The notes: generated from the letters alone by a model not told the origin. A stretch of 64,000 nucleotides of DNA from Alphaproteobacteria bacterium (GCA_964291285.2 OZ219787.1:1632001-1696000), one strand, 5' to 3'; positions 1-64,000 are shown, numbered from the stretch's first letter. Numbers and translations: made by a program.

Positions 1-122
1 GTGCGGAGCGTCAGCAGGCCGAGCTCGCTCCGGCCCTCGAACCGTCCCGTATGCTTGCCGTAGCTGGTCGCCGGGATGTCGTCCCAGGCGAACAGGGTGA
101 GTGTCACATCGTCGATCTTCAT
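1..122 (-). CDS. 5' part of probable mandelate racemase/muconate lactonizing (enolase superfamily) protein, runs off window
   Basis: Manual translation from ATG at 122: MKIDDVTLTLFAWDDIPATSYGKHTGRFEGRSELGLLTLR, resembling MR/MLE N-termini; divergent from htpG. Confidence 0.55.
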   Translation of the reverse strand, partial: MKIDDVTLTLFAWDDIPATSYGKHTGRFEGRSELGLLTLR

Positions 123-211
123 GGGGCGGCGCGCCCTCCTGCCGTCTTGAACCGGGGCGCGAAGCGTCGCATATGCCGGGCCGGGACGGAACAGGCGTAA
201 GGGGGAACGGC

Positions 212-2065
212 ATGAGCGAAGAGCGCCGGGCGTTTCAGGCGGAGGTCGGGCGCATCCTCGACCTCATGGTGCACTCGGTCTATTCGGACAAGGAAATCTT
301 CCTGCGCGAGCTGATTTCCAACGCGGCGGACGCCTGCGACCGGCTGCGCTACCGCGCCATCGCCGAGCCGGAATTGCTGGACGGGGACGCCGAATTCCGC
401 ATCCGCATCGAGGTGGACAAGGAGGCGCGCACCATCGCCGTCGCCGACAATGGCGAAGGCATGGGCCGGGAGGAGCTGGTGGAGAATCTCGGCACCATCG
501 CGCGCTCGGGCACCGCCGCCTTCGCCGACAGGCTGACCGGCGATGCGAAGAACGACGTGGCGCTGATCGGGCAGTTCGGCGTCGGCTTCTACTCGGCTTT
601 CATGGTGGCGGAGCGGGTGCAGGTGGTCTCGCGCGCCGCCGGAGCGGAAGAGGCGTTCGCCTGGGAGTCGGACGGGCGCGGCGAATTCACGGTCTCGGAG
701 GCGGAGCGGGAGCCGCGCGGCACCGTGGTCCGCCTGTATCTCAGGGAAGGCGAGGACGAGTTCCTGGAACCGGCCCGGCTCGGAACCGTGGTCAAGACCT
801 ATTCGGACCACATCGCCATCCCGGTCGAGATGGACGGCGAGACGGTCAACGAAGCCTCCGCCCTCTGGACCCGGCCCCGGAACGAGATCGAACCGGAGCA
901 ATATGCCGAGTTCTACCGCCATGTCGGCCATGCCTTCGACGAGCCCTGGCTCACACTGCATTTCCGCGCCGAGGGCGTGATCGAATATGCGGGCCTGCTG
1001 TTCGTGCCGACATCGCGGCCGTTCGACCTCTTCAATCCGGACCGCAAATCCGCGCTCAAGCTCTATGTGAAGCGCGTGTTCATCACCGACGATGCGCCGG
1101 AGCTGGTCCCGGCCTGGCTGCGTTTCCTGCGCGGCGTGGTGGACAGCGAGGACCTGCCGCTCAACCTCTCGCGCGAGATGCTCCAGCGAAACCCCGTGTT
1201 GCGGCGTATCCGCGACGGGCTGGTGCGCCGGGTGCTGGGCGAGCTCAAGACGAAAGCCGAAGCGGACAGGGAAGGCTACGAGACCTTCTGGGAGGCGTTC
1301 GGGCCGGTGCTCAAGGAAGGGCTCTACGAAGACGCCGGCCAGCGCGAGGCGTTGCTGGAACTGGCGCGCTTCCGCTCGACCGCGTCGGAGGACTGGACGA
1401 CGCTCGCCGGCTATGTCGAGCGGATGCGCGAGGGCCAGGAGGCGATCTACTACATCGCCGGCGAGGAGGGCGCGGCACTCGCCGGCAGCCCGCATCTGGA
1501 AGGCTTCCGCGCGCGCAGGGTCGAGGTGCTGCTGTTGCAGGACCCGGTGGACGATTTCTGGGTGCCGGCCGTCGGCGACTATGACGGCAGGCGCTTCGTC
1601 TCGGTCTCGCGCGGCAGCATCGACCTCGGCGCCATTCCGCTGGCCGGGGACGAGGCGCCGAAGGAGGACGCCGCGCCGGAAGCCGACATCGCCTCGCTGG
1701 TCGCGCTCCTCAAGGTCACGCTGGGAGAGGCGGTCAAGGACGTGCGCGGCTCCGAGGCGCTGACCGAGAGCGCCGTGCGCCTGGTGGCGGACGAGGGCGA
1801 CATGGACCTGCATCTGGAGCGGATGCTGCGCCGCCACGGCCAGATCGACGGCGGGGCGTCGCGCCGCGTGCTGGAGCTCAATCCGCGCCACCGTCTGGTG
1901 CAGGGGCTCGCGCGCTCCATGGCCGCGGGCGAGGACCGGGCCGCGCAGTTGGCGCCCCTGCTGCTGGACCAGGCGCGCATTGCCGAGGGCGAGTCGCCGG
2001 AAGACCCCGCCGCCTTCGCCCGCCGCCTCGCCGACGCGCTCGCGGACAGCCTGCCGGCCGCGTGA
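212..2065 (+). CDS. htpG: Hsp90 chaperone HtpG
   Basis: FQAEV..ILDLMVHSVYSDKEIFLRELISNA, NLGTIARSGT, IGQFGVGFYSAF; ATG 212 after GGGGGA SD. Confidence 0.97.
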   Translation: MSEERRAFQAEVGRILDLMVHSVYSDKEIFLRELISNAADACDRLRYRAIAEPELLDGDAEFRIRIEVDKEARTIAVADNGEGMGREELVENLGTIARSGTAAFADRLTGDAKNDVALIGQFGVGFYSAFMVAERVQVVSRAAGAEEAFAWESDGRGEFTVSEAEREPRGTVVRLYLREGEDEFLEPARLGTVVKTYSDHIAIPVEMDGETVNEASALWTRPRNEIEPEQYAEFYRHVGHAFDEPWLTLHFRAEGVIEYAGLLFVPTSRPFDLFNPDRKSALKLYVKRVFITDDAPELVPAWLRFLRGVVDSEDLPLNLSREMLQRNPVLRRIRDGLVRRVLGELKTKAEADREGYETFWEAFGPVLKEGLYEDAGQREALLELARFRSTASEDWTTLAGYVERMREGQEAIYYIAGEEGAALAGSPHLEGFRARRVEVLLLQDPVDDFWVPAVGDYDGRRFVSVSRGSIDLGAIPLAGDEAPKEDAAPEADIASLVALLKVTLGEAVKDVRGSEALTESAVRLVADEGDMDLHLERMLRRHGQIDGGASRRVLELNPRHRLVQGLARSMAAGEDRAAQLAPLLLDQARIAEGESPEDPAAFARRLADALADSLPAA

Positions 2066-2071
2066 CGGGAC

Positions 2072-2809
2072 TCAATACCAAACGCGCGTCAGGCAGAGGC
2101 CGTGGGGCGGGGCGGTCGGGCCTGCGGCGGGGCGCGAGGCGGCTTCGAGCGCCGCGGACACATCGTCGGGCGTGCGCTTGCCGATGCCGACCTCGCGCAA
2201 GGTGCCGGCGATGATTCGCATCTGGTGGTGCAGGAAGGAGCGCGCCTCGGCGTAGAGCACGATCTCGTCGCCCTCGCGGCGGACATCGAGGCGGTCGAGC
2301 GTGCGGACGGGCGAGTCCGCCTGGCATTCCGAGGACCGGAAGCTGCTGAAATCGTGCCGTCCGAGCAGGCGTCTGGCGGCCTCGTCCATCGCGCCTGCGT
2401 CGAGCGGCGTGCCGACATGCCAGACCCGGCCGCGGTCCAGGGCCGGCGGCGCGCGGCGGTTCAGGATGCGAAAGCGGTAGGCACGGCCGGCGGCCGAGAA
2501 GCGGGCGTGGAAATCCGGCGCGGCCTCCTCGGCGCCGAGCACGGAGACGGGCAGTGGGCCCAGATGGTGGTTGACCGCGTCGCGCAGCACGGTGGGCGGC
2601 CTCGCGCCCTCAAGGTCCAGATGCGCGACTTGTCCCTCGGCATGGACGCCGGCGTCGGTCCGGCCCGCGCCCTGGACGCGCACCCGTTCGCCGCAGAAGC
2701 GGAACACCGCCTCCTCCAGCGCCGACTGCACCGAGGGGCCGTTCGCCTGGGCCTGCCAGCCGACGAACGGCCCGCCGTCATACTCAAGCAGGATGCGGTA
2801 TCGCGGCAT
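2072..2809 (-). CDS. truA: tRNA pseudouridine(38-40) synthase
   Basis: [45 protein letters not shown]; follows fmt. Confidence 0.96.
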
Positions 2810-3722
2810 CAAGCAGGTCCGTTCCCGCCGGCAGGGGGAAGCCACGCAGGAAGGCGGCGGCCTCCATGGCCGAACGCCCCGGCCGTTGCAGGCGAAGCAG
2901 GCGCAACGCGCCCTCGCCGCAGGCGACGGCGGCGCCGTCGTCCAGCACCCGGCCGGGCGGCCCTTCGCCGGCTTCGATCGCGGCTGCACCGACCCCGATG
3001 CGCTCGCCCCGGAAGGTGAAGCGGGCGCCCGGCCGCGGGGCGAAGGCGCGCACCCGCCGCTCCAGCTCGGCCGCCGGGCGCGTCCAGTCGAGCAGGCTGT
3101 CCTCGCGGGCGATCTTGGTTGCCCAGGTGACGCCAGCCTCAGGCTGCGGAGCCGGTTCGAGGCTGCCGTTCTCCAGCCCCTCCAGCGCCGCCACCGCCGC
3201 CTCGCCGGCGATCTGCGCCAGGCGGTCGTGCAACGTCCCGCCGGTGGTTTCCGGGCCGACAGGCGTGCGCCGCTCCAGAAGCACCGGGCCCGTGTCCAGG
3301 CCTTCGTCCATGACCATGACGGAAATGCCGGTCTCCCGGTCGCCGGCGAGGATCGCATGCTGGATCGGCGCCGCGCCCCGCCAACGGGGCAGCAGCGAGG
3401 CATGGAGGTTCAGGCAGCCGAAGCGCGGCGCGGCCAGGACCGCCGGCGGCAGCAGCAGCCCGTAGGCGGCGGTAACGGCGACATCGAGACGAAGCGCCTC
3501 GAAATCCTGCAGGAGTGCAGGGTCCCGGAGGCTCGCGGGCGTCGCGACCGGAATGCCGTGCGCCTCGGCGAAAGCCTGCACCGGGGAAGGCCTGAGCCGG
3601 TGCCCCCGGCCGGCCGGACGCGGCGGCTGCGCATAGGCGCGCACGACCTCATGTCCGGCGTCCAGCAGCGCCTCGAAAGCCGGCAGGCCGAATTCCGGCG
3701 TGCCCAGGAAGGCGAGGCGCAT
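2784..3722 (-). CDS. fmt: Methionyl-tRNA formyltransferase
   Basis: [30 protein letters not shown]; def-fmt-truA order. Confidence 0.97.
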
Positions 3723-3729
3723 GGCGCCG

Positions 3730-4245
3730 TCAGTCCTTCTTGCGGCGCTTCGACTTGTCCAGCCGCCGCAGGATCACGCCGCGCTTGATCGCGGACAGGT
3801 AGTCCACATGCAGCATGCCGTTCAGATGGTCGATTTCGTGCTGGAGGCAGCGGGCGCGCAGGCCTTCGGCCTCAAGCTCCCGCGGCTCGCCGTTCTCGTC
3901 GAGATAGGCGACCCGCACCGCCTCCGGCCGCTCCACATCTACATAGACCTCGGGCAGCGAGAGGCAGCCTTCATTGCCGGTGACGAGCTCCTCCGAGCGC
4001 CAGACGACTTCCGGATCGACCAGCTTCAGCGGGGCCGGCTCTTCCTCGTCGCGCGCGCAATCTATCACCACGAGGCGCTTCAGCACGCCGACCTGCGGCG
4101 CGGCCAGGCCGATGCCGGGTGCGTCGTACATGGTCTCCAGCATGTCGTCGAGCAGGCGGCGGGCCGCGCTGTCCACCTTGCCCACAGGGGCGCAGCGGGT
4201 CCGCAGCCGCCGGTCGGGCGCGATCAGGATGTCGAGTTTCGCCAT
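3730..4245 (-). CDS. def: Peptide deformylase
   Basis: GIGLAAPQVG, EGCLS, QHEIDHLNG; ATG at 4245. Confidence 0.97.
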   Translation of the reverse strand: MAKLDILIAPDRRLRTRCAPVGKVDSAARRLLDDMLETMYDAPGIGLAAPQVGVLKRLVVIDCARDEEEPAPLKLVDPEVVWRSEELVTGNEGCLSLPEVYVDVERPEAVRVAYLDENGEPRELEAEGLRARCLQHEIDHLNGMLHVDYLSAIKRGVILRRLDKSKRRKKD

Positions 4246-4307
4246 AGTCCGCAGGTCGTCGATTCCGCGCCGCCTTATGCCACGGGGCGCCGCCTGCCGG
4301 AAGCCCG

Positions 4308-4868
4308 CTACACGGCCACCCAGCCGGGAGGCGGCTCGCGGCCGGGATGGATGGCGCCGCATTCGGGGCAGGTGCGGGCAGCCTCGTCGGAGTAGAACGC
4401 CTCGAACAGCGGCGGCAGGTCCGTGACGATGTTGGCGACCGGCAGCTCCACCCGATGCACCAGGGCGCCGCACTCGAAGCAGAACCACTCGAACCCGTCG
4501 AGCATGCCGCCGACCCGCGGCGCTTCCACCACCAGCCCGACCGAGCCCGGCACCGGGCGCTGCGGCGAGTGGCGCACATGGGGCGGCAGCATGAACACTT
4601 CACCGGCCCGGATCGGCACATCGTAGATGCGGCCCTCTTCCGCCACCTTGAGGACCATGTCGCCTTCCGGCTGGTAGAAGAACTCCTCTACCGGGTCGTC
4701 GTGGAAGTCCACCCGCTGGTTCGGGCCGCCCACCACCATGACCGTCATGCCGGCTTCCTCGAACACCAGCTTGTTGCCAACCGGCGGTTTCAGCAGGTCG
4801 CGGTGCTCGTCGATCCAGCAGCGGAAATCGAAGGGTCTGAGGCGAGGGTGCTCCAGATAGCCGGTCAT
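4308..4868 (-). CDS. nbaC: 3-hydroxyanthranilate 3,4-dioxygenase
   Basis: LKPPVGNK, VGGPNQRVDFHDDPVEEFFYQ, HSPQRP, CFEC...CPECG rubredoxin-like site; GGAGGGAG SD. Confidence 0.9.
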   Translation of the reverse strand: MTGYLEHPRLRPFDFRCWIDEHRDLLKPPVGNKLVFEEAGMTVMVVGGPNQRVDFHDDPVEEFFYQPEGDMVLKVAEEGRIYDVPIRAGEVFMLPPHVRHSPQRPVPGSVGLVVEAPRVGGMLDGFEWFCFECGALVHRVELPVANIVTDLPPLFEAFYSDEAARTCPECGAIHPGREPPPGWVAV

Positions 4869-4936
4869 CGGCGCTCCCTCCCCGCCGGGCGTCAAAACCG
4901 GCAGGGAGGGTAGAACGGAACGCCTCTCGCCGCCAG

Positions 4937-6280
4937 TCAGAACGCGGCGTCGCGACCGTCGGCCCTGGCGACCTCGCGGGCATTGGGGTTGACGGAGGGG
5001 CGGAACGGCATCTCGCACACTTCCGCCGCCACCGGCTGCCCCGGTTGCTCGGCGTAGCGGTCCGGCAGCCAGACGGCGTATTCCGTGCCGATGCCCGCCT
5101 TCTCCACCGGCACATAGCCCATGGATATGTTGCAGCCGAGCTCGGGCGAGTACCAGGGCGAGGTGAGATAGCCGACCGGCTCGCCGCCGCCCGGTTCCGA
5201 CACCAGCCAGAAGTCGGGCGCATAGTCGTCGATGGGCTTGCCGCCCATGCGCAGGCCCACAAGCTGCTGGCGCCAGGGCGGGTTGCCGGCTTCCATGTCG
5301 GCGCGCATGCGTTCCAGCGCCGCCCTGCCGATATAGTCGGCGGTCTTCTTGCGCGGCACCTGGTAGCCGAGATTGCACTGGAAGGGGTTGGTCTCGTGGT
5401 CGAGGTCCTGGCCCCAGGAGAGGATACCCGCCGCGATACGGCGCTGGTGGCCGGGCGCAATCACCATCAGCTGGTGCGCCTTGCCGGCCTCAAGCACGGC
5501 CTCCCACATGGCGTTGGCATGCAGGGTCGCGTCGCGCAGATAGATTTCGTAGCCCTTCTCGCCCGAGAAGCCGGACTGCGAGATGACGACGGCGCAGCCG
5601 CCCACCTCCGCCTCCATGATGCCGTAGAACGGAATCTCGTAGATGGCGGGCCCGACCAGGTCGGCCATCAGGGCTTCCGACTTCGGCCCCTGGATCTGCA
5701 CCGGGCAGACGTCGATCTCGTCGATCTCGACATCCATCCGCGCGCCGGTATTGACGCCCTGAAGCCAGAACAGGATGTCGCTGTCGGAAAGCGAGAACCA
5801 GAACTCGTCCTCGGCCAGCCGCAGCAGCACCGGGTCGTTGAGGATGCCGCCCTTCTCGTTGCAGAGGATGACATACTTGCCGTGCATCGGCCGGATGCGG
5901 GCGGCATCGCGGGTGATGACATAGTTCACGAAGCGTTCGGCGTCCGGGCCCTTCACGCGGATCTGGCGCTCGACCGCCACGTTCCACATGGTCACATGCT
6001 TGGTCAGCGCCTCATATTCCACGGAGGCCCCGCCGTCTTCCGGGCGCACATAGCCGCGCGGATGGTAAACGCGGTTATAGACCGTCGCCCGCCAGCAGCC
6101 GGCCTCGTGGCTCAGATGCCAGTAGGGCGACTTGCGCACGCGGGTCGAGATCAGCAGCTCCGTCTTCGTCGGCCCGCTCTGGCGCAGATTGTAGGGCACG
6201 ACGCGGTCGGACTGGTTCACGCTTGTCGCCTGTTCCCTGCGGTAGCGGGAATCGAGGCTCGGGGAATTGTCGAGGGGCAT
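4937..6280 (-). CDS. GcvT-family THF-dependent demethylase, DmdA-like
   Basis: STRVRKSPY, VYNRVYHP, HVTMWNVAVERQI, NDPVLLRL..FWFSLSDSD, IQGPKS, SGFSGEKGYEIY; no gcvH/gcvP nearby. Confidence 0.8.
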   Translation of the reverse strand: MPLDNSPSLDSRYRREQATSVNQSDRVVPYNLRQSGPTKTELLISTRVRKSPYWHLSHEAGCWRATVYNRVYHPRGYVRPEDGGASVEYEALTKHVTMWNVAVERQIRVKGPDAERFVNYVITRDAARIRPMHGKYVILCNEKGGILNDPVLLRLAEDEFWFSLSDSDILFWLQGVNTGARMDVEIDEIDVCPVQIQGPKSEALMADLVGPAIYEIPFYGIMEAEVGGCAVVISQSGFSGEKGYEIYLRDATLHANAMWEAVLEAGKAHQLMVIAPGHQRRIAAGILSWGQDLDHETNPFQCNLGYQVPRKKTADYIGRAALERMRADMEAGNPPWRQQLVGLRMGGKPIDDYAPDFWLVSEPGGGEPVGYLTSPWYSPELGCNISMGYVPVEKAGIGTEYAVWLPDRYAEQPGQPVAAEVCEMPFRPSVNPNAREVARADGRDAAF

Positions 6281-6469
6281 GGGCTTCGCGCCTCCGCAGC
6301 AGGGACAGGAATCCCAGAATCGGCGCGGAGTCCGGGGCGGATGCGCCCGTTCGCGACGATTTTCGCGGCATGTGCGACAGAATTTTGCTTCCGGGGTGCC
6401 GGAACCGATTGACAAGCAGGCGACGCGGCGGCATTTGCAACTTTAGCGTCATATTGCCGGAGTCGGCCC

Positions 6470-7495
6470 ATGGCTGGCGAGCAGGTATTCCGCGGGAGCG
6501 ACGGCGCACCTGTCGAGGTGACGCTCCTGCCCATTCCGAACTTCTCCCTTTCGAGTTTCGCGGCGTTGGTCGAGCCCCTTCGCCTTGCGAACTACGTTGC
6601 GGAGCGCCCGCTCTACAGCTGGCGGGTCGTAACGCCGGAAGGCGCGCCGGTGCGCTCCAGCTGCGGCGTGGCGGTGGCGGCGGACGAGCCGGCCGAGCGC
6701 ATCCGGCGACCGGAGAACATCGTTGTCTGCGGCGGCGTGGACGGCTGGGCCTATGAGGACCCGGCGGCGCTTGCGCTGCTGCGCCGCTGGGCGCGGGACG
6801 GCGCCTATGTGGGCGCGGCATGCACCGGGGCCTATGTGCTGGCGCGGGCCGGCCTGTTGCAGGACCGGCGCTGCACCATCCATTGGGAGAGCCTCGACGG
6901 GTTCGCCGAGCGGTTCCCGGATATCGACCTGCGCGCGGCGCTGTTCGAGGTCGACCGCGACCGGTTCACCTGCACCGGCGGCGAGGCGGCCTGCGACATG
7001 GTCCTCCAGGATATCGCCTGGCGTCACGGCGGAGACATCATGGCGGCGGTGGCCGGCCAGCTCCTGCATGACCGCGTGCGCAGCGGGCGGGATGAACGCT
7101 ACCTGCCGCACCAGGCCTGGCTCCGCACCAGCCATCCCGTGCTGGTCAAGGCGCTGACCGCCATGGCTGCTAATCGGGAAGAGCGCCTTTCCCTGGTGGA
7201 GATCGCCCGGGAGGCCAATGTCTCGCCGCGCCAGCTTGAGCGGCTGTTCCGGCGCTATCTCGATTCGACCCCGGCGCGCTGGTATCTGCGGATGCGGCTG
7301 ACGCGGGCGCGCCAGTTGCTGATCGAGACGCAAATGCCGGTGACCTGGATCGCGGTCGCCTGCGGCTTCGGCTCGACCTCGCATTTCTCTAAGAACTACC
7401 GCCAGTTCTTCGGCGTCTGCCCGCGCGAGGAACGGCGCCAGCGCCGGGCCGCGCGCGAGTCCGCTGCCGCGCCACCGGTGAGCCGCGCGGCATAG
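6470..7495 (+). CDS. GlxA-family AraC transcriptional regulator (DJ-1/GATase domain + HTH)
   Basis: EPLRLAN, CTGAYVLARAGLL, RQLERLFRRYL, IAVACGFGSTSHFS; divergent from the GcvT gene. Confidence 0.92.
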   Translation: MAGEQVFRGSDGAPVEVTLLPIPNFSLSSFAALVEPLRLANYVAERPLYSWRVVTPEGAPVRSSCGVAVAADEPAERIRRPENIVVCGGVDGWAYEDPAALALLRRWARDGAYVGAACTGAYVLARAGLLQDRRCTIHWESLDGFAERFPDIDLRAALFEVDRDRFTCTGGEAACDMVLQDIAWRHGGDIMAAVAGQLLHDRVRSGRDERYLPHQAWLRTSHPVLVKALTAMAANREERLSLVEIAREANVSPRQLERLFRRYLDSTPARWYLRMRLTRARQLLIETQMPVTWIAVACGFGSTSHFSKNYRQFFGVCPREERRQRRAARESAAAPPVSRAA

Positions 7496-7691
7496 AGCAT
7501 AATCGGTTCAGGTTGAAACGACGGGGATAGGCCCGGCCCCGCCCCTACCGTATGCACATCTGTCAATTCGGCCTGTATCCGGTCCACTCCCTGTGGACCA
7601 TGTCTGCCCCCTTCGACAGGCAGGGGCCGGAGCGGTGATGGCGTGTGACAAATTGTTCCTAAAATTTAAGTAATAATTCTCTATTCTGGGA

Positions 7692-7718
7692 TTGCATCTG
7701 AGAAAACAGTGATATGAT
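7692..7718 (+). promoter_or_regulatory. Putative sigma70 promoter of element copy 1
   Basis: TTGCAT-N15-TATGAT with extended -10 (TG-A-TATGAT), AT-rich upstream. Confidence 0.5.
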
Positions 7719-7971
7719 AGGTGCGAGGTGAGCGGCATCCGGAGCCGCTTCCCGCCCGCGCCGGCCCGGTGCGGAACGACCCCGATTCAGCCGACAGGCG
7801 AGGTGTGCCCTGCGCCTGCCTCGCGTGCGCGCAATCAGGCGCGCGAACCGCGCCGGCGCCGACACCCGCCCGCGCCGGCACAGGCGCCCGCGCAGGATAC
7901 GCGCGAATAGGGGCCGCTCCGATGCCGGGACGGCATGGCCGTCGAACCGAAACGGAATGAAGGAGCCGCAC

Positions 7972-8145
7972 ATGACATTTCCCGACCCGACCGTCGCCCT
8001 CTCCTCACGACAGGAAGCCTTCTGCCGCCACTACACAGCCTCAACCGGCTCCAGAGGGCCGGCCCCTTCAATGCGCCCCGGCAGCCGGACGGGCCCGGAG
8101 ACGCGGAGTTCGCACCCGGCCATGACAAAACATGACATTCCATGA
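7972..8145 (+). pseudogene. Short ORF (57 aa) with terminase-small-subunit-like HTH N-terminus, apparently internally deleted
   Basis: AAGGAG SD then MTFPDPTVALSSRQEAFCRHYTAS, like the TerS L(T/S)xKQxxFxxxY motif; similarity ends abruptly and ORF stops within CATGACA boxes. Confidence 0.45.
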
Positions 8146-8329
8146 CACATGCCTGGAGTGGGCCCCTGGGTTCGGACAATCGGGCCGGGAGGAAAGCCCT
8201 CTCCCCCCGGGGGCGGCGACAGGCAGAATTCGGGGCGACGCAAAGGCAGGTCCGCCGGCCGTTACCCCGGGCGGGCGTGTCGGGCTATGCTCCGGTGAGA
8301 CCGGCCCGCAATGGAGGACTGAAGAGCCC

Positions 8330-9217
8330 ATGCCTTACGCAACGACCGATGACGGGGTGCGCCTGTATTACGAGGAGGCCGGGTCGGGGACGCCGGTCGT
8401 CTTCGTGCATGAATTCGCGGGCGACATGCGCTCCTGGGAGCCGCAGATGCGCCATTTCTCGCATCGCTACCGCGCGCTCGCCTACAATGCGCGCGGCTAT
8501 CCGCCCTCCGAGGTGCCGGAGGAGCCGTCGAGCTACAGCCAGACGCGCGCCGCGGACGACATTGCGGCAGTCATGGACGCGGCCGGGATTGACCGCGCGC
8601 ATATCTGCGGGCTCTCCAAGGGCGGGTTCGCCACCTTGCATTTCGGCTTCCGACACCCGGCCCGCGCGATCTCGCTGGTCGTGGCGGGCTGCGGTTACGG
8701 GGCCGAGCCCGACAAGCGCGCGCAGTTCAAGGCCGAGGCCGAGGCGACGGCGGAGCTGATCGAGCGGGACGGCATGGACGTCTTCGCCGACATCTACTCG
8801 AAAGGTCCGACCCGGGTGCAGTTCGAGAACAAGGACCCGCGCGGCTGGCGCGAGTTTCGCGACCAGCTTGCCGAACATTCGCAGGCGGGCGCGGCGGCCA
8901 CCATGCGCGGCCTCCAGGCGCGGCGGCCTTCGCTCTACGATCTTACGGACGAGATGGCAGCACTCCGGGTGCCGACCCTGGTGCTGACCGGCGACGAGGA
9001 CTGGCCCTGCCTGCTGCCGGGCGTGCTGATGAAGCAGACCATTCCCTCGGCGGCGCTCTCGGTGATGGTGAATTGCGGCCACACCATCAACATCGAGGAC
9101 CCGGACGGGTTCAACCGCATCTGCGGGGACTTCTTCGCCCAGGTCGATGCCGGCCGCTGGCCGGAGCGCGACCCGCGCGCGGTCACGGGCTCGATCCTCG
9201 GCGTCGAGGCGAAATAG
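8330..9217 (+). CDS. Alpha/beta fold hydrolase
   Basis: VFVHEFAG, YNARGYPPS, GLSKGG nucleophile elbow, GDED, CGH. Confidence 0.9.
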   Translation: MPYATTDDGVRLYYEEAGSGTPVVFVHEFAGDMRSWEPQMRHFSHRYRALAYNARGYPPSEVPEEPSSYSQTRAADDIAAVMDAAGIDRAHICGLSKGGFATLHFGFRHPARAISLVVAGCGYGAEPDKRAQFKAEAEATAELIERDGMDVFADIYSKGPTRVQFENKDPRGWREFRDQLAEHSQAGAAATMRGLQARRPSLYDLTDEMAALRVPTLVLTGDEDWPCLLPGVLMKQTIPSAALSVMVNCGHTINIEDPDGFNRICGDFFAQVDAGRWPERDPRAVTGSILGVEAK

Positions 9218-9225
9218 CCTAAATG

Positions 9226-10287
9226 TCAGGCGGCGGCAGCCTCCATCGCGTCGAGCGGGGCTGTCGGCCGCACATTTGCGGGAAGCCGGAGGCCGAGCGG
9301 GCGGCCGGTGGCCGGGTCGCGGCCATGGCGGCTGAAGAACGGCTCCGGCACGGCGCGCCCGTCCGGCACGGCGAGCCAGATCCGGTAGAGGTGGCGCTTC
9401 CGGCCGGGCAGTTCCTCATAGGCCGTGCGCGTGTGCAGGACCGCGAGATTGTCGATCCACTGGATGTCGCCCGGCTGGAAGTCCATGTCGAGGCGGAGGT
9501 CCGTATCGGCGGCGGTCAGCTCCAGGAAGTCGAGCGCCTCGATTTGCTCGGGCGTCAGGTCGGGTGCGCCGTCGTGCCGCGTGCAGGAGTCGATGAAGCG
9601 CCGCACGAGGTTGACCGTCATGCGCCCGTCGGCCGCCCGCATGAAGACCGGCATCTCGTACCAGGGAAGCTGGCCTTCGACCTCTTCGCCCCGCCGGTCG
9701 ATCAGGAAGGGCTCGGCCAGCACCTTCGCAAGGTCCGGCCGGCGTTCGAGGATGCGGTTCCAGACGGCGCCCGCGCTGACGATGCTGGAGAGGCCGCCCG
9801 TCCGCGCCGGGACGAGGCAGAACAGGCCGACGATCTCCGCGCCGATATCGGTGTGGAAGGGCAGTTCGGCCGAGGACTGGTAGCCGCGCTTGTCGGGCGC
9901 CCAGGCGTCGATGCCGAGGTCCTTCACATGGCCGAGCAGGTGCCCGAGCGGGTTCTGGCAGACGGGCATGCCGATGCGCGACCCGATGGCCCAGAAGGCG
10001 CGCGCGGCGACCTCGCGCGGCCACTCGTCCACCGGCAGGCCGCGCATCAGGGCGAAGCCGCAGCCCTCGACGACGGCGTCGCGCATGTCCCTGAGGCGCG
10101 CATCGAGGCGGGGCAGGGGCAGGTCGTCCCGGGTAAGCGCGGTCAGCTCGCGGTCGAGGGCCGCTCTTGCCACCGTTTCCAGTTCGGCGGTCTCGGCGGC
10201 GTCGAGCGTCACGATCCAGTCGTCCCGCTGCATGAGGTCGCCGCCGTGCCAGACGGACGGGCCGGCGATGGGTTCGAGCGCCGTCAT
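9226..10287 (-). CDS. TauD/TfdA-family Fe(II)/2-oxoglutarate dioxygenase
   Basis: LPFHTD...GLFCL, FQPGDIQWIDNLAVLHTRTAY, RHLYRIWL. Confidence 0.88.
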   Translation of the reverse strand: MTALEPIAGPSVWHGGDLMQRDDWIVTLDAAETAELETVARAALDRELTALTRDDLPLPRLDARLRDMRDAVVEGCGFALMRGLPVDEWPREVAARAFWAIGSRIGMPVCQNPLGHLLGHVKDLGIDAWAPDKRGYQSSAELPFHTDIGAEIVGLFCLVPARTGGLSSIVSAGAVWNRILERRPDLAKVLAEPFLIDRRGEEVEGQLPWYEMPVFMRAADGRMTVNLVRRFIDSCTRHDGAPDLTPEQIEALDFLELTAADTDLRLDMDFQPGDIQWIDNLAVLHTRTAYEELPGRKRHLYRIWLAVPDGRAVPEPFFSRHGRDPATGRPLGLRLPANVRPTAPLDAMEAAAA

Positions 10288-10302
10288 GGGCCTTCCTCCC
10301 GC

Positions 10303-11574
10303 TTATGCGCCGGTTTGCGCGATGTCCCGGCGGCAGAATGCGCCCGGCCAATCTATCGCATCGACGCCGCGATAGGCCAGCGCGCGCGCCTCGCCGCGGG
10401 TCGCCCCGGCCGCGCACACGCCCAGCACCCGGCCGCCGGTTGCGAGCACGCGGCCCCCTTCGCCCGCCGCCGTGCCGGCATGGAAGACGGTGACGCCGTC
10501 CGGCACCCGGTCGAGGCCCGCGATTGCGCCGCCCCGCCGATACGGCCCCGGATAGCCCCCGTTCGCCATGACCACGCAAACCGACGCCTCGTCCGACCAG
10601 CGGAGATCGACATGGGAGAGGTCGCCCTCGGCCGCCGCGACCAGCGCCGGCAGCAGGTCCGAGCGCAGCCGCAGCATCAGCGCCTGCGTCTCCGGGTCGC
10701 CGAAGCGCACATTGAACTCCAGCAGCTTCGGGTCGCCGCCCTCGATCATCAGCCCGGCGAACAGCACGCCGCGATAGGGCATGCCGTCGGCCGCCATCCG
10801 CCGGACGGCCGGCAGGAAGATTTCGTTCTCGATCCTGGCCGCCAGCTCCGGCGTGACCGGGGGCGCGGGCGAGTGGCTGCCCATGCCGCCGGTATTGGGG
10901 CCGGTGTCGCCCTCGCCGGCGCGCTTGTAGTCCTGGGCCGTCTCCAGCATCAGCACGCGCTCGCCGTCCGCCAGCGCGAAGGCGCTCACCTCCTCGCCCG
11001 CAAGGCAGTCCTCGATCACGACCCTGGCGCCTGCCTCTCCGAAAGCGCGCTCGACCATGGCGGCGCTCACGGCGGCTTCGGCCTCCCCGACCGTGGCGGC
11101 GACGGTGACGCCCTTGCCGGCGGCGAGGCCGTCCGCCTTCACCACGACCGGCGCGCCGCTCTCCCGGATATGGGCAATGGCAGCTCCGGCATCGTCGAAC
11201 ACGGCGAAGCCGGCGGTCGGGATGCCGGCGCGGCGGGCGAGGTCCTTCATAAAGGCCTTGGAGCTTTCCAGCCGCGCCGCCGCCCTGTCCGGCCCGAACA
11301 CCGCGATGCCGTCCTGCCGGAGGCGGTCCGCCAGCCCGGCCGCCAGCGGCGCTTCCGGCCCGACGACGACGAGGTCCATGCGTTCCTCCCGTGCAAGCGC
11401 CGCCAGGCCCTCGACATCCTCGGCGGCGACCGCCGCGCAGTCCGCCTCGGCCGCGATGCCGGGATTGCCCGGCGCGCACCAGAGCCGCTCCACCAGCGGC
11501 GAGGCCGCAATCGTCCAGGCGAGCGCATGTTCGCGCCCGCCGCCGCCCACCACCAGAACCCGCATGGCCTTCAC
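10303..11574 (-). CDS. purD: Phosphoribosylamine-glycine ligase
   Basis: VVGGGGREHAL, APGNPG, KADGLAAGKGV, GPNTGGMG, EFNVRFGDPE; start may be 11565. Confidence 0.97.
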   Translation of the reverse strand: MKAMRVLVVGGGGREHALAWTIAASPLVERLWCAPGNPGIAAEADCAAVAAEDVEGLAALAREERMDLVVVGPEAPLAAGLADRLRQDGIAVFGPDRAAARLESSKAFMKDLARRAGIPTAGFAVFDDAGAAIAHIRESGAPVVVKADGLAAGKGVTVAATVGEAEAAVSAAMVERAFGEAGARVVIEDCLAGEEVSAFALADGERVLMLETAQDYKRAGEGDTGPNTGGMGSHSPAPPVTPELAARIENEIFLPAVRRMAADGMPYRGVLFAGLMIEGGDPKLLEFNVRFGDPETQALMLRLRSDLLPALVAAAEGDLSHVDLRWSDEASVCVVMANGGYPGPYRRGGAIAGLDRVPDGVTVFHAGTAAGEGGRVLATGGRVLGVCAAGATRGEARALAYRGVDAIDWPGAFCRRDIAQTGA

Positions 11575-11606
11575 GCCCTCCCGATTCGCGTGTATCTCCG
11601 GCAGCC

Positions 11607-13058
11607 ATGACGCAAGCGCCGCCGCTCTCCAACATACCGGAATACAGTGTCGGCGAGGTCTCGGCAGCCGTTCGCCGCAACCTGGAGGCCGAATTTCCGC
11701 GCGTCCGCGTGCGCGGCGAGGTCTCGGGCTTCAAGCGCGCCGCCTCCGGCCACCTCTATTTCAACCTGAAGGACGACCGCGACGTGTTGAACGCCGTGTG
11801 CTGGCGCGGCGCGGCGGGGCGGCTCGGCCTCCGCCCGGAAGACGGCATGGAGGTGGTCGCGACGGGCCGGGTGACGGCCTACGGCGCGCGCTCCGCCTAC
11901 CAGCTCGTCGTGGACGCGCTCGACCTCGCCGGCGAAGGCGCGCTGCTGAAGCTGCTGGAGGATCGCCGGCGGCGGCTTGCCGAAGAGGGGCTGTTCGACG
12001 CGGACCGCAAGCGGCCGATCCCGTTCCTGCCGGAGCGCGTCGGCATCGTCACCTCGCTCGGCGGGGCGGTGCTGCACGACATCCTCCACCGGCTGCGCGA
12101 ACGCTTCCCGCGCCATGTGCTGGTCTGGCCCGCGCCGGTGCAGGGCGAGGGCGCGGCGGAACGGATCGCCGAAGCCATCGACGGCATGGGGGCATTGCCG
12201 CCGGAAATGCGCCCCGACGTGCTGATCGTGGCGCGCGGCGGCGGCTCGCTGGAGGACCTGTGGGCGTTCAACGAGGAAGCGGTGGTGCGCGCGGCGGCCC
12301 GCTCCGCCATCCCGCTGGTCTCGGCGGTCGGCCATGAGACCGACACGACGCTGATCGACTTCGCGTCCGACCTGCGCGCGCCCACGCCGACGGCCGCGGC
12401 CGAACTGGCGGTGCCGGTGCGCGCCGAACTGCTCGCCGGAACGGCCGGGCAGGGCGAACGGCTGCTGGCGGCGGGCGCGCGCCTCGTGCAGGACCGCCGC
12501 GCGCAGGTCGCCGGCCTCGCGCGCGGCCTGCCGGCGCCGACGGCGCTGCTGGAGCAGGCAGGCCAGCGGCTGGACGACAGGGGCGAGCGCATGGAGGCGG
12601 GGTTGCGCGCCCGCGCGGCCCTGGCGGCCGCCGGGCTGGCGGAACTCTCGGCGCGGTTCGGCCGGCCGCGCGCGCTGCTGGAAAAGCAGGAGGAGCGGCT
12701 GGCGGCATCGGGCGCGGCCTTGCTGCGAACCGGACGCCAGGCGGTGGAGGCGCAGGCGCACCGGCTGGACCGCACGAATGCGGGCCGCCGCCTGCCCGCG
12801 GCGTGGGCGCGCATCGCGGAGAACGCGGCCGCCGGCCTCAACCGGGCCGGCGCGCTGCTCGAAAGCTCCTCCTACCGCCGCGTGCTCGAACGCGGCTTCG
12901 CGCTCGTCCGGGACGAACGGGGTCCGGTCGTGTCGGCGGCGGAGGCGCGGCGGCGGGCGCGCGTCGAGATCGTGTTCGCGGACGGCAAGGCGGCGGCCCA
13001 CATCGTCGGGGACGGCGCGGGCCGCGCGCGCAAGCCGGACCAGGGCACGCTCTTCTGA
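11607..13058 (+). CDS. xseA: Exodeoxyribonuclease VII large subunit
   Basis: SGHLYFNLKD, ARGGGSLEDLWAFNEE, SAVGHETD, RAPTPTAAAE. Confidence 0.96.
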   Translation: MTQAPPLSNIPEYSVGEVSAAVRRNLEAEFPRVRVRGEVSGFKRAASGHLYFNLKDDRDVLNAVCWRGAAGRLGLRPEDGMEVVATGRVTAYGARSAYQLVVDALDLAGEGALLKLLEDRRRRLAEEGLFDADRKRPIPFLPERVGIVTSLGGAVLHDILHRLRERFPRHVLVWPAPVQGEGAAERIAEAIDGMGALPPEMRPDVLIVARGGGSLEDLWAFNEEAVVRAAARSAIPLVSAVGHETDTTLIDFASDLRAPTPTAAAELAVPVRAELLAGTAGQGERLLAAGARLVQDRRAQVAGLARGLPAPTALLEQAGQRLDDRGERMEAGLRARAALAAAGLAELSARFGRPRALLEKQEERLAASGAALLRTGRQAVEAQAHRLDRTNAGRRLPAAWARIAENAAAGLNRAGALLESSSYRRVLERGFALVRDERGPVVSAAEARRRARVEIVFADGKAAAHIVGDGAGRARKPDQGTLF

Positions 13059-13067
13059 ACCGCCGCG

Positions 13068-13694
13068 TCAGGTCAACGGAATGCCGCCTACATGCTCGGC
13101 GAAGGCCGGACGGTCCCGGAGCCGGGCAAGCCAGGCGTCGCAATTAGGCAGGCTGGCGCGCTCGATGCCGGGCAGGCGGGTATAACGGTTGTAGAAGGCG
13201 CCCACGGGAATGTCGCCCATGGTGAAGCGGCCGCCGGCAACGAAGGCGCGCCCGTCCAGATGAGCGTCCAGAATGCCCCAGACCGATTGCAGCGCGGTGG
13301 CTGCGCGGCCGATCGCATCCATGTCGCGGTCGGCTTCCGGCGTCCGGACCATGCCCCAGAAAACGGGCGTCATGTGCGGCTGGAGGGACGCGGTCGCCCA
13401 GTCCATCCAGCGGTCGGCCAGCGTCCGTTCCGCCGGGTCCCCGGGCCAGAGCCCGCCGGGGTCGTGGACCGCGCCCAGATAGCGGACGATGGTATGGCTT
13501 TCCCAGATGACCGTGCCGCCGTCGACCAGCACCGGCACCAGCCCGTTCGGGTTCATGGCGCGGTATTCGGGCGTGTCGTTGCCGCCGAACGGCCCGCCGA
13601 CATCGAGCCGCTCGCAGGCAACGCCGACCTCGCCGACCGCCCACATCGCCTTCTGCACATTGATCGAGTTGTTGCGTCCGTGAATCACGATCAT
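13068..13694 (-). CDS. Glutathione S-transferase (GstB-like)
   Basis: GRNNSINVQK, MNPNGLVPVL, WESHTIVRYL, FTMGDI. Confidence 0.92.
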   Translation of the reverse strand: MIVIHGRNNSINVQKAMWAVGEVGVACERLDVGGPFGGNDTPEYRAMNPNGLVPVLVDGGTVIWESHTIVRYLGAVHDPGGLWPGDPAERTLADRWMDWATASLQPHMTPVFWGMVRTPEADRDMDAIGRAATALQSVWGILDAHLDGRAFVAGGRFTMGDIPVGAFYNRYTRLPGIERASLPNCDAWLARLRDRPAFAEHVGGIPLT

Positions 13695-13699
13695 GGCGG

Positions 13700-14353
13700 C
13701 TATTCCCCTTCGTTGGAGGCGGTGTCCAGCGCGTCCCAGCGCTCGCCCCAGCGGTCGAGATAGACGATTTCCTCGAGCGGCCCCCGCCCGACCGGGCCGA
13801 AATTCCCCATCGGCCAGCCGATCGGCAGGATGGCATAGGAATGCACCCCCGGCGGCAGGCCGAGCGCGCGTTCGCTCTCCTCCTCGAAGAAGAGGTGGCG
13901 GGTGGTCAGCGTCGAGCCGAGGCCGAGCCCGCGCGCCGCCAGCAGCATGTTCTGCACGGCCGGGTAGATCGAGGCGCCCGACATGCGGGTCGGCGCCTCG
14001 CCTTCCTCCAGGCAGGCGACGATCCAGACCGGAGCCTCGTCGAAATGCTCGGTCAGATATTCCACCGCGTCATGCTGGCGGTGGTATTTCTCCGCCGAAC
14101 TGCCGGGCGGCGGCGCGCTTGTCTTGTAACGCGGCCCGATGATCTCGTCGAAGGCGCGCTTGTAATGCACCTTGACCGCCTTCTTGATCTCGCGGTCCTT
14201 GATGACCAGGAACCGCCAGCGCTGGAAGTTGCCGCCATTGGCGGCCGAAGCGCCGGCCTCCAGGATCTTGCGGATCAGCTCGTCCGGCACCGGGTCCGGC
14301 TTCAGCCGGCGCATGGCACGGGTGCCGTGCAGGATTTCGAAGAGTTCGGGCAT
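13700..14353 (-). CDS. Nitroreductase family protein
   Basis: TRAMRRLKPDPVPDE, ANGGNFQRWRFLV, AVQNMLLAARGLGLGS, IGWP. Confidence 0.9.
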   Translation of the reverse strand: MPELFEILHGTRAMRRLKPDPVPDELIRKILEAGASAANGGNFQRWRFLVIKDREIKKAVKVHYKRAFDEIIGPRYKTSAPPPGSSAEKYHRQHDAVEYLTEHFDEAPVWIVACLEEGEAPTRMSGASIYPAVQNMLLAARGLGLGSTLTTRHLFFEEESERALGLPPGVHSYAILPIGWPMGNFGPVGRGPLEEIVYLDRWGERWDALDTASNEGE

Positions 14354-14451
14354 GGCGTTGCGGGGTCTCCGTCCGTGTTTCGGGATGCGGCGGGTGCGGA
14401 AGGGTTATGGATAGAGGCTTTCGGCTGCGGACGGAAGCAGATGGCTGCCTT

Positions 14452-15491
14452 TCAGGAAGCGCCGGCGATGGCCGCGTGCGGCGGTACGCAGTCGTCCCCG
14501 ACCAGGTGGCAGGAGACCAGATGCCCCGCGCGCACCTCGCGCAAGGCCGGCTTTTCGCGGTGGCACCGGTCCACGGCGAAGGGGCAGCGCGGCGCAAAGC
14601 GGCAGCCGGGCGGCGGGTCGATGGGATTGGGCGGGTCTCCCTGGAGGCGGACCCTGCCGTCCTGCCCGCTCGTGCGGCGCCTCGCGGAAGGCACGGCCGA
14701 GATCAACGCCCACGTATAGGGATGCAGCGGCAGGGTGAACAGCGAGATGCGGTCCGCCTGCTCGACGATCTCGCCGAGATACATCACCGCAATGTCGTCG
14801 CAGATATATTGCACCACGCCGAGATCGTGGGAGATGAACAGGTAGGTGAGGCCGAACCCCTCCTGCAATTCGCGGAGCAGATTCAGGATCTGTGCCTGGA
14901 TCGCCACATCGAGGGCGGAGACGGGCTCGTCGCAGACGATCAGGTCCGGTTGCGTCGCCAGCGCCCTCGCGACGCCGATCCGCTGGCGCTGGCCGCCCGA
15001 GAACTGGTGCGGGAAGAGCGCAGCCTGTTCGGGCCTGAGGCCGACACGGTCGAAGAGCTCGGCGACGCGGAGGTCCCGTTCGGCGGGGTCGCCGACATCC
15101 ATGAGCTCCATCGGCTCCCGTACGATGGCGCCGGCGCGCATGCGCGGATTGAGCGACGAGTAGGGGTCCTGGAACACGATCTGGATCTTGCGGCGCATCT
15201 CGCGCAGCGCATTGCCTCCCAGCGTTGTCATCTCAACGCCGTCCAGCCGGATCGACCCGCCGGTGACGGGCACCAGGCGCATGGCGGCGAGCGCGGCGGT
15301 CGTCTTGCCCGATCCGCTTTCGCCGACGATTCCGAAGGTCGAGCCCCGGCGCACTTGGTAGCTGATGCCGTCCACGGCATGAACCGTGCCGCCGGGGGTC
15401 AGGACATTGCGGCGGGGCAGGCGGAAATGGACCTTGAGGTCGCGGACGTCCAGCAGGTAGTCGGCGCCGCTGCCCTGTGTCTCCCCGCCCG

Positions 15492-15495
<4 letters not shown>
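14452..15495 (-). CDS. Peptide/nickel ABC transporter ATP-binding subunit (OppF-like)
   Basis: GESGSGKT, FSGGQRQR, CDEPVSALD, HPYT, GCRFAPRC. Confidence 0.94.
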
Positions 15496-16493
<998 letters not shown>

Positions 16494-16496
16494 GGT

Positions 16497-17386
16497 TCAG
16501 CGCTCCCTGAGGCGGGGGTTGAAGGCGTCGTTCAACCCGTCCCCGATCAGGCTCACCGCCAGCACGGTCAGGAAGATCGCGACACCCGGAATGGTGACGG
16601 TCCAGGGGGCGTCCAGCAGGTAGTCGCGGTTGTCGCCGATGATCTTGCCCCAGCTCATCACATTGGGGTCGCTGAGTCCGAGGAAGCTGAGCGCCGCCTC
16701 GAACAGGATCGCGATGCCCACGGTGAGCGCGGCATTGACGATCAGCGGCGGCAGCGCATTGGGCAGGATCACGCGCCAGATGATGCGCCGGTCGCGCGAC
16801 CCGATGGACCGCGCGGCCTTCACGAATTCGAGCTCGCGAATGCGCATGAACTCGGCCCGCGCAAGACGGGCGACACCCGTCCAGGTCACGACGCCGATGG
16901 CGATGGCGACGGTCGGGAGCGTCGGCTCGAAGAGCGCCACCAGCACCATGGCCAGCAACAGCGGCGGCAGCACCTGGAAAAACTCGGTGATCCGCATCAG
17001 CACCTCGTCGACCCAGCCGCGGTAGTAGCCGGCGAGCGAGCCTATGGTGAGGCCGATGACGATGGTGAGCCCTGCCGCCGAGCCGCCTACCACAAGGGTA
17101 GCGCGCGCGCCGTAAACGATGGCCGTGAACATGTCGCGGCCGAGATTGTCGGTGCCGAGGAAGTAGCCGTCCTGCCCCGGCGGGGTGAAGGGCATCCACA
17201 CCATATCGAACGGGTCCACAGCCAGGATCACGGGCGCGAAGAGCGCCGCGAACACGATTGCCGCGAACACGATGAATCCGGCGACAGCCGCCCAGTTGCG
17301 CACATACATGCGCAGGAACTCGACGACCGGACGCTCGACGCGGACGGCTTCGGAGCCGCTTTCCGGCGCCGTTGTCGGGCGGTCCG

Positions 17387-17390
<4 letters not shown>
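16497..17390 (-). CDS. Peptide/nickel ABC transporter permease (OppC/DppC-like)
   Basis: LGTDNLGRD, EFVKAARSIG, ILPN, EAALSFLGL. Confidence 0.93.
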
Positions 17391-18325
<935 letters not shown>

Positions 18326-18445
18326 AGCAGCGTAGAAGAGTCGCTGGGCTATGACGGTCAGGAATGCGATGACGCGGCCATCCTCGTCCTGAGGTCCCCG
18401 GCGCCGGGGCGGCTTCGGGTTACGCCGCCCCGGCGTCCGGCCGGG

Positions 18446-20023
18446 CTACCTGATATAGACCTCGTCCCACGGCGAGCAGACGCCCCAGATGGAATCCACC
18501 GGCGGGTTGCCGATGCGCTCGTGGTTGAAGACCGTGTGGTAGGGCGAGGTGTGCAGATAGGCGATGGGCGCCTCATCGACGACCAGCTTCTGCATCTCCC
18601 CGTAGAGCGCCGCGCGCTTGCCGCGGTCCAGCTCCTTGCCCGCCTTGTCCATGACCGCATCGACCTCGGCGTTCTGGAACTGCTGGGTGTTGTGCCACGG
18701 CACGCCCGGGCGGATGTTCGTGGACTGGTAGGTGCGGTGCACGCCGATCACCGGGTCGCCCCAGTTGAAGACCGAGTCCATCGTCATGTCGAACTCGTGG
18801 TTGGAGACGGTCTTGATCCAGGCCCGGAAGTCCGCCGAGGCCTTGATGGTCACGTCGATGCCGACCTTCTTGAGCTGCGCCTTGACGAACTCGGTCTTGC
18901 GCTTCCAGGTGCCGCCGGCGGGGATGTAGTCGAGCGTGGTGCGGATGCGGATGCCGTCACCGTCCGGCGTATAGCCGGCCTCGTCCAGCAGCGCCTTCGC
19001 CTTCTCGACGTCGTAGTCGTAGGGGTTCACATCCTTCGGCGCGAACACGCTGCCCGGATGGATCGGGCCGAGCGAGCGCTGCGCATAGCCGCCGTAGAGC
19101 ACCTTGAGGATGAACTCCTTGTCGATGGCGTAGGCGATGGCTTGGCGCACGCGCTTGTCGTCGAAGGGCTTGCGCTTGGTATTGAAGGCCAGCCACTCCA
19201 ACGGGCCGATGGCCGAGTAGCCGTCCGGCGTCAGCGTCAGGTGTTCGTTCTTCTTCAGGCGGTCGAGGACCGGTGCGTCGGACTCGAAGGCGGTCAGGTC
19301 CACATCGCCCTTCTCCAGCGCGATCACGCGGCTCGTGTTCTCGGCGATCTTCTTGTAGACGATCCGGTCGATATAGGGCTTGCCCTCGAGGAAGTAGTCC
19401 TCGTTGCGCTCCAGAATGATGTATTCGCCGGGCTTGAACTCCTTCAGCTTGAAGGGGCCGGAGCCGACGATGTCCTGGCTGTTCTGCGGATGCTGGCGGA
19501 TATTGTCGGTATTGCCATAGACATGCTTCGGAATGACCACGCCGAGCTGCGAGGAGAACGCCAGCAGGATCGCCGGGTGCGGGTTGCTCAGATTGAACAC
19601 CGCGGTCTGCGGATCCGGCGTATCGATGGATTTCACCGGCGCATACATGGGCTTGAACGGGTGGTGTTGCTGGTAGGTCTCGATGGAGAACTTCACATCC
19701 TCCGAGGTGATCGGCTTGCCGTCATGGAAGCGCGCGTTGTCCCGCAGCTTGACAGTCACCGTCAGGCCGTCGTCGGAAATGTCCCAGCTTTCCGCCAGAT
19801 AGGGCTTCGGGTTCCACTCGTCGTCGAACCGGAGCAGCGCCGCGAAGAGCTGCGTTCCGGGGATGCCGGTGGGCGTGCCCGATGCGATCGTCGGGTTGAA
19901 GTGCCCGGCGATGATCCGGTACGAGAATGTAAGCGTGCCGCCCCGCTTGGGCTCCTCCGCCGAGACTGCCGCCGCGGCCAGCACGGCCGCTGCGGCACTC
20001 AGCGCAACCAAGAATTTCTTCAT
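18446..20023 (-). CDS. ABC transporter substrate-binding protein, family 5
   Basis: Signal peptide MKKFLVALSAAAAVLAAAAVSA, LAESW, FHDGKPITSEDVKFS, GSGPFK, VRQAIAYAID. Confidence 0.93.
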   Translation of the reverse strand: MKKFLVALSAAAAVLAAAAVSAEEPKRGGTLTFSYRIIAGHFNPTIASGTPTGIPGTQLFAALLRFDDEWNPKPYLAESWDISDDGLTVTVKLRDNARFHDGKPITSEDVKFSIETYQQHHPFKPMYAPVKSIDTPDPQTAVFNLSNPHPAILLAFSSQLGVVIPKHVYGNTDNIRQHPQNSQDIVGSGPFKLKEFKPGEYIILERNEDYFLEGKPYIDRIVYKKIAENTSRVIALEKGDVDLTAFESDAPVLDRLKKNEHLTLTPDGYSAIGPLEWLAFNTKRKPFDDKRVRQAIAYAIDKEFILKVLYGGYAQRSLGPIHPGSVFAPKDVNPYDYDVEKAKALLDEAGYTPDGDGIRIRTTLDYIPAGGTWKRKTEFVKAQLKKVGIDVTIKASADFRAWIKTVSNHEFDMTMDSVFNWGDPVIGVHRTYQSTNIRPGVPWHNTQQFQNAEVDAVMDKAGKELDRGKRAALYGEMQKLVVDEAPIAYLHTSPYHTVFNHERIGNPPVDSIWGVCSPWDEVYIR

Positions 20024-20189
20024 GCCTGTTTCCTCCCGATGGGTTCCCGGTCCCGTCCCGAACTCCGGAGTTGCCATGAGGCACAAACAGCCCCGGAACC
20101 GCCGGCATCCTCGAAGGTCGCGGATTTGTTGTCAACGGCGCGGGCTGGCGGCATCGGTCCTGCTGCCGGAGCGGAGGGACCGTCGCGAG

Positions 20190-20712
20190 ATGTCATGGGA
20201 TGTCATGTTTTGCTGCGAGCGCTGACAGGGTGCTGCGCGAAGTGTCATGGAATGTCATGCGATGTCATGATCTGCATGCGGCTGGTGCATACCGGATGGC
20301 CCGTTCGGGCATAGTGCCGTCCGTTCCGCCGGCGGGAGCTCCGGATATTCCGTCCGGTTTTTTCGAAGTAGCGTTTCCGGCATGGTTCCTTCCTTTCGAT
20401 CCATCTTCGTTCCGTTCTCCCCGCCGCCGTCCCGCCGGAGCAGCGGACCCTGATTCGCGCGTAACGTGCGCCTCCGCGCCCGCGCCCGCCGGCGCGCGCT
20501 GCGCGGCGGCGCGGTTCGTGCGCCTGATTGCGCGCGCGAGGCCGCAGACGCACTTCTCCCGTCAGCTTCTCAGGGGTTTTTTTCGCGCCGGCGCGAACCG
20601 GGAAGGGGCGGCTCCGCGCGGACGCCGCCTCCTTGTCTCCGGTCTCATATAGGCAGGAGATTCCTGGAAAGCAAGGGTATTTTAAGAATTATTTCTGTTT
20701 TTCCGAACAAAC
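20190..20712 (-). repeat. Dispersed intergenic element, copy 2
   Basis: Minus strand CTCGCGCGCGCAATCAGGCGCACGAACCGCGCCG (~20508-20540); five TGTCATG boxes at 20191, 20201, 20243, 20253, 20263; SD + 42-aa ORF 20383-20255; ends approximate. Confidence 0.85.
20646..20674 (-). promoter_or_regulatory. Putative sigma70 promoter of element copy 2
   Basis: CTTGCTT-N17-TATATG, like the alphaproteobacterial CTTG...CTATAT consensus; same position relative to leader as in copies 1 and 3. Confidence 0.5.
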
Positions 20713-20806
20713 AGCAAGTCGTACGACTGCTCGTCTGTCGTATCTCCCGCATGTTGGGGCGGCGGGGGAGAGGCCTTCTTCGCCTGTCAACGCCCCGCCG
20801 GGTGCC

Positions 20807-22357
20807 TCATGGGCGGATGGCGAAGCGGGAGGGGCCGCGCCCGGCTTCGAGCTGCTGCTGGCTCCATTCGACCCACTCGCACAGCATCGGCCGGGTCTCG
20901 CGGGGGTCGATGAGTTCGTGCATGGAGAAGCTTTCCGCGCGCCGGGCCGGGGAGAGCGTCGCGGCCATGCGTGCCTCGATCTCGGCGCGTTTCCCCTCCG
21001 GGTCTTCCGCGGCGGCGATCTCGCGCCCGAAGGCGACCGCCACGCCCCCTTCGAGCGGCAGGGCGCCCATCTCGGCCGACGGCCAGCCGAGAACATAGGC
21101 GCCGGGGCCGTAATGCGCGCCCTGGGCGACGCCGAAGGACTTGCGCATGATGACCGACGCCCAGGGCGACCGGCAGGTTGCCGCCGCCAGCACGGCAGAC
21201 GTGCCGGCGCGGATGGCGCCCTCCTGCTCCGCCTGGCTGCCGATCATGAAGCCCGGCTCGTCCACGAAGCTCACGATCGGCAGGTTGAAGGTCTCGCAGA
21301 ACTCGATGAAGCGCCTGGCCTTGCGCGCGCCGTCCGCGGTCATGGCGCCGGCATAGAAGCGCGAATCGTTGGAGAAGACGCCGACCGGGTAGCCGTTCAG
21401 CCGGGCGAGCATGGTGATCTGGCCCGGACCGTATTGCCGCGACATCTCGAATATCGAGTCCTGGTCCACGATCATGGATATGGCGCGGCGCATGTTGAAG
21501 AATTTGCGCCGGTTCTCCGGCACGATGCCGCGCAATTCCTCGTCGGCGCGCGCGGGGTCGTCGTCTGCCTCCGCGCGCGCCGGCACTTGCCAGGCGTTCT
21601 GCGGCAGGTAGGAGAGGAAGCGGCGGATCTGCGCGAGCGCGTCCGCCTCGTCCTCCGCGATATTGTCGATGGCGCCGGACCTGGCATGGACCTGGACGCC
21701 GCCCAGCTCCTCCTTGGTCACGTCCTCGCCGAGCGCCCGCTTGACGACCGCCGGGCCGGCGATCAGCACCTGGGCAGTTTCCTTCGTCATCACCGCGAAA
21801 TGCGCCGCGACAAGCCGGGAGGCCGGCAGGCCAGCGACCGGCCCGAGCGCCGCCGTCGCCACCGGCACCGCGCCCATGCACTCCGCCACCGAGGCGAAGC
21901 GGCGCGGCGCATGGACCGGCTCGCCGACCGGGCCGCCGCCGCCCGCGCCGGTGACGCTGCCGCCGCCGCCCTCATGCAGGCGGATGAGCGGCACGCGGTA
22001 TTGCAGCGCCAGGTCCTCGATATAGACGCTCTTGCGCAGGCCCGCCGCGTTCGGCGAGCCGCCGCGCACGGTGAAATCCTCGCCGCCGACGGCCGCGAGC
22101 CGGCCGTCGATGCGGCCCATGCCGACCACGAAATTGGCGGGCGTGAAGCTCTTGAGCGTCCCGTCCGCATGGCGCTCGACGCCGCCCGCCCCGCGCCCGT
22201 GCTCGCGGAAACTGCCGGGATCGACCAGGCCGTCGATGCGCTCGCGGACGGTCAGGCGGCCCTGCGCATGCTGGCGCGCCACCGCCTCCGCGCCGCCCTG
22301 CTCCAGCGCCGCCCTGCGCTTGGCGTGAATATCCTCGATCTCGCGAGACCAGCCCAT
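20807..22357 (-). CDS. Acyl-CoA carboxylase carboxyltransferase (PccB/MccB-like)
   Basis: QHAQGRLTVRERI, EDFTVRGGS, IAGPAVV, ELGG, FVDEPGFMIG, IDPRETR. Confidence 0.9.
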   Translation of the reverse strand: MGWSREIEDIHAKRRAALEQGGAEAVARQHAQGRLTVRERIDGLVDPGSFREHGRGAGGVERHADGTLKSFTPANFVVGMGRIDGRLAAVGGEDFTVRGGSPNAAGLRKSVYIEDLALQYRVPLIRLHEGGGGSVTGAGGGGPVGEPVHAPRRFASVAECMGAVPVATAALGPVAGLPASRLVAAHFAVMTKETAQVLIAGPAVVKRALGEDVTKEELGGVQVHARSGAIDNIAEDEADALAQIRRFLSYLPQNAWQVPARAEADDDPARADEELRGIVPENRRKFFNMRRAISMIVDQDSIFEMSRQYGPGQITMLARLNGYPVGVFSNDSRFYAGAMTADGARKARRFIEFCETFNLPIVSFVDEPGFMIGSQAEQEGAIRAGTSAVLAAATCRSPWASVIMRKSFGVAQGAHYGPGAYVLGWPSAEMGALPLEGGVAVAFGREIAAAEDPEGKRAEIEARMAATLSPARRAESFSMHELIDPRETRPMLCEWVEWSQQQLEAGRGPSRFAIRP

Positions 22358-22385
22358 CCGTCTTTCCTTGCGGTTTCGGACGCCG

Positions 22386-22895
22386 TCAGTCGGCGCGTTC
22401 CACGGCCGAACTTAGCATTGCGACGGCGCATTCGACGGCGGCGCAGCGTATCTCTGCGCGGTCGCCCTTGAGGTTGCGCTTCGAGGCCGCGGTTTCGCCG
22501 CCGGCGGACGCGACCGCCAGCCAGACCGTGCCGACCGGCTTTTCGGCCGAGCCGCCGCCCGGGCCGGCCACGCCGGTGACGGCGACGGCGAGGCGCGCGT
22601 CCGGGCCGCAGCGGGCGAGGGCGCCTGCCGCCATTTCCCGCGCTGTTTCGCCGCTGACCGCGCCGTGGGCGGCGAGCGTTTCCGGGCGGACGCCGAGCAT
22701 GTCCTGCTTGGCCTCGTTGGAATAGGTGACGAAACCGCGCCCGACCACGTCGGAAGAGCCCGGTATCTCGGTCAGCAGCGCGGCGACGAGGCCGCCGGTG
22801 CAGGACTCGGCCGTCGTCAGCCGGAGGCCCCTCGCGCGGCATGTGTCGAGCAGGGTTTCCGCCGCTTCCAGCAGGTCATCCGAAAAGAACGCCAT
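22386..22895 (-). CDS. CinA/PncC nicotinamide-nucleotide amidohydrolase
   Basis: AESCTGGL, VTYSNEAK, GAVS, TGVAGPGGG..KPVGTV. Confidence 0.92.
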   Translation of the reverse strand: MAFFSDDLLEAAETLLDTCRARGLRLTTAESCTGGLVAALLTEIPGSSDVVGRGFVTYSNEAKQDMLGVRPETLAAHGAVSGETAREMAAGALARCGPDARLAVAVTGVAGPGGGSAEKPVGTVWLAVASAGGETAASKRNLKGDRAEIRCAAVECAVAMLSSAVERAD

Positions 22896-23340
22896 GTCCC
22901 AGCCCCCGATCGGCAAGGTGGAGAAGTGCGGCCGCGCCGCCCGCCGCCGCGATATCGTCCGCCATCACGCCCGCGCCGCCGGCGACCCGGCGCTCGATCC
23001 ATCCTATCGGCGGCGGCTTGGCGATGTCGAACAGGCGGAAGGCGGCGAAGCCGAGGGCGTAGGCGAGCAGGTCGAGCGGCAGCGTCGCCAGCACCAGCCA
23101 CTGCCCCACGACCTCGTCGACGACGACCGCAGGGGAGTCGCGCTCGCCCGTTTCGCGCTCATGGCGCGAGGCCGCATGGCAGCCGGCGAGGCCCAGCAGC
23201 ACCGCCGCGCCCGCCAGCGCCCACGGCCCGCCCGCCCAGGCGATGGCCCAGGCCGGGGGCAGGGCGGCGAGCGAGGCCCAGCTTCCCGGCGCGCGGGGCA
23301 GGCGGCCCAGCCCGAAGACGGTGGCGACGGGGTGCCTCAC
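22876..23340 (-). CDS. pgpA: Phosphatidylglycerophosphatase A
   Basis: APGSWAS, VVDEVVGQW, FRLFDIAKPPP, GVMADD; GTGA overlap with ispDF stop. Confidence 0.92.
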   Translation of the reverse strand: MRHPVATVFGLGRLPRAPGSWASLAALPPAWAIAWAGGPWALAGAAVLLGLAGCHAASRHERETGERDSPAVVVDEVVGQWLVLATLPLDLLAYALGFAAFRLFDIAKPPPIGWIERRVAGGAGVMADDIAAAGGAAALLHLADRGLGHGVLFG

Positions 23341-24461
23341 GGCAGCGCCAGGGTCGCCGTCGCCTGGGCGGCGATGCCCTCGCCGCGTCCGGTGAAGCCC
23401 AGCCGCTCCGACGTCGTCGCCTTGACCGACACGCGGTCCGCCGGGATGGCGAGGATGCGGGCGAGTTCGGCGCGCATGGCGTCGCGGTGGGGGCCGATGC
23501 GCGGCGCTTCGCAGACGAGCGTCACGTCGCAATGCAGGATGCGCCCGCTGCGCGCCGCCGCCATGTCGCGCGCGTGCGCCAGGAATATCTCCGAGGCCGC
23601 GCCCTTCCATTGCGGGTCCGACGGCGGGAAGTGCCGGCCGATATCGCCTTCGGCCAGCGCGCCGAGGATCGCGTCGGTGAGCGCGTGCATGCCGACATCG
23701 GCGTCGGAATGGCCGGCGAGCGTCCTGTCGTGCGCAATGCGGACGCCGCAGAGGATGACGCCGTCGCCGGGCGCGAACCGGTGGACGTCGAAGCCGTGGC
23801 CGGTGCGGATGTCGGGCCCCGAGAACCGGGCGTCGTCGCCGGGTTCCGTGATCTTTTCGAGCCGGGCGTCGCCCTCGACCACGGCGACGCTCAGGCCGGC
23901 GGCTTCGGCGAGCGCCGTGTCGTCGGAAAAGGAGGCGGGCGCGGCCTGCCTGTGCGCCTCGAGCAATGCCGGAAACCGGAACCCCTGGGGCGTCTGGATG
24001 CGCCAGAGGCCGTCGCGGGAGACGGTGCCGGCGGACCGGCCGTCCTCGACCCGCTTCAGGGTATCGGCGACCGGCAGGCCCGGCGCGGCGCCGTCATGCG
24101 CCTCCAGCGCCTCCAGCAGCCGCCTCACGACCGCCGGGGGGAGGTCCGGGCGCGCGGCGTCGTGGACCAGGACATGCGCGGGCGGGTCGCCGGCCAGCGC
24201 CTCCAGGCCGTTGCGGACGCTCGCCTGCCGGTCCGGCCCGCCGAAGACCGGCGGCAGGAGGTCGAGGCCGGCGGTCGCCGCGCGGTAGCGTTCGCCGTCG
24301 TCCGGGTGGATGACGCACAGCACCGGCATGAAGGGGCGCAGCGCCATCGCGGCGGCGGCCAGAACCGTCCTGTCGCCCAGGGGCAGATACTGCTTGGGCT
24401 CCGGGCCGCCGAAGCGCGTTCCGCGGCCTGCCGCGACGATAAGGGCGATCCGGTCCCGCAT
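23337..24461 (-). CDS. ispDF: Bifunctional IspD/IspF
   Basis: AAGRGTRFGG..PKQY, VHDAARP, QTPQGF, GFDVH, GHSDADV, VKATTSERLGFTGRGEG. Confidence 0.96.
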   Translation of the reverse strand: MRDRIALIVAAGRGTRFGGPEPKQYLPLGDRTVLAAAAMALRPFMPVLCVIHPDDGERYRAATAGLDLLPPVFGGPDRQASVRNGLEALAGDPPAHVLVHDAARPDLPPAVVRRLLEALEAHDGAAPGLPVADTLKRVEDGRSAGTVSRDGLWRIQTPQGFRFPALLEAHRQAAPASFSDDTALAEAAGLSVAVVEGDARLEKITEPGDDARFSGPDIRTGHGFDVHRFAPGDGVILCGVRIAHDRTLAGHSDADVGMHALTDAILGALAEGDIGRHFPPSDPQWKGAASEIFLAHARDMAAARSGRILHCDVTLVCEAPRIGPHRDAMRAELARILAIPADRVSVKATTSERLGFTGRGEGIAAQATATLALP

Positions 24462-24525
24462 GGCGGCAGAGCATATTCCAGAACCGCGGCGGCGGCGCAA
24501 CGGGTCGATCGCCGCAATCCGGAGT

Positions 24526-24569
24526 TGATTATGATTTGTGCAAACGCTATTCCGGTCACAAAGTAGGCA
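24526..24569. promoter_or_regulatory. Two putative NtrC-binding sites upstream of ntrB
   Basis: TGATTATGATTTGTGCA (24526-24542) and CGGTCACAAAGTAGGCA (24553-24569) each match one half of TGCAC-N7-GTGCA. Confidence 0.45.
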
Positions 24570-24581
24570 TTTCAGTTGGCC

Positions 24582-25658
24582 ATGACAGACGCAGCGGCGA
24601 TAATTTCCGCCTTGAGCGCGGCGGTGTTCACGGTGGACCGAACCGGCGCGGTCACGTCCTTCAACCCGGCCGCCGAGGGCCTGCTGAACACAGGCGCTCC
24701 ACAGGCCCTGGGGCAGCCTCTCAGCCGGATCCTGCCGGAGGACCACCCCCTGTTCGGCATGATCGAGACCGTGCGCGAGCAGGGCGTCAACCTCACCGAA
24801 TACGAGGTTTCCATCGAGACGCCGCGCGTGAAACTGCCCGTGGCGGTTGCGCAATTGTCTCCCGTTGCCGAGGAGGCCGGGGCCGTCGCGGTCATGCTCG
24901 TGCCGATGACGCTTGCCCGGGAGATCGACAGGCACCTCGTGCATCGCGGCGCGGCGCGGTCGGTCGGCGGCATGGCGGCCATGCTCGCCCACGAGATCAA
25001 GAACCCGCTTGCCGGAATCCGGGGCGCCGCCCAGCTTATCGAGGCGAATGTCGATACGGGCGACAAGGAGCTGGCGGCGCTCATCCGCGAGGAGGCGGAC
25101 CGGGTGGCCGCGCTGGTCAACCGCATGGAAGCGTTTGCCGGGCCGGACGGCCTCGAACGCAAGCCCGTCAATATCCATGAAGTCCTGAACCGGGTGCGCA
25201 AGGTTTCCGAGACGGGGTTCGCCTCGAAGATCGCGTTCGTGGAGGAATACGACCCGTCGCTGCCGCCGGTCCCGGGCGACCATGACCGGCTGGTGCAGGT
25301 GTTTCTCAACCTCGTGAAGAACGCCGCCGAGGCCTGTCCCGAAGACGGCGGGGAGATCCTGTTGCGTACCGTCTATCGCCATGGCGAAAGGCTTGCGGTT
25401 TCCGGGAGCGGCAGGCGCATACATCTGCCGCTCGAGGTTACCGTGCAGGACAATGGCCGCGGCATTCCGGAGGAGTTGCACAGGACGCTGTTCGACCCCT
25501 TCGTGAGCGGCAAGCAGGGCGGGCAGGGGCTCGGTCTCTCGCTCGTCGCCAAGATCGTGGACGAGCATGCCGGCGCCGTCGCGTTCGAGAGCGAGCCCCG
25601 GCGCACTGTCTTTCGCGTCCTGCTGCCTGTAGATACCGAGGAAGGAGGTGTGCGGTGA
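24582..25658 (+). CDS. ntrB: Nitrogen regulation sensor kinase NtrB
   Basis: PAS domain, [43 protein letters not shown]. Confidence 0.95.
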
Positions 25659-27103
25659 GCGCCACCGTTCTTGTCGCCGACGACGACCGCGCCGTGCGCA
25701 CCGTGCTAAGCCACGCGCTCGGACGGGCCGGCTACGAGGTGAAGGCAACCAGCAATGCCGCCACGCTTTGGCATTGGGTGCAGGAAGGCGAGGGCGACCT
25801 GGTAATTACCGACGTGGTGATGCCGGACGAGAACGGCCTCGACCTGGTGCCCCGGATCCGCCGGCGGAGGCCAGAGTTGCGCGTCATCGTGATGAGCGCC
25901 AGATCCACCCTGCAGACCGCCGTCAAGGCGGCTGAGCGCGGCGCGTTCGAATATCTGCCCAAGCCGTTTGACATTGCCGAACTGATCGGCATCGTGCAGC
26001 GCGCGTTGAGCGTGCCGCTGGCCGACCCGCCGGTCGAGCGGGAGGAGGACGAAGCCGACCGCCTGCCCCTGATCGGCCGTTCGCCGGCCATGCAGGAAAT
26101 CTACCGGGTTGTCGCGCGGCTGGTCGGCGTGGACCTCACGGTGACGATCACCGGCGAATCGGGCACCGGAAAGGAACTCATCGCACGGGCGCTGCACGAC
26201 TATGGAACCCGGCGCAACGGACCGTTCGTCGCCATCAACATGGCGGCAATCCCGAAGGACCTCATCGAGGCCGAACTGTTCGGGCATGAGCGCGGGGCCT
26301 TCACCGGCGCCTCGCAGCGCATGGCCGGGCGCTTCGAGCAGGCGGAAGGCGGCACGCTCTTCCTCGACGAGATCGGCGACATGCCGATGGAAGCGCAGAC
26401 CCGGCTTCTGCGCGTGCTGCAGGAGGGCGAATACACCCGGGTCGGCGGCCGGCAGCCGCTCCGCGCCAATGTCCGCATCGTGGCCGCCACTCACCGCGAC
26501 CTGCGCCTGGCCATCCGGCAGGGGCTGTTCCGTGAAGATCTCTTCTACCGGCTGAATGTTGTGCCGCTGCGCGTGCCGCCGCTGCGTCATCGCCGCGAGG
26601 ACATTGCGGAACTCGTCGCCCATTTCCTTGCCGTCGCGCGCCGCGAGGGCCTCGGCGCCAAGACGATCGACAGCGACGCGATGCGCCGCCTGCGCGCCTA
26701 TTCCTGGCCCGGCAATGTCCGCGAGCTCGAAAACCTCATCCGGCGGGTCGCCGCCCTTTATCCGCAGGACACGGTCGGCATCGACATCGTCGAGGCGGAA
26801 CTCGCGGAGATCGCCGAGGAAGCGTCCGACGAGCTTCCCGCGCGCACGGAACGGGCCGAGTCGCTCGCCGAGGCGGTGGACATTCACCTGCGCCGGCACT
26901 TCGCGCTCGACGGCGACAGCCTTCCGGAGGCGGGCCTTTACGAACGCATCGTCCGCGAGGTCGAGCGCCCGCTGATCCAGCATTGCCTAGCGGCAACGAA
27001 TGGCAACCAGATCAAGTCCGCGGAAATTCTCGGCCTCAACCGGAATACGCTGCGCAAGAAGATCCGGTATCTCGAAATTCCGGTGGTTCGCGGTTTGCGC
27101 TGA
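25655..27103 (+). CDS. ntrC: Nitrogen regulation response regulator NtrC
   Basis: [25 protein letters not shown], Fis [14 protein letters not shown]. Confidence 0.96.
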
Positions 27104-29284
27104 TGGCGGCGCGCTTGGGGAGCCTGTCGGCGGTGCGGAGATGGGCGGCGTTCGCCTTCGCCGGCCTCGCGGCGTTTTCCGGAGTGCTTACCTATCTGGC
27201 GATGACCGGCGCGGTGCCCTTCATTCCGCCGACTGTCGACAATGTCGTCATCCTGCTGGTTGTCGATCTCGTCTTGCTGGTCCTGCTGGCGTCGGTGGTC
27301 GGATACCGGATGGCGGCGCTGTGGAGAGAACGTCGCCGCCGCCGCGGGGGTTCCCAGCTCCATGTGCGCCTCGCCGTGCTGTTCACCGCGGTCGCGCTGG
27401 TACCGACCGTGCTCGTTGCGCTGTTTACCGTGCTCTTCTTCGACTACGGCCTGCACGGATGGTTCAGCCAGCGGGTGCAAACCGCCCTCGACCGGTCGCT
27501 CGCGGTTGCCGAGGCCTATGTCGAAGAGCACAGGCGTGTGCTCGTCTCGGACGCGCTGGCCATGGCGAACGATCTGAGCCGCGGCGGTCCGCTGCTGTTC
27601 GCCAACACACGGGCCCTCGAGAACGTCCTCGAATCGCAGGCCGGCGCTAGGTCTCTCTCCGACGCCCAGGTTCTCGAGGCGGGAGGACGGGTGCTGGCGC
27701 GCTCGATGTTTTCGTTCGGCGTGGTCTTTTCGCCCGTGCCCGAATGGGCACTGGAGGCGGCCCGGCGCGGCGAGGTCGCCATTCTGGAGGACAGGGACGG
27801 AGACCGGCTCGGCGCCCTGCTGCGCATCGCCGGCCTCGATGAGACGTTCCTCTATATCGGGCGGTATGTGGACCCTATCGTGGTCAACCAGGTCACTCGG
27901 GTGCGCTCGGCCGTGGCGGAATATGAATCGTTCGAGGGGCAGCGCACGACAATCGAATACACATTCGCGATGATGTTCGCGACAGTGGCTGCCCTGTTCG
28001 TGTTCGCCGCGATCTGGGTGGGGTTCAACATGGCCGCACAGCTGGCGGAGCCGATCACGAACCTCATCTCGGCAGCCAACCAGGTGCGGGGCGGAGACCT
28101 GACCGCGCGGGTGCGGGTCGGCACGAGGGAAGGCGGCGAGATCGATGCGCTGGGCCGGGCTTTCAACCGCATGACCGATCAGCTGGGCCGCCAGCGGACC
28201 GCACTCATCGACGCAAATCTCGAGCTGGAGGAACGGCGGCGGTTCACGGAAGCCGTCCTGGCCGGCGTTGCGGTCGGTGTGGTCGGGCTGGATGCAGAAC
28301 GCCGGGTGCATCTGCCGAACAGGGTCGCTTCCGACCTGCTTGGAGTGGACCTGATGGAACATCTCGACCGCCCGCTGATCGACGTCGTGCCCGCGTTCGG
28401 CGCGGCTCTGGAAGAAGCGGCCCGGCGGCCCGACCGGTCCGTCGAAACCGAGGTTGCAATAGAGCGCAACCGCGAACTGCGCACCTTCCAGCTTCGCGTC
28501 ACCGCGGAACCTTCGCCCGACAGGCTGGGCGGCTTTGTGCTCACATTCGCGGACATAACCGACCTGCAGTCCGCGCAGCGCATGGCCGCGTGGTCCGACG
28601 TTGCGCGCCGCATCGCCCACGAGATCAAGAATCCGCTGACCCCGATCCAGCTCGCCGCAGAGCGTCTCCGCCGGCGCTATGCCAGGGAGATCAAGGACGA
28701 CCCCGAGACGTTCTCGCTGTGCATCGACACCATCGTGCGCCAGGTGGACGACATGCGCCGGATGGTCGACGAGTTCGCATCCTTCGCCCGCATGCCGGCT
28801 CCTGCGCCAGCAGAGGCGGACCTCGCCGACATCGTCCGCCGGGCCGTCTTTCTGCAACGGGAAGCCGCCACCGGCCTCGATATCGAAATGCGCCTCCCCG
28901 ATGGTCCCGTCCTGCAGGTCTGCGATGCGCAATTGCTTGGCCAGGCCTTAACCAACCTTCTTCTGAATGCCATTCAGGCGCTTGAGAACAGCGACGGCAG
29001 CCGCATCCTCGTGGCGCTTTGCGAGTCGCCCGAGCGGACCGAGATATTGGTGGAAGACGACGGGCCCGGCTTTCCCGCGGAGTTGCGCCACCGGTTGACC
29101 GAACCCTATGTCACGACCAAGGGACGGCGCGGCGCGGGTCTCGGACTTGCCATCGTCCAGAAGATCGTCGAGGATCAGGACGCGGCGCTTCATCTGGAGG
29201 ATGGCGAGGCTGGCGGCGCCCGCGCGCGGATCGTGTTCCCGCGCGGAGAAGCCGCCCTGGAGCCGGAACGGGGCCGACACCACG

Positions 29285-29292
<8 letters not shown>
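27103..29292 (+). CDS. ntrY: Sensor histidine kinase NtrY
   Basis: TM helices, [25 protein letters not shown]; TGATG coupling to ntrC. Confidence 0.94.
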
Positions 29293-30667
<1,375 letters not shown>

Positions 30668-30677
30668 CGGTGCGGCC

Positions 30678-32054
30678 ATGCGCGTGATCGTTTGCGGCGC
30701 CGGCCAAGTCGGCATGAATATCGCCCGGTACCTGGCGGCCGAGCGCAACGACGTGACTATCGTGGACCGGTCTTCCGAACTGATCGAGCAGTTGGCGGAA
30801 ACCCTGGATATCCGGGCGGTCGCCGGTCACGCCTCCAGTCCCGATGTGCTGGCCCGGGCCGGCGCGGAAGATGCGGACATGCTGATTGCGGTCACGCTTG
30901 TCGACGAGATCAACATGATTGCGTGCCAGGTCGCGCATTCGCTGTTCAACATCCCGACCAAGATCGCCCGTATCCGCCGTCCGTCCTATCTCGACGGCCA
31001 CTGGGCCGACCTGTTTGCGCGGGAGGGGATGCCGATCGACACGGTCATTTCTCCCGAACGCGAGGTCGCGAGTGCGATCATGCGCAGACTGTCCCGGCCG
31101 GGCGCAACCGAGATGATCCCGTTTGCCGACGGGCGGGTCCGCCTGATCGGCGTCCGCCTCGACGACAACTGCCCGATCGTCAATACGCCGCTGCGGCAGC
31201 TGACGGCGCTGTTCCCGGACCTGAACATCAATGTCGTCGGCATTATCCGCGCAGAGCGGAAATTCGTTCCCAAGGCGCGCGACCAGATGCTGGTCGGGGA
31301 CGAGGTCTATTTCGTCGTGGACAACGCCCATGTGACGCGCGCAATGGCGGCATTCGGCCATGAGGAGCGTGAGGCCGAGCGCGCGGTCATAATCGGCGGC
31401 GGCAATATCGGGCACCGGCTCGCGAGCCTGATTGAGGAGGAGCTTCCGCATGTGCGCCTTCGCCTGATCGAGCGCGACCGCGAGAAGGCCGCGGAACTCA
31501 CCGATACCTTGCGGCGGACCACCGTATTGCAGGGCGATGCGCTCTCCGAAGACCTTCTGGAAGAGGCCAATTTCGAAAATGCGGATCTGACGATCGCGCT
31601 GACGGACGACGACGAGACCAACATCCTGGCTTCGCTGCTGGCGAAGCGGGCCGGGTCGTCGCGCACGGTCGCGCTTATAAACAAGTCCGCCTACAGCGCG
31701 CTGATAAGCCCGCTCGACATCGATGTCGTCATCAATCCCCGGGCGATCACCGTATCCCAGATCCTGCAGCATGTGCGCCGCGGGCGGGTTCTCGCGGCCT
31801 TTTCGATAGGAGACGATTTCGGTGAGGCGCTGGAGGTTGAAATCCTCGAAACATCCGTGGTGGCGGACAAGGACCTGAGGGTGCTCAAGATGCCTGCCGG
31901 TTCCATCGTGGGAGCGATTCTGCGCGGTGACGAGGTCGTGATCCCGCGCGGGCGCACCATGATCCGCGCGGGAGACCGGGTCGTGCTGTTCTCCATGGCT
32001 GGCGTGCTCAAACGGGTCGAACAGATGTTCGCTGTGCGCCTCGAATTCTTCTAG
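30678..32054 (+). CDS. trkA: Trk potassium uptake NAD-binding subunit
   Basis: GAGQVG and GGGNIG Rossmann motifs, two RCK domains. Confidence 0.95.
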   Translation: MRVIVCGAGQVGMNIARYLAAERNDVTIVDRSSELIEQLAETLDIRAVAGHASSPDVLARAGAEDADMLIAVTLVDEINMIACQVAHSLFNIPTKIARIRRPSYLDGHWADLFAREGMPIDTVISPEREVASAIMRRLSRPGATEMIPFADGRVRLIGVRLDDNCPIVNTPLRQLTALFPDLNINVVGIIRAERKFVPKARDQMLVGDEVYFVVDNAHVTRAMAAFGHEEREAERAVIIGGGNIGHRLASLIEEELPHVRLRLIERDREKAAELTDTLRRTTVLQGDALSEDLLEEANFENADLTIALTDDDETNILASLLAKRAGSSRTVALINKSAYSALISPLDIDVVINPRAITVSQILQHVRRGRVLAAFSIGDDFGEALEVEILETSVVADKDLRVLKMPAGSIVGAILRGDEVVIPRGRTMIRAGDRVVLFSMAGVLKRVEQMFAVRLEFF

Positions 32055-32074
32055 AGACAGGGAAGGGAATCCGC

Positions 32075-32938
32075 TTGGCCAGAATCGCCTATGTCAACGG
32101 CCGCTATGTGCCGCATCGCGAAGCGGCGGTGCATGTGGAGGACCGGGGCTACCAGTTCGCCGACGGCGTTTACGAAGTCATCACCGTGCGCGCCGGCGGG
32201 TTCGTCGATGCCGAACCGCATCTCGACCGGCTGGACCGTTCGCTCGGCGAGCTGCGGATCGCGCCGCCCATGGACCGCCCGGCCCTGCATCATGTGCTGC
32301 GCGAAGTAAGGCGACGCAACCGCATAACGGACGGCATCGTCTATCTCCAGGCGACGCGTGGCGTGGCCCGCCGCGATCACCCGTTCCCGGCTGAGGCGGA
32401 AACCGCCCTGGTCGTGACCGGCAGCCGCAGGCCGCCCCCGAATCCCGCAATACTGGAAACCGGGGTCAATGCCGTGTCGGTGCCCGACAACCGCTGGAAA
32501 CGCTGCGACATCAAGTCGGTCTCGCTGCTGCCCAACATCCTCGCCAAGCAGGCCGCGCGGGAAGCTGGCGCCTATGAGGCCGTGTTCGTGGACGAGGAGG
32601 GTTTTGTCACCGAAGGCGCCTCGACCAATGTCTGGATCGTGACCCCCGGCGGCGAACTGCTGACCAGGGAGCTTGACCACGGGATTCTGGCGGGCGTCAC
32701 CCGCGGCACCATCGTGAAGCTGGCTGAACGCCTCGGCCTTTCGTTCGCCGAACGCCGTTTCACCATCGATGAGGCCAAACGCGCCCGCGAAGCCTTCGTT
32801 ACCAGCGCGACCTCCTTTGTGACCCCGGTGGTGTGCATCGACGAGGCGGTTGTCGGCAACGGCAAGCCCGGCTCGACCGCCCACGCCCTGTTCGAAGTCT
32901 ATGCGCGCTACATGGAGCAGGGAGACGCTGCTGCATGA
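32075..32938 (+). CDS. dat: D-amino-acid aminotransferase (PLP class IV)
   Basis: EDRGYQFADGVYEV, DIKSVSLLPN, TEGASTN, ILAGVTR. Confidence 0.92.
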   Translation: MARIAYVNGRYVPHREAAVHVEDRGYQFADGVYEVITVRAGGFVDAEPHLDRLDRSLGELRIAPPMDRPALHHVLREVRRRNRITDGIVYLQATRGVARRDHPFPAEAETALVVTGSRRPPPNPAILETGVNAVSVPDNRWKRCDIKSVSLLPNILAKQAAREAGAYEAVFVDEEGFVTEGASTNVWIVTPGGELLTRELDHGILAGVTRGTIVKLAERLGLSFAERRFTIDEAKRAREAFVTSATSFVTPVVCIDEAVVGNGKPGSTAHALFEVYARYMEQGDAAA

Positions 32939-33573
32939 CCCGTCCCGTCGTCCTCTTCGACTGGGACGGGACGCTGGTAGACAATTGGCCGGTCATCCAT
33001 GACGCGCTTGCGGTCACACGGGAATCATTCGGACTGCCGCCCTGGAGCCTTGGCGAGACCTTGCAGCATGTGTCCCGCTCCGGCCGCGAGAGCTTCCCGA
33101 AGATGTTTGGCGCCGACTGGCGGCGGGCGAGCGACATGTTCTATGCCGCCTTCGAAGCCCGGCACCTGGATGCGCTGACGCTCCTGCCCGGCGCCGAGAC
33201 CTGTCTGAACCGCCTCGAGGCCGCGGGATTTCCCCTCGCCGTCGTGTCCAACAAGAATGGCGCCTATCTTCGCCGCGAGGCGGACCGCCTCGGCTGGACC
33301 GGCCGCTTCGAGGCGCTTGTCGGGGCGGGGGACGCATGCCGCGACAAGCCGGATGCCGCGCCTGTCCGGCTGGCTCTCGGTGGCCGGCCGGGACACTGGC
33401 TGGTCGGGGATTCGGACACCGACATCCGCACGGCGCGCAATGCCGGGCTGCGTTCGGCAATCGTGCCTTATGCCGATGGCCTCGAGCCCGGTCCGGATGC
33501 GGACGCGCGCTGCGACAGTCTGGCCGCGATCCCGGACCTTGTCCTGTTCTCGCGCCGTATCAATTTAGAATGA
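32935..33573 (+). CDS. HAD-family hydrolase (phosphoglycolate phosphatase-like)
   Basis: FDWDGTLVD, VVSNK, KPD, VGDSDTD. Confidence 0.9.
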   Translation: MTRPVVLFDWDGTLVDNWPVIHDALAVTRESFGLPPWSLGETLQHVSRSGRESFPKMFGADWRRASDMFYAAFEARHLDALTLLPGAETCLNRLEAAGFPLAVVSNKNGAYLRREADRLGWTGRFEALVGAGDACRDKPDAAPVRLALGGRPGHWLVGDSDTDIRTARNAGLRSAIVPYADGLEPGPDADARCDSLAAIPDLVLFSRRINLE

Positions 33574-33642
33574 AGAGAGGAAGATGCCTCGGTCCCGGCA
33601 ATGGCCTGGCAGCTTCCCTTGCGCGAGCCGGGGTCAGTGCCG

Positions 33643-33891
33643 ATGTCGTCTGCCCAGAAGAGCAGGAGCCTCCAAGACCAGTTCCTCAACCACATCAGGA
33701 AGGCGAAGGCGCCCGTCACGGTGTTCCTCGTCAACGGCGTCAAATTGCAGGGCCTGGTGGTTTCGTTCGATAATTTCTCCGTGCTGCTGCGCCGCGACGG
33801 CCATTCGCAGCTGGTCTACAAGCACGCGATCTCGACCATCATGCCGTCGACGCCGATCCAGCTCTTTGATCGCGAAGACGATCCCGCTTGA
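33643..33891 (+). CDS. hfq: RNA chaperone Hfq
   Basis: [33 protein letters not shown]. Confidence 0.97.
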
Positions 33892-35156
33892 GCGAAGCCG
33901 CCCTCGTCCTCCACCCGGTCGTCCGCAGGGACGCGCTCAGAGCGCCCGAAGCGCGCCTTGCCGAGGCCGTCCGGCTGACCGAATCCATCGGCGTCGAGGT
34001 TCCCGCGACGCGCATTGTGCGCCTGGCCCGGCCGCGCCCGGCGACCCTGCTCGGCAACGGCGCGATAGACGATGTGAAGGACGCGCTGGCCGAGAAGGAA
34101 GCCGGCCTCGTCGTTGTGGACGGCGCGCTGACGCCGGTGCAGCAACGCAATCTGGAGCGGGCCTGGGACGCCAAGGTCATCGACCGCACGGGGCTAATTC
34201 TGGAGATATTCGGCGCCAGGGCGCGGACGCGGGAAGGCGTGTTGCAGGTGGACCTTGCCGCGCTCAGCTACCAGCGCACCCGCCTTGTCCGTTCCTGGAC
34301 GCATCTTGAGCGCCAGCGGGGCGGCGCGGGCTTCCTCGGCGGACCGGGCGAGGCCCAGATAGAGATCGACCGCCGGCTGATCGACGAAAAGATCGTCAAG
34401 CTGAAGCGCCAGCTGGAGGACGTGCGCCGTACACGCGGCATCCAGCGCCGCGCGCGCAGGCGCGTGCCGTTCCCCGTCGTCGCACTGGTCGGATACACCA
34501 ATGCCGGAAAATCCACACTGTTCAACCGCCTGACCGGCAGCGGCGTTGTTGCGCAGGACCGGCTTTTCGCGACCTTGGACCCGACCATGCGCGGGCTCGA
34601 CCTGCCGTCCGGCCGGCGGGCCATCCTCTCCGACACGGTGGGGTTCATATCGGACCTGCCGACACAGCTCGTCGCCGCCTTCCGGGCCACCCTGGAAGAA
34701 GTCGTCGAGGCCGACCTGATCCTGCATGTCCGGGATATCGCCGACCCGGACGCCGCCGCACAGAAGCACGACGTCGATCTCGTGCTGGACGAGCTGGATG
34801 CGCATATGACGCCGCGGCTCGAGCTGTGGAACAAGACGGACCTGCTGGACGCGGCGCCGGCAAATGGCGGCGGCATCCCGGTTTCGGCGGTTACGGGGGA
34901 GGGCGTCGGGGACCTTCTGAATGCGGTTGACGAACAACTCGCGCACTCCCGGACGATCTCTGAATTCATCCTGCCGCCGGGTGACGGAGCGGCGATTGCC
35001 TGGCTTTACCGGCATGGCGACGTGCAGCGGCGCGCGGACAGCGACGATGGTGTGTCGTTGACGGTCGCGCTCGATCCGGCGGACCAGGCCCGGTTCGAGC
35101 AGCGTTTTCAGCCTGAGCGCAGCAGCCTCACCCCGGCGTCGCGCTCGAAAAGGTAG
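33888..35156 (+). CDS. hflX: GTPase HflX
   Basis: [37 protein letters not shown]. Confidence 0.96.
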
Positions 35157-37195
35157 AGCAATATCCTGAGCGCCTCGCCGCGCGGTCCGGAAAGATCGGG
35201 ATCGCGGTCCACGATCAGGCGCGCCTCGTCGCGGGCCATGCGCAGCATGTCGCCGTGCTCCTCAAGGTCGGCGATGCGGAATACGGGCAGCCCACTTTGC
35301 CGGGTGCCAAGCAATTCGCCCGCGCCTCGCAGTTCGAGGTCCGCCTCGGCGATCCGGAAGCCGTCGTCGCATTCCCGCAAGAGCCGCAGGCGCTTTTCCG
35401 CTGCGTCGCCCAGCGGCTCTGCGTAGAGCAGCACGCAGGCGCCCGTCTGCCCGCCGCGGCCAATGCGGCCGCGAAGCTGGTGCAGTTGCGCGAGGCCGAA
35501 CCGCTCCGCCTGCTCGATGACCATGATGTCCGCCGCCGGGACATCGACGCCGACCTCGATCACGGTGGTGGCCACGAGCAGGCTCGCCGTTCCTTCCGCA
35601 AAGGCTGCCATGGCCGCGGCCTTGCGGTCGGCCGCCATGCGGCCGTGAATGAGCGCCACCCGGTTGCCGAACACAGGCTGCAGTTCCGCAAAGCGCGCTT
35701 CCGCGGCGGCGGCGTCGGTCCTGTCGCTCTCTTCCACCAGCGGGCAGACCCAGTAGGCGCGGCGCCCGGCGTCGATGGCCGCGCCGATGCGCCCCACGAC
35801 CCGGTCCATCTGTTCCATGCGCAGTACGCGCGTCTCGACCGGCTTGCGGCCGGGCGGCTTCTCGTCGAGGCGCGAGGTGTCGAGGTCTCCATAGGCCGTC
35901 ATCAGCAGGGTTCGCGGGATGGGGGTCGCGGTCATCGCCAGCGTGTGGACATCCCGGCCCTTGTCGGTGAGCGCCAGGCGCTGCTCGACGCCGAAGCGGT
36001 GCTGCTCGTCGATGACGGCGAGGCGCAGGTCCGCGAAGGCCACCCTGTCCTGGAAGAGGGCATGGGTCCCGACGACGACCGGCAATGCGCCGGAAGCCAG
36101 CGCCGCCAGCACGCTGCGGCGTTGACTTGCAGTGTGGCCCCGCCCGGTCAACAGGCCGACCTCCAGTCCGGCGGGCTCCAGCAGGGCGGCCAGCGTTTCG
36201 AAATGCTGCTGCGCCAGGATTTCCGTGGGCGCCATGATCGCGGCCTGGCCACCGGCATCATGCGCCGCTGCCGCAGCCAGCGCGGCGACGACCGTCTTGC
36301 CGCTGCCGACATCGCCCTGGAGAAGACGCATCATGCGCTGGCCGGAGGCGAGGTCGCCGCCGATCTCCGCCAGCGCCCGGCGCTGCGCCCCGGTGAGCTG
36401 AAAGGGCAAATGCGCCTCCACGGCCCGGCAGGCAGGCCCGTCCAGGGGAAAGGAACGGGCGGCGCTGCGGCGCTGATGATGGCGGACCAGCGCCATGGCG
36501 AGCTGGCTTGCCAACAGCTCGTCATAGGCGAGGCGGCGGCGCGCAGGATGGCGGGCCGTCACGCCGGTTGCGTCTTCCGGACGGTGCGCGCCAAGGAGCG
36601 CCTCCCGCCAGGCGGACCAGTGTTCGCGGGCTAGCACCGAGGGCGATTGCCATTCCGGCAATTCCGGGGCGGCATCCAGCGCGGAGCCGGCCGCGCGGCG
36701 GTAAACCCTCGGGCCGAGCCCCTGCGTCAGGGGATAGACCGGCTCCACCGCCATGGACGGCGTCCAGCGTTCCGGCCGTTCGATCACATCGGGATGGGCG
36801 ATTTGCGGCGCCGAGCGGTACCATTCGACGAGGCCGCTCACCACCCGGGCCTCTCCGACAGGCAGCGCGGACGCCAGATAGTCGGGCCGGGCGTTGAAGA
36901 ACACGAGATCGATTGCGCCCGTGTCGTCCCGGCAACGGACCTTGTAGGGCAGGCGGGTGCCGCGCGGAGGCGGGCGGTGTTCCTCGACGAGAAGGGTGAA
37001 GGTGGCAATGCGCCCGTCCGGCGCTTCGGCGACGGAAGGCGCGAAGCGCCGGTCCACTAGACCCGTCGGGAGCTGCAGGCAGAGGTCGATCTTTCGCGGT
37101 CCCGCAACCCTGCCGATCAGCCCGGCGATGCGCGGCCCGACGCCGGCGATCGCCGTGACCGGCTCGAACAGGGGGAACAGGATTTCGGGTCGCAA
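35108..37195 (-). CDS. recG: ATP-dependent DNA helicase RecG
   Basis: TTG start RPEILFPLF, LQGDVGSGKT, DEQHRFG, TATPIPRTL, QLRGRIGRG. Confidence 0.96.
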   Translation of the reverse strand: MRPEILFPLFEPVTAIAGVGPRIAGLIGRVAGPRKIDLCLQLPTGLVDRRFAPSVAEAPDGRIATFTLLVEEHRPPPRGTRLPYKVRCRDDTGAIDLVFFNARPDYLASALPVGEARVVSGLVEWYRSAPQIAHPDVIERPERWTPSMAVEPVYPLTQGLGPRVYRRAAGSALDAAPELPEWQSPSVLAREHWSAWREALLGAHRPEDATGVTARHPARRRLAYDELLASQLAMALVRHHQRRSAARSFPLDGPACRAVEAHLPFQLTGAQRRALAEIGGDLASGQRMMRLLQGDVGSGKTVVAALAAAAAHDAGGQAAIMAPTEILAQQHFETLAALLEPAGLEVGLLTGRGHTASQRRSVLAALASGALPVVVGTHALFQDRVAFADLRLAVIDEQHRFGVEQRLALTDKGRDVHTLAMTATPIPRTLLMTAYGDLDTSRLDEKPPGRKPVETRVLRMEQMDRVVGRIGAAIDAGRRAYWVCPLVEESDRTDAAAAEARFAELQPVFGNRVALIHGRMAADRKAAAMAAFAEGTASLLVATTVIEVGVDVPAADIMVIEQAERFGLAQLHQLRGRIGRGGQTGACVLLYAEPLGDAAEKRLRLLRECDDGFRIAEADLELRGAGELLGTRQSGLPVFRIADLEEHGDMLRMARDEARLIVDRDPDLSGPRGEALRILLYLFERDAGVRLLRSG

Positions 37196-37266
37196 CGCCT
37201 CGTCTCTGTGGCTGACATCGCTCGGCCGGCAATTTATACCACCGGCCACATCGAGGGGGCGAAGCG

Positions 37267-37520
37267 TTGCAGGACGAGCTCGAATACCTGCGCAAGCGGC
37301 TGCGGTTCCGGGCCTGGCACCGGGGCACGAAGGAAGCCGACCTGCTTCTCGGCCCCTTGGCGGACGCCTGGCTGGACAATCTCGACGAAGACGGGCTCGC
37401 AAGCTTCGAAGCGCTTCTGGCCCGGTCCGACCCCGAGATCATGGACTGGGTGACCGGCGCGGCCGAGCCGCCCGACGACCCGGTCGTGGCCCGTCTGATC
37501 GCCTCCGTGCCCAGGGCCGG

Positions 37521-37524
<4 letters not shown>
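37267..37524 (+). CDS. sdhE: Succinate dehydrogenase flavinylation factor SdhE/Sdh5
   Basis: RKRLRFRAWHRGTKEADLLLG (RGxxE); located between recG and mfd. Confidence 0.9.
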
Positions 37525-40952
<3,428 letters not shown>

Positions 40953-41093
40953 CCGCAGGGCGCGGCTGCTCCGCATTGTGAGTCCTGTATCGGGATACCG
41001 TTTATGCGGGCCGATGCCGGGATTATGGTATCGTAAAGCCGGCCGCCGGACGGCGGTTGCCGCGTTCGTCATCCGCGAAGGGACGAGGGAGCC

Positions 41094-41525
41094 GTGGACG
41101 AAGACCGGGTTGAAATCTCGATCGCCAACGACGTGCATGAGATCGCCGATGTCGCCGCCCGGATCGACGAGTTCTGCGAGGCCCGCGGGATCGGGCCGAT
41201 GACCGCCAATGCGGTCAATGTGTCGATCGACGAAATCCTGACGAACACGATCGACTACGGTTATGACGATGAAGGCCCGCACCGCATCGGTATTGCGCTC
41301 AGCAGGCAGGCTGACGCGCTGGTGGTCGAGATCGACGACGACAGCCGGGCGTTCGACCCCTCGGGACCGCCGCCGGGCGTCGATTTCGACGCATCGCTGG
41401 AAGAACGCGCCGTCGGCGGCCTCGGGCTCTTCCTGGTGCATGAACTGATGGACAGCGTGAACTACCGCCGGGCCGAGGGCCGCAATGTCGTGACGCTCAC
41501 GAAGAGCCTGGTTGAGACCGACTGA
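41094..41525 (+). CDS. RsbW/SpoIIAB-like anti-sigma factor Ser/Thr kinase (HATPase_c_2)
   Basis: DEILTNTIDYGY, DDSRAFDP, GGLGLFLVHELMD, Y.R..GRN; GAGGGAG SD before GTG. Confidence 0.88.
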   Translation: MDEDRVEISIANDVHEIADVAARIDEFCEARGIGPMTANAVNVSIDEILTNTIDYGYDDEGPHRIGIALSRQADALVVEIDDDSRAFDPSGPPPGVDFDASLEERAVGGLGLFLVHELMDSVNYRRAEGRNVVTLTKSLVETD

Positions 41526-41541
41526 GCGAGCCGGCGCGCGC

Positions 41542-42822
41542 TCAGGTGTTCGACAAACGGCTTTCGTCGTAGTCCTTGCTGATGCGGTAGAAGTGCGGCG
41601 TCACCGGGTCGAGGCCGGAGCGCTCATGCTCGCGGACGACATTGCGCGCGATGCCGCGCAAATGCACCTCGTCCGGCCCGTCGATGAACTGGAGCGCCCG
41701 GCCCCAGGTCCAGAGCCAGGAAAGCGGCGTGTCGGGCGTGAGCCCCATGGAGCCGAACACCTGCATCGCGCGGTTGGAGACCTCGGTCTGGAGGCGGGCT
41801 GCCACTACCTTGATCTGCGAGACCTCGTTGCGGGCCGCCTTGTTGCCGTGGTGGTCGATCAGCCAGGCGGTGCGCAGGCACAGAAGGCGCGCCATGTCGA
41901 TCTCGGTCCGCGAGAGCGCCACGGCTTCCCGCACCGTGTCGTGGTCGATGGTGCGCTTGCCGAAGGTCGTGCGGTTCAGCCCGCGCTCGATCATCAGCTG
42001 CAGGGCCACTTCGCACTGCCCGATGGTGCGCATGCAATGGTGGATTCGCCCGGGCCCGAGCCGCGCCTGCGCGATGGCGAAGCCGCCGCCTTCCTCGCCG
42101 ATCAGGTTGTCAATGGGCACGCGGACATTCTCGAACACCACCTCGCAATGCCCCTCCGGCGCGATGTGGTGCATGACCGGGATGTTGCGTGCGATGCGCA
42201 CGCCCGGCGTGCCGGGATCGACGAGCACCTGGCTCTGGCGGCGGTGCACCGCGGCGTCGGGGTCGGTCACGCCCATGACGATCATCACGCCGAGCTCGGG
42301 ATGGGCGGCGTTGGTGATGAACCATTTGCGCCCGTCGATGACCCACTCATCGCCCTCGCGCCGGATGCGCGTCTGCACGTTGGTGGCGTCCGAGGAGGCG
42401 ACCTCGGGCTCTGTCATGCAGAAGGCGGACCGGATCTTCCCGTCCAGCAGCGGCTCCAGGTAGCGGCGCTTCTGCTCCGGCGTGCCGAACATATGGAACA
42501 CTTCCATATTGCCCGTGTCCGGCGCGTTGCAATTGAACATCTCCGGGGCCCAGTAGATGCGTCCCATGATCTCGGCGAGCGGCGCATATTCGAGATTGGT
42601 GCAGCGCGTGCCGGGCGCGTCCTCGGGCAGCGAGGGCAGGAACATGTTCCAGAGCCCCTCTTCGCGTGCGCGGTCCTTGATGGCGGCGCAGAACGGGGGC
42701 GGGAAGATGCCCTGTTCGGTCAGTTCGTGCCATTCCTTGTCGCGCGGCACGATTTCGCGGGCCATGAAACGGGTGAGCTGCTCCTGCAGCTGGCGAACCC
42801 TGTCGGAGTATCCGAAATCCAT
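41542..42822 (-). CDS. Acyl-CoA dehydrogenase
   Basis: FNCNAPDTGNME, FCMTEPEVASSDATN, AQARLGPGRIHHCMR, DGPDEVH. Confidence 0.93.
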   Translation of the reverse strand: MDFGYSDRVRQLQEQLTRFMAREIVPRDKEWHELTEQGIFPPPFCAAIKDRAREEGLWNMFLPSLPEDAPGTRCTNLEYAPLAEIMGRIYWAPEMFNCNAPDTGNMEVFHMFGTPEQKRRYLEPLLDGKIRSAFCMTEPEVASSDATNVQTRIRREGDEWVIDGRKWFITNAAHPELGVMIVMGVTDPDAAVHRRQSQVLVDPGTPGVRIARNIPVMHHIAPEGHCEVVFENVRVPIDNLIGEEGGGFAIAQARLGPGRIHHCMRTIGQCEVALQLMIERGLNRTTFGKRTIDHDTVREAVALSRTEIDMARLLCLRTAWLIDHHGNKAARNEVSQIKVVAARLQTEVSNRAMQVFGSMGLTPDTPLSWLWTWGRALQFIDGPDEVHLRGIARNVVREHERSGLDPVTPHFYRISKDYDESRLSNT

Positions 42823-42850
42823 TGCGACTCGCTTTCGGGTGGGCGGCGCC

Positions 42851-43717
42851 TCAGCACGCTTCGCCGGCCATGTCGCTGCGCGACGGTGAGACCGGATAGA
42901 CGCCGAGGATGCGGATTTCGCGCGAAAAGAAGTCGAGCTCCTCAAGCGCCAGCCGGACGGAATGGTCCTCTGGGTGCCCCTCAATGTCGGCGTAGAACAG
43001 CGTGGCGGTGAAGCTGCCGTCGGTCATGTAGCTTTCGAGCTTGGTCATGTTGACGCTGTTGGTGGCGAAGCCGCCGAGCGCCTTGTAGAGCGCGGCGGGC
43101 ACATTGCGGACCTTGAACAAGAGCGTGGTCGTCACCGGCTCGCCCGGCGGCGGGTGCGCCGGTTCGCGGGCAAGGACGATGAAGCGGGTCGTGTTGTGCG
43201 CGGCATCCTCGATGTCGGCGCGCAGGATTTGCAGCCCGTAATGCTCGGCGGCAAGCGTGGACGCGATCGCGGCTTCCCCGGGATCGGCCAGCCGCGCCAC
43301 CTCGGCGGCGGCGCCTGCGGTGTCGGCGTGGACGAGCGCGGTGAGACCGAGTTCGCGGATCAGCCGGCCGCACTGGCCGAGCGCATGGACGTGGCTGCGC
43401 ACCCGCCGGATCGTCTCCAGGCTGGCGCCGGGCGCGGCGAGAAGCTGGTGGCGCACCAGCTCGAAATGCTCGGCGACGATGTGCAGCCCGGTTTCCGGCA
43501 GCAGCCGGTGAATGTCGGCTACACGCCCGGCGATGGAGTTTTCGATGGGAATCATCCCAAGCACCGCCTCGCCGTCCTCCACCGCTGCGAAAGCGTCCTC
43601 GAAGGCCCGGCAGGGGAGCGGTTCCAGATCCGGATAGGCCCGGCGGCAGGCAAGGTCTGAATAGGCGCCCGGTTCGCCCTGAAAGGCGATCCGGCGGGCG
43701 TCGGCTTCGGCGGCCAT
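42851..43717 (-). CDS. pheA: Prephenate dehydratase
   Basis: IAFQGEPGAYS, PIENS, NTTRF, ACT domain NMTKLESY. Confidence 0.95.
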   Translation of the reverse strand: MAAEADARRIAFQGEPGAYSDLACRRAYPDLEPLPCRAFEDAFAAVEDGEAVLGMIPIENSIAGRVADIHRLLPETGLHIVAEHFELVRHQLLAAPGASLETIRRVRSHVHALGQCGRLIRELGLTALVHADTAGAAAEVARLADPGEAAIASTLAAEHYGLQILRADIEDAAHNTTRFIVLAREPAHPPPGEPVTTTLLFKVRNVPAALYKALGGFATNSVNMTKLESYMTDGSFTATLFYADIEGHPEDHSVRLALEELDFFSREIRILGVYPVSPSRSDMAGEAC

Positions 43718-43730
43718 CGGATGCTTCGAC

Positions 43731-44459
43731 TTATCGTTGCGGGGCAAGGAGTTCCCGCGCTCGGGCGAGGTCGGCGGGAGTATCGACACCGAGCGGAACG
43801 CTGTCAACGACCGCCACCGCCATCTGCATTCCCGCTTCCAGTGCGCGCAACTGCTCCAGTTTCTCGCGCTGCTCCAGCGGGCTCGGCGGCAGCGCCGTGA
43901 AGCGTTCGAGCGCCGCCCGGCGCCAGGCATAGAGGCCGATATGGTGGAAGAGCGGGCCGGGACCCGTCGGCGCGGTTGCGCGCGTGAAATAGAGCGCGCG
44001 TCCGTCCGCGCCGAACACTGCCTTCACGACATTGGGGTTCGCGCGTTCCTCCTCGCGCACGATCTCGGCCGCGACCGTGCCGATATCCACATTCGGGTCG
44101 TCAAGCAGGGCCAGCGCGGCGCGGATATCTCCCGGCGGCACGGTCGGCAGGTCGCCTTGGAGGTTGACCACCCGGTCGAACCGCCGGCCGGGGTCGAAGG
44201 CGTCGAGCGCGGCGCGGATGCGGTCCGAGCCGGAGGGCAGGTCCGGGTCCGTCATCGCCGCCTCGCCGCCCGCTTTGCGCACCGCCTCGGCCACTTCCGG
44301 CTCGCAGCAGGCGACGAGCACCGGTCCGACGCCGGCCTCCAGGGCGCGTCGGAGCACATGGACGACCAGCGGCCGCCCGGCGATGTCCGCCAGCGGCTTG
44401 CCGGGCAGGCGCGCGGACGCCATCCGCGCGGGTATCGCGATCAGCGCAGAACCGCTCAT
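43731..44459 (-). CDS. kdsB: CMP-KDO synthetase
   Basis: [39 protein letters not shown]. Confidence 0.95.
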
Positions 44460-44606
44460 CGCTTGGGATTTACGCGACGCAACGCCGCATATCCGCTCAT
44501 TTCAGCCGTCCCTACACTCGGATTCCGACAGAGGAATTCCCGGCACACGCCATGCCGCCGTGCAAGAATGCCCTGGCGCGCGCGGCCGTCAACTGGACGA
44601 CAAGGC

Positions 44607-45668
44607 ATGGATTTTTTCGAGGTCAACAAAATTGCAGGCGGGCTCCTGCTGGCCGGCGTCGTCACCATCTTTATCGGCATTTTCGGCAATACTCTGGTCC
44701 CCAAACATGATGGCGGGCACGGCGCTGAGCCCCACGCGGCCGACATGGCCGCCGCGGTTCCCGCCGCGCGGACTGAACCGGCGGGCCCCGAGCCCATCGC
44801 CGGCATGCTGGCCGAGGCCGATATCGCGCGCGGCGAGTCGATCACCAAGAAATGCACCGCCTGCCATACCTTCGGTGAAGGCGGCGCGGCCAAGCAGGGG
44901 CCGAACCTCTACAATATCGTCGGCGCGGACATCGCGGCGCGGGACGACTTCGGATATTCCGACGCGATGGCCGAACATCCGGGCGAGTGGGACTACGCCA
45001 ATCTCAACGCCTTCCTCTTCAAGCCGAAGAGGTTCCTCAAGGGCACCAAGATGACTTTCGTCGGGCTGAAGAAGGCCCGCGACCGCGCCGATCTCATCGC
45101 CTATCTGCGCACGCTCTCCGCCTCGCCGCAGCCGCTGCCGGAAGGCGGCGCGGACGGGCCGGCCAAGGAGGGCGAAGCCGAACCCAAGGCGGCCCTGCCG
45201 GCGGAACCGGACCGCAAGCGCGCAGCCGGGGAACCCTCTCCCGCGCCGGAAACGGAAGAGCGCCTTGGCTGGAGCTTCTCGCTGATCGGGTCGGCCATGG
45301 CGGCGGAGCCGGCCAAGGACCTGGCCGAGCGCCTCGCGGCCGGCGATCCCGAGGCCGGCAAGAAAGTGTGGCGCAAGTGCAAGGCCTGTCACACCGTCAA
45401 GAAGGGCGGCAAGAAGCGCATCGGCCCCAATCTCTGGAATATCGTCGGCGCGGATGTGGGAGCACGCGAGGGCTTCAAATATTCCAAGGGCATGCTGGCG
45501 TTCGGCGGCCAGTGGACCTACGAGCGGCTCGACGCCTACCTCACGAAGCCGAGGAAGGTGGTGAAGGGCGGCAAGATGTCCTTTGTCGGCCTCAAGAAGC
45601 CGAAGGACCGCGCCAATGTCATCCTCTTCCTGCGGAGCATGGCGGACGAACCGCTGCCGCTCCCCTGA
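44607..45668 (+). CDS. Membrane-anchored cytochrome c (CycM-like) with two class I heme domains
   Basis: MDFFEVNKIAGG + TM; CTACH..GPNL..GTKM and CKACH..GPNL..GGKM; divergent from kdsB. Confidence 0.9.
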   Translation: MDFFEVNKIAGGLLLAGVVTIFIGIFGNTLVPKHDGGHGAEPHAADMAAAVPAARTEPAGPEPIAGMLAEADIARGESITKKCTACHTFGEGGAAKQGPNLYNIVGADIAARDDFGYSDAMAEHPGEWDYANLNAFLFKPKRFLKGTKMTFVGLKKARDRADLIAYLRTLSASPQPLPEGGADGPAKEGEAEPKAALPAEPDRKRAAGEPSPAPETEERLGWSFSLIGSAMAAEPAKDLAERLAAGDPEAGKKVWRKCKACHTVKKGGKKRIGPNLWNIVGADVGAREGFKYSKGMLAFGGQWTYERLDAYLTKPRKVVKGGKMSFVGLKKPKDRANVILFLRSMADEPLPLP

Positions 45669-45692
45669 GGCGCCTCGACGCGCGCCGGCCTG

Positions 45693-46457
45693 ATGATCCG
45701 CGCCTTCCTCGACCGGCTGGGCGACACCGTCCGCCCCATCCACCGGTGCTATTTCCGCTCCGGCGTTGCGGTCGAGCTCAAGGACGACGAATCGCCCGTC
45801 ACCCGCTCCGACCGGGAGGCCGAACTGGCGCTGCGCCGGGAGATTGCGGACGCCTTTCCGGAAGACGGCATACTGGGCGAGGAGTTCGGTTCCGAACGCC
45901 TCGATGCGCGGCGCGTCTGGGTGCTTGACCCCCTCGACGGCACGCGCTCCTTCGTCAACGGCAAACCCGCATTCGGCGTCATGGCGGCGCTGCTGGAGGA
46001 AGGCAGGCCGGTCGCGGGCCTGATTGACATGCCGATCCTGTCCGAGCGCTGGATCGGCATTGCCGGTGAGCCGACGACCTTCAACGGCAGGCCGGTGCAT
46101 ACGCGCGCCTGCGAGAGCCTGGCCGCCGCCTCGCTCAACGCCACCTCGCCGGACATGTTCCCGGACAGCGCCTCGCGGGCGGCGTTCGACCGCCTGTCGG
46201 CAGCCTGCGGACAGCGCCATTTCGGCGGCGACTGCCATCTCTACGGCCTGCTGGCCTGCGGCTGGATCGACCTGGTCGCGGAGGACAGCATGGCGCCGTA
46301 CGACTATCTGCCCCATGTCGCCATCGTCGAAGGCGCCGGCGGGCGCATCGCAGACTGGCGGGGCCGGCCGCTCGATCTCGAGTCCGACGGCACCGTGTTG
46401 GCCGTGGGCGCGCCGGAGCTGTTCGACCGGGCGCTGGAACGCCTGCGCGGCCCATAG
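45693..46457 (+). CDS. Inositol monophosphatase family (HisN-like)
   Basis: SPVTRSDREAE, ILGEE, WVLDPLDGT, DWRG. Confidence 0.85.
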   Translation: MIRAFLDRLGDTVRPIHRCYFRSGVAVELKDDESPVTRSDREAELALRREIADAFPEDGILGEEFGSERLDARRVWVLDPLDGTRSFVNGKPAFGVMAALLEEGRPVAGLIDMPILSERWIGIAGEPTTFNGRPVHTRACESLAAASLNATSPDMFPDSASRAAFDRLSAACGQRHFGGDCHLYGLLACGWIDLVAEDSMAPYDYLPHVAIVEGAGGRIADWRGRPLDLESDGTVLAVGAPELFDRALERLRGP

Positions 46458-46484
46458 TGCGGCAGGGCGCCGGGTCCGGTTGAC

Positions 46485-47864
46485 ATGGCGACGCGGGTCC
46501 TCGTTCCCTCGGGTGTGCTCGGTTTGGGCTTCGACCGCGAGGCGCTCCGGCGCGCGGCGGCGGACAGGCCGGACATCATCTGCATAGACGGCGGCTCGAC
46601 CGACAGCGGCCCCTTCTATCTGGGCGCGGGAGTTTCGAAATATTCCGACGCCTCCGTGCGGTCGGAATGGAAGGAACTGCTGGCCGCACGCGCGGCGGCC
46701 GGCTGCCCGCTCGTGCTCGGCTCCGCCGGCACCTGCGGCACCGACGCCATGGTGGAGGGCATGCTGGCGGCGACCCGCGCCATCGCGGAGGCGGAGGACC
46801 GCCGCCTCAGGGTCGCCACGCTGAAATCGGAGCAGCCGGCCGCGTCTGTCGGTGAAGCTCTGGAAGCCGGCAGGCTGGCGCCGCTTGCAGGCGCGCCGGA
46901 AGCTGGCATCTCGGCCGACGACATCGCGCGCTGCACGCATATCGTGGCGCTTGCAGGCGCGGAGCAGATTGCGGCTGCGCTCCGGACGGGCGCGGATGTG
47001 GTGATCGCCGGGCGCGCGACCGACACGGCGGCGATCTCGGCGCTGCCGCTGATGAACGGCGAGCATGCGGGCACGGCCTGGCACGGCGCCAAGATCGGTG
47101 AATGCGGTGCGCTCTGCTCGACGAGGCCGATGAGCGGCGTGATCGGCCTCGAGTTCGACGCTGCCGGCTGCACGGTCGAGCCTCATGCCGACGGCGCGCG
47201 CTGCACGCCGGAATCCGTGGCGGCGCACATGCTCTACGAGAACGCCGACCCGTTCATCCTCCACGAGCCGGGCGGGCACCTCGATGCGCGCGGCGCGACA
47301 TACGACGCGCTGGACGGGCGGCGGGTGCGCATCTCCGGCTCCCGCTGGGTCGCGTCCGAAACCTACTCGGTGAAGCTGGAAGGGGCGCGGCTCGCCGGAT
47401 ACCAGACGACGGCGCTCGCGATCCTGCGCGACCGGCGCTATGTCGCCGATGCCCGGCGATGGCTCGACCGGCTGGAGGCGTTCCTCGGACGCGAAATCCC
47501 GGCCCGCATGGGCCTCGAAGCCCGTGACTATGCCATCGAGTTCCGCCTGATCGGCGTGGATGCGGCGCTCGGGCCGCTGGAGGCGCGGACGTCCGATCCG
47601 GTCGAGGTCGGCGTGCTCGCCATCGTGACGGCGGCCTCGCAGGAAATGGCGACGGAGATCGCCCGGCTCGCCAACCCCTTCCTGCTGCATTTCCCGCTGA
47701 CCGACGAGGAGGACCTGCCGACCTTCGCCTTTCCCTACTCGCCGGCCGAAACCGAGCGCGGCCCGCTCTACGAGTTCGCCCTCAACCATGTCATGCGGCT
47801 CGACGACCCGATGGAAGCGTTCCGGTTGGAGGTGACGGAGGTCGGGCATGGCCCGGCTGGGTGA
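46485..47864 (+). CDS. DUF1446 / AtuA-like protein
   Basis: PSGVLGLGF, DGGSTDSGPFYLG, GADVVIAGRATD, AWHGAKIGECG, AHMLYEN. Confidence 0.82.
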   Translation: MATRVLVPSGVLGLGFDREALRRAAADRPDIICIDGGSTDSGPFYLGAGVSKYSDASVRSEWKELLAARAAAGCPLVLGSAGTCGTDAMVEGMLAATRAIAEAEDRRLRVATLKSEQPAASVGEALEAGRLAPLAGAPEAGISADDIARCTHIVALAGAEQIAAALRTGADVVIAGRATDTAAISALPLMNGEHAGTAWHGAKIGECGALCSTRPMSGVIGLEFDAAGCTVEPHADGARCTPESVAAHMLYENADPFILHEPGGHLDARGATYDALDGRRVRISGSRWVASETYSVKLEGARLAGYQTTALAILRDRRYVADARRWLDRLEAFLGREIPARMGLEARDYAIEFRLIGVDAALGPLEARTSDPVEVGVLAIVTAASQEMATEIARLANPFLLHFPLTDEEDLPTFAFPYSPAETERGPLYEFALNHVMRLDDPMEAFRLEVTEVGHGPAG

Positions 47865-48162
47865 CGCGGTAAGGGCGGTCCGGTCCAAGAATGCCGGGCC
47901 ATTCATGGTCACGGTGGACATATTCTGCGGCACGGACGCGGCTTTCCAGTGGGTCAATGCAGCGGTCCCGGTGGCGGCGGTCGAGCGGCTCTACCGCGTG
48001 GACCCGGCGCAGGTCGCACGCTACGAACTGCCGGAGTTGCGGGTGGTGAAATTCAGCTTTCCCCGCCCCGTGCCGCAGGGAAGCCGCGGCGACCGCGACA
48101 TGCACGGCGCGCAATGGGCGGTGCTGCTGGCGGAAGCGGAATTCGGCGATCCCGGCCAATAG
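47848..48162 (+). CDS. DUF4387 family protein
   Basis: VRSKNAGPFMVTVDIF, KFSFPRP..QG...DRDMHGAQ; overlaps DUF1446 gene. Confidence 0.82.
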   Translation: MARLGDAVRAVRSKNAGPFMVTVDIFCGTDAAFQWVNAAVPVAAVERLYRVDPAQVARYELPELRVVKFSFPRPVPQGSRGDRDMHGAQWAVLLAEAEFGDPGQ

Positions 48163-48164
48163 CG

Positions 48165-49358
48165 TCAGACGACCTTCGCGGCCCTGAGCGCGGCGATCTT
48201 CTCCGGGCCGTAGCCGAGGCCGGCCAGCAGCTCGTCCGTATCCGCGCCCATGGCGGGCGCCGGCCGGGCGGGCGGCGCCGCGCCGGTCCGGATCGGCGGG
48301 CCGACGGAGCCGACGCGGCGGCCGCTCGGATGGTCCACCCAGAGATGGCGGCCGGTTTCGGTCGGGAAGGGCGCGTCCATGGCGCCGGCGATGTCATGCA
48401 CGGGCGCGACCGGCACCCGGCCCTGCAGTTCTTCCAGCCATTCCGCCGTCGTCTTCGCGGAGAGCGCGTCGTCGAGCACCTCCGTCACCAGCTCCCTGTT
48501 GGCAAGGCGGGCGGCGAAATCGTGGAAGCGCGGATCGTCCCTCCATTCCGGACGGCCGAGCGCATCCACCAGCTCGCCCCAGAACTTCTCCTTGTTGCAC
48601 ATGACGAACAGCCAGCCGTCGCGCGTCCGGTAGAGCTGCGAGGGCGTGAGGTTCGGGTGCGAGGAGCGCGGCTCGCGGCCCTGAACGATGCCTGCGGTCA
48701 GATACCAGCAGGCGAGGTAGCCGAGATTCGACATGGCCGTGTCGTAGAGCGAAACGTCGAGGTCCATGCCCCTGCCGCCGGCCCGGGCCGCCAGAATGCC
48801 CGAGGTCATGGCGAGCGCCGCCTGCACGCCGGTCGCGAGATCGACCATCGAGAGCCCCATGCGGGCGGGCGGCGTGTCGGGCTCGCCGGTGACGGAGAGA
48901 TAGCCGGCCTCCGCCTGCATCAGATAGTCGTAGCCGGGCCAGGCGGCGCGCGGACCCTCGCTGCCATAGGCGGAGAGATGCACGCAGACGATGGCGGGGT
49001 TGACGGCCTTCAGCGCGTCCCAGGTAAGGCCCAGCTGCGCCGGCCGGTCGCCGCGCAGATTGTCGAGCAGCCCGTCGGCGGAGCGCACCAGGTCGTGCAG
49101 CACCTCCCGGCCGGCCTCCTGCTTGAGGTCGAGCGCCATCGAGCGCTTGTTGCGGTTGAACGCCTGGAAGAACAGGCTGTCCCCCTCGGGCAGCGGATCC
49201 TTCGGGTGGCGGACGAACCGGCCGACATCGCCGCCCTCGGCAATGTTCTCGACCTTGACGACCTCGGCGCCCAGGTCCGCAAGCTGCATCGTGCCGAACG
49301 GCCCGGCCCCGTACTGCTCCACCGCAACGATGCGGACCCCCTCCAACGGCAACATCAT
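48165..49358 (-). CDS. CaiB/BaiF family CoA transferase
   Basis: PLEGVRIV, AGPF..MQLADLGAEVVKVE, NRNKRS, PGYD. Confidence 0.92.
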   Translation of the reverse strand: MMLPLEGVRIVAVEQYGAGPFGTMQLADLGAEVVKVENIAEGGDVGRFVRHPKDPLPEGDSLFFQAFNRNKRSMALDLKQEAGREVLHDLVRSADGLLDNLRGDRPAQLGLTWDALKAVNPAIVCVHLSAYGSEGPRAAWPGYDYLMQAEAGYLSVTGEPDTPPARMGLSMVDLATGVQAALAMTSGILAARAGGRGMDLDVSLYDTAMSNLGYLACWYLTAGIVQGREPRSSHPNLTPSQLYRTRDGWLFVMCNKEKFWGELVDALGRPEWRDDPRFHDFAARLANRELVTEVLDDALSAKTTAEWLEELQGRVPVAPVHDIAGAMDAPFPTETGRHLWVDHPSGRRVGSVGPPIRTGAAPPARPAPAMGADTDELLAGLGYGPEKIAALRAAKVV

Positions 49359-49484
49359 GCTTCTCCCCGGACATGGGCACCGCGATGAGGTAGCGCCTCC
49401 GTCCGGCCCGGTCCAGCGCGACCGAATTGCAGCGTCGGGCGAAATGGTGAAACTGCGCCGGCCCCTTTTCGGAGACATCTGGAC

Positions 49485-50423
49485 ATGACCGCACCCAAAC
49501 TCGGCTATCTGCTGCCCACCCGCGAGCGCATCATGAGCGGCCTGAACGAGACCGGGCCGATGCTGGCGCTGGCCGAGCGGGCCGAGGCGCTCGGCTACGA
49601 CTCGATCTGGATCGGCGACAGCCTGCTCGCGCGACCGCGCCACGACCCGCTGACCCTGATGGCGGCGGTTGCCGCGCGCACCCGGCGCGTGGCGGTCGGC
49701 ACGGCCGTGCTGCTGCCGGCGCTGCGCAACCCGGTCGTGCTGGCGCACCAGGTCGCCACCATCGACCGCATCGCCGAGGGGCGGCTGATCCTGGGCTACG
49801 GCATTGCCGGCGACGTGCCGAATATCCGCGCCGAGTTCGCAGCCGCCGGCGTGCCGTTCGAGAAGCGCGTCGGCCGGATGCTGGAGGGGCTCCGCCTCTG
49901 CCGCGCGCTCTGGTCCGGCGAGCCGGTGGACTGGGAGGGGCGCTGGCCGGTGAAGGACGGCGTGCTCGGGCCGGTGCCGCACAATCCGGGCGGCCCGCCC
50001 ATATGGCTCGGTACGGGCCACCCGGCGGGCCTCGAACGGACCGCCCGGCATTTCGACGGCTGGTTCCCGACCGGCCCCGACGCCGAGGGCTGGGGAGAGA
50101 GGTGGCGCACGGTGCAGGCCGCCGCCGCTGCCGCCGGACGCCTGGCCGGCGCGGTGACGGGCGCGGTCTATCTGACGATTGCGCTCGACGAGGACGCGGA
50201 CGCCGGCAATGCGCGCATCGACGCCTATCTGGAGAGCTATTACGGCGCACCCGCTGCCGTCATCCGCCGCCGCCAGACCGCCTTCGCCGGCCCGCCGGAA
50301 GCCGCGGCGGACTGGATCGGCGGCTATGCCGAGCGCGGCGCCAGCCATATCGCGCTGCGCTTCGTCGGCGACCACGAACGCATGCTGGAGGCCGTCGCCG
50401 CCGTGAGGGACAGGATCGGCTGA
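49485..50423 (+). CDS. Luciferase-like (LLM) flavin-dependent oxidoreductase
   Basis: AEALGYDSIWIGDS, VGTAVLL..RNPVVLA, GRLILG, PPIWLG. Confidence 0.9.
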   Translation: MTAPKLGYLLPTRERIMSGLNETGPMLALAERAEALGYDSIWIGDSLLARPRHDPLTLMAAVAARTRRVAVGTAVLLPALRNPVVLAHQVATIDRIAEGRLILGYGIAGDVPNIRAEFAAAGVPFEKRVGRMLEGLRLCRALWSGEPVDWEGRWPVKDGVLGPVPHNPGGPPIWLGTGHPAGLERTARHFDGWFPTGPDAEGWGERWRTVQAAAAAAGRLAGAVTGAVYLTIALDEDADAGNARIDAYLESYYGAPAAVIRRRQTAFAGPPEAAADWIGGYAERGASHIALRFVGDHERMLEAVAAVRDRIG

Positions 50424-50597
50424 CGGGACCCGCCGCAAGGCGTCATGGAATGTCATGTTTTGTCATGCGGGCCCGGCAGGACCCCCTGCCATGTGTCATG
50501 AGATGTCATGATCTGCATGCCGATGGCGCATGGTCCGTAGTCGTTTCCGGCATGAAGCCGTCCACTCTTCGATCTCCTTCTGCGTCTTGCGTTCACC

Positions 50598-50700
50598 GTC
50601 GCCCCGGTCCCGGAGCCGGGGCCCATCCCTGACCGTTGCGGCCCGGTGGAGAGGGCGGAGGATGGACCCCGGCTCTCCGCTCCGCTCCGTCCAGGGCGAC
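50598..50700. repeat. REP/RIME-like palindromic unit nested in element copy 3
   Basis: GTCGCCC..GAGCCGGGGCCCATCC-spacer-GGATGGACCCCGGCTC..GGGCGAC inverted arms. Confidence 0.65.
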
Positions 50701-51043
50701 TGTGAGGGCTTGCGGATAAGGTCATTTCGGCCTGCACGGAGCCGGTCCTACCATCCGCCGGCACGAGCCTTTCGGCCAGCATTGCGGTCAGTTCGGGGTC
50801 GGTTGCGGTCATCGTTCCTCCTTGCTCCGACGGGGAGGGGGTCCCTTTTCCGCGCGTATCCTGCGCGGGCGCCCACGCCTGCCCGGGCGCGTGTCGGCGC
50901 CGGCGCGGTTCGCGCGCCTGATTGCGCGCGCGAGACGCAGGACGCACGTCTCCTGTCGGCTTCTCACGGGTTTTCAGAAAGTGGCGCCGCCCGGCCGCGC
51001 AACGCCCAGGAAAGCGGCTCCGGAGTCCGCTTCCCTGGGGACC

Positions 51044-51070
51044 ATCATACCACAATCCGCCAGATGTCAA
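51044..51070 (-). promoter_or_regulatory. Putative sigma70 promoter of element copy 3
   Basis: TTGACA-N15-TATGAT with extended -10 (TG-G-TATGAT). Confidence 0.6.
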
Positions 51071-51187
51071 GCCAAAATCATGAACAAAAAGCAAAAATAC
51101 TGGAAATTGTTCATGCTTCATGAATTGCGACACCCGGCAAATCCGCGTGTATAACGAAACCGATGGGCGCATGGAGGGGGACGCGGC

Positions 51188-52168
51188 ATGCCGGTCAAGG
51201 TGGTGATGCAGAACGAGTTGCCGATGGGGGCGACGGAGCGGATCCGCGAGATGGCCGAAGTGGTCGTCGATCCGGAACTGGAGCAGGTTTCCGGGGCGGA
51301 TATCGTGGTTGCGGGCCGCGGGCCGATCGACGCCGGGTTCATGTCGCGCGCCGGCAACCGCCTGAAGATGGTCGCCACGCCCGGCATCGGCGTGGACAAG
51401 ATCGACGTGGAGGCGGCGAGCGAGCGCGGCATCATCGTCATCCACAACCCCGACGCGCCCTCGCAGTCCACGGCGGAGCACACGGTCGCGCTGCTCATGG
51501 CGGTGGCGGCCCGCGTGATGACCGGGGACCGCTTCCTCAGGGAAGGCCGGCCCCTGGACCGCGAGCAGATGCGGGGTACGGAACTCAGGGGGCGCAATCT
51601 GGGCGTCGTCGGCTACGGGCGCATCGGCCGGCGGGTCGCGGCGGCCTGCGCGCTCGGGCTCGGCATGAATGTCCGCGTCTGCGACCCCCTCGTGGACCTT
51701 CGCCAGCAGACGCCGGAGGGCGTGACCCTGACAGACGATTTCGAATCCGTCTTCACGGACGCGAAGTTCGTCACCCTGCATGTGCCGCTGACGCCGGGCA
51801 CCCGCCATCTGGTCGGCGCGCGGGAGCTCGGCCTCATTCCCGAAGGCGGCTACCTGGTGAACGCCTCGCGCGGGCCGGTGGTGGATGAGCAGGCGCTGAT
51901 CCGGGCCTTGCAGGAGGGGCATCTGGCGGGAGCGGCGCTGGACGTGACCGACCCCGAACCGCCGCTGCCGGACAACCCGCTGCTGGCGATGGACAATGTG
52001 ATCGTCACCCCGCATATCGCATCCAATACCGACCTCGGCGTCCACGCCATGATGCACGGCGTTGCCGACCAGATCGCACAGGTGATCGCCGGAGAGCCGC
52101 CGCGCAGCATGGTCGATCCGAAGGTCTGGCCCGGCCGCTTCGCCGGGTGGTCCGCCGCGGATTCCTGA
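51188..52168 (+). CDS. D-isomer-specific 2-hydroxyacid dehydrogenase
   Basis: GIGVDKID, GVVGYGRIG, LHVPL, VNASRG, ALDV..EP, TPHIA. Confidence 0.92.
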   Translation: MPVKVVMQNELPMGATERIREMAEVVVDPELEQVSGADIVVAGRGPIDAGFMSRAGNRLKMVATPGIGVDKIDVEAASERGIIVIHNPDAPSQSTAEHTVALLMAVAARVMTGDRFLREGRPLDREQMRGTELRGRNLGVVGYGRIGRRVAAACALGLGMNVRVCDPLVDLRQQTPEGVTLTDDFESVFTDAKFVTLHVPLTPGTRHLVGARELGLIPEGGYLVNASRGPVVDEQALIRALQEGHLAGAALDVTDPEPPLPDNPLLAMDNVIVTPHIASNTDLGVHAMMHGVADQIAQVIAGEPPRSMVDPKVWPGRFAGWSAADS

Positions 52169-52184
52169 TCTGCCGTCCGGCGCG

Positions 52185-54275
52185 ATGAACGAGGGACAGA
52201 CGGCGTACAGGCTGGGCTGCGATGTAGGCGGCACCTTCACGGATTTCGTGCTCTATGACGAGCGTTCGGGCGCCATCCATGCGGAGAAATGCCTGACGAC
52301 CCCCGCCGATCCGTCGGTGGGCGTTCTGGAGGGCCTGCGGGCTTTCGGCGCCATCGACCCGGAGCATGTCGCCCGCACCCGCCGCATCGCCCATGCCACG
52401 ACGCTGGTCGCAAACGCGGTCATCGAGCGCAAGGGCGCCCGCACGGCGCTTCTCGCGACCCGGGGCTTCCGCGATGTGCTGGAGCTTCGCCGCCATGTCC
52501 GGGTGACGACCTACGAACTCTGGGCCGATCCCCCGGCGCCGCTGGTGCCGCGGCATCTGCGAATTCCCATCGGCGAGCGCACCTACAGCGACGGCACGGT
52601 CCTTCGCCCGGTCCCCCCGGAGGAGATCGAGGCGGCCGTTGCGCTGATGCGGGCGGAGGGCGTGGGCTCGGTCGCGGTCGCCTTCCTGCACTCCTACGTC
52701 AATCCCGAAAACGAGCGGGAAGCAGCGCGGCTCCTGCGCGAGCTTGCGCCGGAAATCGCGGTCACCGCCTCCGCCGACGTGCTGCCGCAGATCAAGGAGT
52801 ACGAACGCACCAGCACCACGGTGGTCAACGCCTATGTGAAGCCGCTCGTCCAGCGCTATCTCGGCAACCTCGACGGCGGGCTCGCGGGCGCCGGTTACGC
52901 CGCGCCGCTGCGCGTGATGCTCTCCAATGGCGGCCTCGGCTCGACCGAGACGGCGGGAGACTTCCCGCTCCGGCTCATCGAGTCGGGGCCGGTAGCGGGC
53001 GCCATTGTCGGGCGCCGGATCGCCGAACTGCTCGAACTGCCCGAAGTGCTCTCCTTCGACATGGGCGGAACGACGGCCAAGGCGTGCCTCATTCGCGAGC
53101 GCGCGCTGCCGATCACCGATGAGCTGGAAGTGGCGCGGTCCCGGCGGTTCACGCGCTCCAGCGGGTTTCCGGTAGCGGTGCCGGCGGTCAACATGATCGA
53201 GATCGGCGCGGGCGGCGGCAGCATCGCCGGCATCAACGAGATGGGGCTCGTGCAGGTCGGGCCGGAAAGCGCCGGCGCCGACCCGGGGCCGATCTGCTAT
53301 GCGCGCGGCGGGACAAGACCGACCGTGACCGACGCCGACCTGCTGCTGGGCTACCTCAATCCCGGCAATTTCGCCGGCGGCTCGATGCGCCTCGACGAGG
53401 AGGCGGCGCGGGCCGGCATCGAGGAGCAGCTGGCGCGCCCGCGCGGACAGTCGGCGCTCGAAGCGGCCTGGACCGTGCATGACGTGGTCAACGAGACCAT
53501 GGCGGCGGCGGTGCGCATGCACATAACGGAGCGCGGCGGCAATCCCCGGCAGGCGACCCTGGTCGCGTTCGGGGGCGCGGGGCCGCTGCATGCCTGCCAC
53601 CTCGCGGCGAAGCTCCGGATCGGACGGGTCATGGTTCCGCTCCGGGCGGGCGTGCTGTCTGCGCTCGGCCTGCTGGTCGCGCCGCCGGCCTACGACATCG
53701 TGCGCACCCACAAGGCGCCGCTCCGGGAGCTCGACGAGGCGGCGACCGGAGCGCTGCTGGAGGAGATGGCGGACCAGGTCGCAGCGCTGCTGGCAAGGCT
53801 CGGCCCGGACGGAGAGCTGCACTTCCGGCGCGGGATCGATGTCGGCTATATCGGCCAGAGCTACCAGGTGACGGTGCCGCTGCTCGACGGGGCGGTGGAC
53901 CGCGAGGCGATCTGGCGGTCCTTCGCCGCCCTCTACCGCGAGAAATACGGCTATTTCTACGACGACGTGCCGGCGGAGATCGTGAACCTCCGCGTGCTGG
54001 GCGAGCTCGTGGGCGGGGAGCTCGGATTCGAGCCGCTCGCCCCGGGCGAGGGGGCGGCCCCGGCCGGCACGAGGCCGGCCTGGTCGGCGCGCGAGCGCCG
54101 CATGCGCCCGTTCAGCGTCTTCGACCGGGACCGGCTGGGTCCGGGCGCGGCCTTCGCAGGGCCGGCCATCGTCGAGGAAGCGTCCGCGACCACGATCATC
54201 GACGATGGCGCGGCGGCGGAGGTCGATGAATACGGCTCGCTGGTCATCGCCGTCGATCCGGAGGAAGCGCCATGA
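52185..54275 (+). CDS. Hydantoinase/oxoprolinase A subunit (HyuA-like)
   Basis: [43 protein letters not shown]. Confidence 0.92.
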   Translation: MNEGQTAYRLGCDVGGTFTDFVLYDERSGAIHAEKCLTTPADPSVGVLEGLRAFGAIDPEHVARTRRIAHATTLVANAVIERKGARTALLATRGFRDVLELRRHVRVTTYELWADPPAPLVPRHLRIPIGERTYSDGTVLRPVPPEEIEAAVALMRAEGVGSVAVAFLHSYVNPENEREAARLLRELAPEIAVTASADVLPQIKEYERTSTTVVNAYVKPLVQRYLGNLDGGLAGAGYAAPLRVMLSNGGLGSTETAGDFPLRLIESGPVAGAIVGRRIAELLELPEVLSFDMGGTTAKACLIRERALPITDELEVARSRRFTRSSGFPVAVPAVNMIEIGAGGGSIAGINEMGLVQVGPESAGADPGPICYARGGTRPTVTDADLLLGYLNPGNFAGGSMRLDEEAARAGIEEQLARPRGQSALEAAWTVHDVVNETMAAAVRMHITERGGNPRQATLVAFGGAGPLHACHLAAKLRIGRVMVPLRAGVLSALGLLVAPPAYDIVRTHKAPLRELDEAATGALLEEMADQVAALLARLGPDGELHFRRGIDVGYIGQSYQVTVPLLDGAVDREAIWRSFAALYREKYGYFYDDVPAEIVNLRVLGELVGGELGFEPLAPGEGAAPAGTRPAWSARERRMRPFSVFDRDRLGPGAAFAGPAIVEEASATTIIDDGAAAEVDEYGSLVIAVDPEEAP

Positions 54276-55936
54276 GCCCCAACGAGCCGCCTGAAGCGCT
54301 CGACATCGTCTGGCCGCGCCTGATCGCCATCGCCGACGAGATGGCGACGACCATGTTCCGCACGGCGTTCTCCCACGATGTCGTCGAAGTGCATGACATG
54401 TCCACCGGGCTCTATGACGACCGGGGCTGCCTCATCGGCCAGACCTGGCTCGGCGCGACCGGGCATACCGGCGTGATGCCGGTTTACGGGCGGAACCTGC
54501 TGGAATATTTCCCGCCCGAGACGGTCCGGCCGGGCGACGTGTTCATCTGCAACGATCCCTGGATCTGCAACGGCCAGACGGCAGACGTCTTCATCACCAC
54601 GCCCGCCTTCCACGGCGGGCGGCTGATCGGCTTCTCCATCAACAGCGTCCACCATGTCGATATCGGCGGGCGCAAGGGTTCGGGCCTCAGCGAGGAGGTC
54701 TATGAAGAGGGGCTCATCATTCCGCCTCTCAGGCTCTATGACGACGGCGAGCCGAACGAGCAGCTCTTCCAGCTCCTCAGGCGCAATGTGCGCTTCGCGG
54801 AGAAGATGATCGGCGATTTGCGCGCCCAGGTGGCAGCGGGCTGGGCGGGCAGCCGCGAGCTGGAGCGGCTGGCGGCGGAGTTCGGCCTCGACTCGCTGCG
54901 CGGACATGCCGACGAGATCATGCGCCGTACGGAGGCCGGCATGCGGGCCGGGATCGCGGCGCTTCCCGACGGCGAATACCGCGAAGAGATGGAAATGGAG
55001 ATCGAGGGCATCGCGGAGCCGCAAACGCTCGCGGTGACGGTGCGGATCGAGGGAAGCGACATTTACGCGGATTTCACCGGCACTTCGGCGCAGGTGCGCC
55101 GGCCGGTCAACTGCCCCATCAACTACACCCGCGCCTATGTGGCGCTGCCGCTCAAGCTGGTGTGCGACCCGATCCTGCCGAACAACCAGGGGACCTATGA
55201 GCCGCTGCACCTGTCGGTGCCGGAAGGCACGCTGCTCAACCCGACCTTTCCTGCGGCCTGTTTCTGGCGGCTGTCGGCCGGGATGCTGGTCTCGGAGCTG
55301 ATGTTCCGGGTGCTGGCGCGGATCGCTCCGGACCGGGTGCCGGCGGATTCCGGCTCGATGCCGACATGGCAGTTCTATGTGAACGGCGTGCGTCCGGACG
55401 GCGAGGCGTTCGCGCTGCACCAGCATGCCTTCGGCGGCATGGGAGGCCGGCCGGGCGATGACGGGCTCCCCTCGGTGAGCTTTCCCTACAATGTGCGCGA
55501 CGTTTCCATCGAGTGGTCGGAGATGGAGACGCCCGTGCTCTACGAGGCGCGCGAGCTTATCCCGGACTCCGGCGGCGCGGGCGAGTTCCGGGGCGGTCTC
55601 GGCCAGGAGCTGGTGCTGAAGGCGTATCCCGGACGGGTGGGGGCGGGCGAGCCGCTGGTGCTGTCCGGATCGGCCGGGCGGATGCGCTTTCCGCCGCAGG
55701 GGCTGCTCGGCGGCAGGGACGGCTCTTTCGGCGCGATCGAGGTCAACGGCGAGGCGATTGCGCCGTCGAGCTCGCCGAACATCACCTTCCGCGAGGGCGA
55801 CACCGTGCGGCTCAGGCTGCCGGGCGGCGGCGGACACGGCGATCCCGCAAGCCGCCCGCGCGAGCGCGTCGAGGCGGACCTCCGGGCCGGCTATGTGACG
55901 CCCGAGGGCGCGCGGCGGGACTATGGCTACGAATAG
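54272..55936 (+). CDS. Hydantoinase B/oxoprolinase subunit (HyuB-like)
   Basis: RTAFS, PGDVFICNDPW, HHVDIGG, DSGGAGEFRGGLG, PGGGGHGDP; ATGA overlap. Confidence 0.92.
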   Translation: MSPNEPPEALDIVWPRLIAIADEMATTMFRTAFSHDVVEVHDMSTGLYDDRGCLIGQTWLGATGHTGVMPVYGRNLLEYFPPETVRPGDVFICNDPWICNGQTADVFITTPAFHGGRLIGFSINSVHHVDIGGRKGSGLSEEVYEEGLIIPPLRLYDDGEPNEQLFQLLRRNVRFAEKMIGDLRAQVAAGWAGSRELERLAAEFGLDSLRGHADEIMRRTEAGMRAGIAALPDGEYREEMEMEIEGIAEPQTLAVTVRIEGSDIYADFTGTSAQVRRPVNCPINYTRAYVALPLKLVCDPILPNNQGTYEPLHLSVPEGTLLNPTFPAACFWRLSAGMLVSELMFRVLARIAPDRVPADSGSMPTWQFYVNGVRPDGEAFALHQHAFGGMGGRPGDDGLPSVSFPYNVRDVSIEWSEMETPVLYEARELIPDSGGAGEFRGGLGQELVLKAYPGRVGAGEPLVLSGSAGRMRFPPQGLLGGRDGSFGAIEVNGEAIAPSSSPNITFREGDTVRLRLPGGGGHGDPASRPRERVEADLRAGYVTPEGARRDYGYE

Positions 55937-55957
55937 GCCCGGCAGGCGAACACTGCC

Positions 55958-57013
55958 TCAGCCGCCTTCGGTCAGCTCCCCGGCATAGGCGAAGAGGAGC
56001 GGCTGGCCGCCGGTGTGGACGAAGACGACCGTCTCGCCGGCCCCCACAAGGCCGCGTTTCGCATAGTCGATGAGCCCGGCCATGGCCTTGCTTGTATAGA
56101 CCGGGTCCAGAAGGATGCCCTCGGTCTCTGCGGCAAGCCTGAGCGCGGCATGCGCCTCCGGCGTGAGCAGGCCGTAGGTCTCGCCGGCAAAGGACTCATC
56201 CGCAGCGAAATCGGCCGAGTCGATTGCCAGGTTGAGGCCGAGCGTCCGCGCGGTCGCCGTGGCGATGCGCGCGATGTCGAGCGCCCGCTCCTCCTGCCAG
56301 CGGATCGGGCTGATCGACGTCACCCGGGCCCGGCGGCCGAGCGCGCTGAGGCCGGTGACGAGGCCGGCCGGCGTGTTGTTGGCGCCCGCCACGAAGACAT
56401 GGTCGGGGTCGATCCCGACCTCGTCGAGCTGGGCATCGAGTTCGACCGCCATGTCCACATAGCCGAGCGCGGCGCGCACCTGCTGGTCGAGGCCGAAAGG
56501 GGCGATCACATAAGGACGGCGCCCGGCGGCCTCCAGTTCCCGGGCCTTCGCGTCGAGATGAGGCTGGATACCTTCCATCGACTCGATGTCGATCACCGTC
56601 ACGTCCGCGCCCATCAGGCTGTCGAGCAGCAGATTGCCCTGAAGCGCCGGCCCCTTGACGCCCTGCATCAGCACGAGGGAGACCGCGAGGCCATGCCGGC
56701 GCGCGGCCGCGGTGATCTGCCGGCACCAGTTGGACTGGGTATAAGCGCCGGCCACCACGGTGTCGGCGCCGGATTCGAGGATGTCGGCGAAGGTGAACTC
56801 GAGGTGGCGGGTCTTGTTGCCGCCGAAGGCCAGGCCCGTCAGGTCGTCCCGCTTGACGTAGAGGGCGCGCACGCCAAGCGCCCCGGCAAGCCGGGGGCAG
56901 GGGTCGAGCGGCGTCGGCAGGTGCCCGAGCCGGACGCGCGGCAGCGCCGCAATGCGGGCGGCGAGGTCGTCCCTCGTCATCGCTGCCCCGGCATGCGCCG
57001 TCGCCACCGCCAT
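55958..57013 (-). CDS. D-cysteine desulfhydrase / ACC deaminase family PLP enzyme
   Basis: LPTPL, KRDDLTGLAFGGNKTR, QSNW, LLDPVYTSKAM, FVHTGG. Confidence 0.9.
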   Translation of the reverse strand: MAVATAHAGAAMTRDDLAARIAALPRVRLGHLPTPLDPCPRLAGALGVRALYVKRDDLTGLAFGGNKTRHLEFTFADILESGADTVVAGAYTQSNWCRQITAAARRHGLAVSLVLMQGVKGPALQGNLLLDSLMGADVTVIDIESMEGIQPHLDAKARELEAAGRRPYVIAPFGLDQQVRAALGYVDMAVELDAQLDEVGIDPDHVFVAGANNTPAGLVTGLSALGRRARVTSISPIRWQEERALDIARIATATARTLGLNLAIDSADFAADESFAGETYGLLTPEAHAALRLAAETEGILLDPVYTSKAMAGLIDYAKRGLVGAGETVVFVHTGGQPLLFAYAGELTEGG

Positions 57014-57136
57014 GTCGTCCTCCCCGCCGGCCTCGCATGTCATCCTATCGCTGGCGGGAAGCGCCCGGCAACCGCGCGTCGGGCAGGGCGGCAGCGAAGC
57101 GGCCGGCAGGGGCGGCATTCAGGCGTTTGAAAAGAT

Positions 57137-57213
57137 TGGTCGGAGTGGCAAGATTCGAACTTGCGGCCCCTGCCTCCCGAAGACAGTGCTCTACCAGGCT
57201 GAGCTACACTCCG
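57137..57213 (-). tRNA. tRNA-Pro (anticodon CGG)
   Basis: CGGAGTGTAGCTCAGCCTGGTAGAGCACTGTCTT-CGG-GAGGCAGGGGCCGCAAGTTCGAATCTTGCCACTCCGACCA, 77 nt cloverleaf with encoded CCA. Confidence 0.97.
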
Positions 57214-57304
57214 GCCGTGCGCCGGAGTGTATAGCGGCGGCGGGGGCCGAGTTCAACGGGATTCGGCGGCCGGAAGCGCCGGAAATGCGGCTGAGAGGGA
57301 CGAC

Positions 57305-60300
57305 ATGAGCGGAGGCTGGCAGTTCTGGATCGACCGGGGCGGAACCTTCACCGACATCGTGGCCCGGGGGCCGGACGGCGGCTATGTCACCCGCAAGCTG
57401 CTCTCCGAAGCCCCGGAGCATTACGACGACGCAGCACTCCAGGGCATCCGCGACATCCTGGGCGCGGAAGGCGATGCGCCGATCCCGCCCGACCGCGTCG
57501 AGGCGGTGCGGATGGGCACCACGGTTGCGACCAACGCGCTGCTGGAGCGCAAGGGCGAACGCACCCTGCTGGTGGTGACGAGGGGCTTCGCCGACCAGCT
57601 CCGCATCGGCTACCAGAACCGCCCGCGCCTCTTCGACCTGCATATCCGGCTGCCGGAAATACTCTACGAGGCGGTCGTCGAGGCGGACGAGCGCATGGGG
57701 CCGCACGGCGAGACCGTGCAGCCGCTGGACGAGGAGAAGCTGGCGGAGGACCTCGTGCGGGCGCACGGCGAGGGCTTCCGGGCGGTCGCCATCTGCCTGA
57801 TGCACGGCTACCGCCACACCGCCCACGAGGCCGCCGCGGAAGAGGTCGCGCGGCGCGCCGGCTTCGAGCAGGTCTCGGTCAGCCACAAGGTCTCACCGCT
57901 GATGAAGTTCGTCTCGCGCGGCGACACCACGGTGGTGGACGCCTATCTCTCGCCGATCCTGCGCCGCCATGTGGAGCGCATGGCAGCGGCGCTCGGGGGC
58001 GCGCGGCTGCTCTTCATGCAATCCAATGGCGGGCTGGTGGATGCGCGCCGCTTCCAGGGCAAGGATGCGATCCTCTCCGGCCCGGCGGGCGGCATCGTCG
58101 GCGCGGTCGAGACCGCGCGGGCGGCGGGCTTCGAGCGCATTATCGGCTTCGACATGGGCGGCACCTCGACCGATGTCTCGCATTATGCCGGCAGCTATGA
58201 GCGCGCCTTCGAGACCGAGGTCGCCGGCGTGCGGATGCGCGCGCCGATGCTGGACATCCACACCGTCGCCGCCGGCGGCGGCTCGATCCTGCATTTCGAC
58301 GGGCGGCGCTTCCGGGTCGGCCCCGACAGCGCAGGCGCGGACCCCGGCCCCGCCTGCTACCGGCGCGGCGGCCCGCTGACGGTCACCGACTGCAACCTCA
58401 TGCTCGGCCGGCTGCTGCCGGAGTTTTTCCCGCGGATTTTCGGCCCCGGCCGCGACGAGCCGCTCGACGTCGGGACCGTGCGCCGCGAGTTCGCCGCGCT
58501 TGCGGAGCGGATCGGCGACGGACGCACGCCGGAAGCGGTGGCCGAAGGCTTCCTGCGCATTGCGGTCGAGAACATGGCCAACGCCATCAAGCGCATCTCC
58601 ATCGAGCGCGGCCACGACGTCACCGACTATGCGCTCAACTGCTTCGGCGGGGCAGGCGGCCAGCATGCCTGCGCGGTGGCCGATGCGCTTGGCATCGAGA
58701 CGGTGCTGATCCACCCCTTTGCGGGCGTGCTCTCCGCCTACGGCATGGGCCTCGCCGACATCAGGGTGCTGCGTGAGACGGCGGTCGAGGCGCCGCTGTC
58801 CGGCATCGCCGAGGCGGAAGCGGCGTTCGAGCGGCTGGAAGCGCTCGCGCGGGACGAGATGGCGGCCCAGGGCGTGCCGCCCGAGCGAATCGAGGCCTTT
58901 CGCCGGCTCCACGTGCGCTATGACGGCACCGACTCCCCGCTGACCGTGCCGTTCGGCCCGGAAGCGGAGGTACAGGCGGCGTTCGAGGACCAGCACCGGC
59001 AGCGGTTCGGCTTCGTCTCGGAGACCAAGGGGCTCGTCATCGAGGCGGCGGCGCTCGAACTTGTGGGCCACACCGACAGGGCAGGGGAACCCGCCATTGC
59101 CGGAGGCGGCGAGCCGGCTCCGGCGGCGGAGACCCGGTTGTTCGCCGACGGCCGGATGCAGGAGGCCGCCGTTCATGTCCGGGCGAAGCTCGGCTCCGGA
59201 AGCCGCGTGGCCGGTCCGGCGGTGATCGTGGAGGACACGGCGACCACCGTCGTCGAGCCGGACTGGGAGGCCCGGCTGACGGAGAGCGGCAACCTGCTGC
59301 TGCGGCGCGTCCGGCCGCTCGCGCGCAAGGCGCCGTCGGGCACGGAGGCCGACCCCGTGCTGCTCGAAGTGTTCAACAACATGTACATGTCGGCGGCGGA
59401 GCAGATGGGCGCCACCCTGGCGGCGACCGCCTCGTCGGTGAACATCAAGGAGCGGCTCGACTTCTCCTGCGCCATATTCGACCCCGACGGCGAGCTGGTG
59501 GCCAACGCGCCGCATATCCCGGTGCATCTCGGCTCCATGTCGGAATCCGTGCAGTCGATCATCCGCTCCCGCGCCGGGACGATGGAGCCGGGCGACGTGT
59601 TCATGCTGAACGCGCCCTACAATGGCGGCACGCACCTGCCCGACGTGACGCTCATCACGCCGGTGTTCGCGCCCGGCGGCGGCGCCATCTGGTTCTATGT
59701 CGCGAGCCGCGGCCACCATGCCGATATCGGCGGCATCACGCCGGGCTCCATGCCGCCCGACAGCCGCCATATCGAGCAGGAGGGCGTGCTGTTCGACGAT
59801 GTGCGGGCGGTGCGCGGCGGGCGTTTCCTCGAAGACGAGGTGCTGGCGATGCTGGAGGGCGCGCGCTATCCGGCGCGCAACCCGGCCGAGAACCTCGCCG
59901 ACTTCCGCGCCCAGATTGCCGCGAACCAGAAGGGCGTGGAGGAGCTGCACAAGATGGTGGCGCATTTCGGGCTGGATACCGTCCAGGCCTATATGCGCCA
60001 CGTGCGCGACAATGCCGAGGAGAGCGTGCGCCGGGTGCTGGACGCGCTCCGGCCCGGCAGCTTCGAGATCGAGACCGACCAGGGCTGGCGGATTGCGGTG
60101 GACGTTTCCATCGACAGGGAAGCGCGCCGGGCTGTGCTCGACTTCTCGCGCTCATCCGACCAGGTGGACGGCAATTTCAACGCGCCGACGGCCGTGTGCA
60201 TGGCGGCGGTGCTCTACGTCTTCCGCTGCCTCTGCGGGGTCGATATCCCGCTCAATGCCGGCTGCCTGAAGCCGCTGGACATTCGCGTGAAGGAGCCGTC

Positions 60301-60883
60301 GATTCTGCGGCCCCACTATCCCGCCGCGGTGGTGGCCGGCAATGTCGAGACCTCGCAATACATCACCGACACGCTGTTCGGCGCGCTGAACGCCGTGGCC
60401 GAGTCCCAGGGGACGGTCAACAATTTCACCTTCGGCAATGCGCGCTACCAGTATTACGAGACCATCTGCGGCGGCTCCGGGGCGGGCGACGGCTTCGACG
60501 GGGCGCATGCCGTGCATGTCCACATGACCAACACGCGCCTCACCGACCCGGAAATCCTGGAATGGCGCTACCCGGTGCGCCTGGAGAGCTTCGAGATCAG
60601 GCGGGGAAGCGGCGGCGGAGGACGCTGGCGGGGCGGGGACGGCGTCCGCCGCCGGGTCCGCTTCCTGGAGCCCATGACGGCCGCAATCCTCTCCAGCCAC
60701 CGCCGCGTGCCGCCCTACGGCCTCGCCGGCGGCGAGAGCGGCGCGCCGGGCCGCAACAGCGTCGTCAGGACGGACGGCAGCGTGGAAACCCTGCTCGGCG
60801 CCGACCGCACGGAAATGAACACCGGCGACATCTTCATCATAGAGACGCCGGGCGGCGGCGGCTGGGGCGCGGCGGAGGGGTAA
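57305..60883 (+). CDS. Fused ATP-dependent 5-oxoprolinase (hydantoinase A+B)
   Basis: [56 protein letters not shown]. Confidence 0.94.
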
Positions 60884-60979
60884 GGCAGCCGAGATGATTC
60901 TGTAGCCAAACCAAAGACCCAACGTGACCTAAAGCTTCACCCATAAACGGTTGTAGGAACATACAGAAAGCGAACTTCA

Positions 60980-61918
60980 ATGCGTGTGTCCGATATAATG
61001 AAGCCCGATGGGCGGGTGTTTCTGAAGAGTGAATGGGGCCAGATAAGTGACGAGTGGCCTTGCCTTTCCTTTACTAAACGATCCGTCGGAGATCGGCTTC
61101 GGCGCGAGTTTGTTGCTGGAAGGGATGTGCTTATCTACGTTGGAACCACTAATGCTGAGATGACCCGGCTACCAGAGCATCGCAGCCGCCTCATCTCCGC
61201 TGTCGTTATTGAGCCGAAGCAGATACTCGAGACCAGAAAAATCGTTCCCCCAGAAGTTTGGCAAAGATCAAAAGCTCAATGGGCGGAGCGTTGGCCACAT
61301 TCCATGGCCGTCACCGAGGCCAACAATATTATCGGCCCGCCTTTTCCGGGGGCCCGCGACGTCATTCCGGTGGCTTATAGGTCGTTTGCGGAATTCGCTA
61401 ATAGGGGCAATGTTGTCGAAGCGCATGGCGAAGAACGAGAAGCGGTGCTGGAATTACCGATAGAACCCCTCGAACTGAACATTAGCGAGGATGTACGTGC
61501 GTACTTGGAACTTAGGAAGAGTGTTTCTCCAGAGGTTGATATGTCGATTAGACGCGAAGCGCTTAGGATGGCAGAACTTATCATCGAGCGTGTGAATCGT
61601 GGCGATGAGAAAAATATCCGAATTAATCCTCTGCGAACCGCACCGAACCTTTCCGATTTGAATGCACTTCTGATTCGAAAATGGAACGAGCAAGCAGGAG
61701 TTTGTATGCTCTGTGGTGGTAATTTGGTAACCGGTTGCTCTAACAAAATGTTGCAGCCTTCTGCGGATCGAGTTGACAGCGCTAATGGTGCATATGATGA
61801 TGAGAATGTTTGGATAACACATCTCGCTTGTAATTTAGCCAAGAACAAATACAGCCTAGAGGACTTTTCCAACTGGTTGTCTGTTGTCCGAGGAGACGCC
61901 TCCGAGCAAGACGAATAA
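60980..61918 (+). CDS. Putative HNH/His-Me finger endonuclease with uncharacterised N-terminal domain; lower GC
   Basis: C-terminal CMLC...PSADRVDSANGAYDDENVWITHLACNLAK; visibly AT-richer codon usage than neighbours. Confidence 0.65.
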   Translation: MRVSDIMKPDGRVFLKSEWGQISDEWPCLSFTKRSVGDRLRREFVAGRDVLIYVGTTNAEMTRLPEHRSRLISAVVIEPKQILETRKIVPPEVWQRSKAQWAERWPHSMAVTEANNIIGPPFPGARDVIPVAYRSFAEFANRGNVVEAHGEEREAVLELPIEPLELNISEDVRAYLELRKSVSPEVDMSIRREALRMAELIIERVNRGDEKNIRINPLRTAPNLSDLNALLIRKWNEQAGVCMLCGGNLVTGCSNKMLQPSADRVDSANGAYDDENVWITHLACNLAKNKYSLEDFSNWLSVVRGDASEQDE

Positions 61919-62010
61919 TCCCGTTTTCGCCTGTGTCTGAAAATGGGGGCGTGATCTCGATTGGCGACGAAGGGACCTGCGTCAAACGGTTTTACGCAAA
62001 GAGCTTGCAA

Positions 62011-62206
62011 GAGCCGATGGCGGCAGTCCCTTCCAGCCACCGTCAAGTGCCGCCCTACGGTCTGGCGGGCGAGGAGAGTAGCGGGTTGGGGCGCAACAGC
62101 GTACTCTGCACCGACGGCAGCACCGAGGTCCTGCTCGGCGCCGACCGCACGGAAATGAACACCGGCGACATCTTCATCATAGAGACGCCGGCGGCGGCGG
62201 CTGGGG
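62011..62206 (+). pseudogene. Degenerate direct copy of the oxoprolinase 3' end
   Basis: Aligns to 60668-60867; 62130-62191 identical to 60790-60851 (62 bp), then a 1-bp deletion frameshift. Confidence 0.92.
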
Positions 62207-62265
62207 ATCGGTGGAGGAATGAAGGGCGGCGTGTCAGCCGCTCCGATCCCTATTGAGGAGTGGAC

Positions 62266-62377
62266 GAAATGGAAGAATGCACCTAAATGAGCAGAAAATG
62301 GCAAAAATGCATGGAAATGAGCAGGAAATGATAAGAACGAGCAGAAAATGGCAAAAATGCACGGGAATGAGCAGGAA
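62266..62377 (+). repeat. 10-bp-periodic AAATG tandem repeat with 50-bp higher-order duplication
   Basis: GAGCAGAAAATGGCAAAAATGCA at 62289 and 62339; AATG recurs every 10 bp. Confidence 0.85.
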
Positions 62378-62387
62378 GTAATTTATC

Positions 62388-63926
62388 TTGAACAGCATAA
62401 CACGCGAAATGACCGATTTGCACGGCCGCGCATTGCCGGAACCGGCGGAGCCGGCTGGTTATTCGTGGCTGATCGACCGTTACGATCTCAATCTCCCCTT
62501 GCCTCCGCGACTATTCGCAATTGCCCGGCGCGACCACCCGCACTCGACGACCGACTGGTTGTTGTTGCCGCCCCCCCGCCGCCCTCAACCGACGCTGGCG
62601 GAGCATCTGGCGTTCGCCCTCCGGCGGGAAGGAATCGACCTTGCCGTGCTTGACGCCCTGTTTGCAGTCCTACCCGCCGGGGAGGTAGCGGCCGCGGTGC
62701 GCGCGCAGCCGGCCGGGGCGTTATCCCGCCGGCTCTGGTTCATCTACGAGTGGCTGACCGGCGAGCGGCTCGACCTGCCGGACGACAGCGCGGCGCGTTA
62801 TGTCCCGGCCGTGGACACGCGCCTGCAGTTTGCCCTCGAGGGTGGCGAGCGGTCGCGCCGCCACAAGGTGTTGGACAACCTGCCCGGTACGCCCGCCTTC
62901 TGCCCGATGGTGCGGCGCACGCCGGCGCTGGATGCGGCCCGCACCCTGCAACTCGACGCGCGCGCTCGCGACACCGCTGGCCGGGTGCATCCGGACCTGA
63001 TGGCGCGCGCGGCATCGTTCCTGCTGCTCAACGATACGAAGTCGTCCTTCGCCATTGAGGGCGAGCGGCCGTCGAATGTCCGCGCCGCCAAGTGGGGCCG
63101 GGCCATTGCCGAGGCCGGCCGGCGGGCGCCCGACCGCGCGGAACTGGAGCGCCTCCAGCGCATCGTCATCGAGGATGCGCGTTTCGTGCGGCTCGGCCTT
63201 CGCGACGAAGGCGGCTTCGTGGGGCTGCACGACCGGATCGACGGCTCGCCGCTGCCGGACCATGTCAGCGCCCGTCCGCAGGATTTGCCGGGATTGGTGG
63301 AAGGCATCGCCGCTTACTGCGCCCGCGCAGTCGCGGGCGGGTTGGACCCCGTGGTTGCGGCCGCGGCCGCGGCGTTCGGTTTCGTCTATGTCCATCCGTT
63401 CGAGGACGGCAACGGCCGTATCCACCGCTGGCTGATCCACCATGTGCTGGCGGCGGCGGGCTACACCCCGCCCGGAGTCGTGTTCCCGGTCAGCGCCGCT
63501 ATCCTGGAGCGCATCGAAGACTACCGCCGGGTGCTCGAAGCCCGCTCGTCCGCCCTGTTGCCCTTCATCGACTGGCGGGCGGCGGAGGGCGGCAATGTCG
63601 AGGTGCTGAACGACACGGCCGCCTTCTACCGCTATTTCGACGCGACGGCCCACGCCGAGTTCCTCTACGAGTGCATCGAACGGACGGTGGAAGAGGACCT
63701 GCCGCGCGAAATCCGCTTCCTCACCGCCTTCGACCGCTTCGCCGCCGGCGTGAAGGAGATAGCGGACATGCCGGACCGCCGGATGGAGCTGCTGCGCGGT
63801 TTCCTGGAGCAGAACCGCGGCAGGCTTTCGACGCGCGCCCGCAGCCGCGAGTTCGCCGCCCTGACCGACGAAGAGGCCGCCCGCGTCGAGCGGCTTTACG
63901 CGGAGAGCTTCGGGGAGGAGCCGTAA
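62388..63926 (+). CDS. Fic domain protein (class II, internal inhibitory motif)
   Basis: HPFEDGNGRIHR catalytic motif; SFAIEG fits (S/T)xxxE(G/N); start may be ATG 62409. Confidence 0.92.
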   Translation: MNSITREMTDLHGRALPEPAEPAGYSWLIDRYDLNLPLPPRLFAIARRDHPHSTTDWLLLPPPRRPQPTLAEHLAFALRREGIDLAVLDALFAVLPAGEVAAAVRAQPAGALSRRLWFIYEWLTGERLDLPDDSAARYVPAVDTRLQFALEGGERSRRHKVLDNLPGTPAFCPMVRRTPALDAARTLQLDARARDTAGRVHPDLMARAASFLLLNDTKSSFAIEGERPSNVRAAKWGRAIAEAGRRAPDRAELERLQRIVIEDARFVRLGLRDEGGFVGLHDRIDGSPLPDHVSARPQDLPGLVEGIAAYCARAVAGGLDPVVAAAAAAFGFVYVHPFEDGNGRIHRWLIHHVLAAAGYTPPGVVFPVSAAILERIEDYRRVLEARSSALLPFIDWRAAEGGNVEVLNDTAAFYRYFDATAHAEFLYECIERTVEEDLPREIRFLTAFDRFAAGVKEIADMPDRRMELLRGFLEQNRGRLSTRARSREFAALTDEEAARVERLYAESFGEEP

Positions 63927-63947
63927 TCCCCTCCCGGCGGCCTCTCG

Positions 63948-64000
63948 CTACAGCGCCGCGTAGCGCCTGAGGTGGTAGTCGTTGTCGCCGAAGCTGCGGT
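63948..64000 (-). CDS. 3' end of probable acyl-CoA dehydrogenase (partial)
   Basis: Manual translation RSFGDNDYHLRRYAAL*, resembling the FGDxxxHL ACAD C-terminus; only 16 codons visible. Confidence 0.45.
   Translation of the reverse strand, partial: RSFGDNDYHLRRYAAL

Follow-up and report, generated by a model that had tools for sequence, protein, structure and literature searches.

The stretch of DNA analysed here, which we call the window, covers 64,000 nucleotides of an alphaproteobacterial genome, and three of its intergenic gaps share one modular order. This raises the question of what kind of element fills the gaps, what it encodes and how it has spread. A first-pass annotation, made from the sequence alone, had proposed a dispersed element that is either mobile or a structured RNA cassette. 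We think it probable, with some reservation, that the three gaps hold genus-wide mobile cassettes, mostly decayed, which descend from a phage-type small-terminase gene unit.

The three copies in the window

The annotation had divided the element into a promoter, a leader, an ORF and a set of boxes, and all four modules are found where it had placed them in each of the three gaps. Their features are as follows.

Copy 1
7648-8147, + strand: whole cassette
7648..7723, + strand: AT-rich 5' module, with a sharp edge against the unrelated GC-rich flank
7655-7660, + strand: TTGTTC
7692-7697, + strand: -35-like TTGCAT
7713-7718, + strand: -10-like TATGAT, preceded by TGn
7724..7971, + strand: GC-rich leader, a putative 5' UTR with the SD at its end
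7960-7965, + strand: SD AAGGAG
7972..8145, + strand: ORF of 57 aa, its stop inside the boxes
8121..8147, + strand: 3' module, CATGACA three times (at 8121, 8131 and 8141) in 10-nt phase
8154..8184, + strand: outside the cassette, remnant resembling an IS3-family terminal inverted repeat (TGGAGTGGGCCCC...)

Copy 2
20715-20191, - strand: whole cassette
20713..20800, - strand: 88 nt upstream of the copy, found in the source genome only
20641..20715, - strand: AT-rich 5' module
20710-20705, - strand: TTGTTC
20674-20669, - strand: -35-like TTGCTT
20651-20646, - strand: -10-like TATATG
20405..20640, - strand: GC-rich leader
20255..20404, - strand: short putative ORF, 49 aa
20191..20269, - strand: 3' module, five CATGACA boxes in groups of 3 + 2

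Copy 3
51113-50441, - strand: whole cassette
51038..51113, - strand: AT-rich 5' module
51070-51065, - strand: -35-like TTGACA
51049-51044, - strand: -10-like TATGAT, preceded by TGn
50813..51037, - strand: GC-rich leader
50453..50812, - strand: ORF of 119 aa, its stop inside the boxes
50441..50510, - strand: 3' module, five boxes (four CATGACA, one CATGACG) in groups of 2 + 3

The identical stretches of 39 nt and 23 nt that had been reported for copies 1 and 3 are visible in the sequence, and the three to five boxes expected per copy were counted as three, five and five, the CATGACG of copy 3 included. The description of the upstream element as a sigma70-like promoter agrees with the conservation of its -10 region, but not with a canonical form. 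Across 89 aligned leaders the -10 positions TA..AT are invariant or more than 90% conserved, and the TG two bases upstream is also conserved. A simple scan for -35 and -10 hexamers 16-18 nt apart nevertheless called 0 sites in or near the three copies, because their spacers measure 15, 15 and 17 nt.

The ORFs differ between the copies. Judged by alignment, the ORF of copy 1 is an internal-deletion derivative of a gene for a 329-aa small-terminase-like (TerS-like) protein: it retains the first ~24 N-terminal residues before the frame is lost, and against the long copies positions 1-403 and 448-521 of the query align while ~870 nt between them are absent. In copy 2 the core of the 49-aa ORF (MPETLL...) is a member of a ~41-aa 'MPKTQ..EYPE..HDIS' family, and a Pfam search returned no family for it. 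The N-terminus of the copy 3 ORF (MTATDP...) is common to a 218-aa acidic ORF family of other copies, and neither Pfam nor PHROG searches gave it a family. Most copies of the cassette, the three of the window among them, have suffered internal deletion or hold a different short ORF. Apart from the long ORF, no cassette ORF has a Pfam family, and a second ORF family of the cassettes is under weak constraint (pN/pS 0.17-0.82).

An extra 88-150 nt beside copies 1 and 2 was considered as part of the element and rejected, as it occurs nowhere else in the genome and in none of the 16 congeners searched. The 88 nt upstream of copy 2 are missing at the empty orthologous sites and, from sequence comparison, are probably older intergenic DNA rather than cassette. 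At another locus, C1:360900, the piece comparable to this extra flanking DNA is the remnant of an older small gene.

Copy number, boundaries and presence among congeners

The expectation of many more copies elsewhere proved right, with about 100 per genome rather than 3. The source genome contains 110 matches to the 5' module, 98 of them running to the end of the model, and 113 box modules. Nearly all full 5' modules are followed on the same strand by a box module, within 4.5 kb in 92 of the 98 and within 1.2 kb in 85, and 90 of the 113 box modules have a 5' module as partner. The order of the parts is an AT-rich promoter-like 5' end, a conserved GC-rich leader of ~230 nt, a variable middle and the 3' CATGACA boxes, over a length of 0.4-1.4 kb. 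The 5' boundary is sharp against unrelated GC-rich flanks and the 3' end is the last box.

The box pattern is much too frequent for chance. The genome contains CATGACA 901 times, as against 22-190 times for four scrambles of the same composition (CATCAGA, CAAGTCA, CTAGACA and GATCACA); its one-letter variants occur 192 to 2110 times. A spacing of exactly 10 nt from one CATGACA to the next is found 275 times, and the triple-box pattern 111 times (reversed control 0). Each 3' module holds 2 to 8 sub-repeats.

The same deletion derivative as in copy 1 is also present at C1:227587, C2:586394 and C2:1068691. Since these four loci have different flanks, the cassette has been copied as a unit. It is not simply the leader of a host gene, as the annotation had already argued from copy 3, because in 32 of 71 cassettes the next downstream gene lies on the opposite strand.

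Leader and boxes occur together in the same 13 of 16 congeners and are both absent from the same three. Neither the leader nor the triple-box pattern was found in 8 genomes of other genera in the same family. Among 24 genomes of other genera none contained the triple-box pattern, and the leader gave two marginal single matches only (E 6e-4 and 2e-4). The family is found in one genus of uncultured sponge-associated bacteria. No plasmid DNA match to the cassette was found, and a full-text literature search returned no paper whose abstract opens on such an element. The contigs of draft relatives often end in a cassette, which would explain the poor assembly of these genomes.

In the evolutionary sense the cassettes are mobile, as had been suggested: between congeners the occupancy of orthologous sites varies from empty through solo boxes to filled. 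The site of copy 1 is empty in two congeners (G014 and G007), and that of copy 2 is empty in the same two and filled in a third (G006). At C1:360900 all states are represented. G012 has the small ORF intact and no cassette, G000 has the cassette and a remnant of the small ORF, and G006 is read as filled because its flanks run into cassette sequence at contig ends. In G002 only ~45 nt of the leader end and three boxes are left of the cassette; at its extreme, decay leaves nothing but a solo box array. In principle, an empty site might have arisen by clean deletion and not be a pre-insertion state.

The annotation saw no transposase, integrase or terminal inverted repeat, and indeed none is present in the cassette, where Pfam finds only Terminase_2 in the long ORF. 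There is no inverted match between the cassette ends, which are the AT-rich start and the CATGACA array, and no target-site duplication at the junctions examined, those of copy 2 included. Comparing the flanks of relatives with the source genome gave two further empty sites, C3:2056089-2056174 and C3:1259850-1259871, but with a flank identity of 84-91% both are too diverged to place the exact junction. At the second of these a 21-nt hairpin is duplicated around an insert that is larger than the cassette.

The cassette fits no described class of mobile element. Like MITEs and other non-autonomous IS derivatives, it has many short, internally deleted copies and fewer long ones, lies between genes and varies in presence between related genomes; unlike them, it lacks terminal inverted repeats and target-site duplications, and its long copy has no transposase. 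The REP/BIME, ERIC, Correia and BOX repeats are also modular, intergenic and high in copy number, like the cassette with its varying number of 3' sub-repeats. However, the cassettes are much longer, are not palindromic units and contain a promoter, a leader and a protein gene under selection.

The 329-aa protein and the boxes at its gene

The variable ORF of the annotation does vary between copies, but it is not arbitrary, since the intact form is the 329-aa TerS-like gene, encoded by ten long copies. The label 'non-autonomous' is correct in that no recombination enzyme is encoded; the intact form nevertheless carries this conserved gene of its own, so the family is not purely non-autonomous.

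The protein has a terminase-like fold. Residues 11-71 match Pfam PF03592 Terminase_2 (E 1.8e-11, 45.2 bits against a cut-off of 26.1), although the match covers only positions 2-62 of the 141 in the profile. It also matches PHROG 51, terminase small subunit (E 9.9e-13), and, in a PDB profile search, G1P of the SF6/SPP1 type (4zc3, 2cmp, 3zqp). The AF2 model has a mean pLDDT of 93-95 for the 10-residue blocks spanning residues 11-50 and about 70 for the helices 52-90 and 93-106. The best ten Foldseek matches are all small terminases; the one to 3zqq_C extends over 128 columns, but is weak (E 6.5e-3; TM-score (query) 0.17). The gene is under purifying selection, with a dN/dS over 51 intact copies of 0.37 for the whole length and of 0.225 for residues 1-160.

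Small terminases recognise repeats that lie within their own gene or beside it. The cassette resembles SPP1/SF6-type TerS with pac, and lambda cosB, in the N-terminal HTH and, less clearly, the helices after it (as in G1P) and in having helically phased repeats at the protein's own gene: in the intact form the box array overlaps the stop codon. It differs from them in standing alone at ~100 dispersed sites per genome, with one gene only and neither an adjacent large terminase nor any other phage gene. The protein also differs from the SPP1/SF6 TerS in its C-terminal half, which is long, acidic and conserved, and the closest proteins in phage records match only 15-28% of its length. Viral contigs contained no close phage relative, only 3 loci with 34% identity in the HTH alone. 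No longer, fused homologue turned up, a negative of little weight.

Distant TerS-like genes (45-62% identity, tblastn) were inspected at 15 loci. In 8 of them 10-nt-phased C[ACG]TGAC[AG] boxes are seen at or just past the stop codon, and nhmmer with the 5' module matched none of the 15. From inspection of these loci, the linkage of gene and boxes appears to hold across distant relatives, in which the leader is absent.

The source genome has no gene with Terminase_6N or TerL_ATPase (PF03237, PF03354). Its one weak TerL_nuclease match belongs to a small packaging module of capsid, portal, HNH and TerL-nuclease genes, ~8 kb from one long copy. A link between this module and the cassettes was rejected, the 227-aa ORF beside its TerL being unrelated to the cassette protein.

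How the cassettes may have spread

In the mechanism that we propose, the intact form would consist of its own promoter, the ~230-nt leader, the single 329-aa TerS-like gene and the phased 3' boxes, and the GC-rich leader would have been acquired in this genus. By analogy with phage systems, the protein may use the phased boxes as its cis site for binding, in the way of pac or cosB. The leader may serve as a 5' UTR that controls translation of the protein, and the cassette could be moved in trans by machinery encoded elsewhere. That the leader diverges more slowly than synonymous sites speaks for this reading. A bolder version, possible but rather doubtful, would make this a new kind of mobile element: a TerS-like gene would be all that it encodes, the protein would tag the boxes of its own unit, and the cutting, copying or packaging would fall to borrowed machinery, the lender being resident phage-like particles or host repair. 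Such an element would have spread without a transposase and, as a by-product, seeded the chromosome with packaging-type sites. If our general reading is right, a module with which phages recognise DNA for packaging, a small terminase and its site, has turned into a chromosomal repeat that propagates itself. In a whole genus of sponge symbionts, a noticeable part of the DNA between genes would then consist of cassettes. They would offer a testable case of transposase-free mobility and might connect dispersed repeats with gene transfer by capsids.

Two other readings place the function in one part of the cassette. We think it unlikely that the leader is the functional core, a cis-regulatory RNA of the riboswitch or attenuator type heading a regulon of small genes, with ORFs and boxes as secondary. 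The leader does lie between the conserved -10 and the SD, and its divergence is about half that at synonymous sites (JC 0.255, core 0.21, against a dS of 0.48). On inspection of predicted folds, two mutually exclusive GCGCGC stems may form, and the SD has a possible pairing partner in a conserved GCUCC. Compensatory changes are clear in the first hairpin, P1, with four pairs changed on both sides (column pair 29-50: AU 30, GC 14, GU 14; pair 26-54: GC 74, AU 7). Clear covariation is confined to P1, and the 'structured leader' of the annotation is on the whole weakly supported: at a fold z-score of -1.02, 32 of 200 shuffles were as stable as the leader or more so, and RNAalifold on the alignment yields 11 pairs at -7.6 kcal/mol. 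In the pair count 84.6% of cells are paired against 83.4% when shuffled. For the whole proposed structure the paired fraction was reached by 0 of 500 shuffles and the two-sided-change cells and covariation score by 9 of 500, but the number of pairs changed on both sides, reached by 119 of 500, is not above shuffles. Alignment folding and mutual information were set aside, as what they returned was for the most part subfamily signal and not helices. In line with the annotation, which had recognised no riboswitch class, Rfam gave no family for the cassette: at the gathering score the sole match in the window is a tRNA, and in a permissive scan of copy 1 the best E-value was 1.5, far below gathering scores. 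The leader sequence is present in contigs of three metatranscriptome runs from three studies. As a sign of transcription these contigs (not reads) were set aside, because the leader-to-flank depth ratio of ~230-400 in the best RNA run equals the ~350 of a DNA-like run. The family is multi-copy, as the annotation has it, but its reading as a structured RNA cassette has weak support: most ORFs behind the leader are decayed and distant relatives keep gene and boxes without it. That the boxes instead bind a PhoB/OmpR-type response regulator of the host, a winged-helix protein, and the cassettes form a host-controlled regulon, seems quite improbable. Direct heptamer repeats at one helical turn, on the same face of the DNA, would suit such a protein, and the TGTCATG repeats on the opposite strand resemble CTGTCAT, which we take to be the direct repeat of the Pho box. 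Its period, however, is presumably 11 nt and not the 10 nt seen here, and the boxes stand at the 3' end of the unit, not ahead of a -10 element. They travel with the terminase-like gene in distant relatives, and the absence of the triple-box pattern outside cassette carriers, from the three cassette-free congeners as well as the 24 genomes of other genera, is ill-suited to the sites of a conserved host regulator.

The mobile small-terminase cassette that we prefer has to be weighed also against two readings which accept its phage or mobile character. One is a host-beneficial device for phage interference or transduction, which would divert the packaging motor of a phage or GTA onto the chromosome; we rate it as rather unlikely. 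Phage satellites use small-terminase-like proteins to redirect packaging, and a small-terminase fold with a conserved C-terminal half, a box module about every 54 kb and the resident packaging module would all agree with such a role. Yet the box modules are spaced along the genome as at random (CV 1.157 vs 1.047 +/- 0.08) and have no strand bias, most copies are decayed, the viral contigs hold no close homologue, and three congeners live without cassettes. The cassettes share with PICI-type satellites a small-terminase-like gene that is not part of a phage and may come with a packaging site of its own, but they lack an integrase and any replication or regulatory module, measure 0.4-1.4 kb rather than several kb and number ~100 per genome. 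The other reading, very unlikely to our mind, makes the cassettes non-autonomous passengers of an abutting insertion sequence, moved by one-ended or composite transposition. The candidate is an IS3-family element of 1.26 kb, a recurrent neighbour of box modules whose end lies 6 nt from the boxes. Of the 42 exact occurrences of GGAGTGGGCC, 15 keep a distance of exactly 14 nt to the start of the last box, and in nine further ones a box module on the opposite strand stands 1261 nt from the far end. In all three regions examined a full IS3-family copy abuts the box module, and on inspection copy 1 has IS3-type remnants on both sides. Many cassettes, however, have no such remnant, no matching repeat is present at the cassette 5' end, and the remnants point away from the cassette instead of enclosing it as ends would. 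Two further insertion sequences hit fixed positions in the leader, which fits a favoured target rather than cargo. At least three IS families (IS110, IS4/IS1634-like and IS3) each occupy a fixed position in or beside the cassette, which would make it a natural system for the study of target choice.

Anatomy and abundance of the cassettes

The three largest intergenic gaps of the window hold copies of one cassette, made of a 5' module (an AT-rich promoter-like tract and a GC-rich leader), a variable middle or ORF, and a 3' module of CATGACA boxes. The common modular order described in the first-pass annotation is present in all three, in the sequences as well as in their alignment. Every copy has TTGTTC and promoter-like hexamers in the AT-rich tract, about 230 nt of GC-rich, near-identical blocks, a Shine-Dalgarno site, a short ORF and CATGACA boxes at an exact 10-nt spacing. 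The identities of 39 and 23 nt noted between copies 1 and 3 were found as well.

Cassettes in the window (window coordinates)
7648-8147 (+): copy 1, 57-aa ORF
20715-20191 (-): copy 2, ORF from a loosely conserved group of about 41 aa
51113-50441 (-): copy 3, ORF sharing its N-terminus with a family of 218-aa acidic ORFs

The suggestion that further copies exist genome-wide was borne out. In the source genome (6.13 Mb, 68% GC, five contigs; the window is C3:1632001-1696000) an iterated nhmmer profile gives 110 matches to the 5' module, 98 of them extending to the model's 3' end, and there are 113 box modules. A same-strand box module follows within 4.5 kb in 92 of the 98 and within 1.2 kb in 85; conversely, a 5' module partners 90 of the 113 box modules. 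The two modules lie 45-1131 nt apart in compact copies. The 5' boundary is sharp: the AT-rich start directly follows a GC-rich, unrelated flank, and pairwise alignments extend past the profile start by a median of 0-5 nt in most copies. The 3' boundary is the last box.

The box pattern is not due to chance. The source genome contains CATGACA 901 times. Four heptamers made by scrambling its bases occur 22-190 times, and variants with one letter changed 192 to 2110 times. The exact 10-nt box-to-box distance occurs 275 times, and the triple-box pattern 111 times versus 0 for a reversed control. Read directly from the sequence, three boxes in 10-nt phase place TGA, and also ATG, in every frame, which we take to be a by-product of the arrays; the ORFs of all three window copies terminate within boxes.

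Ten copies, each about 1.3 kb long, have a 329-aa ORF. Alignment of copy 1 with these long copies covers the 5' module, the initial ~70 nt of the ORF and the final ~60 nt of the copy, leaving a gap of ~870 nt in copy 1. Its ORF retains the first ~24 residues of the long protein and then runs out of frame. This derivative recurs at three other loci with unrelated flanks, and therefore the deleted form has itself been copied. For the 218-aa family to which copy 3 is linked no Pfam family was found, and its constraint is weak (pN/pS 0.17-0.82).

A mobile cassette family built around a small-terminase-like gene

Orthologous sites in congener genomes differ in their cassette content. At the copy 1 site, genomes G014 and G007 have no cassette and the flanking genes lie ~50-55 nt apart, and the G006 cassette is only 77% identical though the flanks are 95% identical. 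The flanks of copy 2 are joined directly in G007 and G014, with a cassette of 93% identity in G006; the copy 3 site is filled in G014 and has a larger insert in G007. The C1:360900 cassette site shows three states: an intact small ORF and no cassette in G012, a cassette beside a remnant of the small ORF in G000, and in G002 just ~45 nt, comprising three boxes and the final bases of the leader. The G006 contigs end in cassette sequence next to the flanks, and we read this site as filled. The reverse case also exists, the source genome being empty where relatives have cassettes. From these empty, filled and reduced sites it follows that cassettes insert and then decay by internal deletion to solo boxes. 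Most of the family is decayed, and some of the 23 unpaired box modules probably arose in this way. The small ORF, MAKVTGDEVRFEE..., lies at locus L152 (G012:C5, between 2599511 and 2600027), and the source genome retains its remnant beside the C1:360900 cassette.

The claim of mobile elements thus stands as far as site polymorphism among congeners is concerned; target-site duplications were not found at the junctions examined, and neither were inverted ends. The cassette encodes no enzyme, in line with the first-pass annotation, which saw no transposase, integrase or terminal inverted repeat, and because of this its movement would have to be in trans. Cassettes do not serve host genes, as had been argued from copy 3: of 71 downstream genes, 39 are co-oriented with the cassette and 32 opposed. 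Cassettes do tend to lie behind a co-oriented upstream gene (28 versus 10 within 150 nt); all these counts come from rough, home-made gene predictions.

The 329-aa protein of the long copies matches Pfam Terminase_2 at its N-terminus (E 1.8e-11, over the curated cut-off), PHROG terminase-small-subunit families and, in the PDB, the DNA-binding domain of the SF6/SPP1-type small terminase G1P. Its AlphaFold2 model has a mean pLDDT of 93-95 in 10-residue blocks spanning residues 11-50, followed by two long helices, and the top ten Foldseek matches are all small terminases, with weak E-values. The remainder is acidic with a basic tail, yet holds many invariant residues in a 21-sequence alignment. 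Close relatives fall into at least 338 clusters; PF03592 is found in 119 of 120 relative clusters among the matches listed, and the few with a source name are named terminase small subunit. By its DNA-binding domain, the cassette protein is a member of the small-terminase family; the usual genomic partnership is missing. Selection maintains the protein, judging by dN/dS over 51 intact copies from the source genome and its relatives: 0.37 for the full length, with residues 1-160 at 0.225 and the rest at 0.51.

Distribution and relation to known systems

Leader DNA has at least 18 matches in each of 13 of the 16 congener genomes; in 24 genomes from other genera, two single matches of marginal significance (E 6e-4 and 2e-4) were all that was found. 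The triple-box pattern occurs in the same 13 congeners (9-171 matches), with none in the three leader-less congeners or the 24 other genomes. Genome size is 3.4-3.8 Mb in the three congeners that lack cassettes, which places them among the smallest of the genus, and 3.5 to 6.1 Mb in carriers. Protein homologues come from assemblies of uncultured Alphaproteobacteria and Rhodospirillaceae, among them one whose name refers to the sponge genus Spongia, and DNA runs containing a cassette stretch are mostly labelled sponge metagenome.

Distant homologues in other assemblies (45-62% identity, tblastn) have no match to the 5' module, and the upstream sequence examined shows no long leader rich in GC. 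By eye, several have an AT-rich promoter-like tract immediately upstream of the gene, and 8 of 15 loci have 10-nt-phased C[ACG]TGAC[AG] boxes at or just past the stop codon. The phased array thus stays with the gene across a long evolutionary distance. With the boxes kept but the leader missing, gene and boxes are therefore the old core, and the leader was added later, in this genus. Lambda Nu1 and the small terminases of the SPP1/SF6 type are known to recognise repeats located within or at the gene that encodes them. By analogy, the cassette protein may bind the phased array; with a phasing of one helical turn, all boxes would face the same side of the DNA, an arrangement that suits DNA wrapped about an oligomer.

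The cassette family behaves like an insertion sequence with MITE-like derivatives, but it lacks the transposase, inverted ends and duplication that define one. It is also not a REP, BIME or BOX-type repeat, an Rfam RNA or a satellite. A plasmid collection contained nothing similar, matches in phage records are confined to the N-terminal 15-28% of the protein, and viral contigs gave only three HTH matches (34% identical). In the part of the literature consulted no description of such an element was found. The family is real and abundant and apparently has not been described before. We see in it a combination of known kinds, in which a terminase-recognition module of phage type acts as an interspersed repeat, and there is a fair chance that it spreads in a new way.

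At C2:85335-91365 (L126:7335-13365) the source genome has a small packaging module of phage type, comprising a portal, an HK97-type capsid, an HNH endonuclease and a weak match to TerL-nuclease. An integrase and a transposase are close by, and the long cassette C2:75864-77173 is ~8 kb away. Two integrases accompany a second remnant, of portal and protease, at C2:678970-683066. The checks made lend no support to a selected packaging network across the chromosome: box modules are randomly spaced without strand bias, no canonical large terminase was found in the source genome, and the ORF neighbouring the TerL-nuclease module is unrelated to the cassette protein.

Leader, promoter and neighbouring repeats

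The leader had been proposed to be structured. It is conserved, with a JC distance of 0.255 (core 0.21) versus a dS of 0.48 for adjacent genes, while the case for structure is weak: stability is not above shuffles (fold z -1.02) and RNAalifold, run on a sequence alignment, gives just 11 consensus pairs. Another structure was assembled from averaged pair probabilities of the same sequences, so that the slide control favours it by construction; its cells pair in 84.6% versus 83.4% in shuffles, and both-side changes are clear in the first hairpin only. The leader matches no Rfam family, in keeping with the earlier failure to recognise a known RNA class. The sole Rfam match in the window at gathering score is a tRNA gene (57140-57213, -).

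The sigma70-like promoter of the first-pass annotation is not a canonical one. A simple promoter scan called no sites in or near the three window copies, their spacers are 15, 15 and 17 nt, and the -10 element of copy 2 ends in G. In 89 leaders the -10 positions TA..AT are invariant or >90% conserved, mostly preceded by TG, and the tract would fit an extended -10 promoter. Leader sequence occurs in contigs of three metatranscriptome runs, at a depth relative to flanks that equals a DNA-like run.

Intergenic regions by cassettes are mosaics of several repeat families. A short repeat, CCGTTCAGGTTGAAACG..., and REP-like GTCGCCCCCG...CGGGGGCGAC hairpins recur in this DNA, at window 7500-7560 and in the flanks of the C2:710876 and C2:730652 cassettes.

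Insertion sequences in or beside cassettes (source genome, outside the window)
C1:640191-641314, C1:858924-860047, C2:876821-877943, C3:1276529-1277651, C2:1145193-1148468 (examples): IS110-family element
C1:257955, C3:685815, C3:941317, C4:199366, C2:676626, C3:196185, C3:831661 (examples): DDE_Tnp_1 element
C1:689772-691030 (example): IS3-family element

The IS110-family element (~1.1 kb, 343-aa 'GIDVAK' transposase) follows GCCGACRGGAGA in the leader of five cassettes, always at one position and in one orientation; the dispersed leader is therefore its specific target. At least seven cassettes have their leader split at profile position 260-263 by an insertion sequence that encodes a 599-aa DDE transposase (Pfam DDE_Tnp_1) and is found in both orientations. 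The IS3-family element (1.26 kb, OrfA/OrfB, ends TGGAGTGGGCCCC...) lies 6 nt past the last box of several cassettes, and a short remnant of its end is found in many others, including copy 1 (window 8154-8184).
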